From assembly GCA_036785375.1 (NCBI GenBank), contig JAWMAR010000531.1, positions 992,001-1,056,000 of the forward strand: a stretch of DNA of 64,000 nt, written 5' to 3'. A program made the position numbers and the translations under genes. Of this stretch, positions 1 to 64,000 are shown in pieces. The notes beneath the pieces were generated by a model. It searched no databases. It saw only the letters and a list, made by a program, of their open reading frames with translations, and had not been told where the DNA came from. Origin of the DNA: Leucoraja ocellata (taxonomy: Eukaryota). Positions within the stretch are counted from its first letter, which is position 1, and the number at the start of each line of letters is the position of its first letter.

Positions 1-190
1 TAAAGCAAAGATAGACACAAAGATCTGGAGTAAATCAGCGGGTCAGAAAGCATCTCTGGAGAAAAGGAATCGGTGACGTTTTGGGGCGAGACCCTTCTTC
101 AGACTGTTTGAAGAAAGGTCTCGATCCGAAATGTCACCTATTCATTTTTTCCAGAGATGCTGTCTGACCCGTTAATTTACTCCAGCTTTA
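1..190. mobile_element. Foldback Penelope-derived element (family also at about 1865-2065, 14545-14765, 28330-28775, 32487-32700, 44930-45120, 58020-58190, 60190-60320)
   Basis: Inverted arms CTGGAGTAACTCAGCGGG..GCATCTCTGGA around CTGAAGAAGGGTCTCGACCCGAAACGTC motifs. Confidence 0.65.
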
Positions 191-590
191 TAGAAACATA
201 GAAACATAGAAACTTAGAAAATAGGTGCAGGGGTAGGCCATTCGGCCCTTCGAGCCTGCACCGCTATTCAATATGATCATGGCTGCTCATCCAACTCAGT
301 ATCCTGCACCAGCCTTCTCTCCATACCCCCTGATCCCTTTAGCCACAAGGGCCACATCTAACTCCCTCTTACATATAGCCAATGAACTGGCCTCAACTAC
401 CTTCTGTGGCAGAGAATTTCAGAGATTCCAGAGATGTGTGAAAACATGTTTTCCTCATCTCAGTCCCAAAAGATTTCCCCCCCCTTTCCTTAAACTGTGT
501 CCCCCTGTGCTGGACCTCCCAAACGTCGGGAACAATCTTCCTGCATCTAGCCTGTCCAACCCCCTAAGAATGTTGTAAGTTTCAGCCATG
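191..590 (-). mobile_element. CR1 LINE 3' fragment
   Basis: (TTTCTATG)n tail and CR1 3' end; absent from the paralogous site near 14760. Confidence 0.85.
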
Positions 591-1029
591 ATCTCATTAT
601 GTGTCTTATCTTTTCTAAATGATCCGGATTGTATGCATTTTTGGCTGATTCGAATAAATGGTCACATATCTGCAATTGCTCATCTCATGGTTAGTTATTT
701 TGGAAATTCCTCTAAATCTGTAAATACTGAGCCTACTTTCACTCGAAAAAATGGTCAATTAAAACGCCTTGACTATGCCCCTCATTCAAATCACCATTAT
801 ACCTTCCCTGTTCAAAGGGACCAATTCCGGTTATTCTCGAGCTGCCATTATCATGCCCATTTTCTTCCCAATTTCTTCTGCGGCTTGTAATGAAGGAGCC
901 AAAAACAAAGATTTGAGTGTTCCCGGCCTTGCCTTTTCCTTCCGTTCCCGTAGTGTCCTGGTTATCCATTGTGAGCTCCACCTTTCCCTGGTCATCGATA
1001 TCGGGTCTCATTTGTTCTGAATCTTTTCA

Positions 1030-1240
1030 TAGAGACATAGAAACATAGAAAGTAGGCGCAGAAGGAGGCCATTCGGCCCTTCGAGCCAGCACCGCCATTC
1101 AATGAGATCATGGCTGATCGTCCCCAATCAATAACCCGTGCCTGCCTTCTGCCCATATCCCTTGATTCCACTAGCCTCTAGAGCTCTAACTCTCTCTTAA
1201 ATCCATCCAGTGATTTGGCCTCCACTGCCCTCTGTGGCAG
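1030..1240 (-). mobile_element. CR1 3' end
   Basis: Octamer tail and CR1 3'UTR; same position as 15200 in the paralog. Confidence 0.8.
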
Positions 1241-2375
1241 GTACTGACCCAAAAGGCCGCATTTTCTCCTGTCTCGTAATGTCATTACAATATTTTACCG
1301 TTGCCTTTCGAAGATGTGTATGTGTGAGCGCCAGGACCGGCGAGAAAATCATGAACTTACACTCATGCCATGTATAAATGCTGTCGGCCCTCTCTCGCTC
1401 ATCATCCGCGTGAATGCTGTTAAACACGATGTCAGTGTCATAACTTCAGATCTATCCACGATGGCCCACAATGTCTGTGCGAACCTAATGCCAATGTCAT
1501 CTGCCTGCCATATATAATGTCTATATCCCTCCATTCCCTATCTGTTCACGTGTTTGCCTAAATGCCTCTTGAACCTTGCTGGGTATCTACTTACACCGCT
1601 TCTTCTAGCAAAGCGTTGCACACTTTCTGTTTAAAAAAGACATGCAAAGTGTGCCCCCTTCAAACGTCCCCTCGCCTACTTTAATAAACTATATTATATA
1701 ATACTTCGGCCCTGGACTCCTAAGTAAAGCGACTTATCTTCACTAAGGGTATTAGAGCAATAGATAGGGATATGAAATCGATGCAGTTTCTGGCCAACAA
1801 CACATTAATCCCCAAAATAAATCAATGGATAGGGATTCAATAAACCGACAGTGTTAGTTAACGTGTAGAAAGGAACTGCAGATGCTGGTTTAAATCGAAG
1901 ATCGATACAAAATGCTCGAGTAACGCAGCGGGACAGGAAACGTCTCTAGATAGAAGGAAAGGGTGACGTTTCGGGTCTGAAGCAGGGTCTCGACCGGAAA
2001 GGTCACAAATTCCTTCTGTCCAGAGATGTTGCCTGTCCCGCTGAGTCACTCCAGCATGTTGTATCTAATGTTGGTTAAGGTCTGTTTCGTTTTGGAGAAC
2101 TCGGAAAATTGCTGAAAATGCTGAAACCTCCAGGGTGGTTATCTTCGGTTTGCTTCCAGTTCCTCGTGCTGGCGAGAGCAGGAACAGGGAGATACGGGAC
2201 CTGAATGTATGGCTGAGGAACTGGTGCAGGGGCAGGGATTTAGATTCTTAGACCACTGAGCAGTGTTTTGGAGTAAGGGGGAACTGTACAAAAGGGACGG
2301 ATTGGACTTTAACAGACGGGGAACCAGCATTCTGCAGGCAGGTTTTCCACTGCTATACACGTGGTTTTAAATTAA

Positions 2376-4262
2376 ACTAGAGGAAGGGGGGGGGGGGGGG
2401 GGGGGTGTGGAGAAGGATTTTATTTAAAATTTGTACATAAACACGACGAAATTTAATCAGGAGTGGTACTTGGAATGAAAAATGAAATCTCTACCGAAAT
2501 GAAAACATTCTGGGCATTTGTGGGTCTGGTGTTGTAGCAACGAATCAAAGGCTGGCACCCACAGGCTGGGAACCGCAGGTCAGGCAGAAACACAGCCAGC
2601 CAGCAGCCAGCCACAGAGTTTTAATATTATACTAGACCAAGTGTTTCCCCAACGCGCGTTTGCGGGTGAAGAGGGGGGAGAGGGGGCTGGGGCATCACAC
2701 TCACACTAACCACCCCCCAAACGCACAGGTGGGGGGGGGGGAGGGAGGGGGACAGGGGGAGACGGGGTGGGGAGAGGGGGTGGGTTAGAAGAGGGGAGGG
2801 AGGGGAGGGAGGGGAGGGAGGGGAGAGGGGGAGGAGGAAACGGGAGAGATTTGGGAGGGAGAGGAGAGCGGGGTAGGGGGAGAGAGAGGGGGATGGGAAG
2901 GGGGAGGAGAGTGGGGAGTGGGAGGAGAGCGGGGAGGTCAGGAAGGGGGGGGGGGGTAGGGGTTGGGAGAGGGGTAGTGGGGATTGGTGCAAGAGAGAGG
3001 GGAAGGGGGTGGGGGGAGATGGGGGTGAAGAGAAGTGAGGATGAGGTGGAGGGGAGGAGGGAGAGGGTGTGGAGAGAGGGTGGGAGGGGAGGAGGAGAGT
3101 GGGGTGGGGGAGGGGATGAGAGACGGGTGGGGGAGGGGGAGAGAGGGGTGGGGGAAGGGGAGAGAGGGAGGAGGAGGGAGGAGGGGGAGGAGGGAGGGGA
3201 AGGAGGAGGGAGAGGGGAAGAGTGTGGAGGGAGGGGGAGAGTGGTAGGAGGGGGCGGGGGAACAGTGGAATGGGAGGGGGAGAGGGTAGGGGAGAGAGAG
3301 GGGGAATAGTGCTGAGGGAGGGGGAGGATAAGAGGGCGGTAGAGGGGCAGACGGGTAGGGAGAGTGGTGGAAGAGGCAGAGGTGGGTGGGGGGAGAGGTG
3401 GGGGAGAGAGGGGTGGGGTTGGCGTTGGAGGGGATGAGGTAGAGCGGTGAGGAGAGAGGGAGAGGGGAGAGAGGGGGAAAGGGAGGAGGAGAGGGGTGTG
3501 GGAGGGGGTGAGAGAGGGTGGGGGGGAGAGGGGGTAGATGCTGGGGGAGGCGGAGAGAGGAGAGAGGGAGGGTAGAATGGAGGGGAGGGAGGAGGGAGAC
3601 GTGGAAGAGTGTGGAGGGAGGGGGAGAAGGGTAGGGGGTAGAGAGGGGGGGAGTGTGGAGGGAGGGGGAGAACGGAGAGAGGGGGAAGAGTGGGGAGGGA
3701 GACAGAAGGGAGGGGGAGAGAGATGGGTGGGGGAGGGAGATGGGGACGAGTGTGGGATGGGGGGTGGGGGTGAGATAAATGTAAGACTGGGGAGGGAGGG
3801 GAGGAGGGAGATGGGGTAGGGGAGGGAGGGCGAAGAGTATGGAGTGAGGGGGAGAGGGGTGGGGGGAGAGAGGGGAAATAGTGGGGAGGGAGTGTGGAAG
3901 GGGGAGGGTAGGGAAGTCCATCTGATCCCCATTCCCTATCACCCCCAATCCTCTTTCTCTATTCCCACACACATGATGACGCGCTTCGCCACAGGCTGCG
4001 GGGGTGGGTGGAGGGGCTGGGGCTGCTGCAAAGGCATATGTAAATTGATCATTTCTGATTGGACATCCGTGAACATTGGGAATTGTGACATCACACGATG
4101 GAACGTTCAACAACATTCTATGGGTGAGAGCTGTTTTTTTTATTTGGTGGGTTGGGGGGAGAAGGATTGCATTAAAAATGTGTTCATAAACACGACGAAA
4201 TTTATGGAGTGGATACTTGGAATGAAAAGTGAAATCTCTACCGAAATGGAAAAAATCTAGGC
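2376..4262 (-). mobile_element. Two tandem Helitron-like non-autonomous elements; the second carries a G-rich expansion
   Basis: Minus strand starts TATAATATTAAAACTCT-(GGCT)n and ends CTAG at 2377 and 2632; block 2421-2510 recurs at about 4165-4258. Confidence 0.45.
2728..3912. repeat. 1.2-kb G/A-rich low-complexity tract
   Basis: Strongly purine- and G-run-dominated on the + strand. Confidence 0.95.
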
Positions 4263-5286
4263 GCACTGGTGATCATTTTCCAATGTTCAATAGATTGAGG
4301 ATCTGTTCCTGTGGATTGGAGGATAGCTAATGTTTTCCAACTTTTCAAGAAAGGAGTGAGAGAGAAAACGGGGAATTACAGACCAGTTAGCCTGACTTCG
4401 GTGGTGGGAAAGATGCTGGAGTCAATTATTAAATATGTAATAATGGGGCATTTGGATAGCAGTAAAAGGATTAGTCCAAGTCAACATGGATTTATGAAAG
4501 GGAAGTCATGCTTGACTAATCTTCTGGAATTTTTTGAGGATATGACAAGTAAAATCGATCAAGGGGAGCCAGTGGATTTAGTATATCTAGACATTCAGAA
4601 AGCCGTTGTTAATGACACAAAGCTGGGTGGCAGTGCGAACTGTGAAGAGGATGTTAGGTGGTTGCAGGGTGACCTGGACAGGTTGAGTGAGTGGGCAGAT
4701 GCGTGGCAGATTTCACTATAGGAGTAAAGAGGTACTTCTGCAGTTGTATAGGGCTCTGGTAAGACCACATCTGGAGTATTGCGTACAGTTTTGGTCTCCT
4801 AATCTGAGGAAGGACATCCTTGTGATAGAAGCAATGCAGCGTAGGTTCACGAGATTGATCCCTGGGATGGCGGGACTGTCCTATGACGAAATATTGAAAA
4901 GACTAGACTTGTATTCGCTGGCGTTTAGAAGGATGAGGGGGTATCTTATGGAAACATATAAAATTATAAAAAGGACTGCACAAGCCAGATGCAGGACAAA
5001 AGTTCCCAATGCTGGGCGAGTCCAGAACCAGGGGCCACAGTCTTCGAGGCCATTTAAGACTGAGGTGAGAAAAAACGTTTTCACCCAGAGAGTTGTGAAT
5101 TTGTGGAATTCCCTGCCACAGAGGGCAGTGGAGGCCAAATCACTGGAGTCAAGGGATATGGGGAGAAGGCAGGCACGTGTTATTGATTGGGGACGATCAG
5201 TTAAGATCGCAATGAATGGCGGTGCTGGCTCGAAGGGCCGAATGGCCTCCTTCTGCACATATTTTCTATGTTTCTATGTTTCTATG
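4262..5286 (+). mobile_element. CR1 ORF2 fragment with internal deletions
   Basis: WRIANV..LFKKG..NYRPVSLTSVVGK; LVRPHLEYCVQFWSP; (TTTCTATG)n tail. Confidence 0.9.
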
Positions 5287-5539
5287 AAAAGATTCAGACC
5301 AAATGAGACCCGAAATCGACGATCAGGGAAAGGTGGAACACACAATGAACAACCAGAACACTGAGGGAAGGGGAGAAAAAGGCAATGCCGGGAAGACTCA
5401 AATGTCTGCTGTTGGCTCCGTCAGAAAAATTACAAGCCGCAGAAGAAATTGGGCATGATCATGGCAGCTCGAAAGTAATCGGAATTGGTTCCTTTGAACA
5501 GGGAAGGTATAATGGCGATTTGAATGAGGGACATAGTCC

Positions 5540-6050
5540 GCTCACCCAACCTATATCCAAGTCACCCTACAGCCCCATACCACCTTCCTCATACCTCACA
5601 CTGTCACCCAGCTTTGTGTCATCCGCAAACTTGGAAATGTTACTTTTAATTCCCTAATCAAGATCGTTATTATACATTGTAAATAACTGGGGATCCAGCA
5701 CTGAGCCTTGCGACACCCCACTAGTCACTACCTGCCATTCTGAAAATGATCCATTAATTCCTTCTCTTTCCTTCCTGCCAGACAACCAGTTCCTTATCCA
5801 TGTAAATACCCTACTCCCAATACCATGTGCTCTAATTTTGCACACTAATCTCTTGTGTGGGACCTTGTCAAATGATTTTTGAAAGTCCAGATACAACACA
5901 CCATCTGGCTCTCCCTTTTCCATTCGACTTGATAGATCCTCAAATGTTTCCGGAAGATTAGTCAAGCATGATTTCCCCTTCATAAATCAACACTGACGTT
6001 GTCCGATCCCTTCATTGCTTTCCAAATACGCTGCAATTACATCTTTAATA
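5540..6050 (-). mobile_element. CR1 RT fragment
   Basis: GKSCLTNL, YLDFQKSFDKVPH, QGSVL motifs. Confidence 0.85.
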
Positions 6051-7084
6051 ATTTAATAATATTAAATTCCGGATTGACAGATTCTTGATTGGTTATGGGT
6101 GACAGGGGGTACGGAAATAAGACATTTGAATGGGGTAGAGAGGTTAAGTTGGATCAGCCATTATTGAATGGTGGAGCAATCTTGATGGGCCGAATGGCCT
6201 AATTCTGCTCCTAGAACAATGAATTTATGAACATGAATTATGCGTCTGGTTCTTGAATGCCTTGGAGACCATTTTGTTGAGGCTATACAATATGATTAGA
6301 ATGGATTATGTTGACGGCACAGACTGTGGGCTTGTTGCACTTGTGGCAAAGAGAGACAAAGGATGGGATTATGTCATTAAAATAAAAACTTAATCCTGTA
6401 CAATGTCGGACTTCTTGAAGGTTTTCGGAGCTGAGGTCATCACGACATGTGGCGAGGAAGTGATCACAGCCATTTTGCTATTTTTGATGCATTATCAGAG
6501 TCTTGAGAATTTGGTATTGAGTGGGGAACTGGAATGAGATGGAATGGAGATAGATTATTTTGGTTCCAACACGATCTTTATTATAGAAAATACGAGAAAA
6601 TACTCATATAGCAGGAAATCGCACTCCTTTCTGCTCGTTAAGCCTGAATAATAAGAAGTCACATGAATTTCTCCTCTTCCAGATTCCCGTTTGCTATAGC
6701 TGGCCTGGAGAACTCGAAAGTCCTTGCACATTTCTGGGTCTAATGTGCAATCTTTCTCTGTGTCTCTTGAAGATGATTTCCGTGAGCTGGATCGAAACAT
6801 TCATTTATACAATGAATAAATCTGATCTCGAAACAAAAGTAAATTCAGTTTTAAAACTAGTTGTTCTTCTTTGTACTCAAGTAACAGTAAGCTAGTTATT
6901 AAAGCAAGGGCCGAGCTAATCTCGGATGTCTCTCAGAATGAAATTAAGATATCCCAATAGACATCTGGAAGTGCAGCGGGGTCAACACTGTTTTGTTCGT
7001 ACACCTTGACCTCTTTCTTGACTGTTCAACTTTAAACAATCCTTCGTCAATGCACTCTGCTCAATCTTTGACATGGCATTGACA

Positions 7085-8185
7085 TGGGTAGAGGGTTGGT
7101 TTGGAAACAGGAAACAAAGAGTAGGAATAAACGGGTCCCTGCCAGAATGGCCGGCAGAGGCGAGTGGAGTGCCGCAAGGCTCAGTGTTGGGGCCGCAACT
7201 ATTTACAATATATATATTAATGATTTAGATGATGAGATTAAAAGTAACACTAGCAAATTTGCAGATGACACAAAGTTGGGTGGCATTGTGAACGGCGAAG
7301 AGGATGCTAGGAGGTTGCAGGGTGACTTGGACAGGTTGAGTAAGTGGGCAGATGCAAGGCAGATGCAGTATAATGTAAACAATTGTGAGTTTATCCATTT
7401 TAGTGGCAAGAACAAGGAGGCAAATTTCAATCGAATCTCAATGGTGTCAGATTAGGAAAAATGGAAGTGCAGCGAGACCTGAGTGTCCATGTACACCAGT
7501 CAATTAAAGAAAACATGCAGATACAGCAGGCAGTGAAGAAAGCTAATGAGGCGTTGGCCTTCATAACGAGCGGTTTTGAGTAGAGGATTAAAGAGATCCT
7601 TCTGCAGTTGTACAAGGCCCTGGTAAGACCACATCTCGTGCATTGTGTGCAGTTTCGGTCTCCTAATTTGAGGAAGGACATCCTTGCTATTGAGGCAGTG
7701 CAGCGTAGGTTTAAGAGGTTAATCCCTGGGATGGCGGGAATCTCATATGAGGAAAGATTGGAAAAATAGGGCTTGTATTCACTGGTATTTAGAAGGATGA
7801 GGGGGCATCTTATAGAAACGTATACAATTATAAAAGAACTGACAAGCTAGTCGCAGGAAAAATGTTCCTAATGATGGGGGAGCCCGCAACCAGAGGCCAC
7901 AATCTAAGAATAAAGTGGAGGCCATTTAAAATTGAGAGGAGAAACATTTTTCACCCAGACAGTTGTGTATTTGTGGAATACTCTGCCACAGAAGGCCATA
8001 AAAGCCAATTCACTGGACGAATTTAAAAGTTAGATAGAGCTCTCGGGGCTAGCGGAATCAATGGTTATGGGGAGAACGCAGGCACGGGTTACTGATTGTG
8101 GATGATCAGCCATGATCACAATGAATAGCGGTGCTGGCTTAAAGGGCCAAATGGCCTCCTTCTGCACCTATTTTCTATGTTTCTA
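7085..8185 (+). mobile_element. CR1 3' half (shared with the cluster 3 upstream region)
   Basis: KFADDTK motif and octamer tail; inverted paralog at 51325-52725. Confidence 0.9.
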
Positions 8186-8334
8186 TCTAACTTGGACACA
8201 TCTAATTCATCAACGTTATTCATTTGTATGATGATTGAGTCTTTGGAAACGCAGTATTTATTGCCTATCCAAAAGTGGGAACACAGAGACACAAGGAACT
8301 GCGGATGATAAAACACGAAGTGCTGGAGTAACAC

Positions 8335-10250
8335 GGGGTGTGCCTCAGGGTTCGGTGCTGGGCCCGTTAATGATTGTCATCTATATCAATGATTTGAATG
8401 GGATCATACTTAGTAAGATTAGCAAGTTTGCAGATGATACAAACGTGGAAGGTTTTGCAGATAGTAGAGATGGTTGTGGAAAAAGTGCAGCAGGGTCTGG
8501 ATCAATTGGCCAGGTAGGCTGAGGAATGGTTGATGGAATTTAATGCAGAGAAATGTGAAGTGTTGCATTTTGGGAATTCTAACATAGGCAGGACCTGCGC
8601 AGTCGACGGTAGATCGGGTGGTCAAAAAAGCTTTTGGCACATTGGCCTTCATCAGCCCGTGTAATGAGTATAGAGGTTGGGAGGTCTTGTTGCAGATGTA
8701 TAAGACGTTGGTGACGCCGCATTTAGAGTATTGAATTCAGTCTGGGCACCCGTCTAGGAAAGATTTCAACAAGCTGGAAATGGTACAGAGAAGATTTACG
8801 AGGATGTTGCCATGACTAGATGGTGTGAGGTATAGGGAGGGGTTGAGTAGGCCTGGACTCTATTCGTTGGAGCGCAGAAGTTGAAGGGAAACCTCATAGA
8901 GGTGTATAGGGTCGTGAGAGGAATAGATCGGGTGGATGTATAGTCCCTTGCCCATGGGAGGACCGGGTTCATGGTGACGGGCAAAGAATTAATAGGAATC
9001 TGAGGGGTTCCTATTCAATGTGTGCAAGACACGCTTTGATACAATTCAAGGTGGTTCACAGAGCTCATATGTCAAAAGATAAGTTAACTCGTTTTTATGG
9101 TCATATGAATCCTACCTGTGACAGATGTAAATCTGAAGTGGCCTCAATGACCCATATGTTTTGGTCCTGCCCTTCTTTGGAAAAATATTGGAAATAATGT
9201 TTTGTTACTATTTCTGTAGTCTTAGGCATAGGTTTACAAACTGGAATTACTGCAATTTTTGGGCTGCCAATGTTAGATTCTAATCATTTGTCCCGCTCCG
9301 CCCATCGGTTGATTGCTTTTACCACATTAATCGCCAGAAGATCTATTTTATTCAAATGGAAAGACTCCTAACCCTCCGACCACACTCCAGTGGTATTCGG
9401 AAACGATATAATGTTTAAATTTTGAAAAAATCAGCAGTGACACTGTTGAACCCTTGGTTAAATTTGATAAGACTTGGGTAAAATGTATTGAACATTTTCA
9501 TACACCATAAATTGCTCCCTCTTTAACCGTTATAAAAAATATTTTATCTCTATTGGGTGGAACAGACATGACGACAAACAGACTTACATTGTTGAAATTC
9601 TCAGTTCAGATTCGGGTTTGCTTTGCTTTGTTAAACTATTTTATTTTTATGCGTATTTTATTATTATTATTATTATTATTATCAAATTTTCTCTTTTTTT
9701 TCTTTCTTTAGTTTAGGGGGTCTTTTTTTTGTCTATTTCTTTTTGTGCTTTTTTTTTACATTTATAAGTTTCCTTTTAAAGATTTAACTATATTAACATA
9801 GAGACCTGGAGGTCTAGATTCATTGTGTATTTTGACATTGGTCTCATATCAGGTTATATCTGTTATTAATGTAATCCTGATCCCTATGTATCAATACCAT
9901 TGTTATGTTTATCATTATTCTTTTTGTTCTGTTTTTTATGTTTTATTTTTGCTTTTTTTGGAAAGAAAACAATAAAAAGATTTGTTTTTAAATAGAAAGG
10001 AATATGAGGGGCAACTTTTTCCCACAGAGGGTGGTGGGATTATGGAACAAGCAGCCAGAGGAGATAGTTGTGCCAGGGACTATCCCGACGTTTAAAAACC
10101 AGTTAGACAGGTAAATGGATATGACAGATTTGGAGGGATATGGACCCAATACGGGCAGGTGGGACTAGTGTAGATGGGTCGGTGGTCGATGTGTGAAAGT
10201 TGGGCCGAAGGGCCTGTTTCCACACTCTATGACTGACTCTCTTTGACTCT
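8335..10250 (+). mobile_element. CR1 fragment interrupted by the L1 at 9008-9997
   Basis: [16 protein letters not shown]; tail gactctatg; uninterrupted paralog at 50255-51165. Confidence 0.85.
9008..9997 (+). mobile_element. 5'-truncated L1 inserted into a CR1
   Basis: ORF2 C-terminus CARHALIQFKVVHR...CDRCKS...THMFWSCP; T-rich 3'UTR; AATAAA; 14-bp TSD aggaat(c/a)tgagggg at 8994-9007 and 9998-10011; empty site in the paralog near 50490-50510. Confidence 0.85.
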
Positions 10251-11177
10251 ATGGGGCATCATGTAGCATCTGCGGATCGGCATTTGCGGTGGTAATAATG
10301 AACAGCCACGAGCCAGTGCAATCTTTCGCGTGTTCACGTTGCAAAGTTTCTCCCTTGTCAGTTTTGCCCGTGCCCGTGCTGGAGTGCCCGTGTTCCATTC
10401 AACTTTAATTGACTATGGATGTGCTGTATATAGAATTCCTGTCTTCCTTCAAAGCCGAGAGAACTCTGGAAGTAGGCGGTGAGAGCCAATATGACCCCTT
10501 TTACTTCACTCATATGTGCATTAATTTGGTCAGGCGACCTTTACACTTTGAGTCGTGAATTACTGCGCATTACAACAGGATAGTATCACAGACCACTTTT
10601 ACAAGCACGACACACGTCGGGTAGTCAAAATAGCCCCCCAAAACGGCTACTTTACTGACATTTGTAGTGATGTTCTGTCCCCTCAGGTCTTTTCTAAATG
10701 ATCTGATACACAAGTAGAAGGGCAGCCTGTGGGGTTTATCATTTCTAAAATGACAAAGATATCTAAATATAGATTTAATGTGCGTTTTAATAAAACAGTG
10801 CTGATGCTGTGACTGTGATCATGTTATGTTCAGCGATACGGAGGTAGACAAAAATGCTGGAGAAACTCAGCGGGTGAGGGAGCGAAGGAAATCAGCGATA
10901 CTGATTCAGTTGGTCCGTTTAGATAAAATATTTCTATTCCGTTTTCATTGTTGATTAAACAGTTACCGAATATAATATTTAAAACTCGCAATCTGTTTAG
11001 TGTATATCTGCGGGGGGTTCATACAGAACATTATAGATTGTTTGTTTATAAAGAAGGGACAACTGTGACAATCCTTTTCTTTCTGCTGGATGTATGAAGC
11101 TTTTTAGAAACACAAGTCTCTAAAATAAGACCTGCGTGTTTCACAAGGGCGAATATTTTGAGGAAGAATCTGGCAAT

Positions 11178-11262
11178 TTCTGATTGGCTTCGACGAGCAT
11201 ACCGGTTTGATTGGTTTGGGTAATTAAACACACGGTGACATATCGTCATTCCATTTATAAAG
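11178..11262 (+). promoter_or_regulatory. Cluster 1 promoter: two inverted CCAAT boxes, CRE half-site, TATA box
   Basis: ATTGG at 11183 and 11210, CGTCA at 11244, TATAAA at 11256; same arrangement upstream of clusters 2 and 3. Confidence 0.7.
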
Positions 11263-11337
11263 AGAGCCAGAGAGCAAGATTACACGCCACTTGAACTGGA
11301 AACTGCCGCCCCATCGGAGCTCAGTCGGTTAATGAAC

Positions 11338-11386
11338 ATGTCTTATTGGATCCGTGTGGTCGGTGCGTTGGTGTTTTGCGCAGTTT
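11338..11386 (+). CDS. IGLV: IgL cluster 1 leader exon (MSYWIRVVGALVFCAV-)
   Basis: 49-nt hydrophobic signal-peptide exon ending in phase-1 donor T|GTGAGT; in-frame upstream ATG at 11332; near-identical to the cluster 3 leader. Confidence 0.92.
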
Positions 11387-11505
11387 GTGAGTATTTTACT
11401 TTCCTGGATATTATACTTATTTCTGTTCACCATTAATTTTGGATTAACTCCCACACTTCAACAAACTTAATATTTTCTTTTTTTCTGATATTTCTCCTTT
11501 CTCAG

Positions 11506-11850
11506 ACTTAAGTGCGGCTATTACAGTAACTCAGCCGCCTTCGATGTCCACCTCTACGGGACAGAACATTCAAATACCCTGCACCATATCGGATACCAGT
11601 ACAGGCGCTAACTATGTCTCGTGGTACCAACAGATTCCTGGCAAAACTCCCAAGTATCTATTCGTCCATACTACCGGCGGCACCATTTATAAAGGCACGG
11701 ATATTCCAGACCGTTTTTCCATCTCGGTGTCAGGCAGCTCTGTAACATTCGCAATATCTAGCGTTCAATCGGTGGATGCTGCTGACTATTACTGTGCCAA
11801 AGCATATAATGGTTTATATTTCGGTAAAGGAACGAGGCTGGGTATTGGCG
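11506..11850 (+). CDS. IGLV: IgL cluster 1 germline-joined VJ exon (lambda-like)
   Basis: Acceptor ttctcag|AC; ITVTQPPSMS...C...WYQQ...DAADYYC-AKAYNGLY-FGKGTRLGIG; donor G|GTAAGT; V and J contiguous and in frame, no RSS. Confidence 0.96.
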
Positions 11851-12844
11851 GTAAGTAAAATATATTCTTCGAACAGCGCGCTGTTTTCTTTTTATTTTAA
11901 TGCAGATATTGCTTGATTTAATGTCCTGAGTTCACAGGATACGTGATTGGGCCAGTTGTATTTCAGTGCAGATGGTGCGATCTTGCTGTACAGATGTTCC
12001 GAGTTCACTTGGACATAACTCAGTGAAATGACTGGGAAAGCGAGCTAATGCTTTGTCTTGAGCTTCGTTCAATAAATTGCGGAAATATTTGCAGTGATTA
12101 TCCAGATATGAAAGGAAACTGCTTGGGTAACGGGGTTCACCAACGTCAATATTCAACACTGTCAAAAATCCGGTTGACGGGTTGAACAAGGATATCAAAA
12201 TGCCAAATGCGAAAGGAGAAAGTTTCGATAATTTCCTTCAGAAATTGTGTTTAATACGTAGAGCAGCTTTTCGTGGACGCAGCCGTGTATTTCAAATTTA
12301 AATGAACATTCGAACTACAATGTAATTCTTGCTTGTGAACTATATCTGCGAATCGGTGACCGTGGCCTTCGAAGACTAGTTTCCATATATTTTTGCCGAA
12401 CTTAAATAGCGTCACCCTCCATCTCAATGGTGCCGACAATTAAATAAGTTTAAATCTGTTATTATAAATGTCGCGACCGCGAATCGTTTATATCTGCTGA
12501 TATATTTAAATAAATGTAAATCCGGCAATGTGTAGTAAAATGAACATTATAAAAGTTATAATAATGTATTCAGTTTTATAAAATACTGCAGCCATGATCT
12601 ATCACAGATGGTTTCCCGGTGTTTATACAGAGGGTAGACAGGATCTATTTTAGTTGCTTTCACGCACTTTATTTATTGTTCACCCAATTAAAATAAACAC
12701 ATTATAATGGTTTGAAAATGGTCGAGAATAAAACGACATTTCTATAAATGAATAAATGAGTGCTTTAATGAGATGTATTTTCGGTAAATAATGATATCTC
12801 AACGACAGCATTTCTCCAATTAAATGTGACTTCTTATTAAACAG

Positions 12845-13167
12845 ATCCTCGGGCACCGATCGTGACGGTCCTGCCGCCTTCAGCCGATGAAGTTACCTCA
12901 AAGGGCACAGCCACCCTGGTGTGTTTGGTGAACGGCTTTAATCCGGGCTCGGTCGCCGTTGAGTGGAACGTCGACGGCAGTGCAAAAAATAGCGACGTTG
13001 AGACCAGCCCGATCCAGCAGGATAAGGACAACACGTTCAGTCTCAGCAGTTACCTGACTCTGACAGCCTCAGACTGGAACTTACACGACCTTTACTCCTG
13101 TGTGGTTAAACACCAGGCTCAGGCAAACCCACTTAAGACAACTATCGAGAGATCCAGCTGTATCTGA
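12845..13167 (+). CDS. IGLC: IgL cluster 1 constant exon (type II/lambda)
   Basis: aaacag|AT; DPRAPIVTVLPPS...ATLVCLVNGFNPG...W...YSCVVKH...RSSCI*; C1-set Ig domain with penultimate Cys; resembles shark type II/lambda C. Confidence 0.96.
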
Positions 13168-13432
13168 TGTTGGAAACGTGAGGCTGACCTGACTAAGTTA
13201 GTTTATCATCATTGGGTTCGTTCATGTGACAAAGTTAGTAATGTATTGGACTTCGGTGTTTTCGCTCAGAAATGCCATTTGTAGTTGAAACTTCGATTTT
13301 TATGACTTGTTCACTTTAAATGTAGTTCTTTCGAAAGAATGTCGTTCTTGAATGAAGCATCAAATAGATTCAATTGCGTTATCCAACAGCATGGATGTTG
13401 TTATTGTACCCATGGTATCTTTGTAGCCGTTG

Positions 13433-13438
13433 AATAAA
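13433..13438 (+). terminator. Cluster 1 polyadenylation signal
   Basis: AATAAA about 265 nt after the stop; same position in cluster 2. Confidence 0.75.
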
Positions 13439-15199
13439 GTTTAAAAAACGCATTTCAAATGCATTGTTGATTCCCTCAGTTTTATTTGTGACCCGAACCA
13501 TGATGGCTTAACACGGGTTGTGTTGTCTCGTAGATCTGAGATACCAACACTGATTTTGATTCTCTATTTCGATCACTAATTACAATCGTACAACAGTCGT
13601 GGGCCACTCGTCCATTTATACCACGCGTTCTACAGCGCTTTGTCAGTTCTTGTGCAACATGAATCAGACAAAGAACCGTACAAACCAAGCAGGGCAAACG
13701 TGGTCTTAAACCCCAAAATATCACAGAAATAAACAGAAATTACTATTAATACTCAGTAAGTCGGGCGGTATGTGGGAAGTGAGAAATAGATTGGACGTTT
13801 CAGGCTGTTTAAAAAAATAAATAAAACAAACGTCCCTGCCAGCCTCGTGCGTTCAGGGTTTGTTAAATATGTCTTTGTTCATAATGTGCCCGGTTACATA
13901 ATTAAATAAAATACGTGTGCATACGTGGAAATCAGGAAATTTGGAAACGCCATTAATTCCCAACATATCAGCAGGTTTCTGTAAACTGATGGGTTGTTCG
14001 CACCTGCACTTTACACCCCTCGCACTAAGCATGGCACCTCCATCCTTCATCACAGAAGGCCGTGACTTTCACACTAATCGGTGACGGGGTTTGTATTTAA
14101 ATATTTACAATCATTAAACTTTATTTCTTCTTTATTTCTTCTGATTGTCAGCTTTAAAGAAACGGAGTGATTATTGGCGTTAGCAGAACTGCCACTGAGT
14201 TTGTATGTGGCGTGCACGTGTCTCACGGTGGTATTACACTAGAACTGGGCAACAACACTCTCAATAAAGCAGGATAATATCTACAGAAAAATGCGATGAA
14301 TGCACGGCAGCTTCATATAGACCACGTGCAGAAAGAGAGAGAGAGAGAGAGGGGAGGGGGGAGAGAGAATAGGACGGGGGCGGGGTTAATAGCGAACAAT
14401 GAGGGAACTATATGCTATAGTTAGAGGACAATCAGTCCCGGACAAACCCCTGACCTCTGTCACAAATCGCTTTTCACTTATTCCAAGCTTTATTACCAAT
14501 TATTTTCACGTTACATGAGCAACCTGGGCTTAAGTCTTAATGAATGGGAAGGAGCTGCAGATGCTGGTTTAAAGCAAAGATAAACACAAACATCTGGAGT
14601 AACTCAGCGGGTCAGAATGCATCTCTGGAGAAAAGGAATCGGTGACGTTTTGGGGCGAGACCCTTCTTCAGACTGTTTGAAGAAGGGTCTCGATCCGAAA
14701 TGTCACGTATTCATTTTCTCCAGAGATGCTGTCTGACCCGTTAATTTACTCCAGCTTTATGTGCCTTATTTTTCTAAATGATCCGTATTGTATGCATTAT
14801 TTGCTGATTCTAATAAATGGTCACATATCTGCAATTGCTCACCTGATCGTTAGTTATTTTGGAAATTCCTCTAAATCTGTAACTTGTAAATACTGAGCAT
14901 TCTTTCGCTCGGAACAAATTGGTCAATTGAAAAGCCTTGACTATGCCCCTCATTCAAATCACCATTATACCTTCCATGTTCAAAGGAACCAGTTCCGATT
15001 ACACGAGCTGCCATTATTATGCCCATTTTCTTCCCAATTTCTTCTGCTGCTTCTAATTTTTATGAAGGAGCCAACAGCAAAGATTTGAGTCTTCCCATCC
15101 TTGCCTTTTCCTTCCGTTCTCCTAGTGTCTTGGTTATCTATTGTGAACTGCACCTTTCCCAGGTGATCGATATCGGGTCTCATTTGTTCTGAATCTTTT

Positions 15200-16043
15200 C
15201 ATAGAAAAATAGAAACATTGATAATAGGCGCAGAGGAGGCCATTCGGCCCTTCGAGCCAGCACCACCATTCGGTGTGATCATGGCTGATCGTCCCCAATC
15301 AATAACCCGAGCCTTTTCTCTCCCCATATCCCTTGATTCCACTAGCCTCTAGAGCTCTATCTAACTCTCTCTTAAATCCATCCAGTGATTTGGCCTCCAG
15401 TGCCCTCTGTGGCAGGGAGTTCCACAAATTCACAACTCTCTTGGAGAAAAAGTTTTTCTCACCTCTGTCTTAAATGGCCTCCCCTTTATTCTAAGACTCT
15501 GGCCCCTGGTTCTGGACTTGCCCCGCGTTGGGAACATTTTTCCTGCATCTAGCTTGTCCAGTCCTTTTATAATTTTATATGTTTCTAAACTCCAGTGAAT
15601 ACAAGCCTAGTCTTTTCAATCTTTCCTCATAGGACACTCCCGCCATCCCAGGGGTCAATCTCGTTAACCTACGCTGCACTGCCTCAATCACAAGGATATC
15701 CTTCCTCAAATTAGATCGAAACAGCACACAATACTCCAGATGTGGTCTTACCAGAGCTCTATACAACTGCAGAAGAACCTCTTTACTCCTATACTGAAAT
15801 CCTCTTGTTATGAAGGCCAACATTCCATTAGCTTTCTTCACTGCCTGCTGTACCTGCACGCCAACTTTCAGTGACTGGTGTACAAGGGCGCCCACGTCTC
15901 GCTGCACATCCCCTTTACCTAACCTAACCCCATAGAGATAATAATATTTTCCCTTGTTGTTGTCGCCAAAGTGGATAACCTCACATGTATCTATATTATA
16001 CTGCACCTGCCACGCATCTGCCCACTCACTCAACCTGCCCAGG
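15200..16043 (-). mobile_element. CR1 3' fragment
   Basis: ORF 15575-16033 is the CR1 C-terminal region. Confidence 0.9.
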
Positions 16044-16900
16044 CAGGGCCGGCCTTAGGGTGTGCGGGGCCCAATTGGGAACAATTTTAGTGGGCCCCAG
16101 GTTCCCAGCCAAGGTGTGTCAGCCCTGTTATTTAGTATATTTTATGAAATTGTACACTAGGTGCTATGGATTATACACGGTGTGAATCTCTCCTGCTCCC
16201 TCCCGTTTGACTGTCAGTAGCTCCACTGGCTTCCAACCTTTACCGTAGCAGTTAATTACCATAAAACTGCATTATGTGCTTGGACACAATGCCCTTGGAG
16301 ACAGCGGTTGATTGGACGGGAGGAGACCGAATTGTTGATTGGACGGGAATTGTAAGGCAAGCTGGTTGGTGATTGGACGCAACCACTTTAGAGACAGCGA
16401 TTGATTGGCCACCAAATAATCGGGCACAAATTGACAAATAGGAAAATAATAAAATCGCTGGTTGGTGCGAACTCAGTAAACTATCTGCGCTGTATCTCCA
16501 AACTAAACAGTCTAACATGCAGGTACATTCATTACAATACAATATAGTGATTATTTCACATAATTTCTCACTGTATCTGATCAATCTCTGTTTAAGATGT
16601 TCGGTCTGCCTTCGGCATTGACCCTGAACTAAAAACCTAAACCAGACTCAATTGTATCATCACATTGTTCTCAGTAAACTCACACATCTCTGCATTCAGG
16701 AGGCTGCTGTGGTTGGAATCACTGGCTCTGAGACCAGAGTGGGTAAAGCGACCTGAGATCAATACATAAGATGATAGCTCTTCTCAATAAAAAAAAACTG
16801 TGACGTTTTTCACTCTAACCATGATGGCTAGAGCTTCATTGCAAGGTGATCTATGACCTCACTAAGTAAATATTGTCGTAACGCTCAGTTGAGGTCAAAT
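16044..16900. mobile_element. Probable hAT-type DNA transposon end (truncated)
   Basis: Begins CAGGGCCGGCCTTAG exactly where the CR1 breaks off; subterminal GATTGG repeats; second TIR not found. Confidence 0.4.
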
Positions 16901-16914
16901 GAAGAAGATATCAA

Positions 16915-18450
16915 CCATGTAACCATAACAATTACAGGCCATCTCGGCCCTTCAAGTCCGTGCCGAACACTTATTCTCACCTAGTCCCATCTACCTGCAC
17001 TCAGACCATACCCTCCATCCCTTTCCCGTCCATGAACCTATCCAATTTATTTTTAAATGATAAAATCGAACCTGCCTCCACCAGTTGCACTGGAAGCTCA
17101 TTCCACACAGCTACCACTCTCTGAGAAAAGAAGTTCCCCCTCATGTTACCCCTAAACTTCTGTCCCTTAATTCTCAAGTCATGTCCTCTTGTTTGAATCT
17201 TCCCTACTCTCAATGAGGAAATCCTTATCCACGTCAACTCTGTCTACCCCTCTCATCATTTTAAAGACCTCTATCAAGTCCCCCCTTAACCTTCTGCGCT
17301 CCAAAGAATAAAGACCTAACTTGTTCAACCTTTCTCTGTAACTTAGTTGCTGAAACCCAGGCAACATTTTAGTAAATCTCCTCTGTGCTCTCTCTCTATT
17401 TTGTTGACATCGTTCCTATAATTAGGCGACCAAAATTGTGCACCATACTCCAAAATTGCCCTCACCAATGCCTTGTACAATTTTAACATTACATCCCATC
17501 TTCTATACTCAATGCTCTGATGTATAAAGGCCAGCACACCAAAAGCTTTCTTTAACACCCCATTTACATGAGATTCCACCTTCAGGGAACTATGCACAGT
17601 TATACCTAGATCCCTCTGTTCAACTGCATTCCTCAATTTGCTACCATTTACCATGTACGTCCTACTTTGATTTGTCCTGTCAAGATGTAGCGCCTCACAG
17701 TTATCAGCATTAAACTCCATCTGCCATCTTTCAGCCCACTCTTCCAAATGGCCTAAATCTCTCTGTAGACTTTGAAAAACGACTTCATTATCCACAACAC
17801 CACCTATCTTAGTATCATGTGCATACTTACTAATCCAATTTATCCAGATCATTGATGTACATGACAAACAACAGTGGACCCAACACAGATCCCTGTGGCA
17901 CCCCACTGGTCACCGGCCACCAACCTGCCAAACAGCCATCCACCATTACTCTCAGGCATCTCTCATTCAGCCACTGTTGAATCCATCTTGCTACTCCACC
18001 ATTAATACCCAACAATTGAACCTTCTTAACCAACCTTCCATGAGGAACCTTGTCAACGGCCTTACTGAAATCCATATAGACACCATCCACTGCTTTACAC
18101 TCATGAATTGCCCTAGTAACCTCTTTAAAAAATTCAAGAAGATTAGTCAAACATGACCTTCCAGGCACAAATCCATGTTGACTGTTCCTAATCAGACCCT
18201 GCTTATCCAGATGCTTATATATATTATCTCTAAGTATCCTTTTCCATTAATTTGCCCACCACTGACTAACAGGTCTACAATTGCTAGATTCACTCTTAGA
18301 ACCCTTTTTAAACAATGGAACAACATGCGCAGTACGCCAATCCTCCGGCACTATCCCCGTTTCTAATGACATTTGAAATATTTCTGTCATGGCCCCGGCT
18401 ATTTCTACACTAACTTCCCTCAATGTCCTAGGGAATATCCTGTCAGGAAA
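16915..18450 (-). mobile_element. CR1 RT fragment
   Basis: ORFs 17001-18513 carry CR1 RT motifs; ATGGTT-type tail. Confidence 0.9.
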
Positions 18451-18704
18451 GACCTTGTTCGGTGGAGCCCATGGATGTGTCACTGAAAGCAGTGAAGAAG
18501 GCAATCTCCACACTGCTTGTCCCCGCGTTTAATGATGTGACTTAAATTACTTGAAATAAAAGTTGATTTCTCATTGTAACAAATGTCAAACGTTCTTCTG
18601 ATGAAAGAGAAATCAATACACTTCTTTCTCTAACCTTCCGTAATTCAGTCGACTTTTATTTAAAGTGGAAGATGCAAACATTGTCAATTCCATCTGGACT
18701 TCAT

Positions 18705-19033
18705 CCAGAGTGACTGGGGGTGTCCAGAACAAGGGGCCAAGTTTAAGAATAAGGGGTCGGCCATTTAGGACTGAGATGAGGAAACACCTTTTCACCCAGA
18801 ACGTTGTGAATCTGTGCAATTCTCTGCCACAGAAGGCAGTGGTGGACAATTCACTGGATGTTTTCAAGAGAGACTTAGATTTAGCTCATAGGGCTAACAG
18901 AATCAAGGGATATGGGGAGAAAGCAGGAACGGGGATACTGATTTTAGATGATCAGCCATGATCATATAGAATGGCGGTGCTGGCTCGAAGGGCCGAATGG
19001 CCTACTCCTGCACCTATGTTCTATGTTTCTATG
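18705..19033 (+). mobile_element. CR1 3' end
   Basis: FTQNVVNL..SLPQKAV and octamer tail. Confidence 0.85.
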
Positions 19034-19147
19034 ACTGATAGAAATGCATACTCCATTCTTGAAGGTATCTCGTGCGGGATTTGAAATCCCCGTCGTCATA
19101 ATGTACCAATAAAGATGCTCTGCTTCTTTCCATAGATTATCTGCTCT

Positions 19148-19490
19148 AGTTTAGTTTAATTTAGTGATATAGCACGGAAACAGGCCCTTCGGTCCACCAA
19201 GTCCACACCGACCAGCAATCCCCACACACAAACACTATCCCACACACACCAGTGACAATTTACATTTGTACCAAGCCACTTAACCTACAACCTGTACGTC
19301 TTTGGAGAGCGGGAGGAAACGGAAGATCTCGGAGAAAACCAATGCAGGTCACCGGGAGAACGTATAAACTCCGGACAGACAGCACCGTCATCTGTTTAGT
19401 TAAGTTGAGATACACAGCGCGGAAACAGGCCCTTCGGCCCACCGAGTCCGCACCGACCCCTGCATACTAACACTATCCTGCACACAGTTC
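19148..19490 (-). mobile_element. V-SINE (HE1-like) fragments, two in tandem
   Basis: V-domain-like GGTTTTCTCCGAGATCTTCCGTTTCCTCCC and (TAAAC)n tail. Confidence 0.7.
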
Positions 19491-19743
19491 TTCAGACTGA
19501 GTCAAGGGAGAGGGAATCTAGAGGCACGAAAAGATACAGAACAAACCCCAGAACATAATGATCTGTTCTGCACCTTTTCTCACCTCTAGTTTTCCTAATA
19601 ATATGGAAACCTTTGAACGGAGAAGGAACCGCAGATGCAGCCGTCACCGCAAAACGTCAATGATTCCGGGAATGCCGAGGCGACAAGGTGAGAGACAGGG
19701 TGTGAGAGAGCGTGAGAGAGCGCGAGAGAGACGAAATGGGAGC

Positions 19744-19787
<44 letters not shown>

Positions 19788-20300
19788 CTGTGTCTTTCTC
19801 AGCTCCAGTGGCTGAGAGGTTTTAAGTGGCCTTTCAAGGTTTTTTGGTGGAAGGAGAACGAAGAGAGGCAGAGGGGCTTCATAGTTTAACTTATTGTTGG
19901 ACTGTTGAAACTTTCCTGTTCTTTAAAAATGCCTCCACAAGTGTGAAAAGCCCTGAGATTTCTCTACATTGTCGAGGGAGCGGCTGCCATTGGCGGACTG
20001 CCAAGAGTGCCTGGAGAGCGAGGGTATGAAGTTTTCGGTGTCTTTGTCGTGTTTTTGGCACTGATTCTCTGCCCTAAAGTCATTTTGCACAGTGCGGCTG
20101 CCTGGCTTAATGTGAAGAAGGTGCTTTTGCGTTCGGCAAGACAAGGCGAGGTTTTCTCGGCAGTGGATTGAACTTGGATAATTTTCTACTTTCAGCTGGA
20201 GGACTTTGCTTTTTGAGGATTGCTTTGGACTGTGACTGTCCCTGGGAATTGATTTACTGAGCTGCTGGAGTGCCGGGAGCTGGTTTGTGCCTCTGCCTGG

Positions 20301-22705
20301 ATGGCGATGGCGGGGGCGCAGCAGAAGGCGAAGAGCTACGCAGTAGTGACATCAGCAGCGGAAGCGAGGACATCTGAACATGAGCCTCATGTTGACTTGG
20401 ACTGGGACAGTTTTGGTATCTCGGTTCAAACTGGGCCCCAGATATCCAGGGGATCAATTACGAAGGCTATGAATGCCCTTCTTGGTAGGGGGGCTATTGT
20501 CTCTTCCGAGCTCGAGAGGGGAAAGGTTGAGATGATATTGAAGAACCGGGAGGATGTGGCCACAGTGGTGGAGAGGGGGATTTCAGTGGGGAGGGGGGGG
20601 GGGTCCATATACAGGTGGACCCATGGGTGTCCAGGGTGAGACCGGTTCTCCTGCGGAGTTGCCCCACATGTATTCCGGATGCGACACTCATTCCACGCCT
20701 GTCTCAGATTGGGGAGGTGCGGTATAAGTGCTTTAGGCTCATGCACCCTGGGGGGGACCCGGAGGAAAAAGGGATTCTCAGTTTCAAAAGGAGGGTGTTT
20801 GTGAAGGTGGGGGAGGGGGAAGGTGATGAGGGGAGTTTCGAGGTGGAGTGTAGGGGTCTCCCCAGAACCGTGCGTTGGAGTTGGGGAAAGGCACGGTGTC
20901 ATGCGTGCGGTGGTTATGGACATCTCCGAAGGGAATGTCCTAATCAAGGGGTCGCTGCTAGAACTTCTCGCGCAGTGGCCCAGGAATGCACTGCTGGCCC
21001 ATCAGGGGTTGCTCGTCAGGTCTCGGAGGGGCGGGATGGAATCGCTGACCTGGCAGGGGCTACCGGCTCTGCCTCGGTGATCCGGGGCAGCGGGGATAGC
21101 CCTTCTGGGTCTGCAGTTTCAACCTTGGGGACCCAGGGAGCAAGGGCCCCCGCCCCCTACATCCTGAACCTGAGGGGGTGGCTGAAGGTGAGGCACAGGG
21201 TGAGGGGGGAGAGAAATGGGAGCAGCAGAAGAAGAAGAAGAATAAGCTGAAAAAGACCACCCAAGCGAGTCAAAAGCAAGCGGGTGTGCTACTGCCGAGT
21301 GCGGAGATCACCCAAGGGGCGCCTGTCAGCTCCAGGGGGGTCCAGAGTGAAACTGCCGTGGCCCAGCAAGGAGCTGAGGTGGCTCTGAAGGGGGTAGGGA
21401 AGGCAAAACGCGCGGGTGGTAAGGAGGCGGGGAGTAGTGTGGAGGAGGAAGACCCTCTCCTTAGGGAGGTTACCACCGCCGCATGCTAGTGGGACAAAAA
21501 GGAGGATTGGGCCTGGTGAGGAAGAGCAGGGACGTGAGTCCAAAGTTAGGGGGGTGGATTTTTCCAGATCTTCCACCACCGATGTGGTTGGAGGTCAGGT
21601 AATGACGTCGTCTGGGTTGGAGGTTGAGCATCCACCTCGGGGATCTCTCGAGGATACCACAGGGTCAGGTGAGGGGGTAGACCCCTCTGGAGTTGTGTCC
21701 TCTGGGCTGGGGGATGTTCTTTTGTCTCAGAGGCCCTCCGAGGGGGGGATCTCATCGTGTGTTGATCTTGGCTCCCCTGGGTGTGTGTCTTCTGGGTCGG
21801 AGGAGGTCCCTTCGTTTCAGAGGCCTACTGAGGGTGTTCGCACACAGGAGGGTGGGGTAAGCTCCCCTGGTAGTGCGGACCCTGAGACGGGGGATGTGCA
21901 GAGTCAGACCAAGGGGGGGGGGGGGTCGGGGGGAGTGGTGTTCCAATCAGTGCTCAATTTGAGAGCCAATGGTGGTTCTGAGGTGTATATTGTATTGCCG
22001 GCTGATTTAGCAGGGGAGGGGAAAAAATCTAGTGGAGAGCCTCTGGGTGTTGCCAGTGGAGGGGGTACTTTCGGTGCTGTGGAGGTCGGAGTTACTTCAG
22101 GCAGCGACCTTCTTTCAGATTCTGGGGGTGCCAGTTTACCACAGACCCTGGGGGTGCCTCTTATTTTCTCTTCCCCAGACCCAGATATAGAGGGTGAGGA
22201 CAGAGCGCAGGAGCCCAGCCAGTCAGTGGGCTGCGTGATGCGGAGAGGGGCTTCGGGACCCTTCCCCGGCATTGATCCTGGGGGTGGTGTCATGTCGGAG
22301 GAGAGAGAGAGTGGTGGGGCCGATTTGTGTGGAGGGGTTGGCGAAATTCCAGAGAGCTCTGGTTTTTCGAATTCTGAAAATGGCCTTGGGGATGCTGAGC
22401 GTGTTGTGTCAGGTGCGAGTAACTTGGACGATAGCCCAGGACCCAGGGTCGAGTCTCATGAAATTGTTATCTGTGAAGTGAGGGAATTTTTAAAAACAAG
22501 CCGCACTAATAGAACAAGGTTAGAGGCGGCTAAGAGACGGTGGGCTGATCTGTCGTCCTTAGTTAAAACTCTCGAGACTATCCTTGCGACCAAGGATAGT
22601 GATCTTCTTGGCTCTGAGCAGTGTCAGTTTAGGGACTTTTTGGAGTTCCTAAAAAGAGAGGGGGCTACAGAGCCCAGGAGGAGAAGTATGAGGATTTCAA
22701 TTTAA
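20301..22705 (+). pseudogene. Tx1 ORF1 (gag-like), frameshifted
   Basis: N-terminal KSYAVV motif; zinc knuckle CHACGGYGHLRREC (CX2CX4HX4C); split over four ORFs. Confidence 0.8.
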
Positions 22706-25700
22706 TGTACCAGTGCATTCACGTTAGCTACCCTAAACTTAAACGGGAGTAGAGCGAGTTTTCGCAGGTTCCAGCTTTTATCGGTCCTTAGAGAGGGGAA
22801 ATTTGCAATGTTTTCTGCAGGAGACGCATACTGTTGTCAAGGATGAACCCACTTGGAGGTTGGAGTGGGAAGGAGAGGTCTATATGAGTCATCTTAGCTC
22901 AATTTCGAGTGGGGTGGCCATTCTGTTGGCTCAGAATTTCCTGCCCAATATTATAAAAGTGCAAGAAGTTGTGCCAGGATGTTTGCTCCATCTGGCCGTG
23001 AGCCTGGATGGCATGCCGTTGCATTTCATTAACGTGTATGCCCCCAGCTCTGGCACGATGCAGGCCGGCCTAATTCAGGAAGTGAATGCTCTGTTGAGCA
23101 CTATTGATCGGGGAGAGTGTGTCTTCCTTGGGGGGGACTTTAACTGCACACTTGAGGTGCGAGATCGTTCTGGTACTCAGTGTGCTCCTGCTGTAGCAAA
23201 GAAGCTGAGAGGGTTGATTGATTCTTTTGAGTTGGTTGATGCGTGGCGGGACCTCAACCCAGACTCCACTGCTTTTTCGCGGAGGTCTGAGGGCGGTGGT
23301 TCCCGCATTGATCGAATATATATCTCCCGAGCGTTTGTTTCCCGTGTCTCAGCGGCCTCAATGCAGATGGTGCCATGCTCGGACCACTGTCTGGTGCGTG
23401 TGGATTTTAATCCAGCACGCGTTCGGGCTGGGTTTGCGTACTGGCACTTTAATAACCGGCTGCTGGAGGATCGGTGTTTCCGGGAGTCATTCACTCGGTT
23501 TTGGGTGTGGTGGAGAGAGAGGCAGAGATGCTTCTCTTCCCTAAGGCAGTGGTGGGATGTGGGAAAAGTTCACATCCGTATTTTTTGTAAGGAATACACG
23601 TGGGGGTCGACCGGGCGGCGGGACTCAGCGGTTGAGAAGCTTGAGAGGGAGCTGATGGACGCAGAGTCTCGCCTGGGTCAGGCTGGAGGTGACTCTTGCG
23701 AATGGGGTGTGTTTCATGAGAAGAAGGAAGCCTTGAGGTACCTGCAACTTGAGCGGTCCCGAGGCGCTTATGTGAGAGCGCGGGTCCAGATGCTGCATGA
23801 TCTGGATCGAGCATCGCCCTTCTTTTTCTCTCTGGAGAAAGGGCGGGGAGCCCGCAAGCAGCTCGTGGAGCTGCTCGCAGATGATGGCTCCTCTGTCACA
23901 GATCCGGAGAGGATTAGTGCCTTGGTCAGGTCCTTTTATGGTTCCCTGTTCTCCGCAGGTGGAGTCAGCGGGGAAGCTCAGCAGGACCTGTGGGAGAGTC
24001 TACCGGTTATAGATAGGGAGGTGGCCGATCTTCTTGATGGCCCTTTATCTTTGGAGGAGTTGACTTGTGCACTGCATCAGCTCAGGAGGGGTAAGTCCCC
24101 CGGGCTGGATGGGCTGACGGTAGAGTTTGTAAGAGCCTTCTGGGTTATCCTGGGGGGTGATTACATGTTGGTTCTGGGGGAGAGCCTGGCGACAGGGGAG
24201 ATGCCCCTTTCGTGGCGTCGAGCAGTGGTTGTCCTGCTGCCCAAGAAGGGGGAACTCCGCCTGCTGAAAAACTGGCGCCCGGTCTCTCTCCTATGCACAG
24301 AGTATAAAGTATTTGCACGGGCGATGGCAAATCTCCTGGGCTCTGTGCTGTCTCAGCTGATTCACCATGACCAGTCTTACACAGTCCCTGTTCGGTCAAT
24401 TCAGGATAACATCCACCTGGTTAGGGGCCTGATTCATCTAGCACAGGGAACTGGTCAGTCAGCGGCGTTTCTGTCTCTTGATCAGGAGATCATCAGCTTT
24501 TGATAGGGTAGAGCATGAATACCTGTTCGGAACGTTGCAAGCGTTTGGATTTGGACCGCATTTTGTGGCCCGGGTCCACCTCTTGTATGCTGCAGCGGAG
24601 TGCCTTGTGAAGGTTAATGGTGCGTTGTTGGTTCCCTTTCGTTTTGGGAGGGGGGTCCATTAGGGGTGCCCCATGTCAGGTCAGTTGTACTCGGTCTGTG
24701 TGGAGCCATTCCTGTGTCTTCTTCGGAGGAGGTTGACAGGCCTGGCCCTACCGGGCCCAGGGGTGGAGTTGGTTCTTTCGGCCTATGCCGATGATGTACT
24801 CCTTATGTTCACCGATCCTGGTGACCTGCGGAGGATGCGTGATTGCCAGAAGATTTTCTCGGATGCATCTTCTGCCAGGATTAATTGGAGCAAGTGCTCT
24901 GGACTTTTAGTGGGTCAGTGGCAGGTGGACCCCCTGCCAGAGGAGATGGCAATGTTTGCGTGGAGCACCACGCACCTCCTCTATCTGGGGGTGTACCTGA
25001 GTCCCACTGAGGATGCTTGGCCGGCAAATTGGCAGGAGTTGGAGACGAAAGTGGTTGCCAGGCTGGGGCGCTGGTCAGGCCTGCTTGGAGTTCTTTCTTT
25101 TCAGGGGAGGGTGTTGGTCATAAACCAGCTGGTGGCCTCCATGTTATGGTACCGGCTGGCTACTCTTGTCCCACCTCCCACTTTTGTAAATGCTTTACAG
25201 ATGAAGCTGGTGGACTTCTTTTGGGGAAATAGGAAGCACTGAGTTTCCGCAGCTGTCCTGAGCCTCCCGTTAGAGGAGGGCGGCCAGTCCTTGGTATGCG
25301 TGCGTACCCAGGTGGCGGCTCTCCGCCTCAGGACTCTGAGGAGGTATATGTATATAGAGAACCCCCCCAGATGGCACGTTTTGGCCACGTATTTTTTCCG
25401 ACGGGGTCGTTGTCTAAGGGGGGTCTCGCGGCTCCCGGTGGCGGGCATCAGTCGACCCGCCCTAAGGGGCTTGCCTGTTTTCTACCGGGATGTGTTAAGA
25501 GTGAGGAATCTGGTTGTTTTCAGCCAGCGTGTTGCTCCACGAGGGGAGGGGGATGGTTGCGGCTGCGGGAGTGGCCAGTCCTCAACTAACCATGGCTGGT
25601 GTCGAGGAGAGGCGTGCGCCCAGAGTGGTTTTAAATGAGCCCTTACCTGCTCCGTCAGATCTGCTCATTGGGCCTCGGTTCCGGGATATATCCCAGGCAC

Positions 25701-26414
25701 CGTTCAACACAACCTGAGCCGCCTTTCAGAGATGACCAGCGTGCCGTTTCGTGACGCGAAGAGACGCTCACTGTATAGAATGTTCCTGCACATTCTGCAC
25801 CTCCTTGCCTTCGCCTCCCGTCCCGACACACCATGGCGGACGGTGTTACCACCTGAAGGAGGGGAAGGTCCCCAGTGGGGGTCCCTGTACAAGGGAGTTG
25901 TCCCCCTATACGTGGGGGACCTGGGGTGGAGAGTGCTGCACAGAGCGGTGGCGTGTAACAAACTTTGAGTCAGTTCACGGACTCGTCCGCTGCCTGTATT
26001 TTTTGTGGCGAGGAAGAGACCGTGTTCCACATTTATATGGAGTGTGAGAGGCTACTGCCCCTGTATCAATATCTGAAGGGGTTGTTCCTAAAGTTCTGGT
26101 TACATTTTAGTCCTACGATTCTTGTGTTTGGACACAAGGCAGGGTGTGGGGAGAGCCAAGTGGGAGGGTGGGACCTACCTGTCGGTCTACTCCTGGGCCT
26201 GGCCAAGATGGCCATACCGCGGATCCAGGCAGCAGGCGATGGATGGTCAGGCAAGAGTCGGCTGCCTGCCCCTCTTCGGGCCTACGTCCGTGCACGTGTG
26301 TCCCTGAAGAGGGAACATGCGGTGCTCACGGGGACTTTGGAGGTATTCCGTGGGCGCTGGGCACTGCGTGGGGTTGAGAGTATTGTGAATAATGATTGTA
26401 ATGTTGTACTATAA
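22705..26414 (+). pseudogene. Tx1 ORF2 (AP endonuclease + reverse transcriptase + C-terminal CCHC), frameshifts and stops
   Basis: TLNLNG, LQETH, NVYAP, GGDFN, RIDRIY, SDH, PGLDG, WRPVSL, AFDRV, YADD, CIFCG..ETVFHIYMEC. Confidence 0.92.
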
Positions 26415-26644
26415 TGACACGATATAATGTAAGTCCGTTTTGTGTATGACTTGATCTGTTGTAGTATTTGATGTGTTGAATAAAGTCTTTGAAAAAAAAA
26501 AAAAAAAGATAGAGAGAGAGAGAGAGAGAGGGACCGAAAGACAGATAGACACAACGTGGGTCCGTAGGTAAATGACTAACCTGCACACCAAGAAGAAGCT
26601 CGCGGTCTGAGCCCTCAACCATGATGATGAGTTTTAAGAATTCT

Positions 26645-26806
26645 CAATGTCGTCAATGCATCGATCGAAATTCCTCAGTGTAATTGTGTTTGATCAAGTA
26701 TTAATGACGTCGCGTTCCTTTGAATACAATTCACAGGGCGTCATTAATACTTGGTCAAAACACAATTACATTTACTGAGGAATGTAGATCGATTCATTGA
26801 TGACAC
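26645..26806. repeat. Inverted repeat / hairpin of unknown origin
   Basis: Arms ttcctcagtgtaattgtgtttgatcaagtattaatgacg and cgtcattaatacttggtcaaaacacaattaca..actgaggaa. Confidence 0.75.
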
Positions 26807-26919
26807 ATCGTATACACGTGATGACACGTGATAACTACTGGCTGTTAACGTGCTAGTAGTTAACACATCGTGTTTGTCTGATGGCCGGTGCAGTGGTTTT
26901 TATCCATGTTCGTTTAAAA

Positions 26920-27890
26920 AAAGGACCCGTTCACTCCTACTCTTTGCTTCTTGTCTGCCAACCAATTTTCTATCCATGTCAACACCCCTATCCCCAATAC
27001 CATGTGCTCTAATTTTAGTCACCAGTCTCCCGTGCGGGACCTTATCAAAGGCTTTCTGAAAGTCTAAATACACTACATCCACTGGCTCCCCTTCATCCAT
27101 TTATTTGACATATCCTCAAAAAAATTCAGAAGATTAGGCAAGCATGATTTCCCTTTCATAAATCCATGTTGACTTGGACTAATCCTTTACTGCTATCCAA
27201 ATGCCCCATTATTACCTCTTTAATAATTGACTCCAGCATCTTTCCCACCACCGAAGTCAGGCTAACTGGTCTGTAATTCCCCGTTTTCTCTCTCACTCCT
27301 TTCTTGAAAAGTGGGATAACATTAGCTATCCTCCAAGCCACAGGAACTGATCCTCAATCTATTGAACATTGGAAAAGAACATCCTTGTGATTGACGCAGT
27401 GCAGCGTAGGTTCACGAGATTGATCCCTGGGATGGCGGGACTGTCCTATGAGGAAATATTGAAAGACTAGGCTTGTATTCGCTGGAGTTTAGAAGGATGA
27501 GGGGTTCTTATAGAAACATATAAAATTATAAAAAGACTGCACAAGCTAGATGCAGGAAAAAATGCTCCCAATGCTGGGCGAGTCCAGAACCAGGGGCCAC
27601 AGTCTTAGAGGCCATTTAAGACTGAGGTGAGAAAACACTTTTTCACCCAGAGAGTTCTGAAATTATGGAATTCCCTGCCACAGCGGGCAGTGGAGGCCAA
27701 ATCACTGGATGGATTTAAGAGAGAGTTAGACAGAGCTCTAGAGGCTAGTGGAATCAAGGGATATGGGGAGAAGGCAGGCACGGGTTATTGATTGGGGACG
27801 ATCAGGCATGACCACAATGAATGGCGGTGCTGGCTCGACGGCCGAATGGCCTCCTTCTGCACCTATTTTCTATGTTTCTATGTTTCTATG
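26920..27890. mobile_element. CR1 with an internal inversion (26920-27375 minus, 27376-27890 plus)
   Basis: Both parts match the colinear copy at 4262-5286. Confidence 0.8.
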
Positions 27891-28943
27891 GAAATATTCC
27901 GAACAAATGAGACCCGATATCGATGACCGGGGAACGGTGAAGTTCACAATGGAGAACCAGGACACTAGGGGAACGGAAGGAAAAGGCAAGGCCGGGAAGA
28001 TTTAAATGTCTGCTGTTGGACCCTTCATAAAAATTACGCCGCAGAAGAAATTGGGAAGAAATTGGGCATAATAATGGCAGCTCGACTGTAATCGGAATTG
28101 GTTCCTTTGAACAGGGAAGGTATAATGGTGATTTGAATGAGGGGCATAGTCAAGGTGTTTTAACTGACCAATTTGTATCGAGTGAAAGAATGCTCAGTAT
28201 TTACAAGTACAGATTTAGAGGAATTTCCAAAATAACTAACCATCAGGTGAACAATTGCAGATATGTGACGCTGTATTCGAATCAGAAAAAAATGCCTACA
28301 ATCCGGATCATTTAGAAAAGATAACACACATAAAGCTGGAGTAATTTAGCGGGTCAGACGGCATCTCTGGAGAAAATTATAGGTGACATTTCAAACTGTC
28401 TGAAGAAGGGTCTCGCCCCAAAGAGACCCATCTCTTCACCTCTGCCTATCCTTAGCCCCACGTCCACCTCCCTTTTCATCTGTGCATTAATTCCCTCATA
28501 TTGTGTTTTGTATTGAATTCTGTCTTTACTTTGTGTACTAGTCATGTCTCTACTATTTATTTCATTCACCTTACATGTTTTTCCTCTACCTGCTAATTTT
28601 TTGTAAGGTGTCCTTGAGACTCTTGAAAGGCGCCCATAAATAAAATGTATTATTATTATTATTATTATTAAAACGTCACCGATTCCTTTTCTCCAGAGAT
28701 GCTTTCTGACCCGCTGAGTTACTCCAGCTTTTTGTGTTTATCTTTGGTTTAAACCAGCATCTGCAGCTCCTTCCAATTCATTAAGACTTAAGCCCAGGTT
28801 GCTCATGTAACGTGAAAATAATTGGGAATAAAGCTTGGAATAAGTGAAAAGCGATTTGTGACAGAGGTCAGGGGTTTGTCCGTGACTTATTGTCCTCTAA
28901 CTATAGCATATAGTTCCCTCATTGTTCACTATTAACCCCGCCC

Positions 28944-29250
28944 NNNNNNNNNNNNNNNNNNNNNNNNNNNNNNNNNNNNNNNNNNNNNNNNNNNNNNNNN
29001 NNNNNNNNNNNNNNNNNNNNNNNNNNNNNNNNNNNNNNNNNNNNNNNNNNNNNNNNNNNNNNNNNNNNNNNNNNNNNNNNNNNNNNNNNNNNNNNNNNNN
29101 NNNNNNNNNNNNNNNNNNNNNNNNNNNNNNNNNNNNNNNNNNNNNNNNNNNNNNNNNNNNNNNNNNNNNNNNNNNNNNNNNNNNNNNNNNNNNNNNNNNN
29201 NNNNNNNNNNNNNNNNNNNNNNNNNNNNNNNNNNNNNNNNNNNNNNNNNN
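28944..29250. other. Assembly gap (N)
   Basis: Run of N. Confidence 1.
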
Positions 29251-29917
29251 AGCTGCCGTGCACTCATCGCATCTTTCTGTAGATATTATCTTGCTTTATT
29301 GAGAGTGTTGTTGCCCAGTTCTAGTGTAATACCACCGTGAGACACGTGCACGCCACATACAAACTCAGTGGCAGTTCTGCTAACGCCAATAATCACTCCG
29401 TTTCTTTAAAAGCTGACAATCAGAAGAAATAAAGAAGAAATAAGGTGTAATGTTTGTAAATATTTAAATACAAACCCCGTCACCGATTAGTATGAAAGTC
29501 ACGGCCTTCTGTGATGGAGGATGGAGGTGCCATGCTTAGTGCGAGGGGTGTAAAGGGGAGGTGCGAACAACCCATCAGTTTACAGAAACCTGCTGATGTG
29601 TTGGGAATTAATGGCGTGTCCAAATTTCCAGATTTCCACGGATGCACACGTATTATATTTAATTATGTAACGGTACACCTTATGAACGAAGACATATTTA
29701 ACAAACCATGAACGCATGAGCCTGGTAGGGACGTTTTTATTTGGGGGGGGGGGGGGGGGGGGGGGTTAAACAGCCTGAAACCGCCAATCTATTCTCACTT
29801 CCCACATACCGCCCGGCTTACTGAGTATTAACAGTATTTTCTGTTTATTTCTGTGATATTTTTGGTATTAAGACCACGTTTGCCATGCTTGGTTTACATG
29901 GTTCTTTGTCTGATTTA

Positions 29918-30135
29918 TGCCCCCGTCCCACTTAGGAAACCTGAACAGAAACCTCTGGAGACTTTGCGCCCCCACCCAAGGTTTCTGTGCGGTTCCCGGA
30001 GGTTGTAGGTGGTTGCCGGAGGTTGCAGGTAGTGGAAGCAGGTAGGGAAACTGACAAAAACCTCAGGGAACCGCATGGAAACCATGGGTGGGGCGCAAAG
30101 TCTCCAGTTCAGGTTTCCTAGGTGGGACAGGGGCA
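29918..30135. mobile_element. PIF/Harbinger-type MITE
   Basis: Long TIRs TGCCCC(C/T)GTCCCAC; flanked by TTA/TAA; empty site in the cluster 1 paralog near 13660. Confidence 0.8.
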
Positions 30136-30360
30136 TAATGTTGCACACGGACTGACAAAGCACTGTATAACACATGGTATAAATCGACGAGTGGCTCACT
30201 ACAGTTGTACGATTGTAATTAGTGATCGAAATAGAGAAACAAAATCAGTGTTGCTAGCTCAAATCTACGAGACAACACAACCCGTGTTAAGCCATCATGG
30301 TTCGGGTCAGAAATAAACCAAAGGGAATCAACAATGCATTTGAAATGCGTTTTATAAAAC

Positions 30361-30366
30361 TTTATT
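30361..30366 (-). terminator. Cluster 2 polyadenylation signal
   Basis: AATAAA on the minus strand at the position homologous to 13433. Confidence 0.75.
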
Positions 30367-30630
30367 CAACGGCTACAAAGATACCATGGGTGCAATAACA
30401 ACATTCATGCTGTTGGATAACGCAATTGAATCTATTTGATGCTTCATTCAAGAACGACATTCTTTCGAAAGAACTACATTAAAGTGAACAAGTCATAAAA
30501 ATCGAAGTTTCAACTGCAAATGGCATTTCTGAACGAAAACACTGAAGTCCAATACATTACTAACTTTGTCACATGGACGAACCCAATGATGATAAACTAA
30601 CTTAGTCAGGTCAGCCTCACGTTTCCAACA

Positions 30631-30953
30631 TCAGATACAGCTGGATCTCACGATATTTGTCTTAAGTGGGTTTGCCTGAGCCTGGTGTGTAACCACACAG
30701 GAGTAAAGGTCGTGTAAGTTCCAGTCTGAGGCTGTCAGAGTCAGGTAACTGCTGAGACTGAACGTGTTGTCCTTATCCTGCTGGATCGGGCTGGTCTCAA
30801 CGCCGCTATTTTTTGCACTGCCGTCGACGCTCCATTCAACGGCCACCGAGCCCGGATTAAAGCCGTTCACCAAACACACCAGGGTGGCGATGCCCTTTGA
30901 GGTAACTTCTTCGGCTGAAGGCGGCAGGACCGTCACGATCGGTGCCCGAGGAT
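30631..30953 (-). CDS. IGLC: IgL cluster 2 constant exon
   Basis: 323-nt exon, same length as the others, ending RSSCI*. Confidence 0.96.
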
Positions 30954-32935
30954 CTGTTTAACAAGAAGTCACGTTTAATTGGAGAAATGCTGTCGTTGAG
31001 ATATCATATTTCAGAAAATGCATTCCATTAGAGCACTCATTTATTAATTTGTAGAACATCGTTTTATTCTCGACCTATTTCAAACCAATGAATGTGTGTT
31101 TTTGTTTAATTCGGATAAACAATGAATAAACAACGTGAAAGCAACTAGGATAGATGCTGTCTGTCCTATCCATAAACACCACAGAAACAACTGTGATATA
31201 TCATTTCTGTACAGATTAATAACATTGAACACATTGATATAACTTTATAAAAGTGATTTTCACTACACGTCTCCAGCTTTACTTCCATTACCGACTATTT
31301 AAATGTAGCAGATGTCAATAAGTTACTTCGCGGAATTTACATATTAACAGATTGACACTTATTTGATTGTGTGCACCCATTGAGATAGAGGGTGACGCTA
31401 TTTAAGTACCGCAGGAATATTAGGAAGAGATTCTCCGAACCGCCACGGTACAGGTTCGCAGATTTGGATTTCATTATAGTTCGAATGTTAATTTATATTT
31501 GACATGTATTGTTGCGCTCACCAAAGTCTGTTACACGCATTATACAAAAGTAACCTATTTCTTGAAGGAAATGTGCGAAACGTTATCTTTTCACATTTTG
31601 AGGAGAAACTATAAACCCGTTAGACATGTCCACCAGAATTTCGGCAAAGTTGAATGTCAACGTTGCTGAACCCAGTTAACCAAGCAGTTTACTTTCACAT
31701 CTGCACAATTATTCTCGCGCGTTGAAGATTTCTGCAAATTATTTAACAAACCGCATTTTAGTTCGGGGGCACTTCAACTCTACGTCAATCCTTATATACA
31801 TGACCACTTCAAAATCCCTAAAAAAGTGCCAATAATTCGCATTGGGAAACACGCGATAATTATTGGGCGAGAATGAAAAATTGGAGAGTCGCCTCACATT
31901 TTCGAGAACATTAAAGTTCTTGAAGTGCAGCCTAAATAATTTGGTAAATTGTGAACTGTAAACACACATAAAGCTTGGAATCACAGGTACGCGATTTCTA
32001 CTCTAATATTGAGTGTGTATTGAACGGGCAAGTCTTGCTCGGGTCCTGAATAATTTGAAATGGCTTTGAGATAGAAATGTGGCTCTCATCTGCGAAAACA
32101 ATGACATCAATTATTTTTGTTATTCAACTAAAATGTAAAGGTATTCAGACTAAAACACTTGTTTCAATATCAAACAAAAACACCGTGGAACTAATTATCC
32201 CCTGGCATCCCTGCACGGTGCGGTCGGATATCAATGCGTAAAAAGAATGGAAACTAGCTACAGTCCCAAATAATTTAATTCGCCCAAAGTAGTTAAAGTC
32301 TATGAGTTCATTCGCCCGCTCAGGTTTACTGGGCGCCGAGTTGAGAACTTTATTTTTAGCTCCATTTTCCAGTTATTTCACTGAGCTATGACTAAGTGAA
32401 CTCGGAGCGTGAGCGTCTGTAAAACAGGAATCTATACACTGCACCAACTACATCGACATAAACCTGTCAAAATTAAGTATAATGTGAAGATAGACACAAA
32501 ACGCTGGAGTAACAGCGAATCTCTGCAGAAAAGGAATAGGTTACGTTTCGGGTCGAGACCCTTCTTCAGACTGGGAGGGACGCGAGATATATACACGGTG
32601 TAGAGAGATAAAGAAAAATGATAGAGAGATAAAGAAAAAGTTACGATGATAAAGGAAATAGACCATGGTTAACTGTGGGCTCGGTGAAAACGAGTATCAA
32701 AGCCCTGTCACACGGTACGAGTACATTTCAAGAGCTCCCGAGTTTAAAAAAAAATCAAACTCGTGGTAAGCACGGAGAATGAACGTAGCGAGTACGTCGG
32801 AGTTACTTGAAGTTAGAGAAATCAAGTCATGCCGCTGTATTGTAAACTGGCCAATTACGACGTTAATTCAACAAACATTTCATTTACATTTACAAAATAA
32901 TCCAGGGCGCCGTCCAAAGAATATATTTCACTTAC

Positions 32936-33277
32936 CACCAATACCCAGCCTCGTTCCTTTACCGAAATGAACACCACTATCCGATTTTGCACAGTAATAG
33001 TCCGCAGCATCATCCGCTTGAACGTTAGATATTGCGAATGTCGCAGTGTTGCCTGACATTGAGACGGAGAAACGGTCTGGAATGTTCGTGCCTTTATCAA
33101 TGCTGCCGGAATAATAGTAGAATAAATACTTTGGAGTTTTGCCAGGGGTCTGTTGGTACCAGGAGACATAGTTACCGCCTGAACTGGAGCCCGATATGGT
33201 GCAGGTTATTTGTATGTTCTGCCCCGTAGAGGTGGACATCGAAGGCTGTTGACTTACTGTAACTGCCGCGTTTACAT
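32936..33277 (-). CDS. IGLV: IgL cluster 2 germline-joined VJ exon
   Basis: VTVSQQPSMS...C...WYQQ...DAADYYC-AKSDSGVH-FGKGTRLGIG; intact splice sites; no RSS. Confidence 0.96.
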
Positions 33278-33397
33278 CTGAGAAAAGATCAAGATCAGAA
33301 AAATATAAAATCATTAAGATAGTTGAAGTGTGGGAGAAGATCCCAATGTAATGGTGCACGGAAATAAATCAATTGCCCGGGGAAGTATAATACTCAC

Positions 33398-33446
33398 AAA
33401 CTGCGCATAACAGCAGAGCGCCAACCACACTGATCCAGCAAGACAT
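33398..33446 (-). CDS. IGLV: IgL cluster 2 leader exon (MSCWISVVGALLLCAV-)
   Basis: 49-nt signal-peptide exon with T|GTGAGT donor. Confidence 0.92.
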
Positions 33447-33519
33447 TTTAATTAAGCGACTGCACTCAGACAGGGCGTCAGTTTCCTGATTAAGTGGCGT
33501 CTAAATTTGCTCTAGGGCT

Positions 33520-33605
33520 CGCTTTATAAATGGAATGACGAGTTGGCACCGTGTGCTTTGCAAACCAATCAAACCAGAATGTTCGCCGAAGCCAATCAGA
33601 AATTG
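33520..33605 (-). promoter_or_regulatory. Cluster 2 promoter (CCAAT x2, CRE half-site, TATA)
   Basis: Minus strand reads ctgattggcttc...tttgattggtttgcaaa...cgtcattccatttataaa; homologous to the cluster 1 promoter. Confidence 0.65.
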
Positions 33606-35956
33606 CCAGATCCTTCCTTCGTCGAAATATTCCGCCACTGTGAAGCATGGGGGTCTTATTTTCGTCATTTGTATTTCTAAATAGCTTGATGCGTTCTCAT
33701 ACATGCAGTGGAATAAAAGGGATTTGCGCACTAGCCCCTTCCCGATAATGAACAATCTATTATTTTCTGTATGATCTTTATGCAAAAATATAATGAAGAA
33801 ATTATCTGAGAGTTTTCAATATTATATTTTGTAACTGTTTGGACACGTAAGCGAAACGGTCCAAATAAAACCATATCTCTGAATATAACGTGATGGCAGC
33901 CACCCTCCTCTGCCCCGTTTTTATTCAGTGTCATCTTAAATCGATATATTTTCGGAATTTTCGAAATGATAATTCCCACAGACAATCATCCTTCTTGTGT
34001 GAGAATGTTAACTAAGATTAACACTGACAAATGTTAGTGCCGTTGCAGCTTTAGGAAGCAATTCAGACTACGTGGTGCGTATGTTGCTTGGAAGAGCTGC
34101 CTGCTTTCACTCTAATACTGTAATGCGCAGTGGACCCTTGCCCAAAGAAGGGCACCTGCATTTAGAAAAACAGAGGTGTTGCATCTGACTTTAATGAAGT
34201 TTGAAATTGGTGATATGTTTGACAACATGTTGATATACTACATACGTATCATTGATAAATAATTTCATCTACAGTTGATGCAGTGTTTGTATATTCCACA
34301 CAGCACCAGTGGATGATGAGCATCAGCAATAAGAAGCAACGTCTGCAAGAGCAGAACGAATGGATCGTGATAGTCGTTGTGTCATCTGCGCGCCATCCCC
34401 GACATTTTGAACGACATTTTCCTTCCATTTGATCAACAACAAAAGTTCCAACTTAACATCTGTAAATTGTTCGGGATACTTGTTTTTTCGAAATTAAACT
34501 CCAATAACCGGAGTTAGATCTTGGGTGCGCGCGCCACTATTTTTTCCATCCGGGGAGAGCAGACGAAGAACACACAGTCACACACTGCTGCCGTCACACA
34601 GGTGGCCACAGGCAAAGAAGCAGGGACAATGTTAATGGTTGTTCAGACATTAATATCAATCGAAGGCATTGATTTACACCCGACAATATCACTGTTCTGA
34701 ATATCCTTTAACATCTCTGAATACTCCTTAATATAAATGACGACCTGGCAACTAACGTGAATGCATGGATCATAAATTCCCGTTAAACCAGATTAATTTA
34801 GCAGCCGTCATTATTGCTCGGCCATCCATTAACATAAACGTCCATTCTTTCCAGCACGGCTGGGACAGGAACACAATGTGTACCATCTACAGAATTAGTT
34901 GCAATAGCGCGCGTAAACCACTCTAAACGTATGCATGTCACTACGACAGGCATGTTTATCAAATGTGTATTGGCAGAATCCCCTCCAAGAGTCTCTCTGG
35001 TACAAAGTATCAAGGGTTGTAAATATCTCGCATTGCTCTCACTGCTGTCGTTCTTTACTATGCAACGTGCAATGCTGTATGCAAATGAACACGGCTCAAG
35101 GCTGTTCATCATAATCTTCCCAAATGCCCATCCACAGATGCTGCTTGACCCCCTCAGTTACTCCAGCAGTTTGTGCTTTACTCGAGATTCCAGTATCCGC
35201 AGTTCCTTGTGTCTCTGCGTCCCCAGTTTTGAATGCACAATGAATACTGCGTTCCCAGAGATCCACACATCCCACAAATGTTGGAGAATTAGATATGATC
35301 AAGCGAGAGCGAGCAGAGTGCATTGCTGCATGATTGTTTCATATTTCACATTAGTGGAAAGTGAATACAACAATGTTGACCCCACTGCACGCCCACGTGT
35401 GTACTGGGGTATCTCCATTTCTTTCCTAGACACGTCTAAGACTAGCTGGGCACATGATTTAATAAATAACCCCTCACTATTTGAGTACCATGATAAACGG
35501 CTAATTCTATAACATAGTTACACTTTCTTTCTTGATCAGACATGTTCATTGAGGTCAAGGAAAGAGCGTTCACACCGCGGCCCTGTTTTCACCAATCTTT
35601 CCACCACCACGCACAAGAAGCACGAGAAGCGACAAGACAGACACCATTGTGCAGATGCAGAGAGGTGTGTTCAGCTCTGGTTGAACAACTTCTAATCATG
35701 TGTGTGGACACTCGATAAAAAGGCATTTCAGGAACGGAGATTTCTCCAGACTAGCCGTAGCAAACAGGAATCTGGAAAAGCAGAAATTCATGTGACTCAT
35801 TGTTATTAGCAGTTAAGACTTAATGAGCAATAGGGCGTGAGATTTGTTCCTTTATGAGTATTTTCTCGTATTTTGCTATGATAAAGATGGTCTTGGAAAC
35901 AAAAATATCTATCTCCATTCCATCTCATTCCAGCTCCCCACTCAATACTAAATTAT

Positions 35957-38180
35957 AATAGACAATAGACAATAGGTGCAGGAGCCATTCAATGTGATCA
36001 TGACTGATCATCCCCAATCAGTACCCCGTTCCTGCCTTCTCCCCATATCCCCTGACTCCGCTATCTTTAAGAGCCCTATCTAGCTCGCTTCTGAAAGTGT
36101 CCAGAGAACCGTTCCCCACCACCCTCTGGGGCAGAGAATTCCACACTCACAACTCTGTTCTAAGTGGCTTACACCTTATTCTTAAACTGTGGCCCCTGGT
36201 TCTGGACTCCCCCAACATCGCGAACATGTTTCCTGCCTCTAGCGTGGCCAAACCCTTAATAATCTTATATGTTTCAATAAGATAACCTCTCATCCTAAAT
36301 TCCAGAGTATACAAGCTCACCTATTCCATTCTCTCAGCATATGACAGTCCTGCAATCCTGGGAATTAACCTTATAAATCTGCGCTGCACACTCTCAATAG
36401 CAAGAATGTCCTTCCACAAATTAGGGGACCAAAACTGCACACAATACTCCAGGTGTGGTCTTACTAGGGCTCTGTACAACTGCAGAAGGGCCTCTTTTCT
36501 ACTAGACGCAACTCATCGTGTTATGAAGTCTAACATGACATTGGCTTTCTTCACCGCCTGCTGTATCTGCATGCTTACTTTCATTGACTGGTGAACAAGG
36601 ACCTCCAGATCCCGTTGTCCTTCCTTTTTTCCCAACTTGACACCATTTAGATAATAATCTGCCTTCCTGTTTTTACTACCAAAGTGGACAACCTCACATC
36701 TTTCCACATTAAACTGGATCTGCAATGCATCTGCCCAGTCCCCCAACCTGTCCAAGTCACCCTGCATTGTCATAGCATCCTCCTCACAGCTCACACTGCC
36801 ACCCAGCTTTGTGTCACCTGAAAATTTGCTAATGTTACTTTGAATCCCTTCATCCAAATCATTGATGTATATTGTAAATAGCTGTGGTCCCAGCACCGAG
36901 CCTTGCTGTACCCCACTAGTCACTGCCTTCCATTCTGAAAGGGCTCGTTAATCCCTACTCTTTGTTTCCTGTCTGCCAACAATGTTTTACTCCAATACCA
37001 TGTGCTATAATTTTGTCCACTAATCTCCATGTGGGACCTTATCAAATGCTTTCTGAAAGTCCAGGTACACTACATCCACGGGCTCTCCCTTGTCCATTTT
37101 CCTAGTTACATCCTAAAAAAATCCTGAAGATTAGTTCAACATGGTATTCCCTTCGTAAATCCATGCTGACTCGGACCGATCCTGTTACTGCTATCCAAAT
37201 GAGCCGCTATTTCATATTTTATGATTGACTCCAGTATCTTCCCCACCACCGATGTCAGGCTAACTGGTCTATAATTCCCTGTTTTTTCTCTCCCGCCTTT
37301 CTTAAAATGTGGAATGACATTAGCTACCCTCTCATCCACATGAACTGATCCTGAATCTATAGAACATTGGAAAATGATCACCAGTGCGCCCACAGTTTCT
37401 AGAGCCACTTCCTTAAGTACCGTGGGATGCAGACCATCAGGCCCTGGAGATTTATCAGTCCCATCAGTCTACCCAACACCATTTCCTGCCTAATGTGGAT
37501 TTCCTTCAGTTCCTCGGTCACCCCAGATCCTCTGGCCACTAGAACATCAGGCCGATTGTTTGTGTTCTCCTTATTGAAGACAGGTCCGAAGTACCTGTTC
37601 CACTCATCTGCCATTTCCTTGTTCCCCATAATGAAATCACCCCTTTTCAGTCTTCGAGGGTCCAACTTTGGTCTTAACTATTTTTTTCCTCTTCACATAC
37701 CTAATGAAGCTTTTACTATCCTCCTTCATATTCTTGGCTAGCTTACATTCGTACATCATCTTTTCTCCTCGTATTGCCAAAAGTATTGCTAAAAATAGTT
37801 GTCTTCTGATGCTCTCTAAACATTACCCAATCCTCTTGCTTACCAATCATCTTTGCTACGTTGTACATCTTCTCTTTTATTGTTATACTGTCCCTGGCTT
37901 CCCTTGTCAGCCCCTTACTCCCCTTGGAATCTTTCTTCCTCTTTGGAATGAACTGATCCTGCACCTTCTGCATTATTCCTAGAAATACCTGCCATTTTTG
38001 GTCCACTGTCATCCCTGCTAGGGTATCTTTCCAGACAACTTTGGCCAGCTCCTCCCTCATGGTTCCATAGACCCATTTGTTCAACTGTAACACAGACACC
38101 TCCGATTTACCCTTCTCCCACTCAAATTGTAGATTAAAACTTACCATATTATGGTCACTACCTCCTAATGGCTCCTTAAC
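35957..38180 (-). mobile_element. 2.2-kb CR1 with a 9-bp TSD
   Basis: RT motifs; CTAAATTAT at 35948-35956 and 38181-38189; empty site near 6495-6525. Confidence 0.9.
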
Positions 38181-38519
38181 CTAAATTATCAAGACTTCTC
38201 TGATATTGTTTTTAAAGAAAGAGCAATACGGCTGTGATTGAACACTCACCACATGTTTCAATGAGCCCCAATAACATTGAAAACGTTCGACATGTTACAG
38301 GATGAAGTTTCTTATTTGAATAGTATAAACCTAAACTTTGTCTCTGTCCACCACAAGTGCAACAAGGCCGCAGTATGCGCCGTCTGGAGTCCCTTATGTA
38401 TAGCCAACTGCAACATTGTCACCAAGGAATGGAGGCGTAGACTAGTTTCTAAATGCGGAGAGAATCCAGGACTTGGGACTACTGGTATAGGATCTCCAAT
38501 AAGTTGATTCGCAAGTGGA

Positions 38520-39035
38520 TTCGGTAGTAAAGGAAGCAAACGTAATGATAACACTTATTTGGAGAGGGCTTGTATACGAAAACAGGAATGTCATGCTGAG
38601 GCTCCATAATGCGCCGGTCGGGTCGGATTTGGAATATTGTGAGCAATGCTGGGCACGGTATCTGAGAAAGTGCTGCCTCTGGAAAGGGTCCAGAGGAGGT
38701 TTACAAGAATGATCACAGGAATGAGTGGGTTAACATCTAATGAGCGTTTGACGGCACTGGGACTGTACTCGCTGGAGTTTAGAAGAATGAGATGGGACCT
38801 CATTGAAACGTTCAGAATAGTGAAAGGCTTGGATGGTGTGGATGTGGAGCGGATGTGTCCAGTAGTAGTGAGTCCAGGACGAGACACAGAATTAAAGACC
38901 GTTCTTTTAGGAAGGAGATGAGGAAGAATTTATTGGTAAATCGGTGGAATTATTTGCCACAGAAGGCTGTGGAGGCCAAGGCAGTGGCTAATTTTAAGAG
39001 ATAGATAAATGTATGATTAGTGCGGGTATCACAGT
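38520..39035 (+). mobile_element. CR1 3' fragment (resumes near 40150 after nested insertions)
   Basis: LERVQRRFTRMI..LGLYSLEFRRMR. Confidence 0.8.
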
Positions 39036-39170
39036 TTATTAGGCAAAAAAGATGGAGAAACTCAGCGGGTGCAGCAGCACCTGATGCTGCTGCACCCGCT
39101 GAGTTTCTCCAGCGTTTTTGTGCACCTTCGATTCTCCAGCATCTGCAGTTCCTTCTTAAACACAGTTTAT

Positions 39171-40147
39171 TAGGCTGTGGGCCGAGCATCAAAAATGTGT
39201 CTAGAAATCAGTTTTCGTGACCCAAGTCATCAAACTGCATGAAACTTTCCACAGATTTAGATGAAATATAATTGAGAAGGAAGTCCTAACTCGTCATGGC
39301 CGAAAGTTGCACATTCATTAATTAGAAAATGAGATCGGGAAAGTAAGCGCCATCTAGTGGCCAATGCCCATGTTACACGATGGGCAGCCTATTTCCGTGT
39401 TGCAGTCCATTTCAACTATATATTATTATACCTATATATATTCCAGATAGTAATATAGGTATAATAATATAATATATATGATAATATAATAATAATATTA
39501 TAATAATATAGTATATAGGTATAATAATATAATTATTATTATTATTATTATACCTATATATATTCCAGATAGATATATTCTTCCGTTTTCCTGGAAACGG
39601 CCGCTACGGACGGCACTAAGGACGGCACTACGGACAGACTTTAGATCTTACCTTTCAGTTTGAGTTGATTCACAAAGTTTCACAACTTTGTGTTGCAGCA
39701 TCTCAGCATGGACTTTGCTTTCAAGACTTTCTTCCACTTCTATCCACTTAGCTGCACATATAAGAAGCTGCACAGACTTCTTAATGCTTTTCTCACTAAA
39801 TTCAATTACCCTGCTGCAAGTTTCCACGACAACGAACCTTCATCGGAATCTCCAGTAAAAAACAGGCATCAGTGAAGCCCTCTCAGCTATGATGTGTGTT
39901 AGCCTGAAACAAAGCGAGCGATTGGCCAACCGGCAGACAACTCAATGTTAAAGGTGCTTTGATTAGACTAAACATTCCCGAATTATTCCCAATTTTTCCT
40001 CTAATTTAATTAAAATGTGCAAGCCTTGTTCATGACGAGTTTCAGGGGTAATTTATATATAATTTTTACACAATATGTGAAAATTTAATGTAGTTCTGTG
40101 ACTTGGGTCACGAAACACTGGAATAAAGCGCCTCGGCCCATAGCCTA
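39171..40147. mobile_element. Non-autonomous DNA transposon with TAG...CTA termini and 3-bp TAT TSD (Academ-like?)
   Basis: TIR TAGGCT(G/A)TGGGCCGAG plus a subterminal inverted block TTTCGTGACCCAAGTCA; interrupts a CR1 3'UTR. Confidence 0.7.
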
Positions 40148-40399
40148 TATGGGGAGTAAACTTGATCGGTCATATGGCCTAATTCTGCACCCATCACTTA
40201 TGATCTTAACACTTATGATCTTATAAGGCAGACAAGACCAACAGACGCATAATAATGTATAGAATGCGCAAAACAGCTGAATTTGCTGGTTTGCATTGAA
40301 CGTTTGCTGCAGAAGCTGTCATCCATCCTTTTTCGCTGAGGTGGCGAAATGACTCGCGGAATTACTCCAGTACTTGTGTCCATCTTCCGCATTATTATA

Positions 40400-42380
40400 T
40401 AGTTGTTTGCAAGGTATCACCAGCAAATGGTCCTGGACCAGCCATACGGAAGCAATCGCCAAGGATGTACACAACACCTTTATTCCCTTAGGAGGCTCGG
40501 CAAGTTTGACGTGTACCCAACATGGTTTGAGAACAGCTCCATCGAAACCCGCAAGAAATTGCAGACAGTTGTGGACATAGCCCAGGCCATCACGCAAACC
40601 AATCTACCTTACTTGGACTTCACCTGTACTACGCCACCTTGCTGAGCCACCAGCATCACCTCCGACAGCCTAAAGAGGAAGCCTACAGGAGAGGTGATGC
40701 AGCCTCTACAGGCAGGCAACGTACAAGCTGAGAAGAGGAATCAGAGCTGCCAAGGAAAGGTACTCTGAGAAGTTGAGGTGCAAGTTCTCAGCTAGTGACT
40801 CTTCTTCAGTTTGGAAGGGCTTGCAAGAAATCACCAGCTACACGAGGAAAGCCCCTCCGCTCTTTGGACAATCGTCAGCTGACCAACGACCTGAGTGAGT
40901 TATACTGCAGGTTTGACAAGCAGAAATGTAACCCTAGTACCCCCTCCACCCCCCCCCCCCCCTCGCCCCCCCCCCCCCCCCCCCCCCCCATCCCCAACCA
41001 ACACAGACCCCAGTCTACAAATACTGGACCCTTCTACAAGGTCTCCTCCCCATTCACCACTTCACACCTACTTAAAGAAAGACTCCAGTCTGAAACGACT
41101 GGACCATTCCCCACCCCAACCAACACTTCACACGCACCCGCAACCTGACCCCAGTTTGCAAAGACTGGACCTTTCTACACCCAATCCTCCCCAATCACCA
41201 CTTCACACCAACTTAAAACAAGACTTCAGTTTGAAAAAACTGGACTCTTTCCCACCCACCCCTCTCCCGTCGCCACTTCACGCCCAATTACCCATCCACT
41301 CCGTGCTGCACAACATCACTTCTTCATCATCAACAAAAAAAAATAGAGGAGGTGGAGAGGCTGTTCAGAAGGTAGAAAAGCCAGAAATCTCCAGGACCGG
41401 GTAATGTTTCACCTTCTACTCTCAAGCTCTGTGCTGAACAACTGGCACCGGTCTACACACACATTTTTAACCAGTCCCTGCAAACATATACTGTCCCTGG
41501 CTGCTTCAAAGTCTCCACTGTTGTCCCTTTACCGAAAAAGTCAAGGATTACTGGTCTTACTGACTACAGGCTTGTCGCACTGACCTCTGTAGTCATGAAG
41601 GCCCTTGAAAGGCTTGGGTTGGACAAACTGAAAATTATGACGTACCATAATGGACCATCTGCAGTTTTAATATTGGGCCTATAGATCTGTGGATAACGCA
41701 GTCAACCTGGGCCTGCACTTCATCCTCTAGCACCTAGACGGCCTTGGGACCTAAGCGAGGATTTTGTTTGTTGTTTTTAGCTCTGCATTCAACACCATTG
41801 TGCCAGAGCTACTACACTCCAAACTTTCCGAGTTGACTGTGCCTGAACCCCTCTGTCGCTGGATCACCGGCTTCCTGACAGACATGAAGCAGCATGTGAG
41901 GCTGGGAAAGCACATCTCGGACCCGCAAACCCTCAGCATAGGAGCACCGCAAGGCTGCGTATTCTCCCCTCTCCTCTAATCTCTCTACACCAATGACTGC
42001 ACCTCCACCGACTCCTCTGTCGAGCTTCTCAAATTTGCGGATGACACAACCCTCATTGGACTAATCTAGGATGGGGAAGAATCTGCCTATAGATGCCAGC
42101 AGGAAGTGACACAGCTGGCGGCCTGGTGCCTGGTCGCAACAACCTGGAGCTCAATGCTCTTAAGACAGTGGAATTGATAGTATACTTTAGGAGATCTCCG
42201 CCTCCCCTCACCCCACTTATCATCAACAACACCGCCGTCCCATCTGTGGAGCCTTTTAACTTCCTGGGAAGTCTTTTAGGTTCCATCGACTCCACAGTCA
42301 AAAAGGCAGAACAGAGGATGTACTTCCTGTGGCAGCTGAGGAAGCACAATTTGCCACAGGCAATGGTGGTCCAACTCGTC
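40400..42380 (+). mobile_element. Rex1/Babar LINE fragments
   Basis: LKLCAEQLAPV..IFNQSL, FSSAFNTI, GAPQGCVFSPLL, KFADDT, KKAEQRMYFL. Confidence 0.85.
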
Positions 42381-42769
42381 ATGCACTGAATGGTTTATCT
42401 TGATCCAGTATCTGTACATTGTGGACGGCTTGATTGTAATCATAGAGAGTCCTTTCATTGACCGGACAGCACACATCCAAAACCGTTTTCATTAAAGCTC
42501 AATAAATTAAACCAAGATGATGAAGAAAAAAAGATTAGTTAAAAAAAAACAGTGACCAGGGGATGTAAATGTGAACAAAATAAATATGAGATTCCAGGTT
42601 GCATTGACACGGGTGTTTCAGATTTAACATTGTCCATTAGAGCCACGGTTACACAGATGAAGAAGAAATATGAAGTATTATGGAGCAGGGCAAACAAACA
42701 TTCTGTTTTATGAACTTTGACGAAGAACGCCAACGTATGTCAGGTGTGCAGAGCGGAGAGTTAACTTGA

Positions 42770-43265
42770 CTTAGAGGGAGTACAGAGAAGGTTCACCAGA
42801 CTGTTTCCTGGGATGTCAGGAATTTCATATGAAGAAAGACTGGATATACTCGGCTTGTACTCGCTAGAATTTAGAAGATTGAGGGGGGATCTTATAGAAA
42901 CGTGCAGAATTCTTAGGGGGTTGGACAGGCTAGATGCAGGGAGATTGCTCCCGATGTTGGGGAAGTCCAGGACAAGGGGTCACAGTTTAAGGATAAAGGG
43001 GAAATCCTTTAGGACCGAGATGAGAAAAACATGTTTCACACAGAGAGTGGTGAGTCTCTGGAACTCTCTGCCACAGAAGGTAGTTGAGGCCAGTTCATTG
43101 GCTATATTTAAGAGGGAGTTAGATATGGCCCTTGTGGCGAAAGGTATCAGGGGGTATGGAGACAGGATACTGAGTTGGATGATCAGCCATGATCATATTG
43201 AATGGCGTTGCAGGCTCGAAGGGCCGAATGGCCTACTCCTGCACCTATTTTCTATGTTTCTATGT
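42770..43265 (+). mobile_element. Young CR1 3' end
   Basis: CR1 C-terminus and octamer tail. Confidence 0.9.
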
Positions 43266-43754
43266 TAACGCATCTTCGTGTCTCTGGAGAAATATTGTTG
43301 CGGAATTGACATGACACACACATTTAAGTCGGCCTAAGAACTGGCAAGGTTCAAAGCGCCAAATGTGGACTTGTTCTACGAGAAGTTTGGGAGCGCGGTT
43401 TGAAATTAAGATGTTCAGTGTTAATAATCCCAGTGTTCATAGTGCCCCGCGCAAATTTGCTCTGCGACAGAATCTTATAAGGCAGTTCAACGCCTGGCGT
43501 AGACGGTATACGTTTTGCAATAGAATAAACGTTTCAATATTTCAATGAGTCCATGGCCACGAGAATCATGCTGGGACCACTTTCTTACTAATCGGGTAAA
43601 AATGGGGTAGATGAGACTTAAACAAATAGAGGTGTTTTAAGTAAGGAGAACATTGCGTTTTTTTACATCGGAAGATCAAGCCCATGGGGCAAAATGGTGA
43701 CAAGTGACAGGAATATCGTGAATATAAAGGTGATATTGCACCTGTTGTTTAAAT

Positions 43755-44358
43755 AGACATAGAAACATAGAAACATAGAAATTAGGTGCAGGAGTACGCC
43801 ATTCGGCCCTCCGAGCCTGCACTGCCATTCAATATGATCATGGCTGATCATCCAACTCAGTATCCCGTACCTGCCTTCTCTACATACCTCCTGATCCCCT
43901 TAGCCACAAGGGCCACATCTAACTCCCTCTTAAATATAGCCAGTGAACTGGCCTCAACTACCCTCTGTGGCAGAGAGTTCCAGAGATTCACCACTCTCTG
44001 TGTGAAAAAAGTTCTTCTCATCTCGGTTTTAAAGGATTCCCCCCTTATACTTAAGCTGTGACCCCTTGTCCTGGACTTCCCTAACATCTGGAACAATCTT
44101 CCTGCATCTAGCCTGTCCAACCCCTTAAGAATTTTGTAAGTTTCTATAAGATCCCCTCTCAATCTCCTAAATTCTAGAGAGTATAAACCAAGTCTATCCA
44201 GTCTTTCTTCATAAGACAGTCCTGACATCCCAGGAATCAGTCTGGTGAACCGTCTCTGCACTCCCTCTATGGCAATAATGTCCTTCCTCAGATTTGGAGA
44301 CCAAAACTGTACGCAATACTCCAGGTGTGGTCTCACCAAGACCCTGTACAACTGCAGT
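43755..44358 (-). mobile_element. Young CR1 3' end (inverted relative to the 42770 copy)
   Basis: Intact 164-aa C-terminal ORF; (TTTCTATG)n tail. Confidence 0.9.
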
Positions 44359-46118
44359 ACAGACGGTGTACGGACGCCAGTTGAGACAGGTTGATTGATT
44401 TATTAATAGGTGCAGCAGTGTGGTTAACACAAATACATTTAGGATAAACCAAAAAAGTGCAAGAGGAGTTCTCAGAGTCGATCTCGCGCCGAGGACTGGT
44501 GCCGCGGACCGGACAGGGAACCCACCCAGAAGGCCCGGCTCGCCGGCCGGAGAGGATAGAGTGGGAGGAAGGGCCATTAAGCAGACTGACTGCGGGAGGG
44601 AGTGCACTACCCTGACGGTGAAGAGGGCCGATGAAGAACCTGCAACGCTCCCAGGGCAGCGAACCTTCATGGTCAGGTCAAGAACCCTGCATTAACAACA
44701 ACTGGGATATGAAAATGGCGCCAAATCTGGCGACTCTATATACTGTCTCAGTGTAACACCACGATACACTTTTACTGTATTTGCGATGTTTATCTAAGAT
44801 GTATTTAAGTGCTTATGTATAGTGATACTTGTACTGAACTGTAAATAAAATGATTTGCACTATACCATGGTAGATGCGAGAATAACGCACCATTGAACCA
44901 TTCATAAAAACGCTACGTATTTCTTTGAAGATGGACGTAAAAAGCTGACCAGGCAGCATCTCTGGAGAAAATTAGTAGGTGACCATTGTGATCTGAAGCG
45001 TCTCGACCCGAAACGTCAGCTATTCCTTTTATCCAGAGATGCTGCCTGACCCGAATAAATTACTAAAACTGTTTATGTCTAACTTCGGTTTAAACCGGCA
45101 TCTGCAGTTCCTTCCAACACACTACGTGTTTCTTTAATCTGCAACCGGGCAGTGTATTTCAATTGGGCTGCAGAAGATTATCTGAGAGTTTCGAAGAAAG
45201 AGAGGAGAACTCATTGAAAATAAATACTTACTGTGAGAGGGATGAAGAAGATAACCCTGGTTTTGGGGACTTAATATAATTCTGGATTTGGCTATGTAGG
45301 GGTGAGATAAAGTGGAATGTCTTCGTGAAGAAGTTTGTGCATCATTGGAATCCTCTCTGTTGGGTGGCTTTGAATGTACGGTCATTGGAACAATTCATAT
45401 CTGATCGTCTGATATTGATGGATAGTTGGACACAAGAGGAACAGATGGAAATGCCAAGACCAGGAAGATTCAATCTTTGCTGTTTCCACAGCGGGGATTG
45501 TGATGGGACATGGCATGATAACGACAGCTTAAGCGTAATTGAAATACAAATCCCGTCATCGGTTAATGTCAATGTCTTCGGTGATAAAGGATGGAGGTGC
45601 GGTGCATAGTGTGGATAGAGTAAAGTGGAGGTGGGAACAAACCATCAGTTTTACAGAATCTTGCTGATTTGTTGGGAATTAATGGCGTTTCCGGTAAATG
45701 TCCAGGCATACACATATCTTGCCTTTATTTACAGTATGTAACGGTGAGCCTTACGAACGAAAACATATTTAACAAATCCTTTAAACCATGAAGGTGTGGG
45801 GTTGCTAGGGACATTTTTATTTTATTTTTTACCAAAAGAACAACCTGAAACATCAAATCAATTTCTTACTTCAGGCCGCCTCGCCTGCCGAGAATTTTCG
45901 GCCAATTTTGGGGATTCTTATTGGAGTTGAGATCACATTTGTCACGGTTGGTTTAGAACGCATTGTACAACTTGACGAGTGGCACAAACTCACTACTGTT
46001 CTCCTATTGTAATTCGAGATCGAGATTGAGGGAAAATAAATCAGCGTTTCTTGCTGAAATGTAGAAGACAACACAATCCATATTAAGTCGTCATGTTTGG
46101 GGTCAGAAATAAATCAAG

Positions 46119-46520
46119 CATAAGGTGCAATAGTAATTTAAAATATAAATTGTACCAGGATCTGGTAATGGGGGGTATAAAATAAGTGTTTAATAAAAAC
46201 ACGGTTGGTATATCCTTTTTTTGCGGAGTATTGTGTTACAATAGAGCGATTGTTTTCCATTTTTTAAAATATTTTCTTTCTAGGGTCTTATTTCCTTTCT
46301 TTACTTCCTCTCTAATTTCTTCCCTAAGGGGCTTTCTTCTCCCAACACTTTCCTGCACCTTCACGATTCTTGCTCACTTTCCTTACTTCTTTTATTTCTA
46401 CCTTTTTTAAAGCTCGAAAAACGAAGTGGTACAACAAAATGTAATAAGATTTATGTGAAGTGTATTAATGTAATTTACTGTACTTCTAATTAAAAAAATA
46501 AAATAAAAAATAATAATAAT
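46119..46520 (+). mobile_element. Short L1-like 3' end with A-rich tail just downstream of cluster 3
   Basis: 12-bp TSD aaataaatcaag at 46107-46118 and 46521-46532; empty site in the cluster 2 paralog near 30305-30330. Confidence 0.7.
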
Positions 46521-46649
46521 AAATAAATCAAGGAGAATGAGCAATGCATTTGACAATAGTTTTAAAACTTTACTCAACGTCTGCAAAGAATACCTTGGGT
46601 ACAATAGCAACATACATGCATTTAGTTGACGCAATTGAATCGACGATGC

Positions 46650-46655
46650 TTTATT
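46650..46655 (-). terminator. Candidate cluster 3 polyadenylation signal
   Basis: AATAAA here (AATGAA in clusters 1/2); the paralogous site at 46569-46574 reads AGTAAA. Confidence 0.5.
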
Positions 46656-46816
46656 CAACAACGATGTTCTTTCGAAAGAAGTACATTTAAAGCGAACAAG
46701 TAATAAAAATCAAGGTTTCAACTATAAATGGCATTTCTTTATGAAAATCCCGAAAGATAAAGACTAACTATGTCACATGGAAGAACCCAATGGTGAGTCA
46801 GCTCACGTTTCCAACA

Positions 46817-47139
46817 TCAGGTACAGCTGGATCTCATGATATTTGTCTTAAGTGGGTTTGCCTGAGCCTGGTGTGTAACCACACAGGAGTAAAGGTCGTG
46901 TAAGTTCCAGTCTGAGGCTGTCAGAGTCAGGTAACTGCTGAGACTGAACGTGTTGTCCTTATCCTGCTGGATCGGGCTGGTCTCAACGCCGCTATTTTTT
47001 GCACTGCCGTCGACGCTCCACTCAACGGCGACCGAGCCCGGATTAAAGCCGTTCACCAAACACACCAGAGTGGCGATGCCCTTTGAGGTAACTTCATCGG
47101 CTGAAGGCGGCAGGACCGTCACGATCGGTGCCCGAGGAT
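46817..47139 (-). CDS. IGLC: IgL cluster 3 constant exon
   Basis: 323-nt exon ending RSSCT*. Confidence 0.96.
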
Positions 47140-48315
47140 CTGTTTAATAAGAAGTCACATTTAATTGGAGAAATGCTGTCGTTGGGATATCATTATTTAC
47201 CGAAAATACATCTCATTAAAGCACTCATTTATTCATTTGTTGAAATAAGTCGTTTTATTCGCGACCTATTTAAAAACCATTATAATGTGTTTATTTTGAT
47301 TGGGTGAACAATAAATAAAGTGCGTGAAAACAACTAATATAGATCCTGTCTACCCTCTGTATAAACACCGGGAAAGCTTATATGATAGATCATGGCTGCA
47401 CTTTCATTTTGCTACACATTTCCGGATTTACATTTATATAAATATATCAGCAGATATAAAGGATTCCCGGTCGGGAAATTTATAATAACAGATTTAAACT
47501 TATTTAATTGTCGGCACCCTTTGAGATGAAGGGTGACGTTATTTAAGTTATGCAAAAATATATGGAATCTAGTCTTCGAAAGCCACGGTTGCCGATTGGT
47601 AGATGTCGTTCACAAGCAAGGATGACATTGTAGTTCGAATGTTCATTTAAATTTGAAATACACGGCTGCGTCCACGAAAAGCTGCTCTACGTATTAAACA
47701 CAATTTCTGAAGGAAATGTGAGAAACTTTCTCTTCGCATTTCGCATTTTGATATCCTTGTTAAACCCGCCAACCGGAATTTTGACCGTGTTGAATATTAA
47801 CGTTGGTGAACCCCGTTACCCAAGCAATTTCCTTTCATATCTGGACAATCACTACGAATATTTCTGCAAGTTATTGAACGAACCCTATTCCATGCAACTT
47901 CAGTTCTACATCAACCCTCATCTAATTGACGATTTAAAAATCCGGGAAAAATGATACCATTCGCATTGGGCAGTACGCGTCATTATTAGACGGGGGAAAA
48001 TTGGAAAATGGAAGATTTGCATCACATTTTCGAGTGCATTAAATTCATGGCGCGGCTCTAAGTAATTCTGTGAATTGTAAAAAAATATATTGTTTGGAAT
48101 CGCAGCTGCGCGATTTCTAATCTAATATTGACGCTGTAAGGGTTAGTCTTGCTCCGGTCATGGTTGTTTTGAAATGCTTTGAAGGAATGTGGCTCTGATC
48201 AGTGAAAACAATTATATACATTATTTTAGTCGCGTATATACATTATTTTCAAGGAATATCTGCATTAAAATAAAAAATAAAACAGCGCGCTGTCCGAAGA
48301 ATATATTTTACTTAC

Positions 48316-48657
48316 CGCCAATACCCAGCCTCGTTCCTTTACCGAAATGTAAACCACTATCCCATTTGGCACAGTAATAGTCAGCAGCATCCACCGATTG
48401 AACGCTAGATATTGCGAATGTTACAGAGCTGCCTGACGCCGAGATGGAAAAACGGTCTGGAATGTCCGTGCCTTTATAAATGGTGCCGGAATAATACCAG
48501 AAAAGATACTTGGGAGTTTTGCCAGGAATCTGTTGGTACCACGAGACATTGTCAGTGCCTGTACTGGTACCCGATATGGTGCAGGGTATTTGTATTTTCT
48601 GTCCCGTATAGGTGGACATCGAAGGCGGCTGAGTTACTGTAACAGCCGCGCTTAAGT
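48316..48657 (-). CDS. IGLV: IgL cluster 3 germline-joined VJ exon
   Basis: VTVTQPPSMS...C...WYQQ...DAADYYC-AKWDSGLH-FGKGTRLGIG; intact splice sites; no RSS. Confidence 0.96.
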
Positions 48658-48775
48658 CTGAGAAAAGAGAAATATCAGGAAAAAAAAATTGTTAAGTTTG
48701 TTGAAGTGTGGGAGATAATAACTAATTAATGGTGAACAGAAATAAGTATAATATCCAGGGAAGTAAAATACTCAC

Positions 48776-48824
48776 AAACTGCACAAAACACCAACGCACC
48801 GACCACACGGATCCAATAAGACAT
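48776..48824 (-). CDS. IGLV: IgL cluster 3 leader exon (MSYWIRVVGALVFCAV-)
   Basis: 49-nt exon, same peptide as the cluster 1 leader; GT donor intact. Confidence 0.92.
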
Positions 48825-48899
48825 GTTCATTAACCGACTGAGCTCCGATGGGGCGGCAGTTTCCAGGACAAGTGGCGTGTAATCTTGCCCTCTGGCTCT

Positions 48900-48985
48900 C
48901 TTTATAAATGGAATGACGATATGTCACCGTGTGTTTAATTATCCAAACCAATCAAACCGGTATGCTCGTCGAAGCCAATCAGAAA
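48900..48985 (-). promoter_or_regulatory. Cluster 3 promoter (CCAAT x2, CRE half-site, TATA)
   Basis: Near-identical inverted copy of 11178-11262. Confidence 0.7.
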
Positions 48986-49784
48986 TTGCCAGATTCTTCC
49001 TCAAAATATTCGCCCTTGTGAAACACGCAGGTCTTATTTTAGAGACTTGTGTTTCTAAAAAGCTTCATACATCCAGCAGAATGAAAAGGATTGTCACAGT
49101 TGTCCCTTCTTTATAAACAAACAATCTATAATGTTCTGTATGAACCCTCCGCGTACATATACTAAACAGATTGCGAGTTTTAAATATTATATTCGATAAC
49201 AATAAATATTATATTCGACAACAATGAAAACGGAAGGGAAATATTTTATCTAAACGGACCAACTGAATCCGTATCGCTGATTTCCTTCGCTCCCTCACCC
49301 GCTGAGTTTCTCCAACATTTTTGTTTACCTCCGTATCGCTGAACATAACATGATCACAGTCACAGCATCAGCACTGTTTTATTTTTTAATTAAAAAACAT
49401 ATTGAATCTATATTTAGATATCTTTGTAATTTTGCAAATGATAAACCCCACAGGCTGCCCTTCTACTTGTGTATCAGATCATTTAGAAAGGACCTGGGGA
49501 GAAAGAACATCACTACAGATGTCAGTAAAGTTGCAGTTTTGGAGGCAACTTAGACTACCCGACGTGTGTCGCGCTTGGAAAAACGGTCTGTGATACTCTC
49601 CTATTGTAATGCGCAGTAATGACAAGGGACAAACGTGAAGAACAGTTTTCGGGAAATAGCGTGTGAGAAAAAGAATTACCATGAATAATTGTCCTTAAAG
49701 TGTAATTAAACTAGATTAGTTTAGCAGAGAACATGACTGGTCAGCGATCCATTAACTTAACCGTTCATCCTTTCACCACTACGT

Positions 49785-49980
49785 TTTCCCCATGACCTGC
49801 CTGGGATTTCCCAGGTAGCACCGGTTTCCTCCCACACCACAAATACAGATTGGCAGGTTCATTGGCTTGGGCAAATTATATATTGTCCCTAAAGTGTGTA
49901 GGATCATGTTAATGTGCGGGGACTGTTGATCAGTGGGTAGAAGGGCCTGTTTAGGCGCTGTATCTCCAAATTAAACTAAA
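49785..49980 (+). mobile_element. V-SINE fragment
   Basis: CCGGTTTCCTCCCAC V-domain and TAAAC tail. Confidence 0.6.
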
Positions 49981-50254
49981 GTGACTTCAATGTGTACCAT
50001 CTACAGAATGAGCTGTAATTGCGCGCAAAAGACACTCTGAACGTTGGCATGTCACCACGACTAGCACGTTTACCTAATGTTTATTTACACTGGTCCATGC
50101 TCTCACCGCCCTCATCCTTCTCTCACTGCTGCATGTTGTCAAGTTGCAACGTGGAATACCGTGAGAAAATGAACACGCGAAAGATTGCATTGGCTCATGG
50201 CTGCTCATTATTACCTCCCTAAACGCCGATCCGCAGATGCTACACGATCCCCCA

Positions 50255-52725
50255 TAGAGTCAAATAGAGTCACAGAGTGTGGAAACAAGCCATTCGGCCC
50301 ATCTTTCCCACATCGGCCAACATGTCCTATCTAGAGTAGTCCAACCTGCCCGTATTGAGTCCATATCCCTCCAAATCTGTCATTTCCATGTACCGGCCTA
50401 AGTGTTTTTTAAACGTTGGAATAGTCCCTGGCACAACTACCTCCTCTGCTGCTTGTTCCATACACCCACCACTGTCTGTGGGAAAACGTTACCCCTCAGA
50501 TTCCTATTAAATCTTTGCCCTGTCACCATAAACCTGGTCCTCGATCCACCTACACTGGACAAGGGACTGTGCATCTACCCGATCTATTCCTCTCACGACC
50601 CTATACACCTCTATACGATTTCCCCTCATCTTCTTACGCTCCAAGGAATGGAGTCCCAGCCTGTTCAACCCCTCCCTATACCTCAGACCCTCTAGCCCTG
50701 GCAACATCCTCGTAAATCCTCTCTGTACCATTTCCAGCTTGTCGAAATCTTTCCTATAACATAGTGCCCAGACTGAACACAATAATCTAAATGCGGCGTC
50801 ACCAACGTCTTATACATCTGCAACAAGACCTCCCAACCTCTATACTCACTACTCTGGCTGATGAAGGCCAATGTGCGAAAAGCCTTTTTGACCACCCGAT
50901 CTACCGTCGACGTAGGTTCTGCCTATGTTAGAATTCCCAAAATGAAACACTTCACATTTCTATGCATTATATTCCATCAACCATTCCACAGCCTACCTGG
51001 TCAATTGGTCAAGATCCTGCTGCACAACCATCTCCACTATCCGCAAAACCTCCCACGTTTGTATCATCTGCAAATTTGCTAATCTTACCAAGTATGATCC
51101 CATTCAAATCATTGATATAGATGACAGACGTTAACGGGCCCAGCACCGAACCATGAGGCACACCCCGTGTTACTCCAGCACTTTGTGTTTTATCATGATT
51201 CCAGCATCCGCAGTTCCTTGTGTCTCTGTGTTCCCACATTTGGATGGGCAATAAATACTGCGTTCCCAGAGACGCGATCATCCTACAAATGAATAACGTT
51301 GATGAATTAGATGTGGCCAAGTGAGATAGAAACATAGAAAATAGGTGCAGGAGGAGGCCATTTGGCCCTTCGAGCCTGCACCTCTATTCATTGTGATCAG
51401 ATAGCACAATGCACAATGCGACAGATAGCACAATGGGCTAAGAGTTCGGCTGGCGACCGGAAGGTAGCCGGTTCAAATCCCGCTTGGAGTGCATACTGTC
51501 GTTGTGTCCTTGGGCAAGACACTTCACCCACCTTTGCCTGTGTGTAATGGAATGTAATTACGGCGGCAGGCGCGGGCACACCGCGACGCCCTGTGTCTCC
51601 CTTTCAAGGGAGATGCTAAAAATGCATTTCGTTGTCTCTGTACTGTACACTGACAATGACAATAAATTGAATCATTTCATTTCATTTTCATCATGGCTGA
51701 TCATCCACAATCAGTAACCCGTGCCTGCGTTCTCCCCATAATCCTTGATTCCGCTAGCCCCGAGAGCTCTAACTTTTAAATTAATCCAGTGAATTGGCCT
51801 TTACGGCCTTCTGTGGCAGAGTATTCCACACATTCACAACTGTCTGGGTGAAAGTTTTTTTTCTCCTCTCAGTTTTAAATGGCTTCTCCTTTATTCTTAG
51901 GCTGTTATTGCCTGGTTCTGGGCTCCCCCGTCATTGGGAACATTTTTCCTGCGACTAGCTTGTCCAATTCTTCTATAATTTGATAAATTTCTATAATCCT
52001 CATCCTTCTAAATTCCAGTGAATACAAGCCCAATCTTTCCAATCTTTCCTCATATGACAGTCCCGCCATCCCAGGGATTAACCTCTTGAACCTACGCTGC
52101 ACTGCTTCAATAACAAGGATGTCCTTCCTCAAATTAGGAGACCAAAACTGCACACAATACTGAAGATGTGTTCTCACCAGGTCCCTGTACAACTGCAGAA
52201 GGACCTCTTTACTCCTCTACTCAAATCCTCTCGTTATGAAGGCCAACGTGACATTAGCTTTCCTCACTGCCTGGTGTACCTGCATGTTTTATTTCAGTGA
52301 CTGGTGTACAAGGACACCCAGGTCTCACTGCAATTCCCATTTTCCTAATCTGACACCATAGAGATAATAATCTGCCTCCTTGTTCTTGCTACCAAAGTGG
52401 ATAAACGCACAATTATCTACATTATACTGCATCTGCCATGCATCTGCCATGCATCTGCCCACTCAGTCAACCTGTCCAAGTCGCCCTGCAACCTCCTAGC
52501 ATCCTCTTCGCAGTTCCCAATGCCACCTAACTTTGTGTCATCTGCAAATTTGCTGGTGTTATTTTTAATCCCATCATCTAAATCATTTATATACATTGTA
52601 AATAGTTGCAGTCCCAGCACCGAGCCTTGCGGCACTCCACTCGCCACTGCCTACCATTCTGACAGGGACCCGTTTATTCCTACTCTTTGTTTCCTGTTTC
52701 CCAACCAATCCTCTATCCATGTCAA
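50255..52725 (-). mobile_element. Two CR1 fragments paralogous to 7085-10250
   Basis: RT motifs; colinear inverted match to the cluster 1 upstream region. Confidence 0.85.
51400..51690 (+). mobile_element. tRNA-derived SINE with a CORE-like domain, nested in a CR1
   Basis: A box TAGCACAATGG, B box GGTTCAAATCC, GTGTCCTTGGGCAAGACACTTCACCC, tail GACAATAAA..(CATTT)n; absent from the paralog near 8115. Confidence 0.75.
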
Positions 52726-53308
52726 TGCCATGTCAAAGATCGAGCAGAGGGCATTGATGAAGGATTGTTTAAAGTTTAACAGTCAAGGAAGTGGACATGG
52801 TTTACGAATAAAATAGCGTTGACCCCGCTGCAATTCCAGATGTCTATTGGGATATCTCAATTTCATTCTTAGAGACATCCGAGACTAGCTCGAGCCCTTG
52901 TTTTAATAACTAGCTTACTGTTTCTTGAGTACAACGAAGAACAACTAGTTTTAAAACAGAGTTTACTTTTGTTTCGAGATCAGATGTATTGATTGTATAA
53001 ATGAATGTTTCGATCCAGCTCATGGAACTCGCCTTCATGAGAGAGAGAGAGAAAGACTGCACATTAGATCATGATCCCAAAAGGTGCCAGGACTTTACAG
53101 TTCTCCAGACCAGCTATAGCAAACAGGAACCTGGAAGATGAGACATTCATGTGACTTCTTGTTATTTACCGCCGTCTATATCAGTTCAGGCTAAGGATAG
53201 CAGTTCGAATCATGAAGACAGAAGAAGGAATATAAGGGGAAGGGGAGGGAGAATGGGGATTAAATATGTGTCAGTACAGGTGGGGCACAAGCAGGGGGGA
53301 GGAAGAAA

Positions 53309-53679
53309 NNNNNNNNNNNNNNNNNNNNNNNNNNNNNNNNNNNNNNNNNNNNNNNNNNNNNNNNNNNNNNNNNNNNNNNNNNNNNNNNNNNNNNNNNNNN
53401 NNNNNNNNNNNNNNNNNNNNNNNNNNNNNNNNNNNNNNNNNNNNNNNNNNNNNNNNNNNNNNNNNNNNNNNNNNNNNNNNNNNNNNNNNNNNNNNNNNNN
53501 NNNNNNNNNNNNNNNNNNNNNNNNNNNNNNNNNNNNNNNNNNNNNNNNNNNNNNNNNNNNNNNNNNNNNNNNNNNNNNNNNNNNNNNNNNNNNNNNNNNN
53601 NNNNNNNNNNNNNNNNNNNNNNNNNNNNNNNNNNNNNNNNNNNNNNNNNNNNNNNNNNNNNNNNNNNNNNNNNNNNNNN
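53309..53679. other. Assembly gap (N)
   Basis: Run of N. Confidence 1.
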
Positions 53680-54469
53680 AGTAGATAAATAAATAGATAA
53701 ATAAAAATAAAAAATAGATGGGAAAATAGGCGAATATGTAAATAAATGAACGGGTGGGTGGATAGATACATAAATAAACAACCAGAATCTTAGCAGTTTT
53801 AATTTTCATCAACTATTATATATTGGAAACTCTGATATTGTAAACGCTGTCGATCCAAATAATGTGCTGTTTCAAGTTTAAGTGACTTTAGTGCTGCATG
53901 TTCAGCAATATTGAATATAGGCAAATAAGTGATTCGTGCTTCCTCGTTTTTTTGGAGGGGTTTTCCATGAGTCAATGTAATCAATGAACTGATCTCGGAT
54001 GCAATGTTTTTTTTCCTTTTCATTTTATTATGATGCAAAGTTCTTGAACATGAATGGTGTTGATTCCCCACGCCTTTTTAATATTGCCACTGATTTCTTC
54101 CCAATTTTTTTTTACCATGTGTCGGGATCGTGCAACAGTCTGGATCTCCAATTGGTTGTCGGGGTCTACAGTGCGGCTTTCGTGGTCGAGCGAATGCTGC
54201 GACGGTAATTGGCGATGTCATTTCGCAAGGGCGGTTTGATAGCAGCCCTTCCAACACGCTCTGCGTCATCCAGGGGAAGCACCGAGCGTAACACGCACTG
54301 GACAATCGGTCAGGATGAAAAAAAATCCAAATCTCGATTGCCCATCCCCGAACACCTGCATAAAATCATGAGTTTGACACTAAAAGCTGGAGCAACTCAG
54401 TGGGTCAAACAACGTATCTGGAGAAAGAGATAGAACTATAGAGCCAAGCAGTCAAACAGTATGGGAACA

Positions 54470-54680
54470 GAAGGTACACAAAAATGCTGGAGAAACTCAG
54501 CGGGTGCAGCAGCATCTATGGAGCGAAGGAGATAGGCAACGTTTCGGGCCGAAACCTTATAAGGGTTTCCGCCAGCAACGTTGCCTATCTCCTTCGCTCC
54601 ATAGATGCTGCTGCACCCGCTGAGTTTCTCCAGCATTTTTGTGTACCTTCGATTCTCCAGCATCTACAGTTCCTTCTTAA
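54470..54680. mobile_element. Near-perfect hairpin foldback element (related copies at 39045-39160 and 61400-61577)
   Basis: About 85-bp inverted arms GAAGGTACACAAAAATGCTGGAGAAACTCAGCGGGTGCAGC... Confidence 0.8.
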
Positions 54681-55340
54681 ACGGTATGGAAACAGGCCCG
54701 ATGGCCCAATTTCCCCACACCGGGCTACACCAGCCCCACCTGCCCACATTTGGCCCATATCCCTACAAACATGTCCTTTCCATGTACCGGTCTAACTGTT
54801 TCTTATATGTTGGGATAGTGCGTGCCTCAACTTCCTCCTCTGGTAGCTTGTTCCATACACACAACATTATTTGCGTGAAAAAGTAACCCCTCAGATTCCG
54901 TTATATATTTTTCCGTTAACCGTAAAGCTATGTTCCCTGGTTCTCGATTCACCTACACTGGGCTTGAGATTCTGTGCATGTACTCGATCTATTCCACTCA
55001 TGATTTTATACACCTCTATCAGATCACCCCTCATCTTCCATCGCTCCAAGGAAAATAATCCCAGCCTACTCAATCTCTCCCTATAACTTAGACACCTGGT
55101 CCTGGCAATGTCCTCGTAAATGTTCTATGTACACTTTCCATATTTCCTACAGCATGGTGCCCATAACTGAATACAATACACTAAACGTGGCTTCACCAAC
55201 ATCTATATAACTGCAACATGACCTCACAGCTTTTACACTAAATACTCTGACTGATGGCCAATTTGTCAAAAGCCTTTTTGACCAGCTATCTGCGACTCCA
55301 CATTCAAGGAACCATGCACCTGCACTCCAGGATCCCTCTG
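54680..55340 (-). mobile_element. CR1 3' fragment
   Basis: RLGLFSLERWKMRGDLIEVYKIM. Confidence 0.8.
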
Positions 55341-55886
55341 CCTTCTGTACCAGAGAAGATTTGGATCAACTTTTATTCGGTAAATTCACATCTCACGTGT
55401 TGGTTTTTAAAAGGCCAGCTGGTCATAATTCAGGACTAACTTGTTCCTCAGAAGAACAAGGATGGGACTGTTCTGCGACCTTGGATGAAGAGAGATGTTG
55501 CAAAAAAAAGAAGAAAAGGACGCAAGTGAATGTTTTAGGAAGCTGAAATCGATCTGTGCCATTGAAGAAGAAACAGCAAACGGAGCGTAGGTAAACAGGG
55601 AATAAGAAGGGCCAAGAAGGCCATAGCAGGTCCTTAGCAGGTAGGATTGAAGAGAAACATGAGACATTTTCTACATATATTACAAAGAAAATAGCAAGAC
55701 AACTCAAGGCAAAGGATTACAATTATATGTGGAGCCTGAGGAAATTGGCGAAATACTAAACGAGAAGGACAAGCAGGATAGCGAAATCAAGGAGAGGTAT
55801 GTTAATAGTCCAGGGCATGTTGACAGTCAAGAAGGATAAATTCGTTGTCTCTTGAAAAATATCAGCTTGGATAAGTCACCATGGCC

Positions 55887-56071
55887 GAATGAATGAATGA
55901 ATGCATGAATGAATGATTGAATGCATGAATGAATGAATGAATGCATGCATGATGAATGAATGAATGCATGAATGAATGATTGAATGCATATATGAATGAA
56001 TGAATTATTGAATGCATGAATGAATGAATGTATGTATGAATGAATGAATGTATGAATGAATGAATGAATGA
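55887..56071. repeat. (TGAA)n microsatellite, expanded tail of a minus-strand GACAATAAA-type element
   Basis: Direct reading. Confidence 0.9.
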
Positions 56072-56844
56072 AAACTTTATTGTCATTCAGATATACACCT
56101 AGACACAGTGCACCTTGAACGAAATTTCGTTGCATTTTACTCTCCAAAATCAGTTAAAAGTTAAAAGTTCCAGGTGCGTCCATAAAAATGCCTCATGCGC
56201 ATGGTTCTGTAAAATAAATATATATTAAAAATAGAATCTATCCCACGTTATTGAGAGACGAAAGAGTGTAGAATACTGGGTTTTGTTGCTGTGACCTTTG
56301 TTTCCTCTTCAGTCATAGGCCAGGTGCCAAAGAACCGGCGAACAGTCAATTGCGTTTCCCTGTTTCTGAAGGACATCGGAGAGAAACCAGAAAGGTATAT
56401 ACCAGTGAGCCTTTCATTAGTGGTTGGGAAAATATGAAGGAAGCTTCTTCCGTATCGGATCTACTCGCCATCTGGAAAACGTTGACTTATTGGCGATGGC
56501 ACAAAAGACTGCAGAGGCTTAATGGAGGGACTGATTGGTAGGTAACATTCAAGTTGGGGGAGGGGGTGGAAGGGTGAAGATGTGGGATGATATGGAAAAA
56601 ATCTGTAGGTTCTGTCATCTGAAAGGAAATGAAGGCGAAGAATGGAACAGAATGAGGAAGGTTGGTAGTTGGGAGCTGAAGAGGGACGGGAAGGGGAGTA
56701 ATGGGGGAAGGAGATGGAGAGTGTGGGGGAAGAGGTAGAAACAGTGCGGTGGAGAACTGTGAGATGAGGTGGGAATAAAAGGTGTCAAAAAGGGCCGTGA
56801 TAGATAGGATGAGAGGGAATGGGATAGCAGAGCTTAGGGTAATG

Positions 56845-57118
56845 GTAAAATGGAAAATTCAATGTTCAAGCAGTTGGGTTGTGGACTGCCTGGTTGGAAT
56901 ACGCGCTCCTGTTACAACAGTTTGACTTTAGCTTCTCTCCGGACGTGGAGGACAGAAAATATCCTTGTGGAAATACGATGGAGAATTTAAATGACTGATA
57001 ACCAGACGATCCGTGTGGCCACAGTGGACTGAGAGCAGATGCTCGACAAAGCTGTCACCTAATCTGCTTTGGTTTCACTGATGTATATGTGGCCATATCG
57101 GAAACACCAGATGCAGAT
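56845..57118 (-). mobile_element. Decayed Penelope-like element GIY-YIG endonuclease
   Basis: Minus-strand remnants HIYISETK..LGDSFVEHL..SHLNSPS..LHVRREAKVKLL*QERVFQPGSPQPNCLNIEFS. Confidence 0.7.
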
Positions 57119-57139
57119 TTACACAAAAGGACATTGGAG

Positions 57140-57890
57140 TAAGATAGATAGATATAGATATGCCATTTATTGTCACTATACATGTACAATGAAATTAAAA
57201 GCTGTTTGTACTCAGTGCATACATATAATTTAGTACAAAAAACAAGAAACAGAAAACAAAAACAGAAGGGAGAAGGGGGGGGGGGGTAGGTGCACAATTC
57301 TGCGGCGCTATATACATATATACAGATGGAAGTCCGGGTGTTGGGCTGTGAAGTCAGTGCATGTGTGAATTTGAATTAAGAGTAGTTATAATTTTCGGAA
57401 AACAACTATTCCTGAGTCTATTTGTCCTGGATTTGATGCACCTATAGCGCCTTCCAGAGGGCAGCAGGTCGAACAGTCCAAACGCGGGATGGGAGCTGTC
57501 TTTGATGATATTCTTTGCCCTGCTAAGGCAGCGGGAGGTGTAGATATCCATCAGGGAGGGGAGAGGGCAACCGATGATCTTCTGTGCTGTCCTAGTTACC
57601 CTCTGAAGCCTCTCCCTGTCTGCCATGGTGCAGCTGCCATACCATGCTGTAATGCAGTATGTCAGCAGGCTCTCGATGGACGAGCGGTAGAAGGTCAGCA
57701 GCAGGTTAGAGTCCAGGTTGTGCTTCATGAGGACCCTCAGGAAGTGCAGCCGCTGCTGAGCCTTCTTGATGACCGCTGTCGTGTTGTCTGTCCAGGAGAT
57801 ATCAGCAGCGATATGGACGCCGAGAAAACGGAAGGTGGTGACCCTCTCCACACAAACGCCGTTGATATGTAGGGGGACTAAGTCGGTGCT
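57140..57890 (-). mobile_element. Rex1/Babar LINE 3' end
   Basis: KKAQQRLHFLR..FYRSSIESLLTYCITAWYG..LLPSGRRYR; GACAATAAA and (TCTA)n tail. Confidence 0.9.
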
Positions 57891-58499
57891 GTGCCTCCGA
57901 GTTCTTTTGTTTTCCTGGTGTTCAGAGCCAGATTGTTTTCTGAGCACCAGGTTGTCAACTTCAGGACTTCCTCTCTGTAGGCTGCCTCGTCTCCCTTTGA
58001 AATAAGACCGGCTACAGTAGTAGTAACTCAGCGGGGCAAGCAGCATCTCTGCAGTACATTGACAGGTGATGTTTCGGGTCGAGCAACTACTTCAGGTCTG
58101 AAAAAATGACCAGGGCTGAAACGTTATCTGTCCTCGTTCTCAAGGAGTGCAGCATGACCTGATGGGTTACTCCAGCATTCTGTGTCTTTCCCAGGTTTGC
58201 TGTTTCTAGCTTCTCTATTATTTTCTTATCATGCTTCTTCTAATAGGCATTACATTTTCCATTGACTGAGTTACTTCAATGATTTGTGTTGCCGCCGATT
58301 TGTTTCAGTGCTGTGCGATTCTATGTTGTTTGTTGTATTTGTGGTGAAGGGTGTGAATGGTAGATGAATCACTAATCCATTAAGCCATTTTTTCCTTCAT
58401 GATGCCGATCTTTCTGAATCATATTGCAGCTGCACATCCAGAGAGACGAAGGGTATTCAAGTACAGTTGAATTGTGCGTTTTTAAAATGTACATATGCC

Positions 58500-59820
58500 A
58501 TAAGATCATAAGGGATAGGAGCAGAATTAAGCCATTCGGTCCATCAAGTCTACTCCACTATTCAATCATGCCTGGTCTATCTCTCCATCATAATCCTATT
58601 CTCCTGCCTTCTCAACATAACTTCAAACACCTGTACTAATCAAGAATGTATCTATCTCTGCCTTAAAAAATATCCAGATGGTTTCCACAGCCTTCTGTGG
58701 CAAGGAATTCCACAGATTCACCGCCCCCTAACTAAATAACTTTCACCTCACCTCCTTCCTAAAAGAACGTCCTTTAATTCTGAGGTTAAGACCTCTAGCC
58801 CTAGACTCCCACTGGTGGAAACATCCTAGACTCCCACTGGTGGAAACATCCTCTCCACATGTACTCTACCCAAGCCTTTCACTATTCTGTACATTTCAAT
58901 GAGGTCCCCACTCATTCTTCTAAACTCCAGCATGTAAAGCTCAGTGCCTCCAAACGCTCAACATAGGTTAACCTACTCATTCCTGGGATCATTCTTGCAA
59001 GCCTCCCCCAGACCATCCAGAGCCAACACATCCTTCCTCAGATATCGTGCCCAAAATTGCTCATAAAATTCCAAATGCGGCCTTATAGAGCCTCAACACG
59101 ACACCTCTGTTTTATATAGGAGCCCTCTTGAAATAAATGCTAGCATTGAGTTTGTTTCATTACAACTGACTCGACTTGCAGCTGAACTGCACCAGCACTA
59201 TTCTTTGTCCCTTTGCACCTCCGATTTCTGGATCCTCGCCCCATTTAGGAAATAGTCTATGCCTTTAATCCTATTACGAAAATGCATGACTCCACACTTT
59301 GCTACACTAGATTCCATCTGCCACTTCTCTGCCCACTGTCCCAACCTGCCAAGTCCTTCTGCAGAGTCCCTGCTATCTCTACACAACCTGCTCCTTCGCC
59401 TATTTTTGTATCATCCGCAAACTTGGCCACAAAGCCTTCAATTCCTTCGTCCAAATTATTACTATACAACGTGAAGTGTAGCGGCCCCAGCACCGATCCT
59501 TGCGGAACTCCACTAGTCACCTGCAGGCAACCAGAAAAAAACCCCTTTATAGCCACTAGTTGTCTTCTACCATCCAGCCAACCTGCTATCCGTGGACTCT
59601 CATTTTCCTCAGCAGCCTAACGTGTGGCGCGTTATCAAAGGCTTCTGAAAATCGAAGTAAACACATCTACTGACTCTCCTTTGTCTATCCTGCTCTTTAC
59701 TTCTTCAAAGAATTCCAGCAAATTTGTCAAGCAAGACCTTCCCTTCACAAAGCCATGCTGACTTCGGCCTATTTTATCGTGAACTAAGTACCCCGTAACC
59801 TCATCCTTTATAACGGACTC
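58500..59820 (-). mobile_element. CR1 RT fragment
   Basis: [37 protein letters not shown]. Confidence 0.88.
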
Positions 59821-62503
59821 TTGTGACTTTATGGCATGTGTATATTTAAAAGAAATGTACAATCCAACTGTAATTGAACACCCTTTGTGTCTCTGGGTAA
59901 GTGCAGCTGCAATATGATTATGAAAGATCGGCATCATCAACATCTGTTTAACAAGTGTATTTCAGTTGATTATAATTAAATTAGACATATCTGGCGGCAA
60001 TGAATTTTACTCAAACTATTTCAATGCAATTATCGCCTTCGTTCTGTTCCGCTTCTCCCTGCCATGGGAGCTTACAAATCTGCATTTCGTTGGTGATTCT
60101 TGCCTCATTACCTTTGTTTTAGTAGAAATATACTATTGGGAGTCAGGTCGTTGCAGTAAAAAAATTTTTGCAAGGTCGTGGAAATGATCACCTCTGAAGA
60201 AGGGGCTGGACCCGAAACGTCCCCCATTCCTTCTCTTCGGACATGCGGCCTATCCCAGTGTTACTCCAGCATTCTGTGCCTATCTTCGGTTTAAACCAAC
60301 ATCTGCAGTTCCTTCCTATACACACGACGATGGTACACACGACATTAATTTCTGCAAAAGGTGCTTACTATTTGCTTTTTTTTTCACAATCACCGCGCAT
60401 GCGAAGTTGTAAGTGCACTCTGTGTGTGCTTCATCACATCTTATTTTAAGAAAACGCTTTGTTTATGTTGGGGGCAAAGGCCACAACTTCTTATTTATGA
60501 ATAGAAATGTGTTTCTCATTTAGTGCACCAGGCCTCTCACATTCTTTGTCCTTGCTTATCTGTTTCAACATAATTTCTCATCATTTGTGCCAGGTAGATT
60601 TCTCCTTCTGTGTCCATTTTCAGACAATATATTTGTGTCTTCCAGTTCCCAATTCTCTTCCTCCTCTTTTTGTGTCTGAATTCTCCATTATGTTGTGACA
60701 CAAAAGAATGCCGGTGTTGGAATCTTGAGTAACACTAACAGGAAAGGATTTAAAAGAAGTAGAGAGATGGAACTACAGATGATGGTTTACAAATTAAAAG
60801 ATACACGCTGCTGGTGCACATCAGCAGGCCAGGAAGCATCCCCGAAGAATAGGGATAGGTCATGATTTGGGTATTAGTGGCCTAGTGTAACCTATTAATC
60901 ACCCAATGCTTATTAACCATGACATGCTTTATTTAATTACATGTCGTGAAGATTAATTATTCGGTGCATTTTCATGATGCACTTAGCATTTCAGGCGCCA
61001 CGGGTCGAACTTAATATACCCGCCACGTTCAAATGATGTCATTTTGTGGATTTACCAATTGAACATATTTTCCATTGTGCGAGAGAAACCCTCGGATAAA
61101 TTCCTTTCATCTGGGATGAAATATATGCCGATGTGCCTATTTAATACCCTCAATACGGTAAATTCAATCTTTGAAGGTTTGTCCGATTTGATGCTCATAA
61201 TTTATACGGAAGTCTGCATAACCGGTCTCAGGAATCCTTGCTAAAGTAGCCCGGCGTTTGTCTGTTGAATTGTTCGCGTATTTCATTTCTGCCAATTGGT
61301 CATAGCTAACATACGTTTAAAAAAAAAACCCCAAAGAATTTCTGAATATCATGATTGGAACTCATATATTAACACGATGAAAAGATAGAAAATATTTGTT
61401 TAGGAAGGAACTGCAGATGCTGGAAAATCTAAGGTACACAAAAATGCTTGAGAAACTCAGCGGGTGCAGCAGCATCTATGGAGCGAAGGAAATAGGCAAC
61501 GTTTCGGGTCGACGTTTCCTTCGTTTCATAAATGCTGCTGCACCCGCTGAGTTTCTCCAGCATTTTTGTGTACCTTAGAAAATATTTGTCCTTGAATCTT
61601 GGAATGTTCTCGCACAGCGGGCAGAAGCCTCGGTATGCAGTATACGTCGGCATTTATTAAGGTGTATTTTTGAGCCCCCCCCTGCCCGCGCACATCATCC
61701 GAAGCGATCGGCTTGTGCTATATTTTAAATATATACAACGTATATGTAATATTATTGTTTATTTAATTATATTTTAATGCTGCTCCAGTATAGGAATCAA
61801 CACTGTATGGTATTTCAGGTTCTCGTATTTAAAGCAGAGGCACCAGACTTTCTTCCGTTGGGTAAAATAAAGTTACCAGCACCGCGCCAGTTAAACGTAT
61901 CTTCGTTTTTACTAACATCAAATGCAATGGCATGATGCATGCGTTTTGTGCAAGGACCGATATTACAGACGCATATTGGGTCGTGGTTTGCTGCACGACA
62001 GTACGGTCAAAGTAGACAATGTACATCGTTGCATCCGTGCACCAAAGTCACAGCTCAAAACTATGGTGTAATGTTGAAACTGATGTTTTTGTGAAGTGAG
62101 AGTAAAAGCAATGGTCCAAGTGCAGAAAAATAGGATTAATGTAGATGAGTACTTGAGAGTCGGCATGGACTTGATAGCCTCCGCGGGGCCTGTTCGCCTT
62201 CGACAAGGACAAAATGACAAAAACCTCAGATCCGCAATCTGCAATGATGTCTCGTCCAATATGCGAATCGTCAGAGTAAGAAAATCTATCTTATGACCGC
62301 ACATTTGCTGAATAAACTCGTGTGGACCCTATCTTCCACAACAGCACCATGGGAATAGATGCATATATGAATGGAAAATAAAACAGTAATGCTCTATATT
62401 CCTTATTATGTTTTATGTTTTAAAAATGTATCGAAGTAACCAAGAAATAGAGAATTCGAAGCCTATTCCGGTTCCAATAGGTCACAGGGAAAACCATTGA
62501 CAT

Positions 62504-62571
62504 TTCTGATTGGTTACAAGCAGCAATATCATTTGCATTAATCAGGTGACACCTCACCGCACTATTCAAAA
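62504..62571 (+). promoter_or_regulatory. Cluster 4 promoter with canonical Ig octamer and E-box
   Basis: ATTGG at 62509, ATTTGCAT at 62531-62538, CAGGTG at 62543, TATTCAAAA TATA-like, about 105 nt before the ATG. Confidence 0.8.
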
Positions 62572-62642
62572 GCGAGACGAAAAATAAGTTAGAAGCCACT
62601 GGGAAACTGTTGCCTTGCCTGGACTCCAGTCAGTAAAATACA

Positions 62643-62691
62643 ATGACTTACTGCATCCGACTACTCTGTGCGCTGGCTCTTTGCGCGACTT
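62643..62691 (+). CDS. IGLV: IgL cluster 4 leader exon (MTYCIRLLCALALCAT-)
   Basis: 49-nt signal-peptide exon with T|GTGAGT donor. Confidence 0.9.
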
Positions 62692-62807
62692 GTGAGTTCC
62701 TTTGTTCATCAACATTAGATTTATCCTCGAGTACACTTCTCAGCTGGAGGTTTCTCTCGTGTTTTAATTCCAAATGATTGTTATCACTGTGCTCTTTATT
62801 TTCCCAG

Positions 62808-63155
62808 ATTTACGCGCAGAAATTACAGTAAGCCAGCCGCTTTCGATGTCCATCACTCCGGGGCAGAACTTAGAACTAACCTGCACCATGTCTGGCGCTA
62901 CTTTAGGGAACGACAATGTATACTGGTATCAGCAGATTCCTGGACGTACTCCGCGGCTTTTAGTCTATTATTGGTCCAGCAAGAGCACTCCTGGTCGAGG
63001 TCCGGGAGTTTCAGAGAGGTTTTCCGGGTCAGTGTCAGGCAACACGGGGACTTTCACAATATCTAACGTTCAATCAGACGACGCTGCCGATTATTACTGC
63101 GCTATGTGGAAAAACTTTTTAAGATTTGCAAAAGGAACACGAGTGGATGTTGGCA
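62808..63155 (+). CDS. IGLV: IgL cluster 4 germline-joined VJ exon, divergent V family; C exon not in window
   Basis: EITVSQPLSMS...C...WYQQ...DAADYYC-AMWKNFLR-FAKGTRVDVG; acceptor ttcccag| and donor A|GTAAGT. Confidence 0.94.
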
Positions 63156-64000
63156 GTAAGTAAAATATTTATTTCTAACGTTCTGTAAGTCCTTATTAAC
63201 AATAATTAATTGCGTTATCTATCAATCAGGTGAGAATATCCATGATTATCCTTCATATGTTTAATCGTGTACTTCTATTGTAAGCTCCCACCCCTCCTTA
63301 CCCCCCCCCCCCCCCCCCCTCCATTCCTCTCGACATCGCCACTGGCCCTCTGCGAGGTTTTGCGACTCTTTTGCACAGACAGTTAGCACCCAGACGATCT
63401 GTGGTTGCGTCTGAATCAACCCTTATTCTGTTCAACTTGTACTGTATTCTGTCCCGATGCAAAACTCACAGTGGTCCTGAGATAGATTGCATTAGCTATT
63501 AGTAGATACCATGCCGTCATGCGTGTCATATGTTGAACCGAGTTTATTTTCAGCATTTGCTCGAACACATTCAATCGAACAAAGCCCAGTTGCACCATTT
63601 ATTATTGGATTGACATTGCCGAACACACATAATTATTTTACCTACTTACGGAGACCATGCGCCCCAGTCTAAATTGATGATTTTACAAGGGCTCCGTGAA
63701 GCCATTCACATTATACGGGTTGTAGTCACCATCACTCCGTCCCACCATTGTCCCAGATTACTAGCTGGTCGTGCATTTCAAAAACCCAATTGGAATGGAA
63801 ACTGACTGCTGTGGACGACCCTGTAACATAGCTATTCACCCACTAGTCAATCTGCACATTGAGAGGAAACATTTGATTGAAGGAAGCGAACTGCTGAAGC
63901 TGACCCGACAATCGAGTGCTCGCTTTCACACAATTAAAATTCATCATTTGTGGAAAGCGGAACAAGGATATTGTTTCAGCCCCACGACACTACATAGCCA

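What the first reader, a model, noticed from the sequence alone, without database searches (positions are those of the whole stretch)
11338..63155. Dense array of germline-joined (pre-rearranged) Ig light-chain genes: a hard-wired antibody repertoire
Seen: four leader-VJ(-C) units within 52 kb (+,-,-,+). Each has V fused in frame to J, no heptamer/nonamer RSS, retained leader-V introns and intact splice sites; clusters 1-3 also have a J-C intron and their own C exon. Known: cartilaginous-fish type II/lambda light chains are germline-joined and organised in clusters, so the system itself is not new. Inference: these genes need no RAG step, so exclusion between neighbours only 14-18 kb apart would have to be transcriptional, and diversity must come from gene number and hypermutation.
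Basis: partly seen in the sequence, partly recalled or inferred. Interest (0 to 1): 0.7.

Follow-up and report, generated by a model that had tools for sequence, protein, structure and literature searches.

The report
Skate pre-joined antibody lambda light-chain array
This is part of a skate's array of more than twenty antibody lambda light-chain genes whose V and J parts are already fused in the inherited DNA, a long-known feature of sharks and skates; the copies have likely swapped pieces with one another over time.

Summary
Confirmed. Four leader-VJ units (+,-,-,+) have V fused in frame to J, canonical splice sites and no RSS. Unit 4's C exon lies 1.4 kb beyond the window. They belong to a skate lambda (type II) locus: 59 C exons on what look like two haplotype scaffolds plus two small contigs, and 58 of 58 V genes read are joined. 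Related RNA runs show spliced, polyadenylated L-VJ-C transcripts, and DNA runs from four studies bridge the V-J junction. Germline-joined lambda clusters are textbook in cartilaginous fish, orthologues are already in RefSeq, and this scan noted a similar shark array elsewhere (e1-9395581). Modest additions: (1) the window's long-CDR2 V lineage has an 8-residue CDR3 in 40 of 40 copies, matched in stingray, sawfish, sawshark and ratfish proteins; (2) paralogues are recombinant mosaics; (3) the octamer is intact only in unit 4; (4) only 2 light-chain clusters found in this genome are split (sigma, weak J signal), and no kappa V was found. That exclusion is purely transcriptional is untested. Low-to-moderate interest.

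The parts
11338..11386 (+). Unit 1 leader exon
   Evidence: splice 11386->11506 in RNA reads of a related skate
11506..11850 (+). Unit 1 fused VJ exon (CDR3 AKAYNGLY, 8 aa)
   Evidence: DNA contigs bridge the junction
12845..13167 (+). Unit 1 C-lambda exon; AATAAA at 13433-13438; poly(A) tail joins at 13459 in a related transcript
19787..26506 (+). About 6.7-kb LINE (endonuclease + reverse transcriptase, ORF2 in two pieces, 3' A-tail) inside a GA repeat; absent from the matching place on C384; bystander
30631..30953 (-). Unit 2 C-lambda exon
32936..33277 (-). Unit 2 fused VJ exon (CDR3 AKSDSGVH)
33398..33446 (-). Unit 2 leader exon
46817..47139 (-). Unit 3 C-lambda exon
48316..48657 (-). Unit 3 fused VJ exon (CDR3 AKWDSGLH)
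48776..48824 (-). Unit 3 leader exon
62531..62538 (+). Perfect Ig octamer ATTTGCAT in the unit 4 promoter (units 1-3 carry 2-3 mismatches at the matching site)
62643..62691 (+). Unit 4 leader exon
62808..63155 (+). Unit 4 fused VJ exon (CDR3 AMWKNFLR); a distinct V lineage shared with sawfish and stingray; its C exon lies just outside the window

Best explanation
These are germline-joined immunoglobulin lambda (type II) light-chain minigenes of a skate, each a self-contained leader-VJ-C unit that needs no V-J rearrangement, and close relatives are transcribed, spliced and polyadenylated as such; their diversity likely comes from gene number, exchange of segments between neighbouring copies over evolutionary time and somatic hypermutation, and one light chain per cell is likely reached by chance promoter activation plus selection for pairing with the heavy chain. 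Shown here: anatomy, joining, isotype grouping, transcription of the gene family in related runs, mosaic ancestry of the copies, amino-acid change concentrated in CDRs. Inferred or taken from the literature: RAG origin of the join in an ancestral germ cell, hypermutation, and the exclusion mechanism.
For: Anatomy. Genome: 59 lambda C exons; 58 of 58 V genes read carry J directly after CDR3. No RSS at any V-J, with split sigma genes as control. The closest full-length proteins are Leucoraja, Rhinoraja and Amblyraja models (V 74-92%). A gene of the same array on C531 is nearly identical to skate cDNA protein AAA59379. RNA: L->V and J->C joints at the predicted GT..AG sites (J->C in 4 of 4 runs, 38 raw reads in X22), one contig spanning L-VJ-C, and a poly(A) tail. 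DNA contigs from 4 runs of 4 studies cross the junction without insertion. Site incompatibility is 0.40-0.51 against at most 0.23-0.30 in 100 clonal simulations for each of 3 gene groups. CDR vs framework+C replacement excess: Fisher p=0.003 (B1), 0.037 (B2), 0.14 (A). Literature passages say all lambda genes are joined in every cartilaginous fish studied (PMC5192425, PMC4279169, PMC12227049).
Against: No shark kappa reference could be obtained, and the C tree with kappa rows was poorly resolved; the isotype rests on identity and the V tree. The RNA reads come from other skates or paralogues, not demonstrably from these four genes; three of the four runs are only guessed to be RNA and their tissue is unknown. 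Units 1-3 lack a consensus octamer, so their expression level is open. Positive selection (dN>dS) was not significant in any CDR by a conservative count (best p=0.12). The distance-based recombination test was not significant for the core B1 group (p=0.10; C384-only p=0.43). Assembly chimeras in a repetitive locus with scaffold gaps could add false mosaicism. Hypermutation and exclusion were not tested.
Confidence: 0.93

Rival explanations
1. The joins are somatic: the assembly captured rearranged B-cell DNA.
For: The source tissue of the assembly and of the DNA runs is unknown.
Against: 58 of 58 V genes are joined, on two haplotype-like scaffolds, with the same CDR3s recurring in other species' genome models. 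No RSS remains anywhere near the V-J sites. Four independent DNA runs agree.
Confidence: 0.01
2. Processed (retrotransposed) copies of rearranged transcripts.
For: V and J are fused, and the region is rich in LINE pieces.
Against: Leader-V and J-C introns and the promoters are retained in all four units.
Confidence: 0.005
3. The window's long-CDR2 genes are a separate light-chain isotype (lambda-2, kappa or sigma-like) rather than true lambda.
For: Their V has a longer CDR2 than the classical type II genes of the same array (W-to-C 57-59 vs 53-57 residues), and the two V groups separate with strong support.
Against: Their C groups with type II C and is 61-73% identical to it. They share one array with classical type II genes. 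Lambda-2 is defined by short CDR1/CDR2, while lambda CDR2 ranges 3-7 (PMC5985310 passages). Kappa V forms a separate clade (91/100).
Confidence: 0.04
4. Exclusion among these genes is purely transcriptional, one cluster active per B cell.
For: No RAG step is available to limit them. Promoters differ (octamer perfect, 1 mismatch, or 2-3 mismatches by subgroup). Limiting trans-factors were proposed for shark IgH (PMC2435157 passages).
Against: Not tested here. A recalled nurse shark result (not readable) has functional lambda mRNA in kappa-bearing cells.
Confidence: 0.35

Closest known systems
Chondrichthyan IgL lambda (type II / NS3) germline-joined clusters (little skate, sandbar shark, nurse shark, ratfish)
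   Same: One V-J-C minigene per cluster, VJ fused in frame, no RSS, split leader, C 61-73% identical to shark, chimaera and skate lambda-type C.
   Different: The window's genes belong to a long-CDR2 V lineage with a fixed 8-aa CDR3, unlike the short-CDR2 lineage (CDR3 5-13 aa) that holds the skate cDNA AAA59379. About 23-31 genes per haplotype here, against six loci quoted for nurse shark (PMC5192425 passage).
RefSeq 'immunoglobulin lambda-1 light chain-like' models of Leucoraja erinacea (XP_055511137-147) and Amblyraja radiata (XP_0328994xx)
   Same: Direct orthologues: unit 2's CDR2 matches XP_055511142, unit 4's CDR3 matches XP_055511143, unit 1's CDR2 matches XP_055511137.
   Different: Automatic names only; CDR combinations differ between orthologous copies.
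Skate type I (sigma-2) germline-joined light chains (Anderson 1995, PMC2192082, abstract seen)
   Same: All joined, clustered, replacement changes concentrated in CDRs.
   Different: A different isotype (C 42-45% identical). Only 3 sigma-2 clusters were found in this assembly, against at least 89 reported for Raja erinacea.

Membership tests
Chondrichthyan IgL lambda (type II) | V-set domain plus a single C1-set domain with a terminal cysteine | tested here: met
Chondrichthyan IgL lambda (type II) | Cluster organisation: one V, one J, one C per unit | tested here: met
   4 of 4 window units; 59 C and 58 V in the genome, the missing V falling at a scaffold gap
Chondrichthyan IgL lambda (type II) | VJ joined in the germline, no RSS | tested here: met
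   58 of 58 V joined; scans 26, 67; DNA runs (tissue of the runs unknown)
Chondrichthyan IgL lambda (type II) | C region groups with known type II sequences, not sigma or sigma-2 | tested here: met
   C tree (93/84 for the group apart from sigma, sigma-2 and IgH; the group also holds three divergent batoid chains P0073-75); identities. That AAA59379/AAA59369 are 'type II' is recalled; the database names them only 'immunoglobulin light chain'.
Chondrichthyan IgL kappa (type III) | V and C group with kappa; short 3-residue CDR2 | tested here: not met
   Bony-vertebrate kappa V forms its own clade 91/100; C identity 32-50%; CDR2 is long. No shark kappa in the test.
IgL lambda-2 | Short CDR1 and CDR2 (2-3 residues) per PMC5985310 | tested here: not met
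   CDR2 is long in all four units
Chondrichthyan IgL lambda (type II) | Expressed as a spliced L-VJ-C transcript | tested here: met
   for the gene family in related skate runs; not gene-specific
Chondrichthyan IgL lambda (type II) | Diversified by somatic hypermutation in B cells | not tested
   Needs RNA and DNA from one individual; the differences cannot be told from paralogue or species differences

The most novel reading that the evidence does not exclude
This skate makes essentially all its light chains without rearrangement: about 59 lambda and 3 sigma-2 clusters are joined, kappa is absent, and the only split clusters (two sigma) have a J signal with a degenerate nonamer and may not rearrange. 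Combinatorial diversity has moved into the germline, where exchange between tandem copies reshuffles CDR1, CDR2 and CDR3 on a V-J join whose 8-residue length has been kept since before chimaeras and elasmobranchs split.
Probability: 0.2. Interest if true: 0.6.

Novelty: already known. Interest (0 to 1): 0.25.

Why it matters
The system is known. The value is as a mapped, sequence-resolved locus in which 23 or more functional-looking, pre-joined light-chain genes lie 10-18 kb apart and differ enough (window V 52-85% identical) to be told apart in single-cell RNA-seq. That makes the old question of how a shark or skate B cell limits light-chain expression without rearrangement directly testable. 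The mosaic copies and the fixed 8-residue junction say something about how a non-rearranging repertoire evolves.

Tried and rejected
RSS-like hits (heptamer, 22 nt, nonamer with 2 mismatches) in 9 short-CDR2 genes: their places coincide with the leader exon and its splice donor, so they are made of coding and splice letters, inherited from one ancestor, and shuffles give 0-2 such hits; rejected as chance. Signal joints that would mark a RAG inversion of units 2-3: none in any fetched stretch. Germline AID footprint: polymorphism at WRC/GYW motifs was higher in V pooled over 4 groups (36 of 171 vs 50 of 357, p=0.044) but in none of the 7 other segments, including leader intron and J-C intron, and an apparent promoter excess vanished; rejected, as CDR selection explains it. 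The first recombination test (p<=0.0005) was partly driven by divergent copies; with three copies dropped B1 gave p=0.10, so the simulation was added. Pairwise pN>pS in B1 CDR2 (0.28 vs 0.04) was not significant when distinct changes were counted (20 N, 2 S, p=0.12); the B2 row wrongly held a sigma-2 gene and was redone. A DNA search for flank copy number was swamped by a repeat; direct alignment was used instead. No run holding the stretch is on record as RNA; one added run (X22) is. A representative search with sigma V did not show whether skate sigma rearranges. PDB searches gave only generic antibody hits. No structure was predicted, as it would not change the verdict.
Full report
Observation. 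Six-frame reading and the raw sequence show four V exons that run straight through CDR3 into an F-G/A-K-G-T J motif and a GTAAGT donor, oriented +,-,-,+. Three have a C exon in the window; the fourth has one 1.4 kb past its end. Leaders, introns and splice sites are canonical and the spliced frames are open at 237-239 aa. Pfam calls V-set on 4 of 4 and C1-set on 3 of 3. No recombination signal lies in the window under a relaxed scan, whereas the scan finds the V signals of the two split sigma genes elsewhere in the genome.

Context. The window is C531:992001-1056000 of a 3.44-Gb assembly. Its closest proteins are from Leucoraja, Rhinoraja and Amblyraja, so it is a skate. A C-exon search gives 59 lambda-type C exons: 23 on C531, 28 on C384, 5 on C4271, 3 on C4817 (150 of 462 candidates scored, so a lower bound). 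I fetched these regions except C384 225-235, 245-250, 260-268 and 278-280 kb, where the searches listed no V or C, and read 58 V genes; all 58 are joined. The 59th falls at a scaffold gap. At least 7 clusters are broken by a frameshift or stop, some perhaps by assembly error. C531 and C384 are colinear at about 96-99% in all sampled blocks over 120 kb of flank, so they are most likely two haplotypes, though a recent large duplication is not excluded. That gives about 23-31 genes per haplotype. Both carry the inverted pair (units 2-3), but they differ in copy number and in where the short-CDR2 block sits; 200-N gaps beside the array make that order unsafe.

Germline and expressed. DNA contigs of 4 runs from 4 studies cross the V-J junction with no insertion (tissue unknown). 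In 4 RNA or RNA-like runs from related skates, cover is almost confined to exons, with joints at the leader-V intron (3 of 4 runs) and the 994-nt J-C intron (4 of 4), a contig spanning L-VJ-C and a poly(A) tail at 13459. These reads differ by 1-15% and cannot be assigned to a single gene.

Isotype. Unit 1's C is 61-73% identical to shark, chimaera and other skate lambda-type C, 49% to this genome's sigma, 45% to its sigma-2 and 37-49% to bony-vertebrate kappa. In the C tree the window's genes join the lambda-type group. With kappa rows added the C tree is unresolved, as PMC5985310 (passages) warns, but kappa V forms its own clade. No shark kappa was on hand. A gene of the same array is nearly identical to skate cDNA protein AAA59379; that this is 'type II' is recalled.

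Two V lineages. The array holds a short-CDR2 lineage (CDR3 6-11 aa here, 5-13 in databases) and a long-CDR2 lineage, to which all four window genes belong. The latter has an 8-residue CDR3 in 40 of 40 copies. Of 30 database proteins of this type, 23 have 8 and 7 have 9 (3 further proteins could not be parsed). They include stingray, sawfish, manta, the sawshark Pristiophorus and the ratfish Hydrolagus (CDR3 8 aa, J FGKGTRVGIG). The ratfish V is not placed with support in the trees, so a single ancient join is an inference from shared features. Unit 4 heads its own lineage with sawfish and stingray orthologues (100/99).

How it likely works. Shown: each unit is complete as inherited, so B-cell expression needs only transcription and splicing. 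Framework and C are under purifying selection (N/S ratio 0.35-0.49 in B1 and B2, 0.47 and 0.94 in A), and replacement changes concentrate in CDRs (p=0.003, 0.037, 0.14), without significant dN>dS. Copies are mosaics: the same CDR3 block sits with different CDR1 and CDR2, and site incompatibility exceeds 100 of 100 clonal simulations in each of three groups. The distance test is significant for B2a, B2b and A (p<=0.001, also within one contig for B2a and A) but not for core B1. Assembly chimeras remain a caveat. Inferred: the join was made once by RAG in an ancestral germ cell (the mechanism argued for shark kappa genes in PMC2193156, passages) and then multiplied by tandem duplication; hypermutation adds somatic diversity (established for shark Ig; PMC2192082 abstract says 'potentially' for skate type I). 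Exclusion is untested. I put stochastic promoter activation plus heavy-chain pairing ahead of purely transcriptional exclusion, on a recalled nurse shark result whose text I could not read. Promoters differ: a perfect octamer in unit 4 and the short-CDR2 genes, one mismatch in some B2 genes, two or more in units 1-3 and their kin.

Whole light-chain inventory (lower bounds). Sigma-2: 3 clusters, all joined. Sigma: 2 split clusters with a near-consensus V signal and a J signal whose nonamer has 4 mismatches at a 22-nt spacer. No kappa V scored above lambda V with a gar kappa query. No counterpart of the divergent batoid chains P0073-75 was found.

Comparison and novelty. [quoted passage not shown] The scan itself noted a similar shark array. 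Eight searches of the open library listed no paper devoted to the skate lambda locus map, its two V lineages or its mosaicism. Key papers (Rast 1994 not sought; Hohman 1993, Criscitiello and Flajnik 2007, Iacoangeli 2017 not held) and all supplements were unseen, so these details may be in print. I saw the abstract and references of PMC2192082, passages of PMC2193156, PMC5985310, PMC5192425, PMC4279169, PMC12227049 and PMC2435157, and one reference line of PMC6901605. Verdict: real, correctly identified, already known; interest 0.25.

Noticed in passing
window 19787-26506: About 6.7-kb LINE with 3' A-tail inserted in a GA repeat between units 1 and 2, absent from the matching place on C384: likely a heterozygous insertion.
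   Followed up: partly
G000:C6:6738147-6765416 (L029-L032): Two inverted sigma clusters are the only split light-chain genes found; both have a perfect J heptamer but a nonamer with 4 mismatches at a 22-nt spacer, and a better nonamer 48 nt away. Whether they rearrange is open.
   Followed up: partly
G000:C94:6733863-6844337 and C230:192317-196064: Only 3 sigma-2 (type I) clusters found, all joined, against at least 89 reported for Raja erinacea (PMC2192082 abstract). Assembly collapse, species difference or an old overcount.
   Followed up: partly
window 11338 upstream, 33446 upstream, 48824 upstream vs 62531-62538: Octamer lost or degenerate in units 1-3 and most long-CDR2 genes, which keep CCAAT-like boxes; perfect in unit 4 and the short-CDR2 genes. 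Transcripts of the unit-1 type still occur in related runs.
   Followed up: partly
P0073-P0075 (Pristis, Mobula, Hypanus): Batoid light chains with a C only 44-48% identical to skate lambda and distinct from sigma and sigma-2; no counterpart found in this genome. A divergent lambda lineage or a further isotype.
   Followed up: partly
G000:C531 vs C384: The short-CDR2 block lies before the long-CDR2 block on C531 but about 430 kb beyond it and inverted on C384; scaffold gaps flank the array, so misassembly or a haplotype rearrangement.
   Followed up: no
L059 (G000:C384:886372): One V exon has a 27-nt in-frame duplication at its start, and its C ends early.
   Followed up: no
P0225 (Hemitrygon sigma model): A stingray sigma gene model is a complete VJ-C protein; whether it is joined in the germline or a modelling artefact was not checked.
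   Followed up: no
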